This document shows positions 1 to 64,000 of a stretch of 64,000 bases of DNA, piece after piece. The position numbers and the translations under genes are program-made. The notes beneath the pieces were generated by a model. It saw only the letters and a list, made by a program, of their open reading frames with translations. It was not told where the DNA came from and did no database searches. Source of the DNA: an uncultured Gemmatimonadales bacterium (GTDB lineage Bacteria; Gemmatimonadota; Gemmatimonadetes; Gemmatimonadales; Gemmatimonadaceae); NCBI GenBank assembly GCA_963851265.1, contig CAWKNZ010000007.1, positions 544,001 through 608,000 of the forward strand, given 5' to 3'. How positions within the stretch are numbered: position 1 is the stretch's first letter; the number at the start of each line of letters is the position of its first letter.

Positions 1-319
1 CCGCGCGCTGGGCGGTGAGTGTGGTGCAGGGGACGAGCGCGGCGACGCATGCCAGCGCGAGGCCGGCGAGGGGACGGATCACGCGACGGCTGGGTACGTG
101 GGAGGTACTGGGAACGGGACCGGTGCGACCGGCAAGCTAGTCGTGGGAATCCGAGGTCGCGGCCGGCGATCGCGCGCGGCGCCCCCGTCCGGCGGAGCAG
201 GACGCGGACCCAGGACGCGGGACGCAGGATGTCTCGAAACGCGCGGCGGCGTCCGTGCCGCTTGACCGCCGGGGCCACGGGGCGCTACACCCTGCCATGC
301 CGCGCGTGGCAACGATGCC

Positions 320-1195
320 ATGCCTCCGCGGCGTTCGTCGCCTCTCCAGACGTCGTGCCCGACGTTGCCCTTTCTGCGCGTGATCACTTTCGACCAGACG
401 TCCACGCCCGCGCGGCGCGCGGTTCGCCCGATCGGTGGCCCGCGCCGCGGACTCGCCGTAGTCGTGAGTGCGGCCACGTTGAGCGCGTGCCCAACAGCGG
501 TGCGTGCACAGTCGGAGCGCGCCCTCGCCGCGTGGAACGGGCTCATGCTGACCCCGATCGGGGCCCTACCGCCACTCCCGCTCGACGAGCCGGTCCGCGC
601 TGACGGCGCGCCGCCTCTGGCGTTCGCGCTCCAGTACGGCCACTGGCGGTACAACGCCGACGACTCGGGTCACGAGAACGCCGGGCTGACCGTCGCGCGC
701 CGCATCGGGCGCACGCGCAGTCAGGTCCTGCTCACGGGCCTCTACATCGCGCCTCCGTGCGGCGCGTGCTCGGCGTGGGGCTCGGCCGGGCTGGAGCTCC
801 GCTCGACGCTCTGGCGCGGCGAGAGTCGCCGCACGGGCGACGTCGACCCGGACGGGCGCCTCGCGGCGGCCCTCGGGTTCCGCGTGACGGCCGCGGCCGC
901 ACGCTACCTGGGGCCGACGTACGCCGCAGCCCGAAGCGCTGCCGCGGCCGTCACGCTCGGCAGCAGCGTGCGGCTCACGCGCGGCATCCGGCTCACGGCG
1001 GCCGCCCTGCCGGGGGTCGGCGTCGGCTCGGTCACGAGTGAGGACGAGACCGGCCGCGGCGCCCGGACGATGCTCGGCGGTATGGTCGGAGGCGAGTTCG
1101 GCCGGCACGTCGTGGTCGACGCCGCGGCGCAACGGATCACGCTGCCGGGCGGCCCGACCCAGCTCGGGGTCACCGTCGCGTGGCAGCCCCGGTGA
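320..1195 (+). CDS. Hypothetical secreted / outer-membrane beta-barrel-like protein
   Basis: Signal-peptide-like stretch ending AVRA-Q, amphipathic beta-like segments, C-terminal VTVAWQPR; stop overlaps the next start (GTGA). Start uncertain. Confidence 0.55.
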   Translation: MPPRRSSPLQTSCPTLPFLRVITFDQTSTPARRAVRPIGGPRRGLAVVVSAATLSACPTAVRAQSERALAAWNGLMLTPIGALPPLPLDEPVRADGAPPLAFALQYGHWRYNADDSGHENAGLTVARRIGRTRSQVLLTGLYIAPPCGACSAWGSAGLELRSTLWRGESRRTGDVDPDGRLAAALGFRVTAAAARYLGPTYAAARSAAAAVTLGSSVRLTRGIRLTAAALPGVGVGSVTSEDETGRGARTMLGGMVGGEFGRHVVVDAAAQRITLPGGPTQLGVTVAWQPR

Positions 1196-2163
1196 GGCAC
1201 ACGACCGTGCGAGGTCTCGCCATCGCGGCCGCCGCGGGCGCGGCGGCCCTGCTCGCCGGCGCGGGGTGCGGAGGGGACGCGGGGGTCGGACCCGAGGGGG
1301 ATTGGCGTCCCGGGACCGCCGGGTACTCGGTCGTGGTGGGTGACCTCACGCGCACGTTCCTCGTGCACGTCCCCGCCCACCGTCCGACGAGCACGTCGGG
1401 CGCGCTGCGCGCGTACCCGCTCGTGCTCATGCTGCACGGAAGCAACGCGGAGGGCGCGAACGTCGAGTACGCGTCGCGGATGGACTCCCTGAGCGAGGCG
1501 TACGGGTACGTGATCGCGTATCCGAACGCCGTGCGCGGCGGGGGTGGTCTGTATCCCGCCGATTGGAATGCCGGCACGTGCTGCGGCGCGGCGCAGCGCG
1601 AACAGATCGACGACGTCGGCTTTCTGGCCGCGGTGGTAGCCGCGGCCGCCAAACAGCTTCCCATCGACTCGCGCCGCGTGTACGTCGCCGGGTTCTCGTC
1701 GGGCGCGCTGATGGCCTACCACGCGGCGTGCCGCCTGGCGCCGACGATCGCGGCGGTCGGCGTGATCGAGGGCAGCCTGAACGACGACCGGTGCACGCCG
1801 GCCAAGCCGGTCCCGGTCTTCGCGGTGCAGGGCACGAGCGACGAGTCGGTCCGCTACGACGACCCATCGCTCACCCCGCCGCCGCGGCCCGTCCCGCCCG
1901 CGGCAGCGGCACTGCCGCCGAGCGTTCAGTTCTGGGTTGCGGCGGACGGCTGCCAGACGGCCCGTGCGACCCAGACCGCCCCGCACGTGCTGCGGACGAG
2001 TTTCACGGGGTGCACGGGCGCGGACGTCACGCTGTTCACGATCGATGGAGGCCAGCACGGGTGGCCGGGAGAGCCCGACGGGCTTGGCGCCCAGGAGCCG
2101 ATGTCCGAACTGAACGCCAGCGCGGCGATGCTGACGTTCTTCGCGCAGCATCGGCAACGCTGA
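1192..2163 (+). CDS. PHB depolymerase/LpqC-family esterase, probable lipoprotein
   Basis: PLVLMLHG, WNAGTCCG, DDVGFL, RVYVAGFSSG (GxSxG), GGQHGWPG; lipobox-like LAGAGC. Confidence 0.85.
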   Translation: MRHTTVRGLAIAAAAGAAALLAGAGCGGDAGVGPEGDWRPGTAGYSVVVGDLTRTFLVHVPAHRPTSTSGALRAYPLVLMLHGSNAEGANVEYASRMDSLSEAYGYVIAYPNAVRGGGGLYPADWNAGTCCGAAQREQIDDVGFLAAVVAAAAKQLPIDSRRVYVAGFSSGALMAYHAACRLAPTIAAVGVIEGSLNDDRCTPAKPVPVFAVQGTSDESVRYDDPSLTPPPRPVPPAAAALPPSVQFWVAADGCQTARATQTAPHVLRTSFTGCTGADVTLFTIDGGQHGWPGEPDGLGAQEPMSELNASAAMLTFFAQHRQR

Positions 2164-2565
2164 CGGCGTGCGCTTCTGGAGGCGTCGAGGGTCGCGCCTG
2201 GCATCGGCCACCGCACCCTCGAGATCGAACCGCCGGCGGGCCATGCGGTGCGGTGCGCGCGTGCGCAGCGCGTCGTCGAGTGACGCGCGCAAGTTGCCGA
2301 CGCCGGACCGGGCTGCGTCGGCCGGGTTCGCGTCGGGGAACACGTCGAACGGCGGGCGCTCGAGCGTGCCTCGCGCGTCGTGTGCGCCACCCGCGGGTCG
2401 AGCGCGCGCCCGCCCGCACCCGCCGTCGCGGGCAAGTCCCGAACAGGCCGGCGGGTGATGTTCGGCATCAGGTGGCGGGAAACGCGGGGAGACAACAGGA
2501 TGCACGGTGTCCTCGGCGGGCGCATCCGTGCCCATCGGCTGCCACGATCACCGCTTCCTCCCGCG

Positions 2566-2826
2566 ATGTCCACGCTCTCCCGTCCGTCTCCCATTCGGTC
2601 GGATGCGTTGCGCCTGGGCGCGCTGGCGGCGGACCGCGCGCTGCACGCGGCGTGGCAGGTGCGCCGTGGACGGCCGATCGCCGTCGGCCTGCTTCACGTC
2701 GTCGGGATCGCGTGCGCGGCGCTCGGCGCGATCCCGTACGTCGGGGCGGGGCGGAGCCCGCACGCACTCGGCTACGTGCTCGCCAGCACGCTCATCCTCG
2801 CGGGCGCCGGATGGCGACGTTCGTAG
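2566..2826 (+). CDS. Small hypothetical membrane protein
   Basis: ATG at 2566; two hydrophobic segments. Confidence 0.45.
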   Translation: MSTLSRPSPIRSDALRLGALAADRALHAAWQVRRGRPIAVGLLHVVGIACAALGAIPYVGAGRSPHALGYVLASTLILAGAGWRRS

Positions 2827-2861
2827 CGCCCCCGCCCCGCATCGCCGACTCCTGACTTCCC

Positions 2862-3230
2862 ATGCCACCACCCGACCTCGCCATCCCCACGCTGCCGAGC
2901 CGCTCGATTCCGGCCACCCTCGCCTTCTACGCACGGTTGGGGTTCTCCGGCCGGGTGCTCGGGGCCGACGCTGCATACGCCGCCGTCACGCGGGGGAGCG
3001 TCGAGCTGCACTTCTTCGCGCACCCCGCGCTGCGCCCCGCCGAGTCGCACGCGGGATGCTACGTCCGCGTGACGAACGTCGACGCGCTGTACGCCGCACT
3101 CGCGGCGGCAGCGCTGCCCCCGGCCGGCATCCCCCGCATGGAGGCCGTGGCCGACAAGCCCTGGGGCATGCGGGAGTTCGCCGTCGTGGACCCCGACGGC
3201 AACCTGCTGCGCATCGGACAGGTGCGCTGA
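2862..3230 (+). CDS. VOC/glyoxalase (bleomycin-resistance-like) protein
   Basis: AIPTLPSR...FYARLGF, KPWGMREFAVVDPDGNLLRIG. Confidence 0.9.
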   Translation: MPPPDLAIPTLPSRSIPATLAFYARLGFSGRVLGADAAYAAVTRGSVELHFFAHPALRPAESHAGCYVRVTNVDALYAALAAAALPPAGIPRMEAVADKPWGMREFAVVDPDGNLLRIGQVR

Positions 3231-3431
3231 GACAGTCGCGCCGCGGGGGTGAGGCCGCACGGCCGCGCGGGCCGCCTAACGTGTCCGCCGATCGGTCGCG
3301 GCGGTCGACGTCGGGCGATGGACCGACGCGGCGCAGAGTCCGCGCCCCGCCACGCACGCTGGTGTCGTATCGCCCGCCGGTCGGCGCCGCCGTCCACCGC
3401 GCGCCCGGCCTTCGCTACTGTCCTCGTCGCC

Positions 3432-5474
3432 ATGACCGACTCACCTCTCCGCCCATCGCACGCATCCGCTGCGGACACCGAGCTCCGCCTGGCGGTCGAG
3501 CGGGCGCTCGGCGGCTCGTACGCCCTCGGGGCGGAGTTGGACGGCGGCGGCATGGCGCGCGTATTCGTCGCGCACGACGAGGCGCTGGGCCGCGACGTGG
3601 TCGTCAAGGTGCTCGCGCCCGGCCGCGCGGGCGACGGCGCAGCCGAGCGCTTCGCGCGCGAGGCGCGCACGGCCGCCCGGTTGCAGGAGCCCCACATCGT
3701 CCCGGTACTCGGGGTCGGCGCGACCGCGGGCGGGCGGCCGTACGGCGGGCTTCCCTACTACACGATGCCGTTCGTGCGGGGCGAGTCGCTACGCGCGCGC
3801 CTGGCCCGGGGCGGCGCGCTCGCGCCGCGCGAGGGCGTCGCGGTGCTTCGAGACGTCGCGACGGCCCTCGCCTACGCGCACGCGCGCGGCGTGGTGCACC
3901 GCGACCTCAAGCCGGGCAACGTGTTGCTCGCCGCCGGCGGCGCCGGACCCACCGCGCTCGTGATCGACTTCGGGATCGCGAAGGCGCTGCGCGCGGCCGC
4001 CGGCGCCGACGCAGTGCTCACCGGTACGGCGCTCACCGGCGCCGGGCTCACGGCGTCGGGCGTGGTCGTGGGGACCCCGGCGTACATGGCGCCGGAGCAG
4101 GCGGCGGCCGATCCGGCCCTCGACGCGCGCGCCGACCTCTACGCCTGGGGGGTGGTCGCTTACGAGGCGCTCGCGGGACGGCACCCATTCGCGCACCGCC
4201 CGACGCCGGCCGCCCTCCTCGTCGCCCATCTCACCGAACGCCCCGCGCCGTTCGGCGACGCCGCGCCCGGGGTGCCGGCCGGGGTGGCCGAGGTCGTGAT
4301 GCGATGTCTCGAGAAGGACCCGGCGGACCGGCCCGGCGACGCCGGCGCGGTGCTCGACGCGCTCGATGCCGCGCTCGCGGCGCCGCCCGGGGCCGCTGAC
4401 GTCTGGCCCGCGCCGCTCCCGCGTCGCCGCATCGCGGCGCACCGCTTCCTGCTCACAGAAGCCGTCGTGCGGCGGCTCGAGCGCCCGGGGCGCGACCCAC
4501 GCCTCCTCGACCGCGCGCTCCACTACCTGGAGAACGACACGGCCAGCGACGTGCTGCTCTTCTGCGTGCACGGACTGGGGGGCGACGCCGACGAGTTCGT
4601 GCCGTTGCTCGAGCGCACGCCACATCGCGCCGTCGCCCCCACCCTGGTCGGCTTCGAACCGAGCGGCGACGCGCCGCGGGTCCCCCTCGCGCTCGCCGCG
4701 CACCTCGGCCTGCTGCGCGCCGTCCTCGCCGACGCGGCCGCGCGCCTCCGGCCGTCGCGCGTCGTACTGGTCGGCATGTCGTCCGGGGCGGACCTGATCC
4801 TGCGGCTGCTGGCGAGCGCGTCGGACCCGGGCGGGTCGAATGCTGGCGGGGTCGCCGACGCGCCACCGCTGCGCGCCGACGCGTGCCTCGCCCTCGGCCC
4901 CAACCTGTCGCGCGCCACCACGTTCGCGAGCCGGGTCTTTGCGGGCCTGGCGGATCGGCGCGCGCTCGACCAAGCCGCCCCGGAGGCGCCCGGCGCCACC
5001 ACGCGCGCGCTGCTGGACGACCTACGGCGCCTGGGCGCGGACGCCGTCGACCTGGACGAGTGGCTGAACCTGATGACGTACCAACTCCGGACCCTGCGCA
5101 AGTTCCGCGGCGACCTCGCGCCACTACGCCGCCTCGCCACCGACATCGTGCGCCCGTTCCAGCACCCGTTCGCGGGCCCGGTCTCGGCAGGTACGGAGGG
5201 GTCCGACGCTGGACCGGAGGAGGCGGAGGTGTTCGCGGGATGGTTCCGCGCGGCGAGCGCGCGCGTCGGGGCGATCCGTTGCGTCTTCGAGGCGAGCACG
5301 ACGTGCACGGCGCTCGTGCAGGCGCTCAGACTGCGAAACCTCGACGACGGGGTTCTCGGGCCTCGCTACCGCGAGGACGCCCTCTTCCTCGAACCGACGC
5401 CTGACCACTTCGCGCTCCTCGAGCCCGCGCGCATGACGCGCCACATCGACGCGCTGCTCGCGCAGCTCGCGTGA
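3432..5474 (+). CDS. Hanks-type Ser/Thr protein kinase fused to an alpha/beta-hydrolase domain
   Basis: GGMARVF, VVVKVL, HRDLKPGN, DFGIAK, GTPAYMAPEQ; C-terminal VHGLGG, GMSSG nucleophile elbow, DHF. Confidence 0.88.
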   Translation: MTDSPLRPSHASAADTELRLAVERALGGSYALGAELDGGGMARVFVAHDEALGRDVVVKVLAPGRAGDGAAERFAREARTAARLQEPHIVPVLGVGATAGGRPYGGLPYYTMPFVRGESLRARLARGGALAPREGVAVLRDVATALAYAHARGVVHRDLKPGNVLLAAGGAGPTALVIDFGIAKALRAAAGADAVLTGTALTGAGLTASGVVVGTPAYMAPEQAAADPALDARADLYAWGVVAYEALAGRHPFAHRPTPAALLVAHLTERPAPFGDAAPGVPAGVAEVVMRCLEKDPADRPGDAGAVLDALDAALAAPPGAADVWPAPLPRRRIAAHRFLLTEAVVRRLERPGRDPRLLDRALHYLENDTASDVLLFCVHGLGGDADEFVPLLERTPHRAVAPTLVGFEPSGDAPRVPLALAAHLGLLRAVLADAAARLRPSRVVLVGMSSGADLILRLLASASDPGGSNAGGVADAPPLRADACLALGPNLSRATTFASRVFAGLADRRALDQAAPEAPGATTRALLDDLRRLGADAVDLDEWLNLMTYQLRTLRKFRGDLAPLRRLATDIVRPFQHPFAGPVSAGTEGSDAGPEEAEVFAGWFRAASARVGAIRCVFEASTTCTALVQALRLRNLDDGVLGPRYREDALFLEPTPDHFALLEPARMTRHIDALLAQLA

Positions 5475-5732
5475 CGGGCCGCGGACTTCCGTCACGACGC
5501 GCTTCGGCGGACGGCACTGCTTCTCACAACGTGCCGTCCGTCTCTCCTGCAGCTTCCCGGCCGCGCAGGACGTGCACGTGAAGGTCCGCCCATCGGGCGC
5601 GAGTGTCATCCGGTAATCGCGCTCCTCCTTACCCGGCACCGGGATCACCGTCGCAGCCCCGGGCGCGTCGCCGCATTCTGCGCCGGGCGTATCCTGGCCC
5701 GGCTTGTAACGCAGCCCGGCTGCGGTACCGCC

Positions 5733-6047
5733 GATCCGGGCGAGCGCCCAAGCCGCGTGCTCGCGCACGAGCGGGTCGGCCTCGTCGAGCGCGCGCGCGA
5801 GCACGTCCGCGTCGTCCGCCGTCCGGACGTTGCCGAGCACCACGGCCGCGTTACGCCGGAGCCCGCGCAACTTGGCCCGTTTCATCGGCGAGCCGCGGAA
5901 CGCCACCGAAAACTCGTGCTGCGTCATGCCTAACAAGTCCCGCGCGAGCGTCCGCGCGTCCTTGCCGCCTAACGCGTCGCGAGCGGCATACGGCGAATCG
6001 CTAGGCAGTTCGCGCGCGAACCGCACGTTCCACGGGCACACGTCCTG
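5733..6047 (-). pseudogene. Orphan duplicate of the queG 3' part (105 codons)
   Basis: QDVCPWN...GSPMKRAKLRGL.RNAAVVLGN...PLVREHAAWAL.RI aligns without gaps to 8755-9069; 79/105 aa identical by hand alignment; no N-terminal queG part. Confidence 0.85.
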
Positions 6048-6403
6048 GGACGAGTGGCGGTATACCCAATTCGCGATCCCGCTGTCCCGCGGCGCGAGAA
6101 CTCTCCGTACGACAAGCACTTAGCTCGGCAAACCGCGGCCGGCGCCGCCGGATTTGCCCTTCCCCCCGCCCGGAGGACCCGCCCGCGTTCCGGAGCCGAC
6201 GCGGACCTGATAGAGGTAGGCCCGCCTCGTCGGACTCCGGCGGGCGCCCGCCCGGCGTGCCACGCTGCGCCACGCGGTCCCTCAGCCGGTGGTCGCGGTA
6301 CGCTCGGTGCCTCAGCGCACTGGGTTCCAGCGTCGCAGCTCGCGACGCAGCTTGCCGCAGCCGAGGGCGAGCCTGGGTGACCGTGACGGAGGAGCGGCAG
6401 ACG

Positions 6404-8701
6404 ATGGCACATACGGACGGAGGTGCGCCGGGCCCGCTGACGGCCGGGGGTGTGGAGGAGGAGGCTGCCCGCCTCTTCGCCGGCCCCGGCGCGATGCGGG
6501 CCCTTTGCCGCATGCACGATTGGGCGGGAACGCCGCTCGGCCCCGTCGCGGCATGGTCGCCGACGCTTCGCCTGGCTGTCCGGCTCTGCCTCGACGCGGG
6601 CTTCCCGACCTGCCTCTACGCGGGCGACGATCTGGTGCTCGTCTACAACGACGGCTTCATCGCGTCGCTCGGCCGGAAGCACCCGGATGCGCTGGGGCGC
6701 CCCGCGCGGGCGGTGTGGGCCGAGCTCTGGGCGCAGTCCGCCCCCGACTTCGCGCAGGTCCGGGCGACCGGCGCCCCCGTGTTCCACTACGACCAGCGGT
6801 TCGTCTTCGACCGCGGCGCCGACGTACCCCAGGAAGCGTTCTTCACCTTCGCTTTCTCGCCCGTCCACGACGAGGACGGCGCGCTCGTCGGCGTGCTCAG
6901 CACCATCAGCGAGACCACCGCCCGCGTGCGTGCCGAGGCGGCCCTCGCGGCCGAGCGCGAGACGCTTCGCGCACTGATCCTCTCGATGCCCGCGCCGCTC
7001 GCGCTGCTGGATGGCCCCGACCACCGCTATGTGCTCGTGAACGACGCGTTCCGGCGAATCATCACCGCCGGGCGTGACGTCACCGGCCTGACCCCCCAGG
7101 AGGCCTTCCCCGAGCTCGCCGGGACGGGGATGTTCGAGCACAACGCCCGCGTGTACGCGACGGGCGAGCCGTGGATCGGCCCGGAGACGCCGGTGCGCTA
7201 CGACCGGGACGGCACCGGGCTCCAGGACACCTGGTTCGACCTGCGCTTCGAGCCGGTCCGCGATGCCGAAGGGCGGGTCACGGCGATCCTCCACTTCGCC
7301 GTCGAGGTGACCGAGCAGGTGCACGCCCGGCGCTCGGTCGAGGAGCTGCTCGCGGCGGAGCGGGCGGCGCGCCGCCGCATCGAGCGCCTGCTGGCGGCCT
7401 CGTTCGCGCTGACGGCTGCGGCGACGCCGGCCACCGTCGCGGCCGTGATCGCACGCGACGGCGCCGCGCTCGTGGAGGCGGACGCCGGCGCGGTGTATCT
7501 CCGGATGTCCGCCCACGGCGAGACCGGCGGGGGCGAGGCTTCCCCAGGCGCTGACGGCCTTCGCCTGCTCTCGGAGACCGGGTTCGAGGCACCGGCGACT
7601 GATGAGTTCGGTTGGGTGCCGCTCGAGGCCGCCGTCCCCGTCGCCGAAGCGGCGCGGACCGGGGAGCTGGTCTTGCTCGAGCACCGCGCGGCGCTCGCCG
7701 CGCGGTACCCAGCGCTCGCTGCGTCCATCGCGCGTGCCGGACGCGCGGCGCTGCTGGCCGCCCCACTCCGGGTGGGCGACCGGGTCATCGGCGCGCTCGC
7801 CTTCGCCTACGACGCGCCGCGGGCGTTCAAGGCCGAGGAGCGTGGATTTGCCGCGGTGCTCGCGCAACAGTGCGCACAGGCGCTGGAGCGCGCGGGCCTA
7901 TTGGCGGCCGAGCGCGCGGCCCGGGCCACGGCCGAGACGGAGCGTGCGGCCGCCGAAGCCGCGCGCCGCGCCGCCGAGGCCGCGAACCGCGCCAAAGGCG
8001 AGTTCTTGGCCGTGATGAGCCACGAGCTCCGCACGCCGCTCAACGCCATCGGCGGCTACGCGGAGCTGATCGAGCTGGGGATCCACGGGTCCGTGACGGA
8101 GGCGCAGCGCACGGCCCTCGGGCGCATTCAAGCCAGTCAGCGACATCTCCTCGGGCTCATCGCCGCCGTGCTCGATTATTCCCGCATCGAGGCCGGGGCG
8201 GTGACGTACCGGCTGAGCGACGTGCCCGTCGTCGAGGCGGTCGCGGAGGCAGAGGCGCTCGTCGCGCCTCAGCTCCGAAGCAAGGGGCTGGGCTACGCGT
8301 GGTCGGGCGTACCCGCTGGCCTGTCCGTCCGGGCCGACCGCGAGAAGCTGCAGCAGGTCCTGCTCAACCTGCTCGGCAACGCCGTCAAGTTCACCGACGC
8401 GCGCGACGGGGCGCCGGGGCGGATCGAGGTGACGTGCGCCGACGAGGGCGGGGCAGACGACATGCTCGGCCGCGTGCTCCTACGCGTGCACGACACGGGT
8501 GTGGGAATCGCAGCGGAGAAGCTCGCGAGCGTGTTCGAGCCGTTCGTGCAGGCCGACCAGCGGCTCACGCGCCCGCAGGAGGGGGTCGGGCTCGGGCTGG
8601 CGATCAGCCGCGACCTGGCGCGCGGCATGGGCGGCGACCTGACGGCCGAGAGCACGCTGGGTGTGGGGAGCACGTTCACGCTGACGCTCCCGCGCGCCTA
8701 A
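6404..8701 (+). CDS. PAS-PAS-GAF sensor histidine kinase
   Basis: GGAGGAG RBS; DWAGTPLGP PAS leader; FLAVMSHELRTPLNAI (H box), NLLGNAVKFT, DTGVGI, GVGLGL. Confidence 0.92.
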   Translation: MAHTDGGAPGPLTAGGVEEEAARLFAGPGAMRALCRMHDWAGTPLGPVAAWSPTLRLAVRLCLDAGFPTCLYAGDDLVLVYNDGFIASLGRKHPDALGRPARAVWAELWAQSAPDFAQVRATGAPVFHYDQRFVFDRGADVPQEAFFTFAFSPVHDEDGALVGVLSTISETTARVRAEAALAAERETLRALILSMPAPLALLDGPDHRYVLVNDAFRRIITAGRDVTGLTPQEAFPELAGTGMFEHNARVYATGEPWIGPETPVRYDRDGTGLQDTWFDLRFEPVRDAEGRVTAILHFAVEVTEQVHARRSVEELLAAERAARRRIERLLAASFALTAAATPATVAAVIARDGAALVEADAGAVYLRMSAHGETGGGEASPGADGLRLLSETGFEAPATDEFGWVPLEAAVPVAEAARTGELVLLEHRAALAARYPALAASIARAGRAALLAAPLRVGDRVIGALAFAYDAPRAFKAEERGFAAVLAQQCAQALERAGLLAAERAARATAETERAAAEAARRAAEAANRAKGEFLAVMSHELRTPLNAIGGYAELIELGIHGSVTEAQRTALGRIQASQRHLLGLIAAVLDYSRIEAGAVTYRLSDVPVVEAVAEAEALVAPQLRSKGLGYAWSGVPAGLSVRADREKLQQVLLNLLGNAVKFTDARDGAPGRIEVTCADEGGADDMLGRVLLRVHDTGVGIAAEKLASVFEPFVQADQRLTRPQEGVGLGLAISRDLARGMGGDLTAESTLGVGSTFTLTLPRA

Positions 8702-9840
8702 CTGGATTCGCCCGCCGGTCCTGACGCGTCGGTGCCGGCATCGCCGCGAGCGGGGATTCGTTCGAGCGCCCACGCCGCGTGCTCGCGCACGAGCGGCTCG
8801 GGGTCGGCGAGGGCTTGCCGGAGCACCCCCACGTCCTCCACCGTGCCGACGTTGCCGAGCACCACCGCGGCATTGCGCTTGAGCCCGCGCAGCTTGGCGC
8901 GCTTCATCGGCGAGCCGCGGAACGCGGAGGAGAAATCCTCCTGCGTCATGCCCAACAGCTCGCGCGCGAGCGTACGCGCGTCCTTGCCCGCCAGCGCCTC
9001 GCGCGATGCGAAAGGCGACGCCGCGGGAAGTGAACCCGCGAATCGCTGGTTCCACGGGCACACGTCCTGACACACGTCGCACCCGTAGAGCCGGTCCCCC
9101 ACGCCCTCGCGCAACGCCGCCGGGATCTCCCCCCGCTGCTCGATCGTGAGGTACGAGATACACCGCGTCGCGTCCAGCACCCGGGGCGCGACGAACGCGT
9201 CCGTGGGGCACGCGTCCAGACAGCGCGTGCACGACCCACACCGGTCGGCCTCGAACGGCGCGCTCGGCGGCAACTCGGCCGCGAGCACCAGCACGCCGAG
9301 GAAGAAGAACGACCCCCGCCGCGGGTGGAGCAGGTTGGTGTTCTTGCCGAACCACCCGAGTCCGGCGCGCCGCGCGAGGTCCCGCTCGAGGATCGGCCCC
9401 GTGTCGGCGTACGCCTTGCCCGCCACCGCAACGCCTAACGTCGCGTCCAGCCACGCGTGCAGCGCGCGCAGCTTCGCGACCAGGACGTCGTGGTAGTCGT
9501 CGCCGCGCGCGTAGCGGGCGACCGGCCCCGCCGGCTCGCGCCCGCCGTAGTCGAGCGCGACGACCACGGCGCTCAGCGCGCCGGGGTAGGGCAGGCGCGT
9601 GTCGCGCCGCTTGTCCGCGCCCCGCGCGAGGTACGCCATCTCGCCCGCATACCCCGCCGTCAGCCAGTCCTCGAACGCGCCCGCCGTCTCCGCTGGCCCC
9701 AGGCGCACGAAACCGACGAGGTCGAAGCCGAGCGCGTAGCCCTCCGCCTCGAGCCGTCGCGCGATCGACTCGTCGACCACCGGCGCCACGGTCGCGTCCG
9801 GCGTGCTCGCGTCGAGCGCTTTCGCCTCGAGCGCGCTCAC
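8698..9840 (-). CDS. queG: tRNA epoxyqueuosine(34) reductase
   Basis: ARYARGDDYH, DTGPILERDLARRAGLGWFGKN, CGSCTRCLDACPT, CISYLTIE, GCDVCQDVCPWN; GTG at 9840 overlaps upstream stop. Confidence 0.95.
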   Translation of the reverse strand: MSALEAKALDASTPDATVAPVVDESIARRLEAEGYALGFDLVGFVRLGPAETAGAFEDWLTAGYAGEMAYLARGADKRRDTRLPYPGALSAVVVALDYGGREPAGPVARYARGDDYHDVLVAKLRALHAWLDATLGVAVAGKAYADTGPILERDLARRAGLGWFGKNTNLLHPRRGSFFFLGVLVLAAELPPSAPFEADRCGSCTRCLDACPTDAFVAPRVLDATRCISYLTIEQRGEIPAALREGVGDRLYGCDVCQDVCPWNQRFAGSLPAASPFASREALAGKDARTLARELLGMTQEDFSSAFRGSPMKRAKLRGLKRNAAVVLGNVGTVEDVGVLRQALADPEPLVREHAAWALERIPARGDAGTDASGPAGESS

Positions 9841-10085
9841 CGCTGGCGACCGATCCAGCGCGCGTAGCGCACGACCTCCTCCGGCGCCGGCAGCGCGTCC
9901 TCGTCGCCGTACGCGGTCAGCATGCGCCAGCGCACGTACGGCATCGACGGCACCGGCAGGAAAGGCGCGCGCCGCCACCACGCGCGTCGCCGAAACCGCC
10001 AGCCCACGCGGAGCAGGTCGATCGCGAGTGGCGGCCACACGACGGCGCGCAACGTGAGAGGGGCGAGAAGTCGGATCCAACGCAC
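9837..10085 (-). CDS. Small hypothetical protein
   Basis: Protein-like ORF (PFLPVPSMPYVRWRMLTAYGD) coupled to queG. Confidence 0.65.
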   Translation of the reverse strand: MRWIRLLAPLTLRAVVWPPLAIDLLRVGWRFRRRAWWRRAPFLPVPSMPYVRWRMLTAYGDEDALPAPEEVVRYARWIGRQR

Positions 10086-10108
10086 GCCACAATCTCGCCC
10101 GCACGGTC

Positions 10109-10360
10109 ATGCTCTACCAACTCGCATCGCTCGCCGGGGCGGCGATGATCCTCGCCGCGTACGTCGCGTACCAGCGCGGCTGGCTGGGCCGCGAACATCG
10201 CAGCTACAACCTGCTCAACTTCGTCGGCTCGGCGATCCTCGCCTGGATCGCCGTCGCCGACCGCCGCTGGGGCTTCATCGTGCTCGAAGCGTCGTGGGCG
10301 CTCCTCTCCCTGCCTCCGCTGCTCCGCCGCACGCGGGTCGACCGCGAGCCGCGGAGCTGA
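10109..10360 (+). CDS. Small membrane protein (CBU_0592-like)
   Basis: GAAMILAAY...SYNLLNFVGSAIL...WGFIVLE pattern, 3 TM segments. Confidence 0.75.
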   Translation: MLYQLASLAGAAMILAAYVAYQRGWLGREHRSYNLLNFVGSAILAWIAVADRRWGFIVLEASWALLSLPPLLRRTRVDREPRS

Positions 10361-10393
10361 ACCCGCGCCTCGCGGCCGCGGCGACGCCCGCGC

Positions 10394-10603
10394 CTACTGG
10401 CCGACCGCGCTCCGGATCATCGCCGTCAACTCGGCCGGGACTCGCAGGGCGCGCGAGGTGCCCGACGCGTCACCCTTCGGACGCCCGCCGAGTCCGCCGA
10501 TGAACGCGACCGCGCCGAACAACACCACGAACGCCACCGCGATTGCCCACGGCAACCACCCCGGATACCGCCTCTCGACATTCGCCATTCCCCCACCTCC
10601 CAT
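10394..10603 (-). CDS. Small single-TM hypothetical protein
   Basis: One hydrophobic helix; alternative ATG at 10588. Confidence 0.5.
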   Translation of the reverse strand: MGGGGMANVERRYPGWLPWAIAVAFVVLFGAVAFIGGLGGRPKGDASGTSRALRVPAELTAMIRSAVGQ

Positions 10604-10695
10604 GCGTCAGATCCCAACAGCGTCGAGCGCACCACGCGGGGCATCGGGCAGGCCAGAGACGCCGGATCCGGACGATTGCGGGAGGGAACGCGCGA

Positions 10696-10724
10696 AAGGC
10701 CCGTGGCGTCACGCCACGGGCCTT
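10696..10724 (-). terminator. Intrinsic terminator after rpsU
   Basis: AAGGCCCGTGGCGT-C-ACGCCACGGGCCTT inverted repeat about 20 nt after the rpsU stop. Confidence 0.75.
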
Positions 10725-10745
10725 CGGGAACGACGTCGAGTCAGG

Positions 10746-10934
10746 TCAGACGCGCGTCGGCTTGCGCTTCCGGCGGCGCGCCGCAGCGGACTTGAGCTGG
10801 CGGGCCTCGCTCGGCTTCACGTAGTGACGCTTCCGGCGCAGCTCCTGAAGGATGCCGGCCTGCGTGACCTTCTTCTTGAACCGCTTGAGTGCCCAGTCGA
10901 GCCGGTCGCTCTCTTCGAGCCGCACTTCGATCAT
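10746..10934 (-). CDS. rpsU: 30S ribosomal protein S21
   Basis: MIEVRLEESDRLDWALKRFKKKV...RHYVKPSE; AGGAG RBS. Confidence 0.95.
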   Translation of the reverse strand: MIEVRLEESDRLDWALKRFKKKVTQAGILQELRRKRHYVKPSEARQLKSAAARRRKRKPTRV

Positions 10935-11102
10935 CGAGTTTCTACTCCTGACGTGAGGCGCGCCCGCAATCGGCCGGGGTGGCCGGGGTCGGGACAACGC
11001 GTGGGCCGTTTCCGGCCGCACGGGTGCCGGACCAGCTCCGATCGGGCGGACGCCCGCGAACCACGCAAGCTACGGACAGCCGGAGGGGAGCGCAACCGTA
11101 TG

Positions 11103-12437
11103 TCACCCGGCCGCGCGCTGCGGTCGCCGGGGAACGTAGCTCTCCAGATCAAACCCGAGCAACAACGTCGACGCCACCACCACGGCCGCGATCACGAACG
11201 GCACCCCGACCCCGAGCCGATCGAACGCGAACCCGGCGATCAGCGGGAACAGCGCGCGCGACGCGCCGCCGAACGTCTGCTGCACGCCCATGTACAACCC
11301 CCGCTCGTTTCCGGCAACCACGCGCGAGAGCATCGCCGTCACGCACGGGAAGGTGAACGCGGCGCCGAGCGGCATGAGCGCGACCGAGAGCGCCAGCTGC
11401 CAGAGCGCGTGCGTCAGCGGCAGCGTCCCGAGTCCGATCCCCAGCAGCACGATGCCGATGCGCGACAGCCGCGCCTCACCGAACCGGTCGATGAGCCAGC
11501 TCAGCAGGAACGCGCGCGTGATCACCGACAGCACGCCGACGTAGGCGAAGAAGTACCCGATCGTGTCGGCCGTCACGTGATACCGCGTCGCCAGGAACAG
11601 GGCGAGGATGGAATTCACGCCCTGGAAGGCGCCGATCGCGACGGCGTAGATCAGGATCAACCGCGACGCCGACTCGGCCGGATGCGCGACCACCCGGAAC
11701 ACGGCCTCGCCAGAGCGCCGCGGCGGCGCGACCGCCTTGTGCTGGCCCGTGGCGCCGGTCGCCCCCGGCTCGCGCGCCTCCTTCAGGTACGTCCACGCGA
11801 ACACGATGTTCACCGTGCAAAGCGCCGCCGCGATGAGCCCTGGCGCCTTGTGGCTCAGGTGCGTCGACCACGACCCGATCACCGGGCCTAACGCGACGCC
11901 GGCGTTGGTCGCGGCCGAGAGCCATCCGAGCGACTTCGCGCGGTCCTCGGGGCGCGTCGCGTCGGCGACGTAGGCCTGGATCACGCCCGTCGTCCCGCCC
12001 CCAGCTCCCTGGACGAGCCGCGACAGGAACAGCAGGACGAGCGACGTCGCGAAGCCGAAGATCACGTACGCGATCGCGGACGCGCCTAGCGCGATCACCA
12101 GGGCGGGGCGGCGGCCGTAGCGGTCCGAGAAACGCCCCCAGAGCGGCGCCGAGATGAGCTGCGCCACGGTGAACGCGCTCACCAACAACGCCGTGATCTG
12201 CCCGACGCCGAGGTGGTAGCCCGCGACGTCGAAACCGTGGCCGCCGAGCGCCTTCACGTAGAACGGCAGGAGCGGGATGACCATCAGCACGCCGATCATG
12301 TCGACGAACGCCGTGATCATCAGGATGACGAGCTTCCCGAGCTCCGAGCGCGTGGTCGATCCGCCCGGGTCGCGCGCCGGTGCGGCGTCGGGGGCTGATT
12401 CGGACGTCGAGGTGCGCGCCGCGGGGGGCGCGCTCAC
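11103..12437 (-). CDS. MFS transporter (TetA/DHA1-like)
   Basis: WGRFSDRYGRRP motif A, about 12 TMs; GTGA coupling to upstream permease. Confidence 0.9.
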   Translation of the reverse strand: MSAPPAARTSTSESAPDAAPARDPGGSTTRSELGKLVILMITAFVDMIGVLMVIPLLPFYVKALGGHGFDVAGYHLGVGQITALLVSAFTVAQLISAPLWGRFSDRYGRRPALVIALGASAIAYVIFGFATSLVLLFLSRLVQGAGGGTTGVIQAYVADATRPEDRAKSLGWLSAATNAGVALGPVIGSWSTHLSHKAPGLIAAALCTVNIVFAWTYLKEAREPGATGATGQHKAVAPPRRSGEAVFRVVAHPAESASRLILIYAVAIGAFQGVNSILALFLATRYHVTADTIGYFFAYVGVLSVITRAFLLSWLIDRFGEARLSRIGIVLLGIGLGTLPLTHALWQLALSVALMPLGAAFTFPCVTAMLSRVVAGNERGLYMGVQQTFGGASRALFPLIAGFAFDRLGVGVPFVIAAVVVASTLLLGFDLESYVPRRPQRAAG

Positions 12438-13285
12438 GCGCGCGTGCCCAGTGCGGCCGGGGGCGTCGCGCGGCCGACCACCCCGGCCAGCGCGACGATC
12501 GTGAGGACGTAGGGGATCATCTGGACGAATTGCGAGGGGATCAGCTGCGTGCCTTGCAACTGGATCTGGAACGCCTCCGCCGCCGCAAACAGCACGCAGG
12601 CGACTGCGACGCGGCGCGGGTCCCAGCGCCCGAAGATCACGGCCGCGAGCGCGATGAAGCCGCGCCCGGCGGTCATGCCGTCCGTGAACTGGTGCTGATC
12701 GAGCGCGAGGTACGCGCCGGCGAGCCCCGCGAGCACCCCGGACAGCGCGACCGCCGCCCACCGCACGCGGGCGACGCGCACCCCGAGCGTGGCGGCCGCC
12801 TCGGGCTTCTCGCCCACGGCGCGCAGTCGCAGCCCGAACGGTGTGCGGTACAGTAACCACCCCACGGCCGGCAACGTCGCGAGCCCGATCCAGACCACCG
12901 GGTTCACGTACTCCGACGCGAACCCCGGCACCCGCGGCGAGTTACTGGAGCTGCCGAACGCGAAGCGCAGAAAGAACCGCGTGGTTCCCACCGCGAGCAG
13001 GTTGAGCGCGACGCCGACGACCACCTGGTCGGCGCCGAAGCGGACCGCCGCGAGCGCGAGCAGTAGCGCGAGCAGCACGCCGCCCACCACGCCGCACGCG
13101 ACCCCCGCCCACGGCGAACCGAACGCATAGCTCCCCGTCGCCGCGCCGAAGGCGCCAGCGAGCATGAACCCCTCGAGTGACAGCGCGATGATGCCCGCCC
13201 GCTCGCTCACGACGCCGCCCGCTGCGGCGAGGAGGTACGGCACGACGATGCGCAGCGTCTGCGCGAGGAACGCGAGCACCGTCAC
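12434..13285 (-). CDS. Nucleoside/sugar ABC transporter permease
   Basis: SERAGII.L.LEG, RTPFGLRLRAVGE, GRGFIALAAVIFGRW. Confidence 0.92.
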   Translation of the reverse strand: MTVLAFLAQTLRIVVPYLLAAAGGVVSERAGIIALSLEGFMLAGAFGAATGSYAFGSPWAGVACGVVGGVLLALLLALAAVRFGADQVVVGVALNLLAVGTTRFFLRFAFGSSSNSPRVPGFASEYVNPVVWIGLATLPAVGWLLYRTPFGLRLRAVGEKPEAAATLGVRVARVRWAAVALSGVLAGLAGAYLALDQHQFTDGMTAGRGFIALAAVIFGRWDPRRVAVACVLFAAAEAFQIQLQGTQLIPSQFVQMIPYVLTIVALAGVVGRATPPAALGTRA

Positions 13286-14421
13286 GCGCCGGTCGCCCGC
13301 GGACGGAGCGCCGCCGCCGACGCGCTCCGCAGCACGCGCCGCACCTCGGGCACCGCGGTCACCACGGCGAGGATCACCACGGCCTGCAGCACGTCGACCA
13401 TCTGCTTGGGCACGAGTGCGTTCACCGCGAGCCCGCCCTGCGACAACGTCGCGAAGAGCAGCGCCGCCAGCACCACGCCGGCCGGGTGGTTACCTCCGAC
13501 GAGGGCGACGGCGATCCCGAGAAAGCCGGACCCGGTCGCGAACCCCTCCTCGTAATAGTGCTTGTAGCCGAGCACGAAGTTGAGCCCGCCGAGACCGGCG
13601 AGCGCGCCCGAGAGCGTCATCGCGCGCACCCACACGCGGCCGACGCGCACGCCGCCGTACTCCGCCGCGTCGGGCTGCAGCCCGACCGCGCGGAACTCGT
13701 AGCCGACGCGCGTGCGGAACAGCAGCCACCACAGGGCTGCCGCCGCGAGCAGGGCGACGACGAACGACGCGTTCGCCGCCGAGCCGTGGAACGCCGTCCA
13801 CACGTCGCTCAGGCGGGCGACGGTGCCGGCGTGCAGCTCGGGGGTGTGCAGCGTCTCGGGCACGTGCAGGTGCGCCGCGATCACGTAGTTGAGCGCGGCG
13901 AGCACGACGAAGTTGAGCATGATCGTCACGATCACCTCGCTGGCGCCGAACCGCGCGCGCAGCCACCCGGGCAGCGCACCGACGGCCCCGCCGCCGACCA
14001 TGGCCGCGATCACGCAGCAGGGCACGGCCAGCAGTCCGGGCGTCCCGACGGGGAACGCGAGCCCGACGAGCGCCGCCGCGAACCCGCCGACCGCGAGCTG
14101 ACTCTCTGCCCCGACGTTGAACAGCCCCGCGCGCGCCGCGGCCGCGAACGCGAGCCCCGTGCAGGCGAGCGTCGTCGCCTTGTACAGCACCTGGCCGAAG
14201 CCGTACGCGTTCGCCCACGTGCCCTCGATGAGCAGCCGGTACACGCTTCCCGGCGCCTGCCCGTACAGCAGGATCAGCAGGTCGCCGACGAGGAGCGCTA
14301 CGAGCAGCGCCACGACGGGCGGCAGCACGCCCTCGACCCACCGCCGCTCGACCCACCGCCGCTCCAGCCGCGCCGGCGCGGTGCGCCGCGGCACGGTCGC
14401 CTCGCGCACGGCGTCGCTCAC
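13282..14421 (-). CDS. Nucleoside/sugar ABC transporter permease
   Basis: GLFNVGAESQ, SEVIVTIMLN, GYEFRAVG, GFLGIAVAL. Confidence 0.92.
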   Translation of the reverse strand: MSDAVREATVPRRTAPARLERRWVERRWVEGVLPPVVALLVALLVGDLLILLYGQAPGSVYRLLIEGTWANAYGFGQVLYKATTLACTGLAFAAAARAGLFNVGAESQLAVGGFAAALVGLAFPVGTPGLLAVPCCVIAAMVGGGAVGALPGWLRARFGASEVIVTIMLNFVVLAALNYVIAAHLHVPETLHTPELHAGTVARLSDVWTAFHGSAANASFVVALLAAAALWWLLFRTRVGYEFRAVGLQPDAAEYGGVRVGRVWVRAMTLSGALAGLGGLNFVLGYKHYYEEGFATGSGFLGIAVALVGGNHPAGVVLAALLFATLSQGGLAVNALVPKQMVDVLQAVVILAVVTAVPEVRRVLRSASAAALRPRATGA

Positions 14422-16043
14422 GCGGCCGCCCCGGTCATCAGCGGCCCGAGGCGTTCGACCGTGACTTCCGCGCGCGGCAGCACGGCGGCAAACCGCCCGC
14501 GGTACATCACGGCCACCCGGTCGGCGAGCGCGAGCACCTCGGCGAGGTCGGCCGAGACGAGCAGCACGGCCTTGCCGGCCGCGCGCGCCCGGCGCAGCTG
14601 GTCGTGGATGAACTCGATCGCACCCACGTCCACGCCGCGCGTGGGCTGTGCCGCGAGCAGCACGTGATAGTCGCGGCCGGTCATCTCGCGCGCGACGACG
14701 ATCTTCTGCTGGTTACCCCCCGAAAGCGCCCGGGCCGGGAGCCCCGGGTCGGCCGGCCGGATGTCGAATTCGGCCACCAGCCGGCGCGCCGTGTCGGCCA
14801 CGCGCCCGCGGTCGAGCGTGGCGCCGACGAGGCGCGCGAGCGCACCCCGCCGCACGTAACGGTGCTGCAGCCCGAGCACGAGGTTGTCGGCCACGGAATA
14901 GTCGAGGAGGAGGCCGCGTCGGTGGCGGTCTTCGGGGATGTGCGAGAGTCCGGCGTCCGCGCGCGCGCGCACGTCGAGCGCGGTCACGTCGCGCCCGGCG
15001 AGCGTCACGGTCCCGCCCGCGATCGGCGTCAGCCCGGCGATGGCCTCGATGAGCTCCGTCTGCCCGTTCCCCTCGACGCCCGCGACGCCGAGAATCTCGC
15101 CCGCGGCGATCTCGAACGACAGCGCGTCGACCTCGCGCGCGCGGCGCGGCGAGGCGACCGTGAGGTCGCGCACCGTGAGGGCGGGGGTGCCCGGCGCGAC
15201 GGCGGGCGCGACCGCGGGCGCGACCGCGACGCGTCCGGCCGCCCCGGCGACCGCCGCACCCAGCCCGGTCGCGCCCACCACCGCCTCTGGCGCCGCATCG
15301 AGCGCGAGCGCCACGTCGCGCCCGACCATCGCCCGCGCGATCTCGCGCGGGGTGGTGTCGGCGGTGCGCATGCGCGCCACGGTCGCGCCGGCGCGCATGA
15401 CCGTGATGGCGTCCGACACCTCGACCACCTCGTCGAGCTTGTGCGTGATGAGCACCACCGTCCCGCCGGCCGCGACGAGCCCGCGCAACACGCCCCATAG
15501 TTCGCGCACCTCGAGGGGCGAGAGCACCGCCGTGGGCTCGTCGAGGATGAGCAGTCGCGCGCCGCGGTAGAGCACCTTGAGGATCTCGACCCGCTGCGCC
15601 TCGCCGACGCTCAGCTCCGCCACGGGCCGTCCGGCAGGCACCACGAGCCCGGTCTGCTCGGCGAGCGCACTCACCTCGCGCTCGGCACGCGCGCGGTCGA
15701 GCGCGAGCCCGCGCGTCAGCTCGCGGCCCAGCACCACGTTCTCCGCCACGGTGAGCGGCGGGACGAGCATGAAGTGCTGGTGCACCATGCCCACACCCGC
15801 CGCGATCGCCTGGGCCGTCGTCCAGCCCGTGACGTCACGCAGCGCACCGGCGGCGTCGCCCACCTGCACCGTGCCCGCGTCGGGCGCGTACATCCCGGCG
15901 AGGATGCGCATGAGCGTGCTCTTGCCCGCGCCGTTCTCGCCTACGACCGCGTGGATCTCGCCGCGCGCCACCTCGAGTGACGCGTCGCGGTTGGCGACGA
16001 CGGGGCCGAACGCCTTCGCCACCCCGCGCACCACCACCTCCAT
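14418..16043 (-). CDS. ABC transporter ATP-binding protein with two ABC domains
   Basis: GENGAGKST, LILDEPT, LSGGNQQK, QPTRGVDVG. Confidence 0.93.
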   Translation of the reverse strand: MEVVVRGVAKAFGPVVANRDASLEVARGEIHAVVGENGAGKSTLMRILAGMYAPDAGTVQVGDAAGALRDVTGWTTAQAIAAGVGMVHQHFMLVPPLTVAENVVLGRELTRGLALDRARAEREVSALAEQTGLVVPAGRPVAELSVGEAQRVEILKVLYRGARLLILDEPTAVLSPLEVRELWGVLRGLVAAGGTVVLITHKLDEVVEVSDAITVMRAGATVARMRTADTTPREIARAMVGRDVALALDAAPEAVVGATGLGAAVAGAAGRVAVAPAVAPAVAPGTPALTVRDLTVASPRRAREVDALSFEIAAGEILGVAGVEGNGQTELIEAIAGLTPIAGGTVTLAGRDVTALDVRARADAGLSHIPEDRHRRGLLLDYSVADNLVLGLQHRYVRRGALARLVGATLDRGRVADTARRLVAEFDIRPADPGLPARALSGGNQQKIVVAREMTGRDYHVLLAAQPTRGVDVGAIEFIHDQLRRARAAGKAVLLVSADLAEVLALADRVAVMYRGRFAAVLPRAEVTVERLGPLMTGAAA

Positions 16044-16048
16044 CGCGC

Positions 16049-17086
16049 TCACCGCTCGGTCGGGACGACGATCTGCCCGGCGATGATCGAATCGCGGAGT
16101 CCGGCGAGGCGCGCGCGCGCCGCAGGCGTGATGAGGCGCGCGTTGTTCGCGTCGTCGACGATCCGCACGCCGCCCTCCCGCAGGCCGAACTGCCGGACGC
16201 CGCCGCGAAAGTCGCCGTCGTGCACGCTCTGGATGGCGTCGAACACCGCGGCGTCGACGCCCTTGAGCATCGACGTGAGCACGTACCCCGGCGCCTCCTT
16301 GTACTGATCCGCGTCGACGCCGATCGCGAGCTTCCCCGTCTGACGCGCGGCCTCGAAGACGCCCAACCCGGTCGAGCCGGACGCATGGAAGATCACGTTC
16401 ACGCCGGCCCCGTACTGCGAGAGCGCGAGCTCCTTGCCGCGCCCCGGGTCGCGGAACGCCTCGGGCGTCACGCCGGCATACTGCGCGATCACCTGGCACG
16501 TGGGACACACGTGCAGCACCCCCGCGCGGTACCCGGCTTCGAACTTGTGGATGAGCGGGATGTCCATGCCGCCCACGAACCCGACCTTCTGCGATCCACC
16601 CACGAGTGCGGCCAGGGCACCGGCGAGAAACGCCCCCTGCTCCTCGCGGAACTTGAGCGCCTCGAGGTTGGGCGGGGGCGGGATGGGATTGCCGGCCTTG
16701 TCGGTCGCGATCGCGTAGTCGACGCCGGCGAAGTGCGTGCGCGGGTACTCCTTCGCGAGCTGCGTCAGGTCGTCGCTGAAGATGAAGCCGACGCCCACGA
16801 CGAGGTCCATCCCCTCGGCGGCCAGCAACCGCAGCCCGGCCTCCCGGTCGGAGCCCTCGCCGGGCTCCACGTAGCGCACGCGCGCGCCGAACGCGCGCGC
16901 GGCCCGGGTCGCGCCGAGGTACGCGCCGTCGTTGAACGACTTGTCGCCGCGGCCGCCGACGTCGAACACCACGCCCACGTTGAGCGCCCGGCCGGCCGGC
17001 GGCTCGGCCGCCCCCGAGGGGCGGACGAGCAGGAACGCGAGGTGCGCGACGAGCAGCGCGCCGACGAGGAGGAGCAGCTTGCGCAT
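16049..17086 (-). CDS. BMP-family ABC substrate-binding protein (purine nucleoside type)
   Basis: GGRGDKSFND, FREEQGAFLAG, IGVDADQ, LTSMLKGVD. Confidence 0.92.
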   Translation of the reverse strand: MRKLLLLVGALLVAHLAFLLVRPSGAAEPPAGRALNVGVVFDVGGRGDKSFNDGAYLGATRAARAFGARVRYVEPGEGSDREAGLRLLAAEGMDLVVGVGFIFSDDLTQLAKEYPRTHFAGVDYAIATDKAGNPIPPPPNLEALKFREEQGAFLAGALAALVGGSQKVGFVGGMDIPLIHKFEAGYRAGVLHVCPTCQVIAQYAGVTPEAFRDPGRGKELALSQYGAGVNVIFHASGSTGLGVFEAARQTGKLAIGVDADQYKEAPGYVLTSMLKGVDAAVFDAIQSVHDGDFRGGVRQFGLREGGVRIVDDANNARLITPAARARLAGLRDSIIAGQIVVPTER

Positions 17087-17105
17087 CCCTCCTCCCCGTC
17101 CGTGG

Positions 17106-18716
17106 TCAGCCGACCAGCTTGTAGCGGAACGCCACGATCCCGCCCTTCGCCGACTCGACGCGCGCCGCCTTGCTGTCCCCGACGGCGAGCGGGCCGACGC
17201 TCACGTTCTGCGTGTCGATCACCGCGCCCGCCTTGTCGAGGAACTCGACCGCGAGCGTGTACGTCTTCGGTGAGGCCGACGGCGCCGCCGCGGCGGGGCG
17301 CGGACGTGCACCGGGGCGGCCGCCCACCGTCGTCGTGGACGTCGCCGACTGCAGCTTGAGCGCCTCGACGTTCATCCCGATGACCGCGCGCGTCTGCCCG
17401 CGCGTGAACTCGGTGAAGGTGACCTTGACCGGCATCTGCTCGCTCATCGTGTTGTACTTCACGAGCGAGTCGACGTAGGCCTTCTTCTGTGCCGGGGCGG
17501 TCGCCGCCTTCGAAAGCCCCTGGTACGCGTACGCCAGGAACAGGTAGTTAGCGGGGTTGGCCGGATCGACCGCGACGAGGCGCTGCGCGACGGGGATGAT
17601 CTGCGACCATTGCTGCTGCTGATAGTAGGTCGCGGTCAGGTTGTTGAGCGCGTCGCGCTGGTACGGGTTCTTTTCGAGCGCGGCGGCGAAGAGCTTGGCC
17701 GCGTCGGCGGCGTTGGACGCCTGCGAGGCGATCACGCCGGCGTTCGTGAGCGCGACGTCGTCGTACTTGTCGGGGTTGGCGAGCTGGTCGGCGTACACCG
17801 ACCCGAGCGCGGCCTTGTCGCCCGTCAGCTGCACCATCTGCGCGAGCGTGGCCTGCAGCCGCGGCGCGTCGGGGCTGTTGGGGTACGCCGCGAGGAAGGT
17901 GCGGATGGCGTCGGCCGCCTCCTTGGCACGCGCCGGCTTGTCGGCCGCCGGGGCCGCTTGCGCGGCGCTCACGGAGTTGACGGCGATGTTCTGCAGCGCG
18001 GCCGAACGCAGGTCGCGCCCCTGCGCCGACGTGTCGTTCGCGGCGAGCGTCGCCACCTGCGGCCAGTAGCGCGATGCGGCGGCCGCATCGCCCTTGCTCT
18101 GCGCGACGTTGGCGAGCACGTAATACGGCAGCGGGCTGCCCTTGTAGACGATCAGCGCGCGCTCGGCCAGCCGCGCCGCCGAGTCGGGCTTCTGCGCGTT
18201 GAGCGCGCCCAGCGAGGCGTTCACCGTGCCGACCCACGCGTTCTGGCGGATCTGGCTGACCGTCGCCGCGCAGTTCGGCTTCGCCTGCTCGATGACGGTC
18301 GCGAGCGAGTCGATCGTCTTGAGGAGGTCCGCCGGCTGGTTCGGATCGTTGGCGTAGCCGAGGTCGGCGCGCGTCGCGTTGGTCGCGACGCGAAGATCCT
18401 GCGCCTCGAGCATGTAGGCCTGCGCGAGCGTGAGCGCTGTGCCGGTCGGGTTGGACTTCGCGGCGCTCGCGTCACCGGTCACGCGTTGGGCGGCGGCGCG
18501 GAGCGCCTTGAGCTTGGCGGCGGAGTCGCTCTGCGCCTGCGCGCCCTGGATGCTGAGGAACGCGAGCCCGAGCGAGCCCGGGTTGCTCTGATTGATGTCG
18601 CAGGTAGGCCCCGACGCCGGGGCGCTCTTGGCACCCTGCGCGGCGGCCGGGCGCGCGGCGGCGCCGGCGGCAAGAGCGGCGGCGCCGAGCGCCAGACGGG
18701 GGATCGAACGCGTCAT
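17106..18716 (-). CDS. Secreted TPR-repeat protein
   Basis: Signal peptide ending AAA-Q; TPR-like ALEKNPYQRDALNNL, LVAVDPAN. Confidence 0.8.
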   Translation of the reverse strand: MTRSIPRLALGAAALAAGAAARPAAAQGAKSAPASGPTCDINQSNPGSLGLAFLSIQGAQAQSDSAAKLKALRAAAQRVTGDASAAKSNPTGTALTLAQAYMLEAQDLRVATNATRADLGYANDPNQPADLLKTIDSLATVIEQAKPNCAATVSQIRQNAWVGTVNASLGALNAQKPDSAARLAERALIVYKGSPLPYYVLANVAQSKGDAAAASRYWPQVATLAANDTSAQGRDLRSAALQNIAVNSVSAAQAAPAADKPARAKEAADAIRTFLAAYPNSPDAPRLQATLAQMVQLTGDKAALGSVYADQLANPDKYDDVALTNAGVIASQASNAADAAKLFAAALEKNPYQRDALNNLTATYYQQQQWSQIIPVAQRLVAVDPANPANYLFLAYAYQGLSKAATAPAQKKAYVDSLVKYNTMSEQMPVKVTFTEFTRGQTRAVIGMNVEALKLQSATSTTTVGGRPGARPRPAAAAPSASPKTYTLAVEFLDKAGAVIDTQNVSVGPLAVGDSKAARVESAKGGIVAFRYKLVG

Positions 18717-18829
18717 ACCGAGGGGCTCTCCTCTACGGTGGGGGTAGAACGGCCAATATACCACGCGCATGGCCGCCCTCCCGTACCAAGCGGGCGGGAA
18801 CGGGTTCCGCCCGACGTAGCTTTTGCACC

Positions 18830-20404
18830 ATGACCGACCACATCCGAACGCGCTTCCTCGTCATCGGCACCGGCGTCGCCGGGCTCCACACCGCGTGGCG
18901 CGCCGCGCAGGGCGTCTCGGGGGACGGCGACGTCCTGCTCCTCACGAAGCGCTCGCTCTTCGATTCGTCCACGGCCTACGCGCAGGGTGGGATCGCGGCC
19001 GCGCTCGGCGCCGGCGACTCGCCCGCGCTGCACCGCGCCGACACGCTCGCCGCCGGGGCCGCGCTCTGCGACGCCGACGCCGTACAGGTCCTCGTCGAGG
19101 AGGGTCCGTCGCGCGTACGCGAGCTGCAGACGGCCGGTGCCGCGTTCGACCTGACGCCCACGGGCGAGATCAAGCTCGGGCGCGAAGCGGCGCACTCGCG
19201 CGACCGGATCGTGCACGCGCGTGGCGACCAGACGGGGGCGGAAGTCGCACGCACGCTCGTGGCCCGCGTGCGCGCGGAGCGCCGCATCCAGGTGCTGGAA
19301 CACGCGCGCGTGCTCGACCTCGTCGTCGACGACGGCCCGCGCGGCCGCCGCTGCGTGGGCGCACGGGCGAGCGTGTCGGGACGGCCGGTCGAGATCACGG
19401 CCGACGCGACGGTGCTCGCCACGGGCGGGTGTGGACAGGTCTACCGCTACACCACCAACCCGCTCGTCGCGACCGGGGACGGCTACGCGATCGCGCACCG
19501 CGCCGGGGCGACGCTCGCCGACATGGAATTCGTCCAGTTCCATCCGACCGCGCTCGACACCGCCGAGAACCCGCTCGCGCTCGTGTCGGAGGCGGTGCGC
19601 GGCGAGGGCGCGCTCCTGCTTAACGCGCAGCTCGAACGCTTCATGCCGGCTCGACACCCGCAGGCGGAGCTCGCGCCACGCGACGTGGTCGCGCGCGAGA
19701 TCTTCCGCGAACAGCAGCGCACGGGCAAGGTGTGGCTCGACGCGCGCCGACTCGGCGGCACGCCGGGGAGCCCGGCCGGCGGCGGAACGTCGGGCGGCGG
19801 GCGCGTGCGGTTCTCGGAGCGGTTCCCGGGGATCTACGCGCTGTGCACGGCTCGCGGCATCGACCCGGAGCGGGCGCTCATTCCGGTCACGCCGGCCGCA
19901 CACTACATGATGGGCGGGGTGGTCACCGACCTCGCGGGCAGGGCGTCGCTCGACGGCCTGTGGGCAGTGGGAGAGGTGGCCCGGACGGGGGTGCACGGCG
20001 CGAACCGGTTGGCGAGCAACTCGCTGCTCGAGGGGCTGGTGTTCGCGGAGCGTGCCGCACGCGACCTGTTAGCTGCGCCGCGGCCGGCGCGGGCGCCGCG
20101 ACGGCGGGAAGGGTGGGAGGTGCCGCCGCTCTCGGACCGCGGTGCCGCGCAGGTCGCGGCGGGGGCGGTGCGGACGGCAATGTGGGAGAGTGCGGCCATC
20201 GCCCGCACCGGCAAGGGGCTGGAACGGTGCCTCGCGCAGCTGCGGACGATCGAGGCGCGGCTCGCGCCAGGAATGACCGAGGAGCGCAACCTGGTCGACA
20301 CGGCGAGGATGATCGCCGAGGCGGCGCTCAGGCGGCGGGAGAGCAGGGGAGGGCACTACCGGAGCGATTTCCCCGCGGTCGGCGCCGTCGCGGTCTCGCG
20401 TTAG
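18830..20404 (+). CDS. nadB: L-aspartate oxidase
   Basis: [58 protein letters not shown]. Confidence 0.95.
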
Positions 20405-20454
20405 CCGTCCGGCGTTCGACGACGCCGGCGTCGACAGCTTATCGTTCTCCCCCT

Positions 20455-21498
20455 ATGCCGTCGCCCTCGTCAACCGCCTCGGACTCGGCGCTGCACGCCG
20501 AGATCCGCTCCCTCGCCCGGTCGCGCGACGCCGTCATCCTCGCGCACAACTACGAACGCCCCGAGGTCCAGGACGTCGCGGACTACGTCGGCGACTCGCT
20601 CGGTCTCTCGCGCGAGGCGGCCAAGACGGACGCGGACGTGATCGTCTTCTGCGGCGTGCACTTCATGGCCGAGACGGCGAAGATTCTCTCGCCCGAGAAG
20701 ACCGTCCTCCTCCCGGATCTCGCCGCCGGCTGCTCGCTCGCGAGCACGATCGACGCCGACCAGCTGCGCGCGTGGAAGGCCGAGCACCCGGGCGCGGTGG
20801 TCGTCGCGTACGTGAACACGACGGCCGACGTGAAGGCCGAGAGCGACTACTGCTGCACGAGCGGCAACGCCGTCGAGGTGGTGAACGCGATCCCGGCCGA
20901 TCAGGAGGTGCTGTTCCTCCCCGACATGTTCCTCGGCGCGCACGTGCGGCGCGTGACCGGACGCGAGAACATCCACGTGTGGATGGGCGAGTGCCACGTG
21001 CACGCGGGCATCGACCCGGAGCACATCACGCTGCAGCGCGCCGCGCACCCACGCGCCGAGTTCCTCATCCACCCCGAGTGCGGCTGCGCCACCCCGGTGG
21101 TCGAGGCGATGTCGGCGGGGGCGATCGACGCCGAGGACGTGCACATCCTCTCGACCGAAGGGATGATCAAGCGGCCGGGGGAGAGTCCGCGGGACGAGTT
21201 CATCGTGGCCACCGAGGTCGGCATCCTGCACCGGCTGCGGCGGGCCTACCCGGGCAAGACGTTCTACGCGGCGAGCGATCGCGCGCAGTGCGCGTACATG
21301 AAGGTGACCACCCTGCCCAAGGTGCTGCGCTCGCTCGAGACGCTCACGCACGAGATCCGCGTGCCGCAGGCGACGGCCGCGCGGGCGCGGCGCGCGATCG
21401 AACGCATGGTCGCGATCGGCGGGTCGGGCGGCGGGCCCGGGCTGTCCGGCCCACCGCAGTCGCCGTTCCGCACCTCGGACGAGGACCCCGGCGAATGA
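20455..21498 (+). CDS. nadA: Quinolinate synthase
   Basis: [47 protein letters not shown]. Confidence 0.95.
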
Positions 21499-22829
21499 GT
21501 CTCCCCCCGGACGACCTGCCCGACGCCGCGCCGGAGGACGGCCCGGAGTTCGGCGGCCGCGTGGGCGACCAGCTGCGGGCGCAGCGCGACGCCGGTGCGC
21601 CGTCCGAGGACGCCCCGCCCGCGGACGCGCCGACCGGCGACGCCCCGATCGGCGACGTGCCGACGGCGGACGCGCCGCCCGGCGAGCGCCGTCGCAATCC
21701 CCACGGCACCCGCCGCATCGCCGACCTCGGTGCCGGTGATCGCCTCGGCGTCGATCGCTTCGGCGTCGAGCGGCGCGGCGGGCGCGCGCGCCGCGAGAGC
21801 GACGACGCGGACGCGGCGGCCGACTCGACGCTCGCGCGCATGCTCCGCATCGGCCGCACCCCTGCCGCCGACGTGCCGCTCCCTCCCTCGGTCGCCGGCA
21901 CCCCGCTCGGCGCCGCGCCGCCCGCCGATCCGGAGGACGCGACGGTGCCGGACATCACTCCGGTGGCCACGCCCTTGGACCCCCTCTACTTCCCGCTCAC
22001 CCCGGCGCAGGCGTCCCTGATCGTCCGCGAGGCGCTGTACGAGGACGAGGCATTCAACGACGTGACCACGCTCGCCACCGTACTGCCGGGCCGGCACGCG
22101 CGCGGACAGCTGGTCGCGCGTCAGGCGGGGGTGATCGCCGGGATCGCGCTCGCGGTCGAGGCGTTCCGGCAGGTCGACCCGCGCGTCACCGTGCGCGTCG
22201 ACGTGCCCGACGGCGTCGAGGTCGCGGCGGGCACGCCGATCGTGTTCCTGTCGGGGCACGCGCGCGGCATCCTGAGTGCGGAGCGCGTCGCCCTCAACTT
22301 CGTGCAGCGCCTCTCGGGGGTCGCGACCCTCACCGCGCGGTACGTGCACGCCGTCGCTGGCACGGGTGCGCGCATCCTCGACACGCGCAAGACGACGCCC
22401 GGGTGGCGGCGGCTCGAGAAGTACGCCGTGCGCGCGGGCGGCGGCGCCAACCACCGCCTCGACCTCGCGTCGGCGGTCCTGATCAAGGACAACCACCTCG
22501 CGGCCGTCGACGGCGACGTCGGGTTCGCGGTGCGGCGCGCGCGCGAGCTGGCGCCGCCAGGTGCGAGCGTCGAGGTCGAGTGCGACCGGCGCGTGCAGGT
22601 GGAGGCCGCGCTCGCCGCCGGCGCCGACATCGTCCTGCTCGACAACATGCCGCTCGACGAGATGCGGAGTTGCGCGATGCTCTGCCGCGGCAGCGCCCTC
22701 ACCGAGGCGTCGGGCGGCGTGCGGCTCGACACCGTACGGGCGATCGCGGAAACAGGAGTCGATTTCGTGTCGGTCGGCGCGCTCACGCACTCCGCCCCGG
22801 CCATGGACGTGGCCCTCGACTTCGAGTAG
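21495..22829 (+). CDS. nadC: Nicotinate-nucleotide pyrophosphorylase with long N-terminal extension
   Basis: [51 protein letters not shown] overlap with nadA. Confidence 0.93.
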
Positions 22830-22962
22830 CGCCGCACGGTCTCGGTGACGCCGGCGTCATCCGCGGGAACGGAATTCGCAAGCCCAGCGCTCGCGACCGG
22901 GCGACTTCCGTCGGAAGTCGTGCCGATCGGCGTGGAACCTGACACTCGACACGGGGCGCGAC

Positions 22963-23595
22963 ATGGGACGGATGGGGTTGGATAGGGCCGCGGCGACACT
23001 GCGCGCGGGCGTGCTGGCGAGCGCGGTGGTCTTCGCAACGACGGCTGTGGGTGCGCGGTCCGCCGCGGCACAAGTGACGCAATCGACGCAGTCGTGGGGC
23101 GGCGTGCTGAGCGGGGCGCAGCAGGCGCCGGGCAACGCGAGCACGGGAAGCGGTTCCACGCTTCTCACGCTCAGCGGCAACCTGCTGACCGTCAACCTGT
23201 CATGGACGGGGCTCGTCGGCGGACCGGTGACCGGCGCGCACATCCATTGCTGCATCGCGCCTGGCAACAACACCGACGTGGCGGTGCCGTTCACGGGGAT
23301 CGCGTTCACCACGGCGGGGACGTACACCAACATCTTCGACCTGACGAACGCGTCGATCTACACGAGCGCGTACCTCGCCGCGAGCGGCGGGACGGCGGCC
23401 GGGGCGGAGGCGCGGCTGATCGGTGGCCTGAACGCCGGGCAGGCGTACGTGAACGTGCACAACACGACGTACCCGGGCGGCGAGATCCGCGCGAACGTCA
23501 GCGTGGTCGCGACGCCCGAACCGGCCACGTTCGCGCTCGCGGCCGTCGGACTCGGCGGGGCGGGGCTGGCCGCGCGGCGCCGGCGCCGGGCGTAA
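22963..23595 (+). CDS. CHRD-domain protein with PEP-CTERM sorting signal
   Basis: AHIHCC, AYVNVH.TTYPGGEIR; C-terminal TPEPATF + TM + RRRRR. Confidence 0.9.
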   Translation: MGRMGLDRAAATLRAGVLASAVVFATTAVGARSAAAQVTQSTQSWGGVLSGAQQAPGNASTGSGSTLLTLSGNLLTVNLSWTGLVGGPVTGAHIHCCIAPGNNTDVAVPFTGIAFTTAGTYTNIFDLTNASIYTSAYLAASGGTAAGAEARLIGGLNAGQAYVNVHNTTYPGGEIRANVSVVATPEPATFALAAVGLGGAGLAARRRRRA

Positions 23596-23603
23596 CGGTG
23601 TGG

Positions 23604-23642
23604 CGCGTTAGGCGCGACGCCTCACGCGTCGCGCCTAACGCG
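23604..23642. terminator. 17-bp inverted repeat built from two GTTAGGC/GCCTAAC motifs between convergent genes
   Basis: CGCGTTAGGCGCGACGC-ctcac-GCGTCGCGCCTAACGCG. Confidence 0.75.
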
Positions 23643-24240
23643 TGAAGGCGGGGCCGTCGGCCGCGGGCGCGGGGAGGTCGGACAGGTGTTCCTGTACGAT
23701 CACCCACCGTCCGCCCCGGCGGGCGAACACCGCCGTCCACGCGCCCGCGAGCGTGTGCGGGCGCCCTTCGGGCGTCAGGTGCGGGATCGCGTAGGTGAGC
23801 GTGAGCGCGGCAGCCTCGGGGCCGAGCGCGGTCGCGTAGCGCTCGCGGACGACGAAGCGCGGGTCGCGCATGTTCTGGCCGACGCGGCTCCAGAAGCCGG
23901 CGATCTGCTGGGCGAGCGCGGCGCGCGTCGTGGTGACGCGCCCTGCCGCCGCCGAGACGACGAACGCGCCCGGCGCGTAGAGGGCGAGCAGGCGCTGTTC
24001 GACGCCCGGGCGCGAGAAGTCGTAGGCGTCGGTGATCAGCCCGACGAGCGTGTCGGCGAGCGCCGCATCGCGCGAACTGGCCGATGCTCCGACGGTCCCG
24101 CCCGCGGCCGCGGGGGGCGCGTCGCGATTCGCGGACCCGCGGCACGCGGCCGCGATGGCGATCGCGACGGCCGCCGCGGCGCGAGTGGGCGCAGCGTGCG
24201 CCGCCGGGCGTCGAGCGAACGTGCGGCGTGAGGCCGGCAA
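23635..24240 (-). CDS. SnoaL/NTF2-like (DUF4440-like) lipoprotein
   Basis: AAAC lipobox-like; WTAVFARRGGRWVIVQEHLS NTF2-like C-terminus; start uncertain. Confidence 0.75.
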   Translation of the reverse strand: MPASRRTFARRPAAHAAPTRAAAAVAIAIAAACRGSANRDAPPAAAGGTVGASASSRDAALADTLVGLITDAYDFSRPGVEQRLLALYAPGAFVVSAAAGRVTTTRAALAQQIAGFWSRVGQNMRDPRFVVRERYATALGPEAAALTLTYAIPHLTPEGRPHTLAGAWTAVFARRGGRWVIVQEHLSDLPAPAADGPAFTR

Positions 24241-24430
24241 GCGAGGCGGGGGTTGGTCGGTGCGGGGCGGGGCGGGGCGCGCACCTTCCCTCGCACTCGG
24301 CGCGCCACGCGCTATCTCTCATGCAGCATCTCTCAGGCAGCGCGCGTCCGCGTCAGGACGCGTCGCCTCACCCGCCGGCCGGCCCGCCGACGACGGGGTT
24401 GCGCGTCGCGGCGGGGCGAAGGTGAGGCGT

Positions 24431-25171
24431 ATGACGGCACTCGGACGAGGAGCATCTCCCGGCGCGTCGCGCGCCGTCGCGATCGGCGCTGGCATCGTCA
24501 CGGTGGGGGCGATCGGTTTGGCCCTGCACCTCGCCGGCGGCGTCCCGGCCGCGCGCACGCCGAACGCGGACGCGCTGCGCCGCGACCTCGACGCGGCAGC
24601 CGCCGCGGCCGCGTTCGCGCCCACCGCCCGAGCGGGCGCGCCGGTGCGTTTCGTCTCCCCACTCGAACTCGGCGAGAGCACGGCGCCCGCGCGTTCGGCA
24701 CCGGCGGGCTCGGCGCGAGCGGTGCGTCCCGTTCCCGCGGCCGCGCGGCACGCCGCGCACGCGGTGCGGAGCACGCCGACGGCGGTCGCCGTCGAACACG
24801 CGCCGGTGCGCGACGTCGCGGACCGCACGAGCGCCGCGACGACGGCGCCGGCCGCGGTGGCGGCGCCGGCCGGGCCCGTCGGCGACGCGGCCCCACCGCC
24901 GGGCGCGCACGAGACCGGGCCGGCCGTCGCGGCGGCCGGTGCACCGGCGTCGGCCGGGGGCGGCACGTACACGCCCCCCACGGCACCCGGACCGTCGGTC
25001 GCGTCGGCGCCACCGTCACCGGCGCCCGAAGGCGGTGGCGTGGTGATTCGCGGCGGTGGCATCGGAGACACCGATCACTGCGAGCGCGACCACGGGCGGG
25101 GACGGATGCCGTGGCCGGGCGGCATCTTTGGCGGTGGGTCGATCGGCCGGAGGTTCCCCGGCCGATTCTGA
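24431..25171 (+). CDS. Hypothetical Ala/Pro-rich membrane-anchored protein
   Basis: N-terminal TM, low-complexity linker, C-terminal VVIRGG...DHCERD. Confidence 0.6.
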   Translation: MTALGRGASPGASRAVAIGAGIVTVGAIGLALHLAGGVPAARTPNADALRRDLDAAAAAAAFAPTARAGAPVRFVSPLELGESTAPARSAPAGSARAVRPVPAAARHAAHAVRSTPTAVAVEHAPVRDVADRTSAATTAPAAVAAPAGPVGDAAPPPGAHETGPAVAAAGAPASAGGGTYTPPTAPGPSVASAPPSPAPEGGGVVIRGGGIGDTDHCERDHGRGRMPWPGGIFGGGSIGRRFPGRF

Positions 25172-25197
25172 TCCGCCGGTGCTGCGACCGGTCCGGG

Positions 25198-26481
25198 TCA
25201 GCTCCCTAGCACCGCCGCGAACTGGTCGAGCGCCCAGTCGCACTCGTCGGCCGTGAGGACGAGCGGCGGCGCGACGCGGATGGTGTGTTCGTGCGTCTCC
25301 TTGCACAGCAGCCCGCGCGCCCGCAGCCGCTCGCAGAACGGCCGCGCGCCCCCCTCGCCCGCGTGCAGTTCGACGCCGATGAGCAGCCCCCGGCCGCGCA
25401 CCTCCTTCACCCGCCCGCCGCCTAACGCGCGGAGCCCGGCCCGCAGGCGCGCCCCGATCCGGTCGGCGTTCTCGATCATGCCTTCCTCCACGAGCACGCG
25501 GATCGCCGCGCGCGCGACCGCGCAGGCGAGCGGGTTGCCGCCGAACGTGCTTCCGTGCTCGCCCGGCCGCAGCACGTCCATCGCCTCCGCGTTCGAGAGC
25601 ACCGCGCTCACCGGGTAGAAGCCGCCCGAGAGCGCCTTGCCGACGAGCGTCAGGTCGGCCTCCACCCCCTCGTGCTCCTCGGCGAGCAGGCGGCCCGTGC
25701 GACCGAGCCCGGTCTGAATCTCGTCGAGGACGAGGAGCGCGCGGTGCCGCGTGCAGAGTTCGCGCGCCGCGCGCAGGTAGCCCGCGGGCGGCACGATCAC
25801 GCCCGCCTCGCCCTGGATGGGCTCGAGGAGCACGGCGACCGTGTCGGGCGTGATCGCCGCTTCGAGCGCCGCCGCGTCGCCGTAGGGAACGACGGTGAAC
25901 CCGGGCGCGAACGGCCCGAAGTTGCGTCGCGAGCCCTCGTCGGTGCTGAAGCCCACGATCGCCACGGTGCGCCCGTGGAAGTTGCCATCCGCGACGATCA
26001 CCTGCGCGCGGTCCGGGGCGACGCCCTTCACCTCGTACCCCCACTTCCGCGCGACCTTGATCGCGCTCTCGACGGCCTCCGCGCCCGAGTTCATCGGCAG
26101 CGCGCGGTGCGAGCCGGTGAGCGCGCACAGCTCCTCGTAGAACGGGCCGAGCTGGTCGTTGCGGAACGCGCGCGACGTGAGCGTGAGGCGCGACGCCTGC
26201 GCGACCATCGCCTCGAGGATGCGCGGGTGGCAGTGCCCCTGGTTGACGGCGGAATACGCCGAGAGGCAGTCGAGGTAGCGTCGGCCGTCGACGTCCCACA
26301 CCCACACGCCCGACCCGCGCGTGAGCACGACGTCGAGCGGCTTGTAGTTGCGCGCGCCGTACGCGGCCTCGAGCGCAACGAAGTCGGACGGGCCGTGCGG
26401 GACGGTGGGGACGGCGGACGCGGGGCGGGCGGCGGTGGCGGACACGGGGCGCTCCTGCGGACGGGGAAGGACCTTAGGCAT
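25198..26481 (-). CDS. rocD: Ornithine aminotransferase
   Basis: [69 protein letters not shown]. Confidence 0.95.
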
Positions 26482-27370
26482 CACGCGGATCCCGGCGCAG
26501 GTCGAGGCGCAGGGTCATGCAGAACGCGGCACCGCCGGAGAGCAGGAAGGGCGCGAGATCGACCCCCGCGACGCCGTAGCCGCGCTCGGCGAGCACGGCG
26601 CGCAGGCGGGCCGGCGGCTCGGCCATGACGATCGTGCGTCCGAGGTTGACAGCGTTCACGCAGAAAGCGGCCGCGTCTTCGGCCGTGGCCTCGATCAGCT
26701 GGTCCGCGGGCACGGCGTCGCGCAGCCGCGCGAGCGCGCCGGCCGAGAAGGCCCGCGGGTAGTACAGCACCTCGCCGCCGCTCAGCGGACAGAGGCAGAC
26801 GTCCAAATGATAATAACGGTCCGATACCAACTCGAGTGGGGTCACCGTCGCGCCGAAGAAGTCGGCCACGCGGTCCGCGGCCTCGCGCGTGGAGCGAGGG
26901 CCCACGCCGGCCCAGAAGCGCCCGCGCGCCGCGTCCCAGACGCAGTCGCCCGCCCCCTCCTGGTAGCAGCCCTCGGGGAGCGTGGCGACCTCGTCGACGA
27001 GGCCCCGCTCGCGGAGGCGGTCGACGATGGCGGCGAAGCACGGCTCCTCGCCGCGGCGCTCGGGGTGGCGGAAGCGCGCCAGCAGCGCCCGACGGTCGAG
27101 TACGACGGCGGCGTTGGCCGGGAACACCATGTCGGGCAGCCCGGGCGCGCCCGGCGCCTCGACGACCGTCGCGCCCTCGGCCACGACGGCGTCGTGCAGC
27201 GCGCGCCACGCGCACCGCGCGGCCGCGCGGTGCGCGGCGGCGTCGCGTGCCCACGCGGCCGGCGCCATCCAGGGATTGATGGCGTACGACACGTCGTAGT
27301 GCGCGGGGTCGATCATCAACAGCGTCGGTGTGGACGCGTCGGGCGTCGTCGGCTGGAGCGCGGGCGGCAT
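26474..27370 (-). CDS. Amidinotransferase-superfamily enzyme (arginine dihydrolase/DDAH-like)
   Basis: [38 protein letters not shown]. Confidence 0.88.
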
Positions 27371-27526
27371 CGGACGGGCGGGTACGGGAAGGCGAGCGGG
27401 GCAGCAGGGCACCTCACGCCAGAATGCCGCGCGGGCGAGCCAGCGAACAGCTGGCAAAGCGAGCGGAACTGCACATCTTCCGAGCAGATCGCCAGCTTCG
27501 ACCGGCGAAACGTCAACCCATCGCGC

Positions 27527-27955
27527 GTGACCGTGGACGAGATCGACCGCCGCCTGCTGGCCCTGCTCCGCGACGACGCGCGGCGCAGCGCCGCGATGCT
27601 CGCGCGCACGCTCGGCGTTTCGCGCGCGACGGTGCAGAACCGCATCGCGCGCCTGCAGCGCGACGGGGCGATCCTCGGGTTCACCCTCCGCGTGCGCCCG
27701 GACGTCGACCCTCGCCGCGTACGCGCGGTGATGATGGTCGCCGTCGAAGGAAAGAGCTCCGCGCCGATCGCGCGGGCGCTCCGCGCGTTCCCCGAAGTCG
27801 TCGCGATCCACACGACCAACGGCCGCTGGGACCTGGTCGTCGAGCTGAGCACCGACGGGCTGGAAGCGTTCGATCACGCGCTCGGCCGCATCCGCCTGAT
27901 CGAGGGGATCGCGTCGACCGAGACGAGCCTGCTGCTCTCGTCGCAGGTGCTGTGA
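27527..27955 (+). CDS. Lrp/AsnC-family transcriptional regulator
   Basis: DEIDRRLL..LR.DAR, LGVSRATVQNRI, TNGRWDL; divergent from the amidinotransferase. Confidence 0.92.
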   Translation: MTVDEIDRRLLALLRDDARRSAAMLARTLGVSRATVQNRIARLQRDGAILGFTLRVRPDVDPRRVRAVMMVAVEGKSSAPIARALRAFPEVVAIHTTNGRWDLVVELSTDGLEAFDHALGRIRLIEGIASTETSLLLSSQVL

Positions 27956-28067
27956 TCACGCGACCGCCGCGGACGGGCGCCCCCCGCTTGCGCATGGGTG
28001 ACGGGCACGGGGTAGCTTCTCCGCCCGCACCGGCACCCGCCCGGCCCGCGCGTCCCCAGCGTTGATC

Positions 28068-29030
28068 ATGCCACTCCCCCATCCGAGCGCTCCCCGCGCG
28101 CCCGGTGCGCTTCGCGCGCTGCTGAGCGGGGTGATCGACTACGCCGGCCTGTTTCCGCCGGCGGGACTCTCGATGAGCGCCGCGGTGCGCCGGTACGCCG
28201 CCGACCGCCGGGGCGCGGACCGCTGGATGCTCGGGCGCTTCGTCGTGCCGATCGCGCGCCTCGAGGAGTTCGAGGCGGCGGCGCTCGACCTCCTCCCGGC
28301 CGGCGAGGACGACGCGCCGTGGCAGCTGAGCGCGCTCGCCGGTGCAGGCGACGCGTCGGTGCTCGCCGCCGACCTCGCGCGCGCGGCAGCGTTCAACGCC
28401 CGCCACGCGCCCGAGACGGGCGCCGGGCGCGCCATCGTCGATGCCGTCGAGTGGCGCGCGCCCGACGTCGACGCCTTCGGCGCGGCCGCGGCCGCTCGGG
28501 CGCGTCACCTGCCGGGCGCGCCGCTCTACGCGGAGCTGCCGCCCGGGACCGACCCCGAAGCGGCCGCGCGCGCGGCTGCCGCCCACGGGCTGCGTCTCAA
28601 GCTGCGCGCGGGCGGCGTGACCACGGACGCCTTCCCGGCGCCGGCCGTGGTGGTGGGCGTGCTCGCGGCCGGCGTGCGCCACGCGGTCCCGGTCAAGCTC
28701 ACGGCCGGACTGCACCACCCGCTCCGCGGCGAGCACGCGCTGACCTACGCGCGCGACAGCGCGCGCGGTACGATGTTCGGCTTCGTGAACGTGCTTCTCG
28801 CAGGCGCGCTGCTACACGCGGGGCACGCGCCCGAGGCCGTGTCACCGCTGCTGGAGGAGCGCGACGCCACAACGTTCACCTTCACCGACGACGCGGGCGC
28901 GTGGCGCGGGCTCGCGGTCGACACCCCGGCGCTGGCCGACGCGCGCGATCGAGCCGTCGTCGGCTTCGGCTCGTGCGCGTTCGACGAGCCCGTGCGCGAT
29001 CTCCGCGCGCTCGGCTGGCTGCACGCCTGA
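28068..29030 (+). CDS. Conserved hypothetical protein upstream of fahA
   Basis: IDYAGLFPPA, KLRAGG, KLTAGLHHPLR, FGFVNV, FGSCAFDEP blocks. Confidence 0.75.
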   Translation: MPLPHPSAPRAPGALRALLSGVIDYAGLFPPAGLSMSAAVRRYAADRRGADRWMLGRFVVPIARLEEFEAAALDLLPAGEDDAPWQLSALAGAGDASVLAADLARAAAFNARHAPETGAGRAIVDAVEWRAPDVDAFGAAAAARARHLPGAPLYAELPPGTDPEAAARAAAAHGLRLKLRAGGVTTDAFPAPAVVVGVLAAGVRHAVPVKLTAGLHHPLRGEHALTYARDSARGTMFGFVNVLLAGALLHAGHAPEAVSPLLEERDATTFTFTDDAGAWRGLAVDTPALADARDRAVVGFGSCAFDEPVRDLRALGWLHA

Positions 29031-29069
29031 CGCGCCACGCGCTCCCCACCCTCCGTTCCGCCGCTGCCG

Positions 29070-30392
29070 ATGCCCGATACGCGCGACCCCGCCCTCGTCT
29101 CGTGGGTGGAGAGCGCCCACGACCCCGAGACCGACTTCCCGATCCAGAACCTGCCATTCGGCGTCTTCCGCCGTGCGGGCAGCGACGAGGCGCCGCGCGT
29201 GGGCGTGGCGATCGGGGACGCGGTGCTCGACCTCGCGGCGTGCCTGGACGACGGCATGCTCTCGGCGATCGCGGGGAGCGCGCTCGAGACCGCGTGCCGC
29301 GCGCCGGCGCTCAACCCGCTCATGGCGATGGGGCGCCGCGCCGCGTCGACGCTCCGTCGCGAGGTGAGCCTCGCGCTGCGCGCCGGCGGCACGCCGTCGC
29401 GCTACGACCGCGAACGCGCCGCGCGCGTGCTCGTGCCGCAGAGCGCGGCGGAGCTGTTCGTGCCCGCGGCGGTGGGCGACTACACGGATTTCTACGCGTC
29501 GGTGCACCACGCGACCAACGTCGGGCGCCTGTTTCGCCCGGACGAGCCGCTGCTGCCCAACTACAAGTGGGTGCCCATCGGCTACCACGGTCGCGCATCG
29601 AGCCTCGTTCCGTCCGGAACGCCGGTGCAGCGCCCGGTCGGGCAGCGCAAGGCGCCCGCGGACGCCGCACCCTCCGTGGGTCCCACACGCATGCTCGACT
29701 ACGAGGTCGAGGTCGGCGCGTTCGTCGGCCCGGGGAACGCGTTGGGCAGTCCCGTCGCGCTCGCCGACGCGCCGTCGCGTCTGTTCGGCCTCTGCCTCGT
29801 CAACGACTGGTCGGCGCGCGACGTTCAGGCGTGGGAGTACCAGCCGCTCGGCCCGTTCCTCGGCAAGAGCTTCGCGACCACCGTGTCGCCGTGGGTGGTC
29901 ACCCTCGACGCGCTCGAGCCGTTCCGCGTGCCCGCGGCGGCGCGCCCACACGGCGATCCCGCGCCGCTGCCCTACCTCGACGGCGAGGAGGACCGCGCGC
30001 GCGGCGGGTTCGACATCACGGTCGAGGCGTGGCTCCTGACCGCGCGGATGCGCGAGAGTGCGGCGCCGCCGGTGCGGCTCTCGCGAGGCTCGTTCGGCGG
30101 CATGTACTGGACGTTCGCCCAGATGATCGCGCACCACACGATGAACGGCTGCAACTTGCGCCCCGGCGACCTGCTCGCGAGCGGCACCGTGTCGACCGCC
30201 GACGAGGGCGGGCGCGGGTGCCTGCTCGAGATCACACAGCGCGGCACACACCCACTCGCGCTCGCCGGCGGCGAGACGCGGGCGTTCCTGGAGGACGGTG
30301 ACGAGGTGGTCCTGCGCGCGTACTGCGAGCGCGACGGCGCGGCGCGCATCGGGTTCGGCGAGTGCCGGGGGGTGGTTCTTCCGCCAGGCTGA
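29070..30392 (+). CDS. fahA: Fumarylacetoacetase
   Basis: DFPIQNLPFG, DYTDFYAS..HATNVG, PIGYHGRASS, NDWSARD.Q.WEYQPLGPFLGKSF. Confidence 0.95.
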   Translation: MPDTRDPALVSWVESAHDPETDFPIQNLPFGVFRRAGSDEAPRVGVAIGDAVLDLAACLDDGMLSAIAGSALETACRAPALNPLMAMGRRAASTLRREVSLALRAGGTPSRYDRERAARVLVPQSAAELFVPAAVGDYTDFYASVHHATNVGRLFRPDEPLLPNYKWVPIGYHGRASSLVPSGTPVQRPVGQRKAPADAAPSVGPTRMLDYEVEVGAFVGPGNALGSPVALADAPSRLFGLCLVNDWSARDVQAWEYQPLGPFLGKSFATTVSPWVVTLDALEPFRVPAAARPHGDPAPLPYLDGEEDRARGGFDITVEAWLLTARMRESAAPPVRLSRGSFGGMYWTFAQMIAHHTMNGCNLRPGDLLASGTVSTADEGGRGCLLEITQRGTHPLALAGGETRAFLEDGDEVVLRAYCERDGAARIGFGECRGVVLPPG

Positions 30393-30493
30393 TTCGGGCC
30401 CGGTGAGCAGGCGGGGATGGTAGCTGGCGCTGCGGATGGCACCGCGTCTGCGCTAGGCCGGCCCGCACCCTTTCGACCGCTTCAGGAGACGCC

Positions 30494-30973
30494 ATGGCGA
30501 CGCCCAACGACAACACCAGCGGCAGCGACCGCGACAAGTACCGCGACAACGACGATGCACGGGGCGTAACCGGCCCCGACTCGCGCGATTCGACCAAGAG
30601 CGACTCGAAGTTCGAGGCGCGCGGCGACGCGCGGGACAACGTCGGCAACCACGCGCGCGGCACGGACGCCAACATGGAGGCCATCCGCGACAACGCGCAG
30701 CACGACGTCCAGCGCGGGAACGAGCGCACGCACGACACGACGGACGTCGTCGACGAGTACGATCTGGACCTCAAGCGCGACAACCAGCGCGGCAAGGAGC
30801 CGCACGGGATGGAAGAACTCGCCCGGGAGACGCGATCGGGGATGTTCGGCGCGCCGGGGGCGCACGGCGACACGGGGCACGCCGGCGTGCAGCACGCGCG
30901 GAAGGGCCAGGCCGAGAGTCCGGCCGAGCGGACGCACAACGAGCAGCCGAAGCACAAGGAAGGACACCACTAG
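30494..30973 (+). CDS. Hydrophilic, probably disordered protein (hydrophilin-like)
   Basis: AGGAG RBS; strong codon bias; D/R/H/G-rich. Confidence 0.75.
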   Translation: MATPNDNTSGSDRDKYRDNDDARGVTGPDSRDSTKSDSKFEARGDARDNVGNHARGTDANMEAIRDNAQHDVQRGNERTHDTTDVVDEYDLDLKRDNQRGKEPHGMEELARETRSGMFGAPGAHGDTGHAGVQHARKGQAESPAERTHNEQPKHKEGHH

Positions 30974-31028
30974 CCGCGCGCGGCTGAGCGTTCGGCGGGT
31001 TCGGCCGACGCAACTACTTTCCTTGTCC

Positions 31029-31319
31029 ATGCACCCCGACCGGCTCACCGACATTCCCATCCACCGCGCGCTCAGTCAACTGCCCGGATGGAGCCGGAAG
31101 GGCGATGTGCTCGTGAAGAGCTACGCGTTCCCGAGCTTCGCGGCTGGCGTGGCGTTCGTGAACCGGGTGGCGCGGGTGGCGGAGGCGGCAAACCACCACC
31201 CGGACCTCGACGTGCGCGCCGCCAGGGTCGTCTGCCATCTCACGACGCACAGCGCGGGCGGGATCACACAGAAAGACCTCGACTTGGCCGGCGCGATCGA
31301 GCGGGTCGCGTCCGGGTGA
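31029..31319 (+). CDS. phhB: Pterin-4-alpha-carbinolamine dehydratase
   Basis: AEAANHHPD, LTTHSAGGITQKD. Confidence 0.9.
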   Translation: MHPDRLTDIPIHRALSQLPGWSRKGDVLVKSYAFPSFAAGVAFVNRVARVAEAANHHPDLDVRAARVVCHLTTHSAGGITQKDLDLAGAIERVASG

Positions 31320-31343
31320 CGCGAGCGCAGGATGGTGGCGCAA

Positions 31344-31386
31344 GAACGACGAAGGGCGGCCCGTGATGGGCCGCCCTTCGTCGTTC
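31344..31386. terminator. Bidirectional terminator hairpin
   Basis: 19-bp perfect inverted repeat GAACGACGAAGGGCGGCCC-gtgat-GGGCCGCCCTTCGTCGTTC between convergent genes. Confidence 0.85.
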
Positions 31387-31396
31387 GCTCACGTCG

Positions 31397-32077
31397 TCAG
31401 TTCCGGCGTCCGCCGCCGAGGAGGCGGAGGATGAAGAGGAACAGGTTCAGCAGGTCGAGATAGATCTGGACTGCGGCAAGAACGTAGTCGTTCGGACCGT
31501 AGACGTTGCGCAGGCGCCAGGTGTCGAAGACGAGCAGGCCGCTGAAGAGCAGCGTGCCGACGCCCGCGATCCACAGGCCGGCGGTCTGGTTGTGGAAGAA
31601 CATGTTGAGCAGCGACGTCCCGATCAGCACCCACAGGCCGGTGACGAGGAAGCTGCCCCAGGCGCTGAAATCGCGCCGCGTCACGAACGCGTAGGCGGTG
31701 AGCACCGCGAACGTGCTGCCGGTGAGGAGCGCGGTCTGGCCGACGATGCCAGGCTGCCGGCTCTCCATGAACAGCAGATACGGCGCGAGGAACACGCCCT
31801 CGGCGAACGTGAAGGCGAGGGTGAGGCCGATGTTCGCCGGGAACCGGTCGCGCATCGCCTGCGCGCCCATCAGCGGGACGAACGTCGCGATGGCGCTGAT
31901 GAACGGGTGTTGTGCGACGAACCCGAGCAGCGCCGGCTGGGTCGCCGCGAAGGCGACGCCGAGCATCGTGACGAGGACGCCGACGAACACGAGGGAGTAC
32001 GTACGACGGACCAGCGTCGCGCGCTCCGCGCCCGTGCGGACGGAAGTCGTGGGCGCGTAGAGCCGAGAGACACCCAT
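31397..32077 (-). CDS. Bax inhibitor-1/YccA-family membrane protein
   Basis: VRRTYSL, RRDFS, LVFDT, AVQIYLDLLNLFLFILR. Confidence 0.92.
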   Translation of the reverse strand: MGVSRLYAPTTSVRTGAERATLVRRTYSLVFVGVLVTMLGVAFAATQPALLGFVAQHPFISAIATFVPLMGAQAMRDRFPANIGLTLAFTFAEGVFLAPYLLFMESRQPGIVGQTALLTGSTFAVLTAYAFVTRRDFSAWGSFLVTGLWVLIGTSLLNMFFHNQTAGLWIAGVGTLLFSGLLVFDTWRLRNVYGPNDYVLAAVQIYLDLLNLFLFILRLLGGGRRN

Positions 32078-32173
32078 ACTGCGAAACTCCGGGGAAAGAG
32101 GACGGAGGATGATACCCGGAGGTGCCCGCAGCGTGCCAACGCCGAACCGTCGTCGGGGTGCGCCGCGGCGGCG

Positions 32174-32989
32174 TCAGGACGCGCGGCGCAGGTCGACGCT
32201 CCCGTTGACGGTGCGCAGGCGCACGTGGCGCGAGCCGTCGCCGATGGTCGCGCGGAGCCGGCGCGGGTCGATGCGCCCGCTCAACGTCACCGGGAACTCG
32301 GTTCCGACGCGCCCGTTGACGGTCGACAGCTCGACCTCGGCCCCGAGGGACGACGGCATCTCGACGGTCACCGAGCCGTTAGTCGTCGCGAAATCGAGGT
32401 CGTGCGCGCTCCCGGCGTCCGACATCCGCGCCCACACCGAACCGTTCACGGTACGCGCGCTCACCGGACCGCCGTCGGTCTCCGCGCGCACGCTGCCGTT
32501 CACGGTGTTCGCGACCACCTCGGCGGTCGCGCCGCGCACGTCGAGGCCGCCGTTCACGGTCGCGACGTCGAGCTTGACGCCCGTGGGCACGCGCACGGTG
32601 AACGCCGCGCTGACCCAGCCCTGCCGGTTGCCCTCCCACCCGTTCGAGTTCCGTTCGTTGTGGTAGCCGCGCTCGTCGCAGGTGGACTGCGCGTTCCAGA
32701 GCGCGCAGAGCACCATCCCCTGGCCGTCGTCGGCCTTCTGCACGACGAACCGCACCTGCCGCGGGTCGGCGTCGCCGTGCGTGACCCGGTCGGCGGTGAC
32801 GAGCACCTGGTCGCCCGACGTCGACTCGACGCGGATGGGGCCGTTGAGGTTCCTGACGTAGAGCCAGCGTCCGGCGGGCACGCGACCCTGCCACGAGAAC
32901 GCGTTGTGTTCGACGCGGTCGGCGCCGTCGTACTGCGCGGAAGCGAGCGCGGGGAGCGACACCGCGGCGAGGGCGAAAACGAGGCGCAC
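32174..32989 (-). CDS. DUF4097 beta-strand-repeat secreted protein
   Basis: Repeated TVNG motifs; signal peptide. Confidence 0.85.
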   Translation of the reverse strand: MRLVFALAAVSLPALASAQYDGADRVEHNAFSWQGRVPAGRWLYVRNLNGPIRVESTSGDQVLVTADRVTHGDADPRQVRFVVQKADDGQGMVLCALWNAQSTCDERGYHNERNSNGWEGNRQGWVSAAFTVRVPTGVKLDVATVNGGLDVRGATAEVVANTVNGSVRAETDGGPVSARTVNGSVWARMSDAGSAHDLDFATTNGSVTVEMPSSLGAEVELSTVNGRVGTEFPVTLSGRIDPRRLRATIGDGSRHVRLRTVNGSVDLRRAS

Positions 32990-32998
32990 GAGAGGGGC

Positions 32999-34246
32999 TC
33001 AGTTCCGGGGGGTGGTCGCGCGGGCGATGACGATCGTGCCGCTGAAGCTCTGCGCGGTGATCCGCGCGCCGCCGCCGCCGATGGTGAACTCCATCCGGCG
33101 CGCGCTGCGCAGAGGGGAGCCGTCGCCGCCGCGCGCGCTCGGTTGCATGGTGAGCGGGATGCTGGTGTCGATGGACCCGCTGAACGTCTGCAGGCTGAGT
33201 GCGGCCCCGGCGTCGGGCGGCAGCACGAGCCGCACCTCGCCCGACTGTGTGCCGAGGTCGTAGCGCCCGTCGCGAGCGAAGGTCCCGTCGTACGCGATGT
33301 CGCCGCTGGTGGTCTGGGCGCGGAGGCGGCCGAGCTGCCCGGCGCGCACCTCCACGTTCCCACTCACGCTTCCGACGTCGGCCTCGCCGCGCACGTTCGC
33401 GATGCGCACGTCGCCCGACACGCTGCGCGCCCGGACCTCGCCATCGAGGCTCTGGCCGTGCACGGAGCCGCTCACGCTGGTCACCGAGACGCGCCGCGTC
33501 GCGTCCTGGACGTCGACGTCACCGCTCACCGTCTCGGCGTCGAGCTCGCCGTGGACGCCGCGCACGCGCACGTCGCCGGACACCGAGTTCGCGATCACGC
33601 GCGTGCCGACGGGCACGACGACGTCGAGCTGCTGGTCGCCGCTCGAGCGGTTGCGTCCGCGGACGGTGTAGACGCGCACGCTGCCGCCGTTGGGCCCGTC
33701 GCTCCGCTCGAACCGGAAGGGCAGTCGATCGCTCCGACCCCGCACGCGCACCTCGGCCCGGTCCCACGCGGTGACCGTGACGGGCCCGCTGACGAGCGAG
33801 AGATCGACCGCGCCGCCGCGGGTGAAGCTGACGGTGGTGTCGAGCCGCGTCGGGCCGTGCAGGTCGCGTGGGTCGGGCTCGTAGTCACGCCCGAAGTCGA
33901 GGTTGCGGAGCTCGACCGCCGCGCGCCGCATGCCTTCCGCGGCTCCGCGGACGCCCGCGGCCGCGGCCTCACCGACCGCGCGGCCGAGGTCGTGGAACGC
34001 CGAAGAGTCGGGGTCGGGTGCGTCGGTGTCGCACCCGCCACCGCATGCGGCTCTCAGCCGCGCGATCTGCGACCGTAGCGAGTCGCGCCGCGACTGCGCA
34101 CGGCGCCGCGCCTGCGCGCGGGTCGAGTCGTCGGACGGGGTGGTGTCGAGCACGGCAGCTGCGACGGGACCCGCTACGCGCGACGGGCCGGGCGCGGGCG
34201 GGCGGGCGACGGTCGTGATCGCGACGACGAGAAGGGGGAGGGACAT
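32999..34246 (-). CDS. DUF4097 beta-strand-repeat protein
   Basis: Repeated SVSGD/TVSGD motifs. Confidence 0.85.
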   Translation of the reverse strand: MSLPLLVVAITTVARPPAPGPSRVAGPVAAAVLDTTPSDDSTRAQARRRAQSRRDSLRSQIARLRAACGGGCDTDAPDPDSSAFHDLGRAVGEAAAAGVRGAAEGMRRAAVELRNLDFGRDYEPDPRDLHGPTRLDTTVSFTRGGAVDLSLVSGPVTVTAWDRAEVRVRGRSDRLPFRFERSDGPNGGSVRVYTVRGRNRSSGDQQLDVVVPVGTRVIANSVSGDVRVRGVHGELDAETVSGDVDVQDATRRVSVTSVSGSVHGQSLDGEVRARSVSGDVRIANVRGEADVGSVSGNVEVRAGQLGRLRAQTTSGDIAYDGTFARDGRYDLGTQSGEVRLVLPPDAGAALSLQTFSGSIDTSIPLTMQPSARGGDGSPLRSARRMEFTIGGGGARITAQSFSGTIVIARATTPRN

Positions 34247-34249
34247 GGG

Positions 34250-35080
34250 TCAGGTGTGCGACAGGAGTGCGGCGGTTCGAAGCAGCTCGACCTTCTGCCC
34301 CAGCGCGCGCGTGAGCTGCTCGCCGAGGAACGGGCTGCGTGGGTCGTGGGCGAGGGCGGCCCGACTCGCCGCGATGGCCGCGTCGATGATGCGGAGGTTG
34401 CGCGTGAGGACGTCGACGGTCGCGGAATCCAGCTCGCCGCGCCGGTCGCTGACGACGACGCGGAGGTCGGCGATCTCGCGGTCGTAGTCGACGGCGCCGG
34501 GGACGCCGCGATCGACGGGGCCGGCGGACCAACGAGCAGCCGAGCGTGCCTCGGTGCGCGCCTCGCCGCGGTCGGCGGCTCGCTCGCGCGGCTCGGGGCG
34601 GGACGGGACGGCCTCGGTCGATCCCGGCTCGTCGGGTGCGCGCTGCGTGTCGCGTCGGGCGGCCGCGACGGTCACCGACGGCACGGCGAACGCCGACCCC
34701 GCGACGGCGTTCGGCTCGGCTGCCGGTCGCCGGAGGGCGAGGTAGGTCGCGCCGGAACTCACGGCCATGAGCGTGACAGCGGCGGCGGCGAGCCACGGCG
34801 CGCGCTCGGAGCGGGCGACGCGCGGGACACGGAACGGCAGCACGCGCGCGCCGGCCAGCTCGGGGCCGGCGGGCGCGCGCGGAACCGGGTCGAGGTGCGC
34901 GGCGCGTGCGGACGCCGGGGCGGCGTCGAGCCGCGCGGCGATTTCGGGCCAGAGGTCGCGCGAAGGGCGCAACGTGGGGAGGGACCCCGCACGCGCGACG
35001 AGGGTGCGGAGCGTCTCGTCTTGCGGGTCGTCGGGCGAGCCGTCGTCCGGGACGTGGTCGTGGTGTGTCGGGTGCGTCAT
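34250..35080 (-). CDS. Putative anti-sigma factor (single TM)
   Basis: ATGA-coupled to ECF sigma; PSRDLWPEI, TM, C-terminal NLRIIDAAI...DP. Confidence 0.7.
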   Translation of the reverse strand: MTHPTHHDHVPDDGSPDDPQDETLRTLVARAGSLPTLRPSRDLWPEIAARLDAAPASARAAHLDPVPRAPAGPELAGARVLPFRVPRVARSERAPWLAAAAVTLMAVSSGATYLALRRPAAEPNAVAGSAFAVPSVTVAAARRDTQRAPDEPGSTEAVPSRPEPRERAADRGEARTEARSAARWSAGPVDRGVPGAVDYDREIADLRVVVSDRRGELDSATVDVLTRNLRIIDAAIAASRAALAHDPRSPFLGEQLTRALGQKVELLRTAALLSHT

Positions 35081-35637
35081 GCTTGCAGGACCTCGCGGAG
35101 GAGGACGCGCGCGCGGTGCAGTTGAGCCTTGCTGCCGCCGGCGGTGATGCCGAGGAGCGTGCCGATCTCCTCGTGCTTGTAGCCTTCGACGTCGTGGAGG
35201 ACGAACACGCGCCGGGCGCCCGGTGGCAGCTGCGCGATCGCGTACTCGAGGTCCATGCGGTCGCCGGGCGCGACGGCGCGCGCCGGGATGCGGGCTCCGA
35301 CGTCGTCGTCCTCGTCGCTGGCGAGGTGCCGGCGGCGCCGGCCGTCGGCCTCGCGCCGGTTGAGGACGACGTTGACGGTGAGGCGGTGGAGCCACGTGCT
35401 GAAACTGCTCTCGCCGCGAAAGAGCGAGAGCTTCTCCCACGCGCGAACGAACACGTCCTGCGTCAGCTCTTCGGCGAGCGCACGGTCGGCGGTCATGCGC
35501 GCACACAGCGTGAACACGCGGTCGACGTGGTCGCGGTACAGGCGCTCGAACGCCCGCCGGTCGCCGGCCGCCGCGCGCGCGGGGTCGCCGGGACCGTCGA
35601 GTGCGGTGCGGGCCGAAAGTGCGTCCAGTGCAGTCAC
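35077..35637 (-). CDS. ECF RNA polymerase sigma factor
   Basis: GDRRAFERLY, AEELTQDVF, FSTWLHR, LPPGAR.VFVLHDVEGYKHEEI. Confidence 0.93.
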   Translation of the reverse strand: MTALDALSARTALDGPGDPARAAAGDRRAFERLYRDHVDRVFTLCARMTADRALAEELTQDVFVRAWEKLSLFRGESSFSTWLHRLTVNVVLNRREADGRRRRHLASDEDDDVGARIPARAVAPGDRMDLEYAIAQLPPGARRVFVLHDVEGYKHEEIGTLLGITAGGSKAQLHRARVLLREVLQA

Positions 35638-35716
35638 CGAGGGGAACGTGGCGGGAGTTCGCGCACAGGGTAAGACCGACTGATCGCGCGTATGGTTTGG
35701 ACGTCGGGCCGCGCCG

Positions 35717-38089
35717 TCATGGCGTGAGCAGGACGAGCGCGCGGAGCGTGGCTCGCGCGGCCGTCCGATCTCCCTCGTTGCCGGACCCAGCCGCCGCGGC
35801 GAGTCGGACAGCGGCCGCCAGCCATTCGGCGTCGCTGGTCGCGCTGCGTCCGGCATCGTCTCGGGCGTCGCGCGCCACGTTCCGGAGGGCGGCCTCACGC
35901 TCGGCGCTCAGCGGTCGGGCGAGAGCGGCACGTAGGGCGCCCGCGGCGGTGGACGTGAGCGCGCGCTGGTCGGGCGCCGCGGTCTGGAGCGCACGGGTGG
36001 CGCGGGCGAGGATCGCGGCGCGCGGGTCGCGCCCGGCGTCGCGGGTACGATCGGCACTACGGACCGCGGCGCGCGACGGCGCGATCGCGCCATGCACGAG
36101 TTGGTGCCGCGCCCAGCGAGCGAGTGCGCGGCGGGCCGCTGCCACGTGGTGCGGCGACGGCGTGACCGACGCGTCCGCGCGCGCGAGGGCCGCGAGGGCG
36201 CGGCGCACCGTGTGAGGCGCGCTCGTCGGGCCGCGAGTACGCAGGGCAGCGACGAGAGTGGGCACGTGAAGCGCGCCCAGTCGTGTCGGAAGGGCGACGA
36301 CGGCGAGGTAGCCCGACGCACCGCAACGGACTGCCGCAATCACGCGCGCGTTCGACGTCGGTCGCCCTTCGCACCGCGTCGCGCTCGGCGGCTCCTGCCA
36401 CGCGCTCCAGCGTTCGAGCAGGCGGTCGCGGGCGAGTTCGGCGACGGCGGCGGTGGTGACCGACGTGAGCGTGGCGCCATGACTGGCGCGGCGACTGTAC
36501 GGCGCGACGCCGCGCTCGAGCGCGCTCGCCCCGACGGTCTGGTCGGCGGCGCGGCACTTGCCGCGGGCGTGGGCGGCCAGGCGGAGTTCGCGCGCGAGGG
36601 CGGGCGGGGGGCGGAACGCGTGCACGTAGACCGTGGCGGCGGGCGCGCCTGGGCGGACGGCGCGACCGGTGCGCTGGGCGAGGCGGGCGGGGGTCCACGG
36701 GAGGTCGAGGTGGACGACGACCGACGCGTCGCGGAGGTCGAGCCCTTCGGAGAGCACGTCGGTGGTGAGCAGCAGGTCGATGCGCTCGATGTCGGCCGGC
36801 GGCGCGCAAGCCTGGCCTAACGGGGCGAAGCGCGCGAGCACGTCGGCCCGTGACAGTCGGCCCGAGGCGATACGGCCGCCGCCGGCGGTGAGCATCGCGA
36901 CCCGGCCGTCGGGGGCGAGGGCCGCGTACAGCGCGCGGACGGTGTTGGCCGAGTGGCTGAATGCGACGATGCGCGTGCCCGGGTGGCGGGCGCGGATCGC
37001 GCGCAGGTGGGCGACTCGCTGCGCGTCTCCGGCGGCGCGCGCGAGCAGGGCCACGACGCGGCGCAGGGCGGCGACATGCGCGCCGATCTGCGCGCGGGCG
37101 ACCTCCGGTGCTGGGCCGTCCAGCGCGGCGGGGACGAGTGAGAGTTGGACGGTGGATGCGTCGGTGTCGAGGGTGCGGGTGAGCGCGTGCAGATCGGCAC
37201 GCGTCGGGTGGTGGCCCGCGTCGAGTGCGTCGCTGACGGCGAGGGCGCGCGCGAGTCGGCGGCGCACGGCCCTGCGGAGCGCGGCGTCGCTCGACGCCCA
37301 GAGCCGGACGAGCGTGTAGCGGTCGAGGTCGGGTGTCGGCGAACCGTCGGCGGGTACGACGGCAGGTGGGAGGGTGCGGAGCGCGTCGAGCACGTCTGGC
37401 GCCTCGTCGAGGTCGATCCACGACGTTGGCGCGACGATCGGGCGGTCGGCGGGCGGTTCGCCGCCCGTGCCGTCGCGTACGTCGGCGGCCGAGCGACGGA
37501 CGACGAGGCGGGCGAGGGTGGAAGCGTCGAGGGTGCGGCCGCGCGCACCGAGTGTGAGGGCGAACAGCGCGGCGAGGTCCTCGGCACGGTTGTGGACCGG
37601 CGTCGCGGTGAGGAGCAGCAATCGACCGTTGGCGACGAGTGCGGCGAGCGCCTGCCAGCGCCGGGTTCGCGGGTTGCGGAAGTGGTGCGCCTCGTCGACG
37701 ATGACGAGCGGTGGCGTAGCGGGGCCGCGCGGCGGGTCGCGGCCGAGTGCTTCCGTGGAGACGAGATCGCGGGCGAGTCCGGCGGCGTGGAGCGCGGCCG
37801 CCCAGTGGGCCCGGAGCGCGGCGGGCGCAACGATCACCGCGTCGGCCGCGTCGCGGGCGAGGGCGAGCGCGACCGCGGTCTTCCCGAGTCCGACGTCATC
37901 GGCGAGGAGGGCCACGCCGTAGTGGCCGAGGGCGTAGCGGAGGCGTGCGGCGGCGTGGCGTTGGTGCGGTCGGAGCGTGAGCGGTCCTACCTGCACGTCT
38001 GCCGCGCGTGGGGCGAGGCCGAGTGCTGCGCGGGCGAGGCGGGCGCGGATGGCTGCGGGCGGGGGTGGAGCATCGCCGGCGTGCGTCAT
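35717..38089 (-). CDS. SF2 SNF2-like helicase/translocase
   Basis: LLADDVGLGKT (I), VDEAH (II), TATP (III), DVLSEGLDL (V), DLPWTP...QRTGRAVR (VI); ATG at 38089 overlaps the MTase stop. Confidence 0.88.
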   Translation of the reverse strand: MTHAGDAPPPPAAIRARLARAALGLAPRAADVQVGPLTLRPHQRHAAARLRYALGHYGVALLADDVGLGKTAVALALARDAADAVIVAPAALRAHWAAALHAAGLARDLVSTEALGRDPPRGPATPPLVIVDEAHHFRNPRTRRWQALAALVANGRLLLLTATPVHNRAEDLAALFALTLGARGRTLDASTLARLVVRRSAADVRDGTGGEPPADRPIVAPTSWIDLDEAPDVLDALRTLPPAVVPADGSPTPDLDRYTLVRLWASSDAALRRAVRRRLARALAVSDALDAGHHPTRADLHALTRTLDTDASTVQLSLVPAALDGPAPEVARAQIGAHVAALRRVVALLARAAGDAQRVAHLRAIRARHPGTRIVAFSHSANTVRALYAALAPDGRVAMLTAGGGRIASGRLSRADVLARFAPLGQACAPPADIERIDLLLTTDVLSEGLDLRDASVVVHLDLPWTPARLAQRTGRAVRPGAPAATVYVHAFRPPPALARELRLAAHARGKCRAADQTVGASALERGVAPYSRRASHGATLTSVTTAAVAELARDRLLERWSAWQEPPSATRCEGRPTSNARVIAAVRCGASGYLAVVALPTRLGALHVPTLVAALRTRGPTSAPHTVRRALAALARADASVTPSPHHVAAARRALARWARHQLVHGAIAPSRAAVRSADRTRDAGRDPRAAILARATRALQTAAPDQRALTSTAAGALRAALARPLSAEREAALRNVARDARDDAGRSATSDAEWLAAAVRLAAAAGSGNEGDRTAARATLRALVLLTP

Positions 38090-41000
38090 GCGGCCGGCGA
38101 GTGGGCGTCGGTTGCGGGGCGAGTGTCGCGGCGCGGATGCGGCCGGCGCGCCCACGCCGGGGCGGCGGGTTCGGCGATGGCGGCGCGCAGTGGCCGTGGG
38201 GCGAGCGCGGGGGTGGGGATCGGCGTTGGCGCCGCGAGCCCGGCCCAGGCGACGAGCGGCGCGAGTGCGTCGGATGAAAGTCCGTACGCTGCGGCGACCA
38301 CGCGCGACAGTTCGTCGGCTGGCGCGGAGGGCGGGACGGCGGCGAGGACGGCGCGCGCGGAGGGCCAGTCTGCCGGGAGTGGGAGCGTGGCGACCGTCCA
38401 CGCGAGGAAGCGTCGGTATCGACCGCGAGCCGGTTCCGCGAGGGCGGCCAGCCACGCCGCGATCGGCGGGGAGCGGAGCAGGGTCGCGAAGGCGCGTGCG
38501 TCGTCGAGCGCGTGCACGGGGTCGCCAAAACGTGCCGAGTAGCACGTATTCAACGGGACGTGTGGGTCGCCTATGGGGAGGAGCCGGGGGTGGGGGAAGC
38601 GGGCGAGGTCCGGCCAGACCACGCGCGGCGCGTGGGGATCGGCTGCTTCGGTGCGAAAGAGGGCCCACCACGGCGTGCTGCCGCGGGCGTCGCTGCGGGC
38701 CGCGAGTGCTGTGCGCGCTGGTGCGAGCCAGCGTGCCGCGCATGGCGGGAGCGAGCGCAGCAGGCGTCCACGCGCGTCGTAGGGCCAGATGATGTGCGTT
38801 CGGGAGGCTGCGTCTACGTGGGCGAGGTATTCGCCACGGAGAACCGGGCGGAGCAGATCGCGTTCGATCGTGCCGTGTCGGCCGTTCGCTTGGACAAACG
38901 CGTCGGGGCCGTCGACGTGGTCGATCTCGACGAGGAAGGCGGCGTTGTGGCCGGACTTGACGCCGAGTGTCGGGCGGGTGAGCGAGGTCGTGGCCAGCGC
39001 GGGTCCGGCGGTGCGGAGGAGGTCGAAGGCGCGTCGGGCGGCGGCGGGGAGCAAGAGCCAGGGACTGGCCGAGTCGTCCGGGTCGAAGGGAGCGGGTAGC
39101 GAGGCGGGCATGACGGGGCGCGCGTGGGGCGCGGAGGAGTTTGCCACGGGTGTCGCGGTGCGGCGCGCGACCAAGAGCGACGGGTAGGTGACCGCGTCGA
39201 AGGCGGCTGGGGCGTCGGACCAGTCGTCGAGCGACGTGACGTCGGCGGTGCGAGCGACGAGCGCGCGAAGGCCGCCGCCGGCGAGGGTGCGCCAGAGTTT
39301 GGTGGGGAGGAGCAGTGCGACGACCCCGTCCGTGCGGGTGAGGGCGAGTGCGCGTTCGGTGAACGGAGCGGCGAGGTCGGTCTGGGCGGCGAAGCCCTGG
39401 CCGGCGCGGGCGAACGCCGCGCCGGCTCGCCACGCCGCATCGCGCGCCGAGGCGTAGTGCGTGCGCAGGGCATCGCGTGCATCGGGGGCGAGGGCGTGGG
39501 GGCGGACCCACGGTGGATTCCCGAGGACCACGTCGAAGCCACCCGCCGCGGCGGCGTCGGGAAAGTGCCACGCGAAGCCGAACGGGAGTGCGCCGCCCGC
39601 GGCGAGTGTGGCGCGCCGGCGCGCGAGCGTGCGAACGTCGGCGCGGAGCGTCTCGAGGCGGGCCGCGGTCGCGCGGTCCGGTGGCTGGCGGGCGCCGAAC
39701 AGGTCGCGGGTTCGCACTGCGGCGAGCAGATCGTGTCGCGCGTGTCGCAGGTGGGCGAGGGTGCGGTCGAACGTGGCGATCGCGTGGGCGCGTTCGAGCG
39801 CGTCGAGCCGGCGTGCCGCGGCGAGTTTGCGCGGTCCGGCAAGGGCGGCGTAGCGGGCGCGGAGGGCGGAGAACGGTGCGGAGGCCGAATCGACGTCCGC
39901 GCCTCGGGTGATCGCGATGCCTGGCGTGGAGCGCGTGCCCCAGGGTGCGCCGCCCCACGTGTGGCGGGTGAGCGACGCGAGTGCTGGCGGCACGGCGAGC
40001 GCGTCGCCGACGCGGATATTGTGGTCGAGGTTAGGGAGTGGCGGCACGCGGTACGGGTCCGACTCCTCGTGTTCGATCACCACGGACAGCCAGAGGCGCA
40101 GTTCGCACAGCCACACGGCGGTCGGGTTGATGTCGACGCCGAAGATCGAGGTGGCGCAGACCGCGCGCCGAAGCTCGGACGTCGGGCGAGGGTCGCCGGC
40201 AAGGGTGTGGAGCGTGGCGAGTCGCTCGAGGGTGTGGACGAGGAACGCGCCGGAGCCGCAGGCCGGATCGAGGACGCGGAGGCTCGTCAGGCGCGGGCGG
40301 AGGCGCGCGGCATCGGAGGGATCGATCGGCCGGCCGGCGAGGGCCTCATCGATCGCGCGGTCGATGGCATCCCGGTCGACGGCGTCGCCGGGGCGGGCGA
40401 GGGCGGCGCGGAGCGCGGCGGTTGTGGCGTGGTGGACGAGCGCGTGCGGCGTGTAGAAGGCGCCGGACGCGCGACGGTCGTCGGGGCGCATCAGACATTC
40501 GAACGCTCGACCGAGCATCTCGGGGTCGACCGCGGCCTCGGACCACGCGGTCGAGTCTTCGCGGGCGGTGAAGCGGTGGCGGCCGAGCAAGGTGACGACG
40601 AGCGCGCCGAGTGCGGCGTCGCCGAAGCGGGCGGAGCGGTGGCGTCGTTCGAGGGCGGTGGGGGCGAAGAGGCCGCCGTTGAGGAAGGGGATCCGGCCGA
40701 AGGCGCGGGCCGCGGGGGCGCGGTGGCGGCGCGGGGTGTTCAGCGTTCCGAAGAAGAGGGGGCGGAGGACGCGGTCGTGGTATCGACCGCCGGCCGTCAT
40801 GCACGCGTCGAAGCGTCTGGTGAGGAAGGCCGGATCGCCATCGAGCCAGTGTTTCGCCTGGAGAAAGGCGAGAAACAGGAGTCGCGTCGTGTAGAGCAGG
40901 GCGAGCTCTCGCGCGGGCGCCGGGTCGGTGAGGGTCGTCGAGTCGGCGAGCGCGTCGACCGTGCGTTCGAGGGCCTGGTAGAAGCGGGTGCCGAGCGCGT

Positions 41001-41511
41001 CGCGGCCCAACGCGTCGAGCCAGCCGGCGTGCGTACGGAGGTCGGCGCCGCCGGCTGCAGGCGGCGCGGCCGGATCGGCGGCGGCCGCGAGCGCGCGCAG
41101 CGTGTCGGCATCGCTGTCGAGGACGCGGCCCGGGTTGGTGGTCAGGGCGACTACGCGCGGGCCGCGCGCCGCGCGCGACCAGGCCGCGATCGCGACGGTG
41201 CCGTCGCGCGCGTCGCGGAGGATCAGGAGCCAGAGGAGTTCCGGCGACTGCCGCGCGAGGGTGGTGGCGAGCGCGCGCGCGGCGTCGCGGAGCGGGCGGT
41301 CGCCGACGTCGGCGAGGAGGGCGCGGAGCGCACCGGGGCCCGACGCGACGCGGGCGCGGGTGACGCCCGCGTCGCTGAGCCCTGCGCCGGCGCGCGTGGC
41401 GCGGGCGAGGGCGACCGGCGTGCCGTCGACACCGGCGGCGGCGGCGAGGGGGGCGAGCGCGGCGAGCGACTGCGCGCTGGCGAGGAGGCGGGCGGCGTGG
41501 GTGAGCTGCAC
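38086..41511 (-). CDS. Large Eco57I/type IIG-like N6-adenine DNA methyltransferase with C-terminal target-recognition domain
   Basis: IPFLNGGLF, PEMLGRAFE, SGAFYTP, VLDPACGSGAFL (motif I), GVDIN, PLPNLDHNIRVGDAL, GFDVVLGNPPW (motif IV). Confidence 0.9.
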   Translation of the reverse strand: MQLTHAARLLASAQSLAALAPLAAAAGVDGTPVALARATRAGAGLSDAGVTRARVASGPGALRALLADVGDRPLRDAARALATTLARQSPELLWLLILRDARDGTVAIAAWSRAARGPRVVALTTNPGRVLDSDADTLRALAAAADPAAPPAAGGADLRTHAGWLDALGRDALGTRFYQALERTVDALADSTTLTDPAPARELALLYTTRLLFLAFLQAKHWLDGDPAFLTRRFDACMTAGGRYHDRVLRPLFFGTLNTPRRHRAPAARAFGRIPFLNGGLFAPTALERRHRSARFGDAALGALVVTLLGRHRFTAREDSTAWSEAAVDPEMLGRAFECLMRPDDRRASGAFYTPHALVHHATTAALRAALARPGDAVDRDAIDRAIDEALAGRPIDPSDAARLRPRLTSLRVLDPACGSGAFLVHTLERLATLHTLAGDPRPTSELRRAVCATSIFGVDINPTAVWLCELRLWLSVVIEHEESDPYRVPPLPNLDHNIRVGDALAVPPALASLTRHTWGGAPWGTRSTPGIAITRGADVDSASAPFSALRARYAALAGPRKLAAARRLDALERAHAIATFDRTLAHLRHARHDLLAAVRTRDLFGARQPPDRATAARLETLRADVRTLARRRATLAAGGALPFGFAWHFPDAAAAGGFDVVLGNPPWVRPHALAPDARDALRTHYASARDAAWRAGAAFARAGQGFAAQTDLAAPFTERALALTRTDGVVALLLPTKLWRTLAGGGLRALVARTADVTSLDDWSDAPAAFDAVTYPSLLVARRTATPVANSSAPHARPVMPASLPAPFDPDDSASPWLLLPAAARRAFDLLRTAGPALATTSLTRPTLGVKSGHNAAFLVEIDHVDGPDAFVQANGRHGTIERDLLRPVLRGEYLAHVDAASRTHIIWPYDARGRLLRSLPPCAARWLAPARTALAARSDARGSTPWWALFRTEAADPHAPRVVWPDLARFPHPRLLPIGDPHVPLNTCYSARFGDPVHALDDARAFATLLRSPPIAAWLAALAEPARGRYRRFLAWTVATLPLPADWPSARAVLAAVPPSAPADELSRVVAAAYGLSSDALAPLVAWAGLAAPTPIPTPALAPRPLRAAIAEPAAPAWARRPHPRRDTRPATDAHSPAA

Positions 41512-41646
41512 GCCGCGACGGTAGGGCGCGCGCCGCGGAGCGAGGAGGGCGGAACGTTGCGCCGTGGGCCAGAATTTCGCGCGGACGTGCGGGCGGGCCC
41601 GCGGCGGTCCCGTTAGGCGCTACCGGCGGGCGTCAGCCCGCCGCCC

Positions 41647-42861
41647 TCACGCCGCGCCGACCGCGGAATGGTACTCGCGCCCGCGCCACTCCACCCGCTG
41701 GCCGCGCGCGACGGCCTGCAGCGCGATCACGAGGTAGAGCACGGCTCCCGCGGGGAAGGCGAGTGCCCAGAGCGGGGACAGCTTCACGCGCACGTACGCC
41801 GCGGCCCAGAAGGCGAGCGTCGCCGCGAGCGCGATCGCCATCCCGAAGGCCTCGCCGGTGCCGACGCGTTCGGGCGCGACGGCGTACTCGGCGAGCCGGA
41901 AGATCGGGTAGAGCTGCGCCACCGCGGGGAAGACGAGCAGGAACGGGAAGATGAGCTGCCCGAGGCGGCCGAACGGCATCGCCTCCCGACCGCCGGCGAA
42001 CACGTTCTTGCGCCACCCCGCGACGAGTTCGTGGAGCGAGGTGTACATGCGCGTGCTGAGCTGCGCCTCGCCGCGGACGAGGTGCACCGGGAGGCCGATG
42101 GCGCACGTGCGCTGGGCGAGCTTGAGGTCCTCGACGACGACGTCGCGCACGGCCGCGTGCGTGCCGACGCGCGCGTACGCGTCGCGCGTCATCATCAGGC
42201 ACTGCCCGTTGGCGATCTTGTCGACCGCGTGCCGGGCGCGTGAGACGCGGTCGGCACCGCCGTACCGGCCCGCGATCACGGCGAACACCTGCGGCTGCAC
42301 GAGCTTCTCCCACGCGGTCCCCATCTCCTGCGTGCCCGCGACCGAAAGGAGCGCGGCGCCGCGCGCCGTGAGCGCGCTCACCATGCGTGGCACGAGGTCG
42401 GGCGCGTGTGTGGTGTCGGCGTCGGCGAAGAGGATGATGTCGCCGGTGGCGCCGTCGTCGTCCGACGTGCGCACGGCCGCACCCTGCGCGCACGCCCACT
42501 GTTTGCCCATCCAGCCGGCCGGAAGCGGCGGGGGAACTATGATCCGACACCGCGGATCGTCGGCGGCGGCCGCGGCCGCGCGTGCGCCGGTGTCGTCGTC
42601 GCTGTGATCGTCGACGACGACGAGTTCGAGCCGCGGGTACGACGTCGCGAGCACCGACCCGACGCAGCGCGCGATGTTGCGCGCCTCGTTGCGCGCGGGC
42701 ACGACGACACGCACGCTGGGCGCGTCGCGCCGCAGCGCGGGCGCGTAGTCGTCGAGCGTGAGGCGGTCGCGCGAACGCCACCACACGTACACGGGCGCGA
42801 ACAGCCACGGCAACGCGTGGCGGAGCGCGACGATCCACACGGGCATTGCCGACACGGGCAT
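41647..42861 (-). CDS. Glycosyltransferase family 2, membrane-bound
   Basis: VPARNE, VDDHSDD, GWMGK.WAC, FADAD, ANGQC, VVEDL, RMY. Confidence 0.9.
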   Translation of the reverse strand: MPVSAMPVWIVALRHALPWLFAPVYVWWRSRDRLTLDDYAPALRRDAPSVRVVVPARNEARNIARCVGSVLATSYPRLELVVVDDHSDDDTGARAAAAAADDPRCRIIVPPPLPAGWMGKQWACAQGAAVRTSDDDGATGDIILFADADTTHAPDLVPRMVSALTARGAALLSVAGTQEMGTAWEKLVQPQVFAVIAGRYGGADRVSRARHAVDKIANGQCLMMTRDAYARVGTHAAVRDVVVEDLKLAQRTCAIGLPVHLVRGEAQLSTRMYTSLHELVAGWRKNVFAGGREAMPFGRLGQLIFPFLLVFPAVAQLYPIFRLAEYAVAPERVGTGEAFGMAIALAATLAFWAAAYVRVKLSPLWALAFPAGAVLYLVIALQAVARGQRVEWRGREYHSAVGAA

Positions 42862-42933
42862 CGCGACCGCGGCCCTACCAGCCCGCTCGGCTCGTCACGC
42901 CTCCGCCCGCGACGTCGCGGCTCATCACGCCGC

Positions 42934-43218
42934 TCACGACGCCTCGGGCCGCTTCGTGTCGCGGTACGTGTCGCTCGCCTGCTGCTCGCGCGCCGAGAGG
43001 CCGCCCGCGTCGGCGCTCTCGTCCTCGTCGTCGCGCGGGGCCACGCTGCCCGTCGCGAAACCCGTATCGTTGCCGTACCCGCCCTCGCCGCGACGCTCGT
43101 CCTCACCCTCGCGCGCGACGCCGCTCGCGGGTGCCTGGTTGTCGGGCATCGGGGCCCCCGTACTCTGGGTGCCAGCCTGCGACGTGCCAGCCTGCGACGG
43201 ATGTTGCTCTTGGGCCAT
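42934..43218 (-). CDS. Small acidic hydrophilic protein
   Basis: ATG at 43218 after GAGGG; D/E/G-rich. Confidence 0.6.
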   Translation of the reverse strand: MAQEQHPSQAGTSQAGTQSTGAPMPDNQAPASGVAREGEDERRGEGGYGNDTGFATGSVAPRDDEDESADAGGLSAREQQASDTYRDTKRPEAS

Positions 43219-43313
43219 CGGAATCCCTCTCGCTCGGGGTGAACATCGGGGTGACGGATCACCGCGGGGGCAACGCGCGTGCCCGCCGCCCATGCGGCTC
43301 TAGTTTCCAGGCG

Positions 43314-44285
43314 ATGCCCGACGTCGCCACGCCCGCGCTCGCCGCGCCACCGCTTGCCCCGCCACCGCTCGCACCCGGCGCCCGCGTCGCGCTCGTCGCG
43401 CCGTCGGGGCCGCTCACCGGCGCCGACCTGGCCCGCGCCGTCGCGACTGTGGAGTCGTTCGGCTGGACGCCGTCGGTCGGCGCGCACGCGCTCGATCGCG
43501 ACGCCTACTTCGCCGGAGAGGACGCCGAGCGGCTGGCCGACCTCAACGACGCGCTTCGCGATCCGCGGGTCGACGCGCTCTGGTGCCTCCGCGGCGGCTA
43601 CGGCGCGATGCGCCTGCTCGACGGCATCGACTTCTCCACGCTCGCCGAGCGCCCGCGCGCACTGATCGGCTACTCCGACATCACCGCGCTGCACTGCGCG
43701 GCCGCAGCGCGCGTGCCGGGGCTGGTGACGTTCCACGGGCCCACCGCGCGCGCGACGCTCCCGTCCTTCTCGCGCACGTCGCTGCTGCGCGCGGTCGGCC
43801 CCGAACGCGGCGACCCGTGCGGCACGGCCCCGCACGCGCGCGTCCTGCGCGCGGGGCGCGCGCGCGGCCGGCTCGCGGGCGGCAACCTCGCCCTGCTCGC
43901 CGCGCTCGCGGGCACGCCATACGCGCCGCGGTTCGACGGCGCGGTGGTCGTGCTCGAAGACGTGAACGAGGCCGTCTACCGCGTCGACCGCATGCTGCGG
44001 CAACTCTGGCTCGCCGGCGCGTTCGCGGGATGCCGTGCGATCCTCTTCGGGCACTGCACCAACTGCCCCGAACCGTGCGACGACGACGGGCGCCGCACGC
44101 TCGCCGACGTGGTCGGCGAGGTCGCCGATGCGTTCGGCGTGCCCGCGGCTCTCGGCATCCCGGTCGGACACGTCGACGAGCAGTGGACCCTCCCGCTCGG
44201 CGCGCCCGCCGACGTCGTCGTGGACGCGGGCGCGTGCGCGGTGCAGGTCGAGTGGCCCGCGCCGGGCCCGCGCCGCGCCAGCTAG
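43314..44285 (+). CDS. LD-carboxypeptidase (peptidase S66)
   Basis: VAPSGP, RGGYG, GYSDIT, GGNL, LEDVNE, GH. Confidence 0.92.
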   Translation: MPDVATPALAAPPLAPPPLAPGARVALVAPSGPLTGADLARAVATVESFGWTPSVGAHALDRDAYFAGEDAERLADLNDALRDPRVDALWCLRGGYGAMRLLDGIDFSTLAERPRALIGYSDITALHCAAAARVPGLVTFHGPTARATLPSFSRTSLLRAVGPERGDPCGTAPHARVLRAGRARGRLAGGNLALLAALAGTPYAPRFDGAVVVLEDVNEAVYRVDRMLRQLWLAGAFAGCRAILFGHCTNCPEPCDDDGRRTLADVVGEVADAFGVPAALGIPVGHVDEQWTLPLGAPADVVVDAGACAVQVEWPAPGPRRAS

Positions 44286-44310
44286 CACCCACCCACCACC
44301 TATTCGAGAC

Positions 44311-44667
44311 ATGAAGACCGCCGCCGACCTCATCACCGAAGCCAGGTCCCGAATCCGCGAAGTGTCGCCAGCCGACGTGCAGGCGATGCGCGACCGGGGC
44401 GAGCCCGTCACGCTGCTCGACGTGCGCGAGCCTAACGAATGGGCGATGGGGCGCGTGCCCGGCGCGCTCACCATCGCGCGCGGCCTGCTCGAGTTCTCGG
44501 TCGAGGCGCGCGTGCCGCGCGACGCGCGCGTGGTGGTCTTCTGCGCCAGCGGCGGCCGCTCGGCCCTCGCCGCCGAAACGCTCGCGCAGATGGGTTACAC
44601 GGACGTGGCCTCGATGCGCGACGGGATCCGCGGGTGGGCCGACACGGGGGGCGAGATCGCGACGTGA
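44311..44667 (+). CDS. Rhodanese-like protein
   Basis: LLDVREPNEW, FCASGGRSALAA. Confidence 0.9.
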   Translation: MKTAADLITEARSRIREVSPADVQAMRDRGEPVTLLDVREPNEWAMGRVPGALTIARGLLEFSVEARVPRDARVVVFCASGGRSALAAETLAQMGYTDVASMRDGIRGWADTGGEIAT

Positions 44668-45317
44668 GCGCGCCGGGCAGCGGGCCCGCGAGCGCTCGCG
44701 CGAGCGCGCTCGACGCCGCGCTCGCGCACCCGACCGTCCGCACGCTCGCGGCCGCCCTCGCCGAGCACCCGGGGGCGGTGGCCACCGTGGCGCCCGGTGA
44801 TCCAGCGCCGCGCCGGGCGGCGGTGGCCGCAGTGCTGCGGCTCGCCGCCGGCGACCCCGGGCCGTCGCTGCTGTTCGTCACGCGCGCCGAGTACCCGGGC
44901 GATCCCTGGAGCGGGCACGTCGCCTTCCCCGGCGGACGCGCCGAGCCCGACGACGCGACCCTGTGGGATACCGCCGCCCGCGAGACGTGGGAGGAGACCG
45001 CGCTCGACCTGCGCCGCGACGCGCGCCTGCTCGGCAGTCTGGACGAGATCTACCCGCGCACGCCATCACTCCCGCCGATCATCGTCCGGCCGTACGTGGT
45101 CGTGACCGGCGCGGCCGGTCCACTCCGCCTCAGCGCCGAGTTGGCCGCGGCCCACTGGGTCCCGCTCGCGGCGCTGCAGGCCCCTGCGGCCGACCGCACG
45201 TCGACCGTGGTCGTGCGCGGGCGTTCGCTCGACGTGCCCAGCCTCGTCCACGGCGAGCTGACCGTCTGGGGGATGACGGAGCGCGTGGTCCGGCAGCTGG
45301 TCGGGTTGCTCGACTGA
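44664..45317 (+). CDS. NUDIX CoA pyrophosphatase family
   Basis: SGHVAFPGG...TAARETWEE; VWGMT. Confidence 0.88.
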   Translation: MSAPGSGPASARASALDAALAHPTVRTLAAALAEHPGAVATVAPGDPAPRRAAVAAVLRLAAGDPGPSLLFVTRAEYPGDPWSGHVAFPGGRAEPDDATLWDTAARETWEETALDLRRDARLLGSLDEIYPRTPSLPPIIVRPYVVVTGAAGPLRLSAELAAAHWVPLAALQAPAADRTSTVVVRGRSLDVPSLVHGELTVWGMTERVVRQLVGLLD

Positions 45318-45504
45318 ACGCACGTTCCCGAGCGGCACGTCACGGTGCGCGGCCGATCCGCCGGTTCCGTCGCGCGGCGGGCGACGCGTGACGCGCGTCG
45401 CACGAATTGCGCGGATCCGATGTGGTCCGTGCGCGACATTATAGGGGTCGGACTCCGGTCGTTCCGCACCCCGCCGAGCCCGCGCCCGCCTCCCGGAGTA
45501 TCCC

Positions 45505-47346
45505 ATGCCGTTCCGCTCGGACCTGCTCCACCGCGCGCGCGCCTTGCGCGCGCGGCTCCTTCGCGCGCGCCCTGCCGGCGCACACGTCCGGCGCGCCGCC
45601 ACGATCGCCGCCGGCGCGGCCCTGCTCGCGGCCGCGTGCTCCGACCACACGACGGGGCTCGCGCCCGCCACGCCGACCGGCGCGGGCACGGGCGCCCCCG
45701 ACGCGACCGCGGGCGGCACGAGCGTCGTCGCCGTGCAGGTGCCGGCCTCGATGCGGTCGGCGCCGTTCGACGTGGCTCGCACGCTCGCGGTGCCCAACGG
45801 GTACACCGTCGCGGTCTACGCACGCGTGGGCGGCGCGCGCTTCATGGCGACGGCGCCTAACGGTGACCTGCTCGTCTCGAATCCCGGCGCGGGCAACGTC
45901 TACCGCGTGCGGCCCGGCGTGAACGGCGCCGACCCGACCGTCGCCGCGTGGGCGTCGGGACTCAACCAGCCGCACGACATCGTCTTCCACGGGATCGGCG
46001 GGACGATGTACGTCTACGTCGCCGAGACCGACAGGATCGCCCGGTACACGTGGGACGCGGCGAGCGCGACCGCGCAGAACCGCCAGGTGCTGATCACCGG
46101 CCTGCCGAGCGTGAGCGACACGGCACTGCACGGCGCCTACGCGCACCAGCTCAAGAACATCGCGCTCGGCCCCGACGACAAGCTGTACGTGTCCATCGCG
46201 TCGTCGTGCAACGCGTGCGTCGAGGACACGCGAAGCAATCCCGTGCGCGGCGCGATCTACGTGTACAACGCCGACGGGACCAACGGGCAGATCTTCGCGC
46301 GCGGCATCCGCAACGCCGAGGGCCTCGCCTTCGTGCCGGGCACGAACACGCTGTGGGCCGTGGTGAACAACCGCGACAACACCGCCTACCCGTTCCACCA
46401 GGACTTCGACGGCGACGGCCGCGACGACTACGGCAAGGTGATGCCCGCGTACGTCGACAACCACCCGCCCGACGAGTTCCTCCACGTCACGAACGGGGCC
46501 AACTTCGGCTGGCCCTTCTGCAATCCCGACCCCGACGCGGGAGTCGACAACATGCCGTTCGACCGCGACGTGCAGCTCAACGCCGACGGCAGTCAGCTCG
46601 ACTGCGCCAACGTCGCCACGCGCGTTAACAAGGGGATCCAGGCCCACTCGGCGGCGCTCGGTCTCACCTTCTTCTCGGGCACCCGAGCGCCGGCCGCGCT
46701 GCAGGGCGGGGCGGCGGTGGCACTGCACGGTTCGTGGAACCGGTCCACGCCGACCGGCTACAAGGTGGTGTGGTTCCCGACCGACCCGGGCACGGGAACG
46801 CCCGGCGTGCAGGAGGATCTCGTGAGCGGGTGGCTCGTGGGCGGGTCGGCGTGGGGGCGCCCCGTCGACGTCGCGGTCGATGCCACGGGCGGCGTGCTCA
46901 TCTCCGACGACCAGAGCGGGACCATCTACAGACTCGCGCCGCAGGCCGCGGCCGCGAAGGCGCTCGCCGGCCGCCAGTCGGGGCTGTGCCTCGACGTGAG
47001 CGGCGCGTCGCAGACCAACGGCTCGCGGACGATTCTCTGGACGTGCTACCCGGGCTCCAGTCAGCAGTGGGTGTTCCCGGCGGTCGGGACCACGGGCACC
47101 ATCCGCGTGTACGGCGCCAAGTGCCTCGACGCGCTGTGGGGCGGCACGCACGACGGCGAACCCGTCGGCATCTGGGACTGCTGGGGGGGAGTCAACCAGC
47201 AGTGGACGGTCAGCGCGGCGGGAGACGTGATCAACGCCGCGACCGGGCGCTGCCTCGACGCCACGGACTTCGGGACGCGCGCGGGGACGGTGCTGCAGCT
47301 GTGGACGTGCTACGGCTCGCTCAACCAGCGGTGGGACGAGGAGTGA
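45505..47346 (+). CDS. Glucose/sorbosone dehydrogenase-like beta-propeller lipoprotein with C-terminal ricin-B lectin domain
   Basis: LAAAC lipobox; GIRNAEG, HSAALG, HGSWNR, GRPVDV, ISDD; three CLD...QQW/QRW repeats. Confidence 0.88.
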   Translation: MPFRSDLLHRARALRARLLRARPAGAHVRRAATIAAGAALLAAACSDHTTGLAPATPTGAGTGAPDATAGGTSVVAVQVPASMRSAPFDVARTLAVPNGYTVAVYARVGGARFMATAPNGDLLVSNPGAGNVYRVRPGVNGADPTVAAWASGLNQPHDIVFHGIGGTMYVYVAETDRIARYTWDAASATAQNRQVLITGLPSVSDTALHGAYAHQLKNIALGPDDKLYVSIASSCNACVEDTRSNPVRGAIYVYNADGTNGQIFARGIRNAEGLAFVPGTNTLWAVVNNRDNTAYPFHQDFDGDGRDDYGKVMPAYVDNHPPDEFLHVTNGANFGWPFCNPDPDAGVDNMPFDRDVQLNADGSQLDCANVATRVNKGIQAHSAALGLTFFSGTRAPAALQGGAAVALHGSWNRSTPTGYKVVWFPTDPGTGTPGVQEDLVSGWLVGGSAWGRPVDVAVDATGGVLISDDQSGTIYRLAPQAAAAKALAGRQSGLCLDVSGASQTNGSRTILWTCYPGSSQQWVFPAVGTTGTIRVYGAKCLDALWGGTHDGEPVGIWDCWGGVNQQWTVSAAGDVINAATGRCLDATDFGTRAGTVLQLWTCYGSLNQRWDEE

Positions 47347-47457
47347 GGCTGGCGGTGGGGCGACGGGTGCGCTGAGGGACCGGGTCGGCACCCGGCCGGC
47401 CGGCGCCGCCGTGCGTCGGCACATCCGGCGCACGAGAACGCGTACCTTACGCGGGCG

Positions 47458-48915
47458 ATGCCTACGCCCGTCCACGACGTACCCCCGTCCGAGTCCGGCG
47501 CGCCGGGCGTCGACGCGACTGACTCGCCCGACGCCCGGGCGCTCGACCCCGACGCGCCCGACCCCGACGCGCCCGACCCCGACGCGGCGACCGAGTCGGG
47601 GTGGCGGCGCGCGCGCCTCACGCCGTCGCTCGAGGAGGCGTACCGCACCGTACCGGTCGTCGGCACGACGTGGTTCCGCAAGCTGCTCGCCTTCGCGGGC
47701 CCCGGCTACCTGGTCGCCGTCGGCTACATGGACCCGGGCAACTGGGCGACCGACCTCGCGGGCGGCTCGCGCTTCGGCTACACGCTGCTCTCGGTCGTGC
47801 TGCTGTCGAATCTGATGGCGGTGCTGCTCCAGGGGCTCGCCTCCAAGCTCGGCATCGTCACCGGGCGCGACCTCGCGCAGGCGTGCCGCGACCACTACTC
47901 GCGGCCGACGTCGATCACGCTCTGGGTGCTGGCCGAGATCGCCATCGCCGCGTGCGACCTGGCGGAGGTGATCGGGTCGGCGATCGCGCTCAACCTGCTG
48001 TTCCACCTCCCGATCACGTTAGGCATCCTCGTCACGGCGGGCGACGTGCTGCTCGTGCTCGGGCTGCAGCACCGCGGGTTCCGCTGGCTCGAGGCGGTGG
48101 TGGTCGCGCTCGTCGCGACGGTGGGGGTGTGCTTCGTCTACGTGCTCGTGGCCAGCCGCCCCGACTACGCGGGCGTGCTGCGCGGGTTCGTGCCGTCGCC
48201 CGCGATCCTGCGCAACCCCGAGATGCTCTACATCGCGGTGGGCATCCTCGGCGCGACGGTGATGCCCCACAACCTGTACCTGCACTCGAGCATCGTGCAG
48301 ACGCGCAAGTACGCGCAGACGGCCGCGGGGCGGCACGAGGCGGTGCGGTACGCCTTCCTCGACTCGACCATCGCGCTCTCCGCGGCGCTGTTCATCAACG
48401 CGGCCATCCTGATCGTCGCCGCGGCGACGTTCCACCGCGCGGGCTACACGCAGGTGGCCGAGATCCAGGACGCGCACCGGCTGCTCACCCCGCTGCTCGG
48501 CGCGTCGGGGGCGAGCGTCGCGTTCGCGCTCGCGCTCCTCGCCAGCGGGCAGAACTCGACCCTCACCGGGACCCTGGCCGGGCAGATCGTGATGGAAGGG
48601 TTCCTCGACGTGCGACTACGCCCGTGGGTGCGGCGCCTCATCACGCGGGGACTCGCGATCGTGCCCGCGGTCGCGGTGAGCATCGTCGCGGGCGAACGCG
48701 GCACCGCCCAGCTCCTCGTGCTGAGCCAGGTCGTGCTCTCGCTGCAGCTGTCGTTCGCCGTGGTGCCGCTCGTGCGGTTCACGAGCGACCGCGCCAAGAT
48801 GGGCCGGTTCGTCAACGCGCCGTGGCTCACGGCGACGGCGTGGGTCACGGCGTTCGTGATCGCGGCGCTCAACGCGTGGCTGCTGCTGCAGACGGCGCGC
48901 GGGTGGTTCGCGTGA
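47458..48915 (+). CDS. mntH: Nramp divalent metal (Mn2+) transporter
   Basis: [39 protein letters not shown]. Confidence 0.95.
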
Positions 48916-48966
48916 TGCGGGCGTTGCCGCGCCCGGTTCCGGGCCCCTTCTGACCGCGGGGGCACC

Positions 48967-49410
48967 GTGTACGAGCGCATCCTGATCCCGCTCGAACATT
49001 CGTACGCCGACGAGGCGATCCTCCGGCACGTGCGGCCCCTGGCGCGCCTGTGCGGGGCCTCGCTCATCCTCATGCACGTGGCGGACGGCTGGGCGGCGCG
49101 GCACCTGAAGACGCTCGCGCTCGCCGAGAGCGAAGAGCTGCGCGCCGACCGCGAGTACCTCGAATCGCTGTGCACCGCGCTCGCCCGCGAGGGGTTCGAC
49201 GCGGAGGCCCTCCTCGGCGCGGGCGATCCCGCGGGCGAGATCGTCGCGGCCGCCGAGCGCGAGCACTGTGACCTGATCGCGATGGCGACGCACGGACACC
49301 GGTTCCTCGCCGACGTGGTGTACGGCAGCGTGGCCGACGAGGTGCGCCACCAGAGCCGCGTGCCGGTCCTCCTCGTGCGCGGCGAACGGCGGGCGGAGCC
49401 GCGGGCCTGA
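48967..49410 (+). CDS. Universal stress protein
   Basis: YERILIPL, GDPAGEI, DLIAMATHGH, GSVADEV, PVLLV. Confidence 0.92.
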   Translation: MYERILIPLEHSYADEAILRHVRPLARLCGASLILMHVADGWAARHLKTLALAESEELRADREYLESLCTALAREGFDAEALLGAGDPAGEIVAAAEREHCDLIAMATHGHRFLADVVYGSVADEVRHQSRVPVLLVRGERRAEPRA

Positions 49411-49509
49411 GAGGCCGGCGGGCGAGCCCCGCCGCTACACTCGGAACGGTCTTTGCCCTCCGACGGTTTGTCACCCGCGCCTGCCCCGTTCGGAACCGCC
49501 GAGGATTTT

Positions 49510-50094
49510 GTGGCCACCCGCTCTTCCGTAGTGATTGACCCTGACGCCGGGATTCCCGACCTCATCCGCCGCCTGGTCGACGACTCCAAGCGGCTTGCCC
49601 AGGACGAGGTCCAGCTCGCGCGCCTCGAGATCCGCGAGCGCGCGCGCGACGCGACGCGCGGCGGCATCTGGCTCGGGATCGCGTTCGGCGCCGGTGTGGT
49701 CGCGCTCATCGCGTTCACGGTGTTCGTCGCGGCGCTGATCGGGCGCGCGCTCAATCATCACTACTGGGCCGGCACGCTGATCACCGCCGTGCTCGAGCTG
49801 GGTGTCGGGGCGTTCCTCCTGATGCGCGGCTTCGGCATCCTGAAGAAGCAGCCGTTCACGCTCCCCGAGACCCGGAAGGAAGCGTCTGCCACGGCCAAGT
49901 GGGCGAAGACCACCGGCGCGGCAGTCGCGGCCGACGTGCGCGACCCGGAGCGCGTGCTCGCGGGCGAGCCGGGCGGCGCGGTCGCGGCCGCGGTGGGCGC
50001 CGGCGGGAGCGGAACGGGGCGGCTGCCGGCAGCGGGCCCGCAGGCGGGTCCGACGCGCGCGCGCGCCGAGATCCCGGTCGCGCGGCGCGACTGA
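49510..50094 (+). CDS. Holin-superfamily (YqjE/DUF1469-like) membrane protein
   Basis: L.RLVDD..RL.QDEVQLARLE, two TMs, LPET; GAGGA RBS. Confidence 0.75.
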   Translation: MATRSSVVIDPDAGIPDLIRRLVDDSKRLAQDEVQLARLEIRERARDATRGGIWLGIAFGAGVVALIAFTVFVAALIGRALNHHYWAGTLITAVLELGVGAFLLMRGFGILKKQPFTLPETRKEASATAKWAKTTGAAVAADVRDPERVLAGEPGGAVAAAVGAGGSGTGRLPAAGPQAGPTRARAEIPVARRD

Positions 50095-50990
50095 TCCGGC
50101 CGCACCGCCGCGCCGCCCGGCCGACCGTCGCGCGCCTAACGGCAGCGGCGGTCGTGCCCCTGGCCGCCCTCGCTGCCGCGGCGGCTCCGGCGCGGGCGCA
50201 GATCGACACCGCGGCACCGCCCCAGCCGGTCCGCACGATCGCGGCCGACGAACGGCTGCGCACCGACGCGGGACTGCGAGTGGGCGACACCGTCCTCCTC
50301 ACAGCGCGCGCGGGGGACACGGCCCGCGCGACGCGCGCGGTCGTCTCCGCGTTCGTCGAGCGAGGCGCCGACCCCAGCGAGATCGCCCGCAGCGAGTACC
50401 GCGTACGTCTCCACCTCGACGTGCTGCAACAGGTGGGCGCCTACGCGGACCGGGTGGACCGCTTCGCGGTCGGGACGCGCCCGGGTCGAACGGACGCCGC
50501 CGTCGCCGCGATCAACGAGCCCGCGTTCGGGTTCCGCGCCTACCGCTCGGCCGACGTCGCGGTGGGCACGTCGCGCACCTTCGAGGTCGTGCGCCGCTTC
50601 CACCGCGCCATCGGCGTGATCACGGTCGTGGCGAGCGCGATGTTCCTGCTGTGCATCCTCGTGCTCAAGGTCGAGGAGCGTCGGCGCGACGTGGCCGCGC
50701 TCCGGCTGATGGGCCTGTCGCGGCGCACGGTCGTCGGCGCGCTCGTGCTCGAGGCCGCACTCGTCGCGCTGCTGGGCTCCGCCGCGGGGCTGGTCGTCGG
50801 GTCGATCGCGGCGCGCTTGGTCAACTGGCACTACCAGGCCGCGTTCCGCACGCCGCTGGTGTTCGTGCTCGTCACACCCGGCGTCGCGCTCTTCGCCACG
50901 AGCCTCTCCGTCGCGCTCGGCGTCGGCGCCGGCTTCCTCGCCGCGCGGCGCCTCGCCAACGCGGCCCCGCTCGCCCTGCTCGGGCGTTAG
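50091..50990 (+). CDS. FtsX/MacB-type permease, C-terminal half only
   Basis: EERRRDVAALRLMG, LEAAL, three TMs; start uncertain (CTG 50091 or GTG 50154). Confidence 0.8.
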   Translation: MIRPHRRAARPTVARLTAAAVVPLAALAAAAAPARAQIDTAAPPQPVRTIAADERLRTDAGLRVGDTVLLTARAGDTARATRAVVSAFVERGADPSEIARSEYRVRLHLDVLQQVGAYADRVDRFAVGTRPGRTDAAVAAINEPAFGFRAYRSADVAVGTSRTFEVVRRFHRAIGVITVVASAMFLLCILVLKVEERRRDVAALRLMGLSRRTVVGALVLEAALVALLGSAAGLVVGSIAARLVNWHYQAAFRTPLVFVLVTPGVALFATSLSVALGVGAGFLAARRLANAAPLALLGR

Positions 50991-51007
50991 GCAGGCGGCG
51001 GGCGACC

Positions 51008-52222
51008 GTGCGACTCCTCCTCGCCTGGGCCACGCTCGTGCGCAGCCGCACGCGCACCGCGCTCGCCGTGGCCGGCGTGGCGGTCGCGGCCGCGCTCCTG
51101 CTCGACATGGTCATGCTCGCCGGCGGCATGCAGGACAGCTTCCGCGACCTGCTCCTCGTGCGCGGCTACCAGCTGCGTCTCGCGCCCAAGGGCACGCTGC
51201 CCTTCGACAGCGAGGCGACGGTGGACAGCGCGTCGAGCGTGATCGCGGCCCTGCGCGCCGACCCGCGCGTCGTCGAGGTCAGTCCCGTGCTCGGCGGGCA
51301 GCTCACCGTGATCGGCGGGCGCGGCACCGGCGACGCCACCCCGGCCGCATCGCACCCCACGGCGATCGCGCTCGGCCTGCTGCCGAGCGTGCAGGGCGAC
51401 TACGAGCGGCGGACCGGGGCCGACCCCGCGCGCCCCGACCAGTTCCTCGCCAACGACGCGTTCCTCCGCACGACCGGCGCCCACGTCGGCGACACGCTCG
51501 AGGTCGCGGCGGGCTACGACCCGCAGCTCCGCCAGTACGCGGCCCGCCGCCGACTCGCGCTCGTCGGCACGGGACGCTTCTTCTACACCGTCGCCGACCG
51601 CGCCGTGGTCGCGCTCCCCCTCGGCACGCTGCAGGCCATGCGCGGCGCCGAGGGCGCGGACCGCGTGAGCGCGTTCATGGCGCGCGTCGCCGACGGGGCA
51701 GACGTCGAGGCCGTGCGGGCGAGCATCGAACGGCGCGTGCCGCGCGTGAGCGCGATCTCGACGGCCACCGCGCTCGTCCAGGTCGAGCAGCGCCTCTCCT
51801 ACTTCCGCCAGCTCGCCCTCATCCTGGGCTCGATCGCGCTCGTCGTGGGGTTCCTCCTCGTCAGCACGCTCGTCACGGTCAGCGTGAACGAGCGCGTCGG
51901 CGAGATCGCCGTGCTTCGCGCGGTCGGCGTGAGTCGCCTTCACGTCGTCGAGCAGGTCGTGCTCGAGGGACTCGCGCTCACCGTCGCGGGCACGCTCCTC
52001 GGCCTCGCCCTCGGCCTCGTCACCGCACGCTACTTGAACGCCATCCTGTCGGACTTTCCAGGGCTGCCCGCGTCGTTCTCGTTCTTCGTCTTCCGGGCGC
52101 GCGACGCGTGGCGCGCGCTCGGCCTGCTCGTCGCGTCGGGCGTGCTCGCCGGCGTGTTCCCCTCGTGGCGCGCCGCGTCGCTGCCGGTGGCGACGACGCT
52201 CCGCGAGGAGGCGATCGGGTGA
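51008..52222 (+). CDS. FtsX/MacB-type ABC permease
   Basis: RTRTALAVAGVAV, SVNERVGEIAVLRAVG, PSWRAA. Confidence 0.9.
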   Translation: MRLLLAWATLVRSRTRTALAVAGVAVAAALLLDMVMLAGGMQDSFRDLLLVRGYQLRLAPKGTLPFDSEATVDSASSVIAALRADPRVVEVSPVLGGQLTVIGGRGTGDATPAASHPTAIALGLLPSVQGDYERRTGADPARPDQFLANDAFLRTTGAHVGDTLEVAAGYDPQLRQYAARRRLALVGTGRFFYTVADRAVVALPLGTLQAMRGAEGADRVSAFMARVADGADVEAVRASIERRVPRVSAISTATALVQVEQRLSYFRQLALILGSIALVVGFLLVSTLVTVSVNERVGEIAVLRAVGVSRLHVVEQVVLEGLALTVAGTLLGLALGLVTARYLNAILSDFPGLPASFSFFVFRARDAWRALGLLVASGVLAGVFPSWRAASLPVATTLREEAIG

Positions 52223-52911
52223 CGGACCTCGTGCTCGACGTGCGGGACGCCCGCCGCGACTACACCGTCGGCTCGGAGCCGGTGCACGCGCTGCGCGGCG
52301 TGACGTTCGGCGTGGCGCGCGGCGAGTGGGTGGCGGTGGTCGGCCCGTCGGGGTGCGGCAAGTCGACGCTGCTGCACCTCATGGGCGCGGTCGACCGCGC
52401 CACCGGCGGCCGCGTGGTGATCGACGGGCGCGACGTCGGCGCGTTAGGCGACCGCGACGCGACGGCGTTCCGCCTGGGGCACGTCGGCTTCGTCTTCCAG
52501 CGGTTCTACCTGCTGCCGATGCTCACCGCGCGCGAGAACGTCGAGCTGCCGATGGCCGAGGCGGGGGTGAAGGCGGCGGAGCGGCGGGCGCGGGCGCGCG
52601 ACCTGCTCGGCTACGTCGGGCTCGCCGGCCGCGAGGGGCACCGCCCGTCGCAGCTGTCGGGCGGCGAGCAGCAGCGGGTCGCGATCGCGCGCGCCCTCGC
52701 CAACCGCCCCGCACTCCTCCTCGCCGACGAGCCCACCGGAGAGCTCGACGCGCGCACGGGGCGCGAGATCATCGACCTGTTAGGCCGGCTGAACGCGGAC
52801 GGCACCACGATCGTGGTCGTCACGCACGACGACACGCTGGCGCGCGCGGCGCGGCGGCGGATCCACATGCGCGACGGGGTCGTGGAGCAGGACGAGGCGG
52901 CGCCGTCGTGA
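52219..52911 (+). CDS. ABC ATP-binding protein (LolD-like)
   Basis: [41 protein letters not shown]. Confidence 0.95.
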
Positions 52912-54452
52912 TCGCGCTCCTCGCCTTCCGCAACCTCCTGCACCGGCCCTGGCGCTCGGCGCTACTCTTCGTGGGCTACGGCCTCGGCGTGGGCGTGATG
53001 GTCGTCCTGCTCGCCATCGGCGAGGCCCTCATCGCGCAGGCCTCGCGCGAGCAGCTGGTCGGCGGCGGGCAGATCACCGTCCTGCCCGAGGGCGTCGACG
53101 TGGAGGTGCTCAAGACCGGCGGCCTCGGCGGCATGTACTTCTCGATCCCCAACGCGCGCTTCGTCCAGCTGCAGCTGCTCGGCGCGCCGCGCCTCGCGCC
53201 CGATGTGGCTGCGGTCGCGCCGCAGATCGACGGCAAGCTGCTCTACCTCGAGACGCCGGCGCGTGCGGGGCGGCCCGGCCGCGAGGTGCCCGTGCGCGCC
53301 GCGGGCGAGATCCCGTCGGCCACGCGCGCGGTCGGCGGGCTGCCCGTCATCGACGGCGCGTGGCAGGACGACGACGGCGACCGGCGCTGGGCGGCGCCCT
53401 CGCCCTTCGAGCTGCGCAACGCGATCGACCACTTCCACCTGCCGCCCGCGGGGCTCGCCGCCCGCGCGAGTTGGGCCGAGTGGCACTACTTCAACGTGCT
53501 CTCGGACGACGGCGCGCGCTGGGCGTTCGTGACGCTCATGGTCGCGGGCGACGTGGGCGCCCCCGACAGCGCCGGGCGGCCGCGGTGGGGCGGCCAGGTG
53601 CTCGTCACCGTCCATTCGGCGGGCGGCGCGGCACGCCGCTTCTCCGCGCGATTGCCGCCCGGCGTGGTGCGATTTTCCACGCACGACGCCGACCTCAGGA
53701 TCGGCGACGCAGGGGTTCGCGTGCTGCCGGACGGCCGCTACGCCGTGCGGGCACGCGCCGTCGCTGAGGACGGCTCGGGCCGGGCGGCGACCGTGGACCT
53801 CGTCGTCGCGCCGGCTCCCCGCGCGTACTTCCCGGGCGCGACGCTCGAGAGCGGCGATTTCAGCTCCGGCTACGCCGTCGCGGGGCTGCGTGCCGACGCC
53901 TCGGGCGCGATCTGCGCGGCGGGATGGGGACGCGCCTCCGGCGGTTGCGAGACGTACGCGGGCGCGCAGAGCTACCACGACCACAACTGGGGCGTGTGGC
54001 GCGGCGTCACGTGGGAGTGGGGGGCCGGCCGCGGCGGCGCGTACACGCTCCTCTACGGCCGCGTGCAGCCGCCGGACTCGTTGGGCACCACCGCGCCACT
54101 CTTTCTCTACCTCGTCGACTCACTCGGCTTTCGCGCGCTGTTCCGGCCGCGCACCATCGCGTACGAGGACGGGCGTACGGTGACCGTCGATGGGCGCACC
54201 GTGCGCGTGCCGTCCCGCGGCGTCCTGGAGGACGCACGCGGCGCGGACACGCTGCGCGTCGAGCTCACCGTCGAGGACGCGACCGCGACGGACACGCGAC
54301 GCGGCCTGGTCGACCGCGGCGAGGCGGAGTATGCACGCCGCCTCGCGCATCCGTACTTCGTGCAGATGAAAGGACGCCTCCGCATCACCGGCCGCGCGGG
54401 CGGGCGGCCGGTGGCGGGGGAAGGGCGGGGATTCTTCGAGACGTACCGATAA
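52908..54452 (+). CDS. MacB N-terminal TM/periplasmic segment fused to an AttH/CrtC-like lipocalin domain
   Basis: LAFRNL.HRPWRS + TM, then EWHYFN and SYHDHNWG...WEW. Confidence 0.75.
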
Positions 54453-54454
54453 CG

Positions 54455-54492
54455 CCGCGGGGGCAGCCGGCTGGTGCCGGCTGCCCCCGCGG
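54455..54492. terminator. Bidirectional terminator hairpin
   Basis: 17-bp inverted repeat CCGCGGGGGCAGCCGGC-tggt-GCCGGCTGCCCCCGCGG between convergent genes. Confidence 0.8.
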
Positions 54493-54510
54493 TCGAGCCC
54501 GTGGCTCCGA

Positions 54511-55545
54511 TCAGATCCGGTCGCGGCCGGTGACGTCGTCCTTCAGGTTGCGCGCCGCGTCCTTGGTCTTGTCGAGCAGCGACTCGTGCGAGCGCGCGTT
54601 ACCGAGCGTGTCGCTCGTGTTCATCGTGCCGCCGGAGCCGGCCGCGTAGCCCGCCTGCTGGTCGAGCCCTTCGGTGACGAGGCGCTCCTTACGCAGATCC
54701 GCCTCGACCGTCTGGTTGTCGGAGACCTCACGCGTGCGCACGAGAACCTCCTCGGTCGGCACCACGCGCTTGTCGATGACCGCCTCCTCGCGCGTGAGCG
54801 GCACGCGAATGGTCTCCTCGCCGATCCTCAGGTCGCCCGTCGCATCGGCCGCGGAGAGCGGGCGGCGCTCGATGGTGACCTCGTCGCGCATGAGGCCGAC
54901 CTGCTGCTGCACGTGCTCGGTCTCGACGGTCTTGCGCAGGTTGACCTCGCCCGCCTGCACCTGACGCTTGCCTACGGCGAGCTGCTCCTCGCTCAGCGTG
55001 AGGCGGCGCTCCTGGCCCCGGCCGTACGCGTCACGGGCGTAGTCGCGCACGTCGTCCCACTTGTGGCCCGTGTTGCCCTGGGATTCCCATCCGCTGCGCA
55101 GGTGCGGCTCGACGTCGTCGAAGTGCCGGCCGGCGTAGTCCGGGTTCATTCCGGCCACGTGGCCGAGCTGGTACGCCGGGCGGGCCTGGTCGTAGTTGCT
55201 GGACGACGCGGACGACGCGGACGACGTGCCGCCCAGGCCGCGGCCCGAGCGCGACGAGTACTGGTCGCGGTAGTACGTGTCGTCGTTGTCGAACGAGCTC
55301 GCCGCCTCGGATACGGCGCGCCCCGTCCACCAGCCGCCCGCCGCGCCGGCGATGCCGCCGATGATCGTGCCGAGCGGGCCGCCTAACGAGCCGAGCGCGG
55401 CGCCCGTCGCGGCGCCGGCGAGACCGCCCGTCGACTCGCCGACGACGTCGCCGGTCGTCGAGGGGCCGTCGTGCGGGCCGAGGGCCCGGTCGGCCGCGTT
55501 CGCCGTCTTGTTGCGGAGCGAGTTGTCGTTGTAGTTGTCAGCCAT
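54511..55545 (-). CDS. Glycine-zipper + YsnF/AvaK (DUF2382) stress protein
   Basis: LSEEQLAVGKRQVQAGEV.LRK.VETE, IRVPLTREE. Confidence 0.85.
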   Translation of the reverse strand: MADNYNDNSLRNKTANAADRALGPHDGPSTTGDVVGESTGGLAGAATGAALGSLGGPLGTIIGGIAGAAGGWWTGRAVSEAASSFDNDDTYYRDQYSSRSGRGLGGTSSASSASSSNYDQARPAYQLGHVAGMNPDYAGRHFDDVEPHLRSGWESQGNTGHKWDDVRDYARDAYGRGQERRLTLSEEQLAVGKRQVQAGEVNLRKTVETEHVQQQVGLMRDEVTIERRPLSAADATGDLRIGEETIRVPLTREEAVIDKRVVPTEEVLVRTREVSDNQTVEADLRKERLVTEGLDQQAGYAAGSGGTMNTSDTLGNARSHESLLDKTKDAARNLKDDVTGRDRI

Positions 55546-55575
55546 GGTCGTGATCCTCTCTGGTTGAACGGTGAG

Positions 55576-56658
55576 TTAACGATCCCTGGTCGAGCGGGTG
55601 GTACCTGTGGCAGCAGTCGTACCAGCGTCGCGCACGAGCCCGGCGGCGCGGGCGCTCGCGTCGTCGATCTCCACCCGTTCGCGCCGCACGTCGCCCGCGA
55701 CGGTCTGCTGCTCCGTCACGGCGTGCTTGCGGATGATGATCTGCTCGACCGGGACGAGGCGCTTCTCGACGACGAGCCGCTCCTCCATCACGGGGATGCG
55801 GATCTCGCCCTCGCGGGCCGGCTCGGCGTCGAGCTGCGCCGCGTCGGTGATCGGGCGCCGCTCGACCGTGACCTCGTCGCGGGTCGTCGCGACCTGCCCC
55901 TCGACGTGGCGCGTCTCGACGCTCTTGTGCAGCGCGACCTCGCCGGCCGGGACGACGCGCTTGCCGACGGTCAGCTCTTCCTCGGCCAGCGTGATCCGCT
56001 GCGCGCCGCGGTCGGCCGGCGCACCGCCCTGCGCGCGACCCTGCGCGCGCCGCGGCGCGTAGAGACGCTGGTCGTCGTAGTCCGCGTGCTCGTAGTGATC
56101 GGCGTGATCGTGTTCGGCGTGATCGGCGGCGGCCGCGCCAGCCGCCGAGGTGGCCGCCGAGGTGGCGGCTAGGCCGCCCGCCGCGGCGCCCGTCGCCGCC
56201 GCGCCACGCAGGCCGCGGTCGCGATGGCGGTCGCGGAGCGTGCGCTCGTACTCTCGCGAGATCGACTGACCGCCGTAGCGCGGCAGCCCGGCGATCTGCT
56301 CCAGCGTGTAGCCGTCGACGAGCACGCGGTCGTCCTTCTCGTCGAGCTGGACGTTGCCGATCGGCAACAACGTATGCCGGTCGTTGTCGACCGTCGTGCC
56401 GGCGCCGTGGCCGCGGCGGGCCGCCCCGGCGACGGCGCGGTCGACTTCGACGTCGAGGTAGCGCACGCGCAGCGCCGTCGTGTCGACGATCAGATCGCCG
56501 ACCGTGCCGACGGACTGCCCGTCGGTCGTGCGGACGTCCCAGCCGCGGATGTCCGGGTAGCCGTCGGCCACCTTGAACTCATCCAGGTCGTTGAGCCGGC
56601 CCAGATGCGACGCGTCGCCGGTCGCGCCGGTCGTGCCCCTCATGTGCGATGAAGCCAT
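55576..56658 (-). CDS. PRC-barrel + DUF2382 protein
   Basis: PDIRGWDV...VGTVGDLIVD...VRYL; LAEEELTVGKR; IPVMEERLVVEKR. Confidence 0.88.
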   Translation of the reverse strand: MASSHMRGTTGATGDASHLGRLNDLDEFKVADGYPDIRGWDVRTTDGQSVGTVGDLIVDTTALRVRYLDVEVDRAVAGAARRGHGAGTTVDNDRHTLLPIGNVQLDEKDDRVLVDGYTLEQIAGLPRYGGQSISREYERTLRDRHRDRGLRGAAATGAAAGGLAATSAATSAAGAAAADHAEHDHADHYEHADYDDQRLYAPRRAQGRAQGGAPADRGAQRITLAEEELTVGKRVVPAGEVALHKSVETRHVEGQVATTRDEVTVERRPITDAAQLDAEPAREGEIRIPVMEERLVVEKRLVPVEQIIIRKHAVTEQQTVAGDVRRERVEIDDASARAAGLVRDAGTTAATGTTRSTRDR

Positions 56659-56932
56659 GCGGATCGTCCTCCGTGGGGAATCAGCGTTACTGCCCGGATC
56701 CGGTCCTCGCGCGGGCCGCGTGCGCGGCGCGCACTTGCATCACCAGCGGCGCGGTACCCGCGGCCGTGAAGCACTCCTGCACGGTCCCACGCTGCGGGAT
56801 GTGCGACCGCGACGACTCGCGGCGGTTGCAGATCGCCCGCGTCGGCGCCACGTGCGCGCTGTCGAACGGACCGCGCGACGGCGCTCGAACCGCCACCCGC
56901 GGCGGTGTCGGCGATCGCCGCGCCAGGCCCCG

Positions 56933-57109
56933 TCACGGGCGGCCCGTCGCGGCCGGCGCTGTCACCGTCGAATCGGCCGTCCCCGCCGCGCTCGCCAACG
57001 GTCGCGGGCGCAGGACGAGGTAGGCAAGTACGCCCGCCGCCAACAACACGAGCAGCAGGAGTAGCGCCCAATTCCGACGTTGCTTGCGTTCGATCCGGAT
57101 CTCGGCCAT
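56933..57109 (-). CDS. Small single-TM protein
   Basis: MAEIRIERK...WALLLLLVLL; GAGGG RBS. Confidence 0.65.
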   Translation of the reverse strand: MAEIRIERKQRRNWALLLLLVLLAAGVLAYLVLRPRPLASAAGTADSTVTAPAATGRP

Positions 57110-57240
57110 CGGGCCCTCGCGCGCGTTGGGGGTGGGAGGCTCGCCGGCTTGCAAGGACTCTGCCGGGAAGAGGCCGCGGTGCGCTCGGATTGGTAACGAT
57201 CCGAGATCTTCGCGACGGCGTGGGCCGCTGTGGCACACGG

Positions 57241-57278
57241 GCTACGTTAGGCGGCCCGCTTGGAACGCCTAACGTAGC
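57241..57278. repeat. 13-bp inverted repeat built from a GTTAGGC/GCCTAAC pair (possible terminator)
   Basis: GCTACGTTAGGCG-(12 nt)-CGCCTAACGTAGC about 50 nt after the stop at 57330. Confidence 0.75.
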
Positions 57279-57329
57279 TCACGCGCTACGGCCTGGTGCG
57301 GCCGCCCGCGCGCCCGAACGAATTGCCGG

Positions 57330-58106
57330 CTACGCGGCGCTGCCGCCGCCGCTCCCGCCGAGTGCGCGACCCGTGAGGTCCTCCGCGCCGCCCACCGCCC
57401 GACCGCCCATCGTGCGGCTGCGGTCGTACGCGCTCCGCGCGTAGTCCCGGATCTCGTCCCACTCGCCGTGGCGCGAGCTCACGTCGGACGTCCAGCCGCG
57501 CCGCAGGTCGGGCTCGATCTCGTCGAAGCTCCGCCCCGAGTAGTCCGGGTTGCGGCCCGCGAGGTGGCCGATCTGGTACGCCGGGCGCACGTCGTCGTAG
57601 TTCCGCGTCGTGCCACTCATTCCGCTCGACGCGCCGGTTGCCTGCCCGGCACCCGGGCCGGCCGCGCTCAGATCACCCGGCATGCTCAGGTCGCCCGAGG
57701 CCCCGGCACCGGCATGCACCCCCATCACGCCCGACGCACCGGCGGCCGCGTCACGCGTACGCGACGACGCCGCGCCGGTGTAGTGGGAGCGGTAGTACGC
57801 CTCGTCCTCGTCGGTGGCGTGGCTGGCGGCGTCCGAGATCGCCCGGCCCGCCCACCAACCGCTCACCGCGCCCGCGATCCCGCCGATGATGGTTCCCACC
57901 GGCCCGCCGAGCGAACCGAGCGCCGCGCCGGTGAGCACGCCCGAGATGCCGCCCACAGCCTCCCCGACCTCGTCGCCGGGGTTGCCCGCGCCCACGTCGC
58001 GGTCAGTGCCGAGATCCGTCCCGGCGGTCGTGCGCGGCGTCGCGGCGGTGTCCCGCCCGCTGAGCCGGTCGTTGAGGCGGTCGTCCATGCGATCGTTTGC
58101 GTCCAT
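57330..58106 (-). CDS. Glycine-zipper protein, paralog of the N-terminal part of 54511-55545
   Basis: GAALGSLGGP.GTIIGGIAGA..GWW; RPAYQ.GH.AG.NPDY.GR.F. Confidence 0.8.
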   Translation of the reverse strand: MDANDRMDDRLNDRLSGRDTAATPRTTAGTDLGTDRDVGAGNPGDEVGEAVGGISGVLTGAALGSLGGPVGTIIGGIAGAVSGWWAGRAISDAASHATDEDEAYYRSHYTGAASSRTRDAAAGASGVMGVHAGAGASGDLSMPGDLSAAGPGAGQATGASSGMSGTTRNYDDVRPAYQIGHLAGRNPDYSGRSFDEIEPDLRRGWTSDVSSRHGEWDEIRDYARSAYDRSRTMGGRAVGGAEDLTGRALGGSGGGSAA

Positions 58107-58188
58107 TGGTGTCTCCTCGAGAGGATGTCAGCTGCGAAATGAGACGGGTCCCCGCACGCGAACGGTTCGCGCGGCGTGGGCCCGCGTA

Positions 58189-58992
58189 CTACGCGCGCTC
58201 GACGCGGTCGGCGACGGCCGTCCGCACGCCCGCGTGTGCTGCGTCGGCGCCCGACGCGCCCGCACTCGGCCCGTCGGCGCTCGGCGCGTCGTCCGGAACG
58301 CTCGCGAGGCCGTGGCGCGCGCGGTCGAGCTCCACGGGGTCGACCGCGCTCCCGCCACTCCCCACCACCGAGTAGTCGCGGCGCTCGCCCGCGCCCTCGG
58401 CACGGGCGTGCCCGTAGGCGTCGTGCACGTATTGGCGCACCTGGTCCCACGAGCCCATCCCGGAGTCCACGTCGCGCCACCCCTCGCGCAGCGCGGGCTC
58501 GGCTTCCGCGAACGATTGCCCGGCCAGCCCCGGCTCCGACGCCGCGACGTGGCCGAACACGTACGCCGCGCGCACCTCGGCGTAGGAGCGCCCAGACGTG
58601 GGCGCGGCCTCGTACAGCGCGCGGTAATGCTCGTCGACCTCGGTGGTGAACCGTCCCCGCTGCGCGTCCTCGCCGAGCGCGGCACCGGCCGCCGCCCCCA
58701 GCGCGGCGCCGGCGACGGCGCCGACGCCCAACGTGACGGCGCCCGCGAGCGCGCCGGCCTGCAGTCCTGCCATCGTGCCGGCCGCCGCACCCGCGACGGC
58801 GGTGCCGGCCTTACCGCCGGTGGCACGCACGCCGCCGTCCGACGGGGCGCCGGCCGCGCTCGCGGTGCTAGCCTCCGCAGCACCCGTGCTCCCTGCGGCG
58901 GCCGCGCGGGCCGCGTCGTGCGCGCCCGCCGTCTGCGACGCGGAGGCGCCGGGTTCTGTGGGGCCGAATCGTGGATCAGAGCTGGCAACCAT
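58189..58992 (-). CDS. Glycine-zipper protein, third paralog
   Basis: GAVAGAALGAAAG; HYR.LY, RAAYVFGH, F...EP.LR.GW, W..VR.Y...AY; GAGGAGG RBS. Confidence 0.78.
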   Translation of the reverse strand: MVASSDPRFGPTEPGASASQTAGAHDAARAAAAGSTGAAEASTASAAGAPSDGGVRATGGKAGTAVAGAAAGTMAGLQAGALAGAVTLGVGAVAGAALGAAAGAALGEDAQRGRFTTEVDEHYRALYEAAPTSGRSYAEVRAAYVFGHVAASEPGLAGQSFAEAEPALREGWRDVDSGMGSWDQVRQYVHDAYGHARAEGAGERRDYSVVGSGGSAVDPVELDRARHGLASVPDDAPSADGPSAGASGADAAHAGVRTAVADRVERA

Positions 58993-59176
58993 GAAGCCTC
59001 CTCAGAAGCGCGTGGGGACCGACGCGCGTGCGGGCGAACGAGGCCGCCCCGTCGAGAACGCCTGTCGGGGCGCGCGACGGGGCGCAATTTCAGGGCCCAT
59101 CGACGCAGCGGGTCGGGATTACCACGCATTCGCTTCGACTTGACAGCGTGTGCGTCGCCGCCCCATTTGGTCGCGT

Positions 59177-60082
59177 ATGCACCCAACTCCGCCGCCGTCG
59201 CCGGCGAGCACCTCCGCGTCGTCGCCGCCGACCGCGCCCGCCCTCGCGCGCGTGCGACTCGGCACGCAGGGCTGGAACTACGACGCGTGGACCGGTGTGT
59301 TCTACCCGACGGGTACGCGCGCCGCCGACTACCTCGGGGTTTACGCGCGCGCCTTCGATGCCGTCGAAGTCGACTCGACGTTCTACGCCGTCCCGTCCGA
59401 GAAGACGGTGCTGGGCTGGGCCGCGCGCACGCCGCCCAGCTTCCGCTTCGCACTCAAGCTGCCGCAGGAACTCACGCACGAACGTCGTCTCCGCGGAGGC
59501 GACGACGTGCTCGAGACCTTCCTCGCGCGCGCGCGACTCCTCGGACCCAAGCTCGGGCCGGTGCTCGTCCAACTCGGCCCCGACTTCGGGCCCGCCGAGC
59601 TGCCCGCGCTCGCGCGCTTCCTCCCCAAGCTGCCCGCCGACGTCCGATTCGCCGTCGAGTTCCGCGACCGCGCGTGGCTCGCCGACGGCGCGCTCGCGAC
59701 GAGCGTGCTCGCGCTGCTCGTCGATCACGGCGTCACGCCCGCGCTCTCCGACGGGCGGTGGATCCCGCGGCGCTGGGTGCTCCGCCTCGCCGAACGCATC
59801 GTCGAGCGCGGGGCGGGTGCGGCCGGCGTCGCGTACGTCCGGTGGATGGGGGCCAACCGCGACCTCGTCGACTATTCGCGCATCCAGATCGACCGCACGC
59901 GTGAGCTGGACGCGTGGGCCGACGTCCTGCGCGCGCTCGCGCCGGCGACGGAGGGGGTGTACGGGTTCGTGAACAACCACTTCGCCGGCCACAGTCCGCA
60001 GAGCGTGCGCGACCTGCAGCGTCGGCTCGGGCTGCGCAGCGTGCGGCCGGAGGAGCTGGGCGAGCAGCTCACCCTGCTCTGA
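59177..60082 (+). CDS. DUF72-family protein
   Basis: LGTQGWNY..W...FYP, VEVDSTFY, FRFALKLP..LTH, FAVEFR, YVRWMG, NNHFAG. Confidence 0.92.
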   Translation: MHPTPPPSPASTSASSPPTAPALARVRLGTQGWNYDAWTGVFYPTGTRAADYLGVYARAFDAVEVDSTFYAVPSEKTVLGWAARTPPSFRFALKLPQELTHERRLRGGDDVLETFLARARLLGPKLGPVLVQLGPDFGPAELPALARFLPKLPADVRFAVEFRDRAWLADGALATSVLALLVDHGVTPALSDGRWIPRRWVLRLAERIVERGAGAAGVAYVRWMGANRDLVDYSRIQIDRTRELDAWADVLRALAPATEGVYGFVNNHFAGHSPQSVRDLQRRLGLRSVRPEELGEQLTLL

Positions 60083-60115
60083 ACGCGAACGGGGCGGGGG
60101 AGGGGACGGCGTAGA

Positions 60116-60892
60116 TTGCCGCGCGACCCTCGCCCCGCGCCCGTGTCCCGCCGCCTGCTCGTCTTCGTCCTCATCTCGATCGCGGCCGCCGCCGTCTGCG
60201 TGCGGCTCGGCATCTGGCAGCTCTCACGCCTCGCCGAGCGCCGCGCGCACAACGCCGCGCTCGCGGCGCACCTCACGATGGCGCCGGTGGGTTACGCCGC
60301 GCTCCCGCGCGACTCGGCCGGGCGCCACTACCGCCGCGTCACGGTCGCCGGGCGCCCGGATTACGCGCGCGAGTTCGTCCTCGCCAACCGCACGCGCGAC
60401 GGCGCCCCGGGCGTGCACGTGATCACCCCGGTGCGCGTCGGCGTCGGAGGGCCCGCGGGCGACACGCTCGTCCTCGTGGATCGCGGCTGGTTCTACTCGC
60501 CTAACGGCACCGACGCCGACCTCGCGCGCACGCGAGAGGGCGACTCGCTCGCCGTCACGGGCTACGTCGAGCTGCCGTCGCGGCGCCCGGGACCCGCCGG
60601 CCTGACCGGCGCGGGCGGCGCGGCGCGCGCCTACCGGGCGTACCGCTACCTCGACCCCGCCGCCGTCGCGCGCGACATCGGCGAGCCGGTGACCCGCGAC
60701 TACGTCGTGGCCGAACCACTCGCCGACCAGACCCGCCCGCCGTACGACCGGCTCAAGCGGCTCCCCACGCCCGAGGTCACCGACGAGGGGCCGCATTTCA
60801 GCTACGCGGTCCAGTGGTTCTCGTTCGCGACCGTGTCGCTCGTCGGCGCGGCGGCGTTCGTCCGGGCCGAGCGGCGTAAGGGCCGGGGCTGA
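60116..60892 (+). CDS. SURF1-family protein
   Basis: LGIWQL.R, G.HVITP, LVDRGW, HFSYAVQWF. Confidence 0.9.
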   Translation: MPRDPRPAPVSRRLLVFVLISIAAAAVCVRLGIWQLSRLAERRAHNAALAAHLTMAPVGYAALPRDSAGRHYRRVTVAGRPDYAREFVLANRTRDGAPGVHVITPVRVGVGGPAGDTLVLVDRGWFYSPNGTDADLARTREGDSLAVTGYVELPSRRPGPAGLTGAGGAARAYRAYRYLDPAAVARDIGEPVTRDYVVAEPLADQTRPPYDRLKRLPTPEVTDEGPHFSYAVQWFSFATVSLVGAAAFVRAERRKGRG

Positions 60893-60912
60893 CGCCGCCG
60901 CGCGGCCCCAAC

Positions 60913-61314
60913 TCAGACGGCGGCTTTCGTCACCGGCTCGCGCCCGGTGATCATCCCCGACAGTAGCAGGCCGAGGCCGAGGAACAGGTGCAGCCCGACG
61001 TCGTTGCCGCCCAGCGGGACGAGCCCGAGTCCGTCGGGCAGGACGACGCCGAGCGCCGCCAGCACGAGGTAGACGAGCCCCGCGCCTAACAGGAAGGTGC
61101 GCGACCCGCCCATCCCGCGCGCCGCCAGCAGCCCCCACGCGCCGAAGACGAGGTGCACGCAGTTGTGCACCACGTTCACCGGAAAGAGGCCGAAGAGGTG
61201 CGGCGCGGTAATGTAGCTCGGGTCCATGCTGCCCCCCGTCGCGGCGAACCCGGACAGGCCGACGAGGACGAACGCCCATCCGAACAACTGCGAGATCCGC
61301 TGTGCTGCGCGCAT
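60913..61314 (-). CDS. DUF4383-like membrane protein
   Basis: LFGLFPVN.VHN.VHL, four TMs. Confidence 0.82.
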   Translation of the reverse strand: MRAAQRISQLFGWAFVLVGLSGFAATGGSMDPSYITAPHLFGLFPVNVVHNCVHLVFGAWGLLAARGMGGSRTFLLGAGLVYLVLAALGVVLPDGLGLVPLGGNDVGLHLFLGLGLLLSGMITGREPVTKAAV

Positions 61315-61408
61315 CCGGGATACCTGTGTGACGCTGCGTGAATCGTGGCGAGGGAACGCGAGCTGTCTGGTGCAAACGGCTTGCCCGCCCGGCCCATCGC
61401 GGCGCCGG

Positions 61409-62377
61409 TCAGGCCGTCGGTCCCCGTGAACGCACGGCGAGCAAGCCCACGGCGAGCGCGATCAGCACCCCACCCGCGAACGTTCCCGCGCCCACCGGCT
61501 GGCCGAGGGCCACGGCGCCGAGCATGGCCGTGAAGAACGGCTCGACCGTCGACACGATGGCCGACCGCACTGGCCCCAAGCGGGCGAGCCCGGTCAGGAA
61601 CGCGATGAACGCGAGCACGGTGCACAGGAGCGCGAGCACGCCGATCGCGAGCCACGCCGCAATCGGCAGCGCGACCAGCGGCGCCCCGCCCGCCGCGGCA
61701 GGCCCCGCGAACAGCAGCGCCGCCCCGGCGCAGACGAGCGCCGACGCCCCGATCGGGGTCAGCCGCGCCTGCAGCGCGCCCAGGTATGGGATGTAGAGCG
61801 CGTAGACGACGGCCCCGGCCAGCGCGAGCAGGATCCCGGGAAGCACGCCGCCGACCGCGCCAGTGCCGGAGCCGGCTCCCGCGGCTGTACCGGGCAGCCC
61901 GATGGTGCACGCGATCCCGACAAGGGCGAGTGCGAGGGCGGCCAGCTTGCGCCCGTCGAGCCGCTCGGTCCCCCGCACCGCGGCAACGAGCGCGACCCAC
62001 GCCGGATACGTGTAGAAGACGAAGCCGAGCGTGCCGACGGTGATCCAGTGCAGCGCCGACAGCGAGAGAAACGCGACGCCCGCCTGCCCGAGTCCGCCCA
62101 CGGCCACCGCCGCGAACTTCGCCCTGGCGGTCGCGGCGCGCGGAGCGCCCGCGGCGCGCGCACTCAGCGCGCCGAGGCCCACGGCGGCGATGGCGTAGCG
62201 CCAGAACAGCACGCCGGCGAGGGACGCGCCCGGGTGCCCCGGCGTGCCGCGCGTCGCGACGACGATGAGCGTGCTGATCGACCCGAAACAGCAGGCCGCC
62301 GCCGCGACGCGCACGGCGCCGCCGGCGAGCCCCGCCCGCGCCGTGCCGGCCGGCTCCGGGGCCGCCGCGGCGCTCAC
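61409..62377 (-). CDS. EamA/DMT-family transporter
   Basis: About 10 TMs, FYTYP, STVEP. Confidence 0.88.
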   Translation of the reverse strand: MSAAAAPEPAGTARAGLAGGAVRVAAAACCFGSISTLIVVATRGTPGHPGASLAGVLFWRYAIAAVGLGALSARAAGAPRAATARAKFAAVAVGGLGQAGVAFLSLSALHWITVGTLGFVFYTYPAWVALVAAVRGTERLDGRKLAALALALVGIACTIGLPGTAAGAGSGTGAVGGVLPGILLALAGAVVYALYIPYLGALQARLTPIGASALVCAGAALLFAGPAAAGGAPLVALPIAAWLAIGVLALLCTVLAFIAFLTGLARLGPVRSAIVSTVEPFFTAMLGAVALGQPVGAGTFAGGVLIALAVGLLAVRSRGPTA

Positions 62378-62384
62378 GCGCGCG

Positions 62385-63827
62385 TCACAGCAGCGTGCCG
62401 TGCAGGATCAGGTAGGCGACCGAGAAGTAGATGCTGAGCCCCGTCACGTCGACGAGCGTCGCGACGAACGGCGCGGACGCGCTCGCCGGGTCGAAGCCGA
62501 GGCGCCGCAGCAGGAAGGGCAGCATGCTCCCGGCGAGCGAGCCGAACGTGACGATGCCGACGAGGGCGCACCCGACCGTCGCCGCGACGAGCGCCCAGTG
62601 CGGCCCGTAGCTGAACAGCCCGAGGTGCTGCCAGATCGTGATGCGCAGGACGCCGATCACGCCCAGGATCGCGCCTAACGTGAGCCCCGCGGGCAGCTCG
62701 CGTATCGCGACCCGCCACCAGTCGCGCAGCGCGACCTCCTTGAGCGCCATCGCGCGCGTGATGAGCGACGTCGCCTGCGACCCCGAGTTGCCGCCGCTCG
62801 ACATCACGAGCGGGATGAACAGCGTGAGCACGACGGCCTTCTCGAGCTCCCCCTCGAAGCGCTGCATCGCGCTCGCCGTGAGCATCTCGGACAGGAACAG
62901 GGCGGACAGCCACCCCGCGCGCTTCTTGATCATCGCGCCGAGCCCGATCTGCATGTACGGCTCGTCGAGCGCCTCCATGCCGCCGAGCTTCTGCACGTCC
63001 TCGGTCTGCTCCTCCTGGATCACGTCGATCACGTCGTCGACCGTGACCACGCCCAACACGCGGCCGTCGGCGTCGACCACGGGCAGCGCGACGAGGTCGT
63101 AGTCCGAGATCAGCCGCGCCACCTCCTCCTGCGTCGCTTCGGCGCGCACGCTGCGCACGTCGGTCCACGCGACGTCGGCGAGCTTCGCGCCCTCCGGCGC
63201 GGCGAGCAGCTCGCGCAGCGACAGCACCCCCGCGAGCCGGCCCGCCGGGTCGGTGGTGTAGATGGCGTACATCGCCTCCTTCCGCCCCGTGCGCGCCACG
63301 CTCCGCACCCCGCGCAGCGCGTCCTCCACCGGCAGCGTCTCGGGCGCGTACACGAACTCCGTCGTCATCAGCCCGCCCGCCGTCGACGGGTCGTAGGCGA
63401 GCAGCCGCTCCGTCTCCTCGCGCTCCGCCGTCGGGATCTCCGCGAGGATCTCGTCGGCTCGCTCCTCGTTCTCCTGCGACAGCTCCTCCAGCAGGTCCGC
63501 GCGGTCGTCGGGCGACATCTCGGTGACGAGCGCGGCGGCCTGCCGCGTCGTCATCGCTTCGAGCGCGAGCGCGCGGCGGTCCTCGTCCAGGTACTCGAGC
63601 ACGTCGGCCGCCCGCGACGGCGACAGCGCGGTCAGGAACGCCACGACCCGCTCCTCCGGGATCGCCTCGGCCACGTCGGCGAGGTCGGCCGGGTGCAACT
63701 CCTCGGTCTCGAGCGCGACGCTCGCCGGGTCCTCGTCGAGGAGCGCGAGGATGTCGGGGGCGAGCAGCGCCCCGACGGGGCGATCGTCCGGCGTCCGGGT
63801 GCTGTCCGAAGCGTGGGGTGGCGTCAT
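62385..63827 (-). CDS. mgtE: Magnesium transporter MgtE
   Basis: HPADLAD, TAGGLMTTE, CBS pair, SSGGNSGSQ, DPASASAPFVATLVDVTG. Confidence 0.95.
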   Translation of the reverse strand: MTPPHASDSTRTPDDRPVGALLAPDILALLDEDPASVALETEELHPADLADVAEAIPEERVVAFLTALSPSRAADVLEYLDEDRRALALEAMTTRQAAALVTEMSPDDRADLLEELSQENEERADEILAEIPTAEREETERLLAYDPSTAGGLMTTEFVYAPETLPVEDALRGVRSVARTGRKEAMYAIYTTDPAGRLAGVLSLRELLAAPEGAKLADVAWTDVRSVRAEATQEEVARLISDYDLVALPVVDADGRVLGVVTVDDVIDVIQEEQTEDVQKLGGMEALDEPYMQIGLGAMIKKRAGWLSALFLSEMLTASAMQRFEGELEKAVVLTLFIPLVMSSGGNSGSQATSLITRAMALKEVALRDWWRVAIRELPAGLTLGAILGVIGVLRITIWQHLGLFSYGPHWALVAATVGCALVGIVTFGSLAGSMLPFLLRRLGFDPASASAPFVATLVDVTGLSIYFSVAYLILHGTLL

Positions 63828-63905
63828 GCGGGCCGTCCGGGCCGAAAGGGCGAGGGAGCGTCGGGCGGGAATGTAAGAGCGCCCGTCGTCGGTACCCACG
63901 TCCGG

Positions 63906-64000
63906 CTACAACGTGCGCAGCCGCCGCTCCTCGCGCGCGCCGACCACCGCGCAGCCAGCCACCGACACCGCGGCCTCGAGCATCGCGCGCGTCACGGTCC
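63906..64000 (-). CDS. Possible 3' end of a gene truncated by the window edge
   Basis: Open frame ...MLEAAVSVAGCAVVGAREERRLRTL* ending at TAG. Confidence 0.3.
   Translation of the reverse strand, partial: TVTRAMLEAAVSVAGCAVVGAREERRLRTL

Follow-up and report, generated by a model that had tools for sequence, protein, structure and literature searches.

A selected word spread through the genes has been described for only a few lineages, the cases being DUS in Neisseriaceae, USS in Pasteurellaceae and HIP1 in cyanobacteria. Both uptake sequences are non-palindromic, occur about once per 0.7-2.6 kb without strand polarity, lie in coding frames, are conserved, are absent from atypical genes and are reported to be evenly spaced. 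The word studied here, GCCTAAC, shares these features; it differs in belonging to another phylum, in its sequence and length (7-8 bp), in having few terminator pairs, and in its exclusion around ParB loci. HIP1 (GCGATCGC) is likewise hyper-abundant, conserved beyond codon needs and patchily lost among lineages, with near-matches that weakly follow the same pattern. A periodicity of 10-90 kb is a further hallmark of HIP1. However, HIP1 is a palindromic octamer methylated by a resident methyltransferase, whereas GCCTAAC is asymmetric, AT-rich in a GC-rich genome, and absent from the published methylome of a type strain that carries it, and no C5 methyltransferase (PF00145) was found in any of five genomes tested, four of them word-rich. 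Chi and KOPS, likewise short and asymmetric, are iterated words with roles in recombination or translocation, and the protein-bound sites of Noc (NBS), SlmA (SBS) and MatP (matS) resemble GCCTAAC in their regional exclusion on the chromosome; the latter three, however, are palindromes that occur in tens and are placed relative to the terminus, whereas GCCTAAC occurs in thousands, avoids parB loci and, in the genome studied here, in which dif was located, shows neither a dip nor a peak near it. Identical in its letters is the core of integron attC sites, whose R''/R' boxes read RYYYAAC/GTTRRRY (PMC12901181).

The window, that is, the whole 64-kb stretch of DNA that was analyzed, comes from a 4.60-Mb draft genome in 12 contigs (G000), probably of the genus Gemmatirosa (family Gemmatimonadaceae). 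A preliminary description of the window had reported 24 exact copies of GCCTAAC between positions 3274 and 62679 (17 plus, 7 minus), followed by G in 20 cases, A in three and T in one, making up most CTAA/TTAG tetramers and read in genes as TTA-GGC (n=10) or CCT-AAC (n=3). Our recount returned the same figures, with the word accounting for 24 of the 31 tetramers; the expectation is 1.89 +/- 1.32 copies, and none of 100 dinucleotide shuffles reached 24. The TTA-GGC copies lie in the genes for QueG (9433..9439, plus; gene on the minus strand), an MFS transporter (11886..11892, plus), a class-III aminotransferase (25420..25426, plus), an SNF2 helicase (36815..36821, plus), Nramp/MntH (48018..48024, minus), a LolD-like ABC ATPase (52443..52449 and 52779..52785, both minus), DUF2382/YsnF (55381..55387, plus), DUF4383 (61084..61090, plus) and MgtE (62673..62679, plus), and the CCT-AAC copies in those for a rhodanese (44430..44436, plus), a glucose/sorbosone dehydrogenase (GSDH; 45855..45861, plus) and SURF1 (60499..60505, plus). 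The rest are intergenic (8) or overlap gene ends (3). They comprise intergenic copies at 3274..3280 (plus), 5928..5934 (plus), 39 bp further on at 5967..5973 (plus), 41612..41618 (minus, upstream of a methyltransferase gene) and 50134..50140 (plus); one overlapping both the histidine kinase gene and queG at their ends (8696..8702, plus) and one over a TAG stop codon (50986..50992, minus); and two inverted pairs that form hairpins, one between convergent genes (23607..23639, arms at 23607 minus and 23633 plus; -26.7 kcal/mol, z -7.5) and one at 57246..57273 (arms at 57246 minus and 57267 plus; -17.4 kcal/mol, z -5.6).

The enrichment extends to the whole of G000, in which GCCTAAC occurs 1,762 times against 96 or 127 expected under order-2 or order-3 Markov models (about 14-20 times the null), and GCCTAACG 1,396 times against 58. 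The word, for which the extended consensus is YGCCTAACR, is sharp: single-base neighbors ending TAA-N occur 8-14 times each. Within called genes (3,643, from an in-house hexamer model, which makes coding counts approximate), 1,287 copies were counted, whereas 20 synonymous-codon shuffles gave 45-78; of the 1,277 TTA codons, 995 stand in the G-TTA-GGC context, and 120 of 422 TAA and 82 of 725 TAG stop codons fall within the word. Chance and codon bias are ruled out as its source by the Markov and synonymous-codon nulls, and these soil bacteria write the word into their genes in spite of their usual codon preferences. It is densest in convergent spacers (64 copies in 61.8 kb) and occupies 0 of 44 sites in low-GC3 genes. 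Non-coding copies, attC arms excepted, lack any longer common repeat, which rules out a REP or MITE.

Individual sites are kept between genomes. Across 320 gene pairs of G000 and G001 (82% amino acid identity, fourfold-site identity 0.59), 50 of 100 word sites were retained, compared with 48 of 441 for TTG, and at context-matched xCx-Leu-Gly positions the figures were 39 of 49 and 33 of 172 (p=1e-14). G004 has 12 of 15 G000 sites in common, and G012, of another genus, keeps 10 of 16 versus 30 of 145 (p=0.0008, without matching of the flank). Among genomes, word density spans the range from the null level up to some 1,500 per Mb. High densities are found in scattered Gemmatimonadales lineages, most of the remaining lineages do not rise above the null, and at least 100 copies of GCCTAACG are present in 14 of 251 genomes. 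The cultured type strain G. kalamazoonensis is word-dense, with 892 and 806 copies on its chromids. Near-variants of the word are lineage-specific, and no substitute word was found in 80 kb of each of five word-poor genomes.

Copies of the word repel one another at short range. Pairs closer than 300 bp in G000 number 41 on the same strand (117 expected) and 38 on opposite strands (90 expected); the same dip occurs in G001, in G012 and on the chromids of G. kalamazoonensis, and two control words do not show it. A toy model in which one site suffices for a patch of 300-500 bp reproduces this hole. Few copies form inverted pairs: the 1,762 copies include 6 such pairs within 60 bp, and below 50 bp there are 6 versus 13 expected. 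The few close ones are hairpins. Replication polarity is absent (leading 217/1,194 versus lagging 104/614, p=0.56), and KOPS is polar in the same genome; unlike Chi and KOPS, the word has no replichore polarity, and opposite-strand copies exclude each other as much as same-strand copies do, so that identity with either is ruled out. The XerD arm of dif was rejected as the source of the word, because dif does not contain it. The proposal in the preliminary description of a genome-wide, selected or driven tag is supported by codon-aware nulls, orthologous sites and non-polarity, while its option of a methylation mark is disfavored, as discussed below. It had not recognized the word as described, and our literature search, which covered few subscription journals, likewise returned no description of it, the matches being unrelated or attC papers.

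In Gemmatirosa, the word thins out toward parB loci over a distance of about 10 kb. Eleven ParB-domain loci on chromosomes and chromids have 13 copies within 5 kb of them, against 60.7 expected. Occupancy rises outward through 0.02, 0.045, 0.075, 0.095 and 0.136 over 0-12.5 kb, whereas candidate sites stay level (ratio 0.91), as does a control word (1.01). G000 has 15 gaps of 14.5 kb or more, and all four of its ParB hits, three of them rep-parAB-type modules, fall inside these gaps (P about 1e-5); the seven loci outside G000, tested only after the gap in G000 was noticed, carry 12 copies against 45.5. The 45-kb gap of G000 taken alone is borderline (P about 0.05 after GC3 and scan correction), and a thin stretch on chromid 2, considered as a rep/par region, is a sugar-use cluster. 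The void was absent at one Gemmatirosa locus (G001:C4), was not seen at 13 loci outside Gemmatirosa (33 versus 39.5 expected), and is missing from the densest genomes, G012 and G239. ParB spreading reaches about 15 kb, according to the accessible part of PMC9242446.

We tentatively favor, as plausible rather than probable, a predicted intracellular sequence-specific protein that reads YGCCTAACR; the word would then be a self-tag that acts locally in recombination or repair. We infer that such a protein would work on the double-stranded replicons of the cell itself, with an effect both local and saturating; since one site would serve a whole patch of roughly 300-500 bp, a second site nearby would add little. 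The reader would most likely license or speed homologous recombination or repair within the patch, and tagged alleles would therefore be kept and spread. Sites would build up where coding permits (Leu-Gly, Pro-Asn, stop codons and convergent spacers), against GC pressure. At partition loci, ParB-coated DNA would shut the reader out and the word would decay, and the parB exclusion suggests a reader inside the cell more readily than it does uptake. The predicted role in recombination would resemble the reported behavior of HIP1, which raises integration when present in homology arms (in the accessible part of 10.1101/2024.09.10.611283), but without methylation. Weighing against this self-tag reading, even spacing, non-polarity and frame bias fit uptake sequences equally. 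No gene for the reader was found: on panels of 41 genomes, word-rich and word-poor genomes were not told apart by ComEC (40/41), ComEA (41/41), DprA (40/41), MutS (40/41), ParB (41/41), IntI, two PilX-like proteins (presence of a PilX-like protein: 15 of 18 word-rich and 14 of 23 word-poor genomes) or the methyltransferase of the window.

A doubtful alternative is a DNA uptake signal of the DUS/USS kind, in which the word is favored by a receptor (pilus or porin), biased transformation spreads it, and the ParB void reflects less recombination under the partition complex. G000 has a full competence kit (comEC, comEA beside pilB-pilT-pilC, dprA, pilA-pilMNOP and three minor-pilin clusters), and the word has the over-representation, non-polarity, coding frames, orthologous conservation and scarcity in atypical genes of DUS and USS; its density in convergent spacers, the hairpins among its few close inverted pairs and its lineage-specific near-variants also agree, as does the finding, in the accessible portion of PMC7811141, that a second USS within 100 bp adds no uptake. 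What the word lacks is the large excess of close inverted terminator pairs; 17% of USS lie within 30 bp of another. Moreover, a surface receptor by itself does not account for the smooth ParB gradient, the 300-bp hole is short against neisserial conversion tracts of 1.1-1.7 kb, and word-poor relatives are equally equipped with competence genes.

It is unlikely that the word is instead an architectural site, bound by an abundant nucleoid-associated protein that bridges, loops or tethers DNA, with sites selected for spacing and for staying out of ParB sliding zones. Such a role would suit copies that are blind to orientation, spaced by at least 300 bp, present on chromosome and chromids alike and excluded from partition loci; the interaction of roadblocks with ParB spreading has already been studied, in the parts of that work accessible to us, and a structural role has been suggested for HIP1 (PMC5861425). 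However, the range of densities among the 251 genomes is odd for core architecture, the cost of roadblocks should peak in the densest genomes, which lack the void, and there is no exclusion near dif.

The identity with attC concerns the integrons of this order, whose attC core (R box) is spelled GCCTAAC, and the attC hairpins of G000 itself close with GCCTAACG/CGTTAGGC. This identity does not figure in the preliminary description. About 22 copies in G000 are attC arms, in a cassette array on C10/C6; about 98% stand alone, lacking a partner arm, an L box and a hairpin, and none of the 24 window copies is paired as R''/R' arms 50-150 bp apart with a hairpin and extrahelical bases. One reading, which strikes us as quite improbable, is that the word was co-opted from integrons: a host protein recognizing the attC core would have evolved in some Gemmatimonadales, and its bias would then have spread the core over chromosome and chromids, sparing ParB-coated partition zones. 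This protein may fish cassettes from incoming DNA, or may be a domesticated integrase-like DNA reader. If true, co-option would be the first causal link from integron recombination sites to genome-wide self-tags, and would explain the recurrence of one word in separate families. Very unlikely is a direct by-product of the integron integrase, binding or recombining at GTTRRRY and so leaving or protecting perfect R boxes chromosome-wide. IntI is common in the order (above cut-off in 25 of 41 genomes) and puts cassettes into chromosomal attG sites, but the attG consensus is merely GWT, with single cleavage (both in the accessible part of 10.1101/2022.09.11.507474). Furthermore, word load does not follow intI, which is intact in many word-poor genomes, interrupted in G000 and not found in word-rich G130, G077 and G008 (93-100% complete), and G000 contains few copies (64) of GTCTAAC, the common variant in attC sites.

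The window also encodes an Eco57I/Type IIG-like N6-adenine methyltransferase (38086..41511, minus; 1,141 aa), with motifs I and IV intact, and its partner, an SNF2-type (DrmD-like) helicase (35717..37996, minus; 759 aa); a recognition word seven bases long, asymmetric and with A next to last, is in keeping with Type IIG-like enzymes. As a candidate reader the pair is judged unlikely, because a quick tree indicates vertical descent and it is present in word-poor genomes. C5 and PF01555 methyltransferases were rejected as mark-layers, none being common to the genomes examined, and the coupling of a methylated site to a co-distributed methyltransferase that defines restriction-modification sites was not found for this word. 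That the window pair lays a methylation mark feeding an Elhai-type repair ratchet is barely credible: Elhai's model, in the accessible part of PMC4390886, also expects sites to saturate at a density near one per kb, but the methyltransferase occurs in 40 of 41 genomes whatever the word load, with similar C-terminal motifs, the five word-poor genomes scanned show no substitute word, PF00145 is missing as noted above, and, because the word-dense type strain G. kalamazoonensis has a published PacBio methylome (GEO GSE55390, named in PMC3974934) of RGATCY, ATGCAC and CCAGN7TCA only, methylation of GCCTAAC is unlikely.

The new case of a word written through genes comes from an abundant, little-studied soil phylum, and a cultured strain together with close word-poor relatives as controls makes it testable. 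Two footprints of reading, the 300-bp repulsion between copies and the 10-kb gradient at ParB loci, turn "self-tag" into testable alternatives, and the gradient test is applicable to DUS and HIP1 genomes too. The attC-core identity may point to a link of integrons with DNA recognition on the scale of the chromosome. Should the word prove to raise recombination or uptake, it would provide a direct genetic tool for Gemmatimonadota.

The preliminary description had counted 24 exact copies of GCCTAAC/GTTAGGC in the window (17 plus, 7 minus); recounting gave the same number against 1.89 expected, a total reached by none of 100 shuffles, and the next-base tally, reading frames and gene assignments of these copies agreed on recheck. 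The window covers positions 544001–608000 of contig C7 in the source genome (G000). Across this genome, GCCTAAC occurs 1,762 times and is the highest-ranked 7-mer against an order-2 Markov model (96 expected), with a 14-fold excess over an order-3 model (127 expected); GCCTAACG occurs 1,396 times (58 expected). By our own gene calls (3,643 genes), copies read G-TTA-GGC (992), G-CCT-AAC (198), or other frames (91), lie between genes (288), or run across gene ends (193), and the 1,287 coding copies compare with 45–78 in 20 synonymous shuffles, the codon-shuffled null that had been called for. TTA codons are concentrated in G-TTA-GGC (995 of 1,277), as had been proposed. Without coding constraint, the consensus is Y-GCCTAAC-R, with G following the core in 74% of intergenic copies. 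The same genome strongly avoids CTAG (1,108 vs. 6,043), and likewise AGCGCT and CTCGAG.

From the methyltransferase encoded in the window (79% identity to a record labelled Gemmatirosa sp., remaining matches Gemmatimonadaceae, and 76–82% identity to same-genus relatives), we infer that the source genus is Gemmatirosa. The survey of relatives proposed at the outset found more than 150 copies per Mb in 11 of 41 genomes, namely all five of the own genus plus G012 (7,758 copies), G008, G017, G018, G036, and G040, the last four thinly checked. Phylum-wide, GCCTAACG reaches at least 100 copies in 14 of 251 genomes (nine belong to the home family, five to a single genus of a second family) and in none of 81 genomes outside the order. 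It ranks first among words in each rich genome sampled save G036; five poor genomes, at 80 kb each, have 0–1 copies per 80 kb, with no substitute word found. Rich genomes are dispersed in a quick methyltransferase tree, where rich G008 is sister to poor G024; unpublished G011, G084, G123, and G202 are word-poor tally rows only (G011 also in the tree) and support no claim. Near-variants raised by lineage, GCCAAACG in G008 (stretches L038–L041), ACCTAAC and GCATAAC in G012 (L032–L037), and GCCCAAC in Gemmatirosa, resemble dialects of a single specificity. On both chromids of the cultured type strain G. kalamazoonensis, the word is repeated in short tandem arrays, once every 12 bp (NZ_CP007129, stretch L215, 1005370–1005430; stretch W02, 108118–108166).

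The word is maintained at its sites. Between the source genome and its congener G001 (320 orthologue pairs, 82% amino acid identity, fourfold sites 0.59), 50 of 100 word sites are identical, and rare TTG is kept at 48 of 441; context-matched retention is 39/49 versus 33/172 (p = 1e-14). The congener G004 has 12 of 15 sites in common, and G012, from another genus, 10/16 versus 30/145; the comparisons with G008, G120, G164, G210, and G239 offered too few sites and did not reach significance. Site occupancy climbs with gene GC3, from 0/44 up to 0.18, and is low in ribosomal clusters (2/33). Orientation relative to replichore, another check that had been suggested, proved non-polar (leading 217/1,194, lagging 104/614, p = 0.56). 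KOPS is polar (55:16 and 21:47, and 81:30 on contig C7) around a dif-like site on C2 at ~1,368,950 (L214), which lies at the KOPS switch and 21 kb from a XerD-like gene. Word pairs less than 300 bp apart are scarce in both orientations (41 vs. 117 and 38 vs. 90 expected), a depletion repeated in G001, G012, and G. kalamazoonensis and absent for two control words. Site-autonomous mutation bias would not give this pattern; it is reproduced by a toy model that needs a single site per 300–500 bp patch, and Elhai's patch-repair model for the cyanobacterial word HIP1 would produce it (PMC4390886).

The biggest word-free gap of the source genome (45 kb, C1:182,877–227,963) contains mnmG-parA-parB together with a pair of perfect 16-bp palindromes resembling a variant parS. 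This variant, TGTGGCACGTGCCACA, lies beside mnmG in the source genome (C1:192709 and 195715), G001, and G004 (L075, L081), and other genera have canonical parS in its place. On the same contig, dnaA lies ~180 kb away from parAB. By itself the gap is borderline (P about 0.05 once corrected for GC3 and for scanning). The genome has 15 gaps of 14.5 kb or more, together 6% of its sequence, and each of its four ParB-domain hits falls in one of them. Three of these hits are rep-parAB-type modules (L237, L238, and L239, on C8, C9, and C6, with RPA hits on C9 and C6 and a DnaA_N-domain protein on C8), which suggests that the organism has several chromids. Other loci were tested after this pattern had been seen. 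The chromid parB genes of G. kalamazoonensis lie in word-free stretches measuring 10.9 and 9.2 kb, against a mean spacing of 1.2–1.3 kb, and the seven Gemmatirosa ParB loci outside the source genome have 12 copies within 5 kb versus 45.5 expected (13 vs. 60.7 for all 11 Gemmatirosa loci); one, G001:C4, shows no dip. Around Gemmatirosa ParB loci, occupancy starts at 0.02 and increases gradually to about 0.14 across 10 kb; no such gradient is seen for candidate sites or for a control word, and the near-match GCCCAAC likewise falls to half. CAATCCG, the reversed control, is commoner near these loci (11 vs. 4), possibly from iteron repeats at one origin. ParB spreading is described as reaching about 15 kb (PMC9242446); the chromid replication origin adjoins parAB and so may share in the void. 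Outside Gemmatirosa, 13 ParB loci give 33 copies versus 39.5 (P = 0.17), and neither G012 nor G239 has a void.

The reading we prefer, tentatively and at somewhat less than even likelihood, is that a reader inside the cell favours the recombination or repair of DNA that carries the tag. Such a reader would recognise the exact word irrespective of strand, and its effect would saturate over a few hundred bases and be lost on ParB-coated DNA. HIP1 placed in homology arms promotes recombination, according to one study (10.1101/2024.09.10.611283). An uptake signal of the DUS/USS type, as outlined in earlier work (PMC2817400, PMC2397512, PMC1939737, PMC7811141), is a possible but unlikely alternative: the source genome carries a full competence kit, yet word-poor relatives own the same one. 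A profiling study linked HIP1 to competence genes (PMC13756078). We consider it slightly more doubtful that an architectural protein binds the word (PMC5861425). None of the genes tested across relatives tracks word density.

Judged on sequence, the letters of the word are those of the attC core of integron cassettes, given as RYYYAAC (R'') and GTTRRRY (R') in PMC12901181, a match whose chance for a 7-mer we estimate at ~1e-3. The source genome has an interrupted intI on C6 (L211, C6:1–7000), split by ~2 kb of DNA apparently encoding a serine recombinase (on visual inspection). The cassette array is detached, lies on C10 (L212, C10:185–215 kb), and is rich in toxin-antitoxin-like and IS genes. 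The genome's attC bottom strands form typical predicted hairpins closed by GCCTAACG/CGTTAGGC (z −4.1, −6.2, −2.3), and attC arms account for only about 22 of the 1,762 copies. Word-poor relatives have the same attC ends, so the attC spelling is older than the spread of the word. That IntI is the origin of the word is very improbable: IntI exceeds the cut-off in 25 of 41 genomes, many of them poor, and a search of rich G130, G077, and G008 found none, so that it neither predicts the word nor is required. One source gives attG targets as only GWT (10.1101/2022.09.11.507474); another describes cassettes as capturable from transformed DNA (PMC12614218), which makes a link between word and integrons through incoming DNA conceivable.

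Methylation, an option in the preliminary description, hardly survives, because the word is dense in the G. kalamazoonensis chromids (892 copies in NZ_CP007129 and 806 in NZ_CP007130; controls 50 and 44) but missing from the strain's PacBio methylome motifs (only RGATCY, ATGCAC, and CCAGN7TCA, although a partly methylated motif could go unlisted; PMC3974934), and a search of G000, G001, G004, G012, and G007 turned up no C5 methyltransferase. The window's Type IIG/Eco57I-like N6 methyltransferase and adjacent SNF2 (DrmD-like) helicase (35717–41511, minus strand) fall under every DISARM/BREX cut-off. Of 41 genomes from the order, 40 encode an orthologue of the methyltransferase, irrespective of word load, and the helicase adjoins it at 24 of 32 loci; the two behave like a housekeeping pair, and a methyltransferase of this type may be what methylates ATGCAC in G. 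kalamazoonensis.

The word had not been recognised as one already described, and a whole-word and topical literature search, mostly without subscription journals, found no report of it. A look-up of the exclusion around ParB loci likewise turned up nothing. The word works like DUS and USS, yet fails some of the tests that define them, and the same holds for HIP1. The word is a real phenomenon and belongs with the iterated self-tags.
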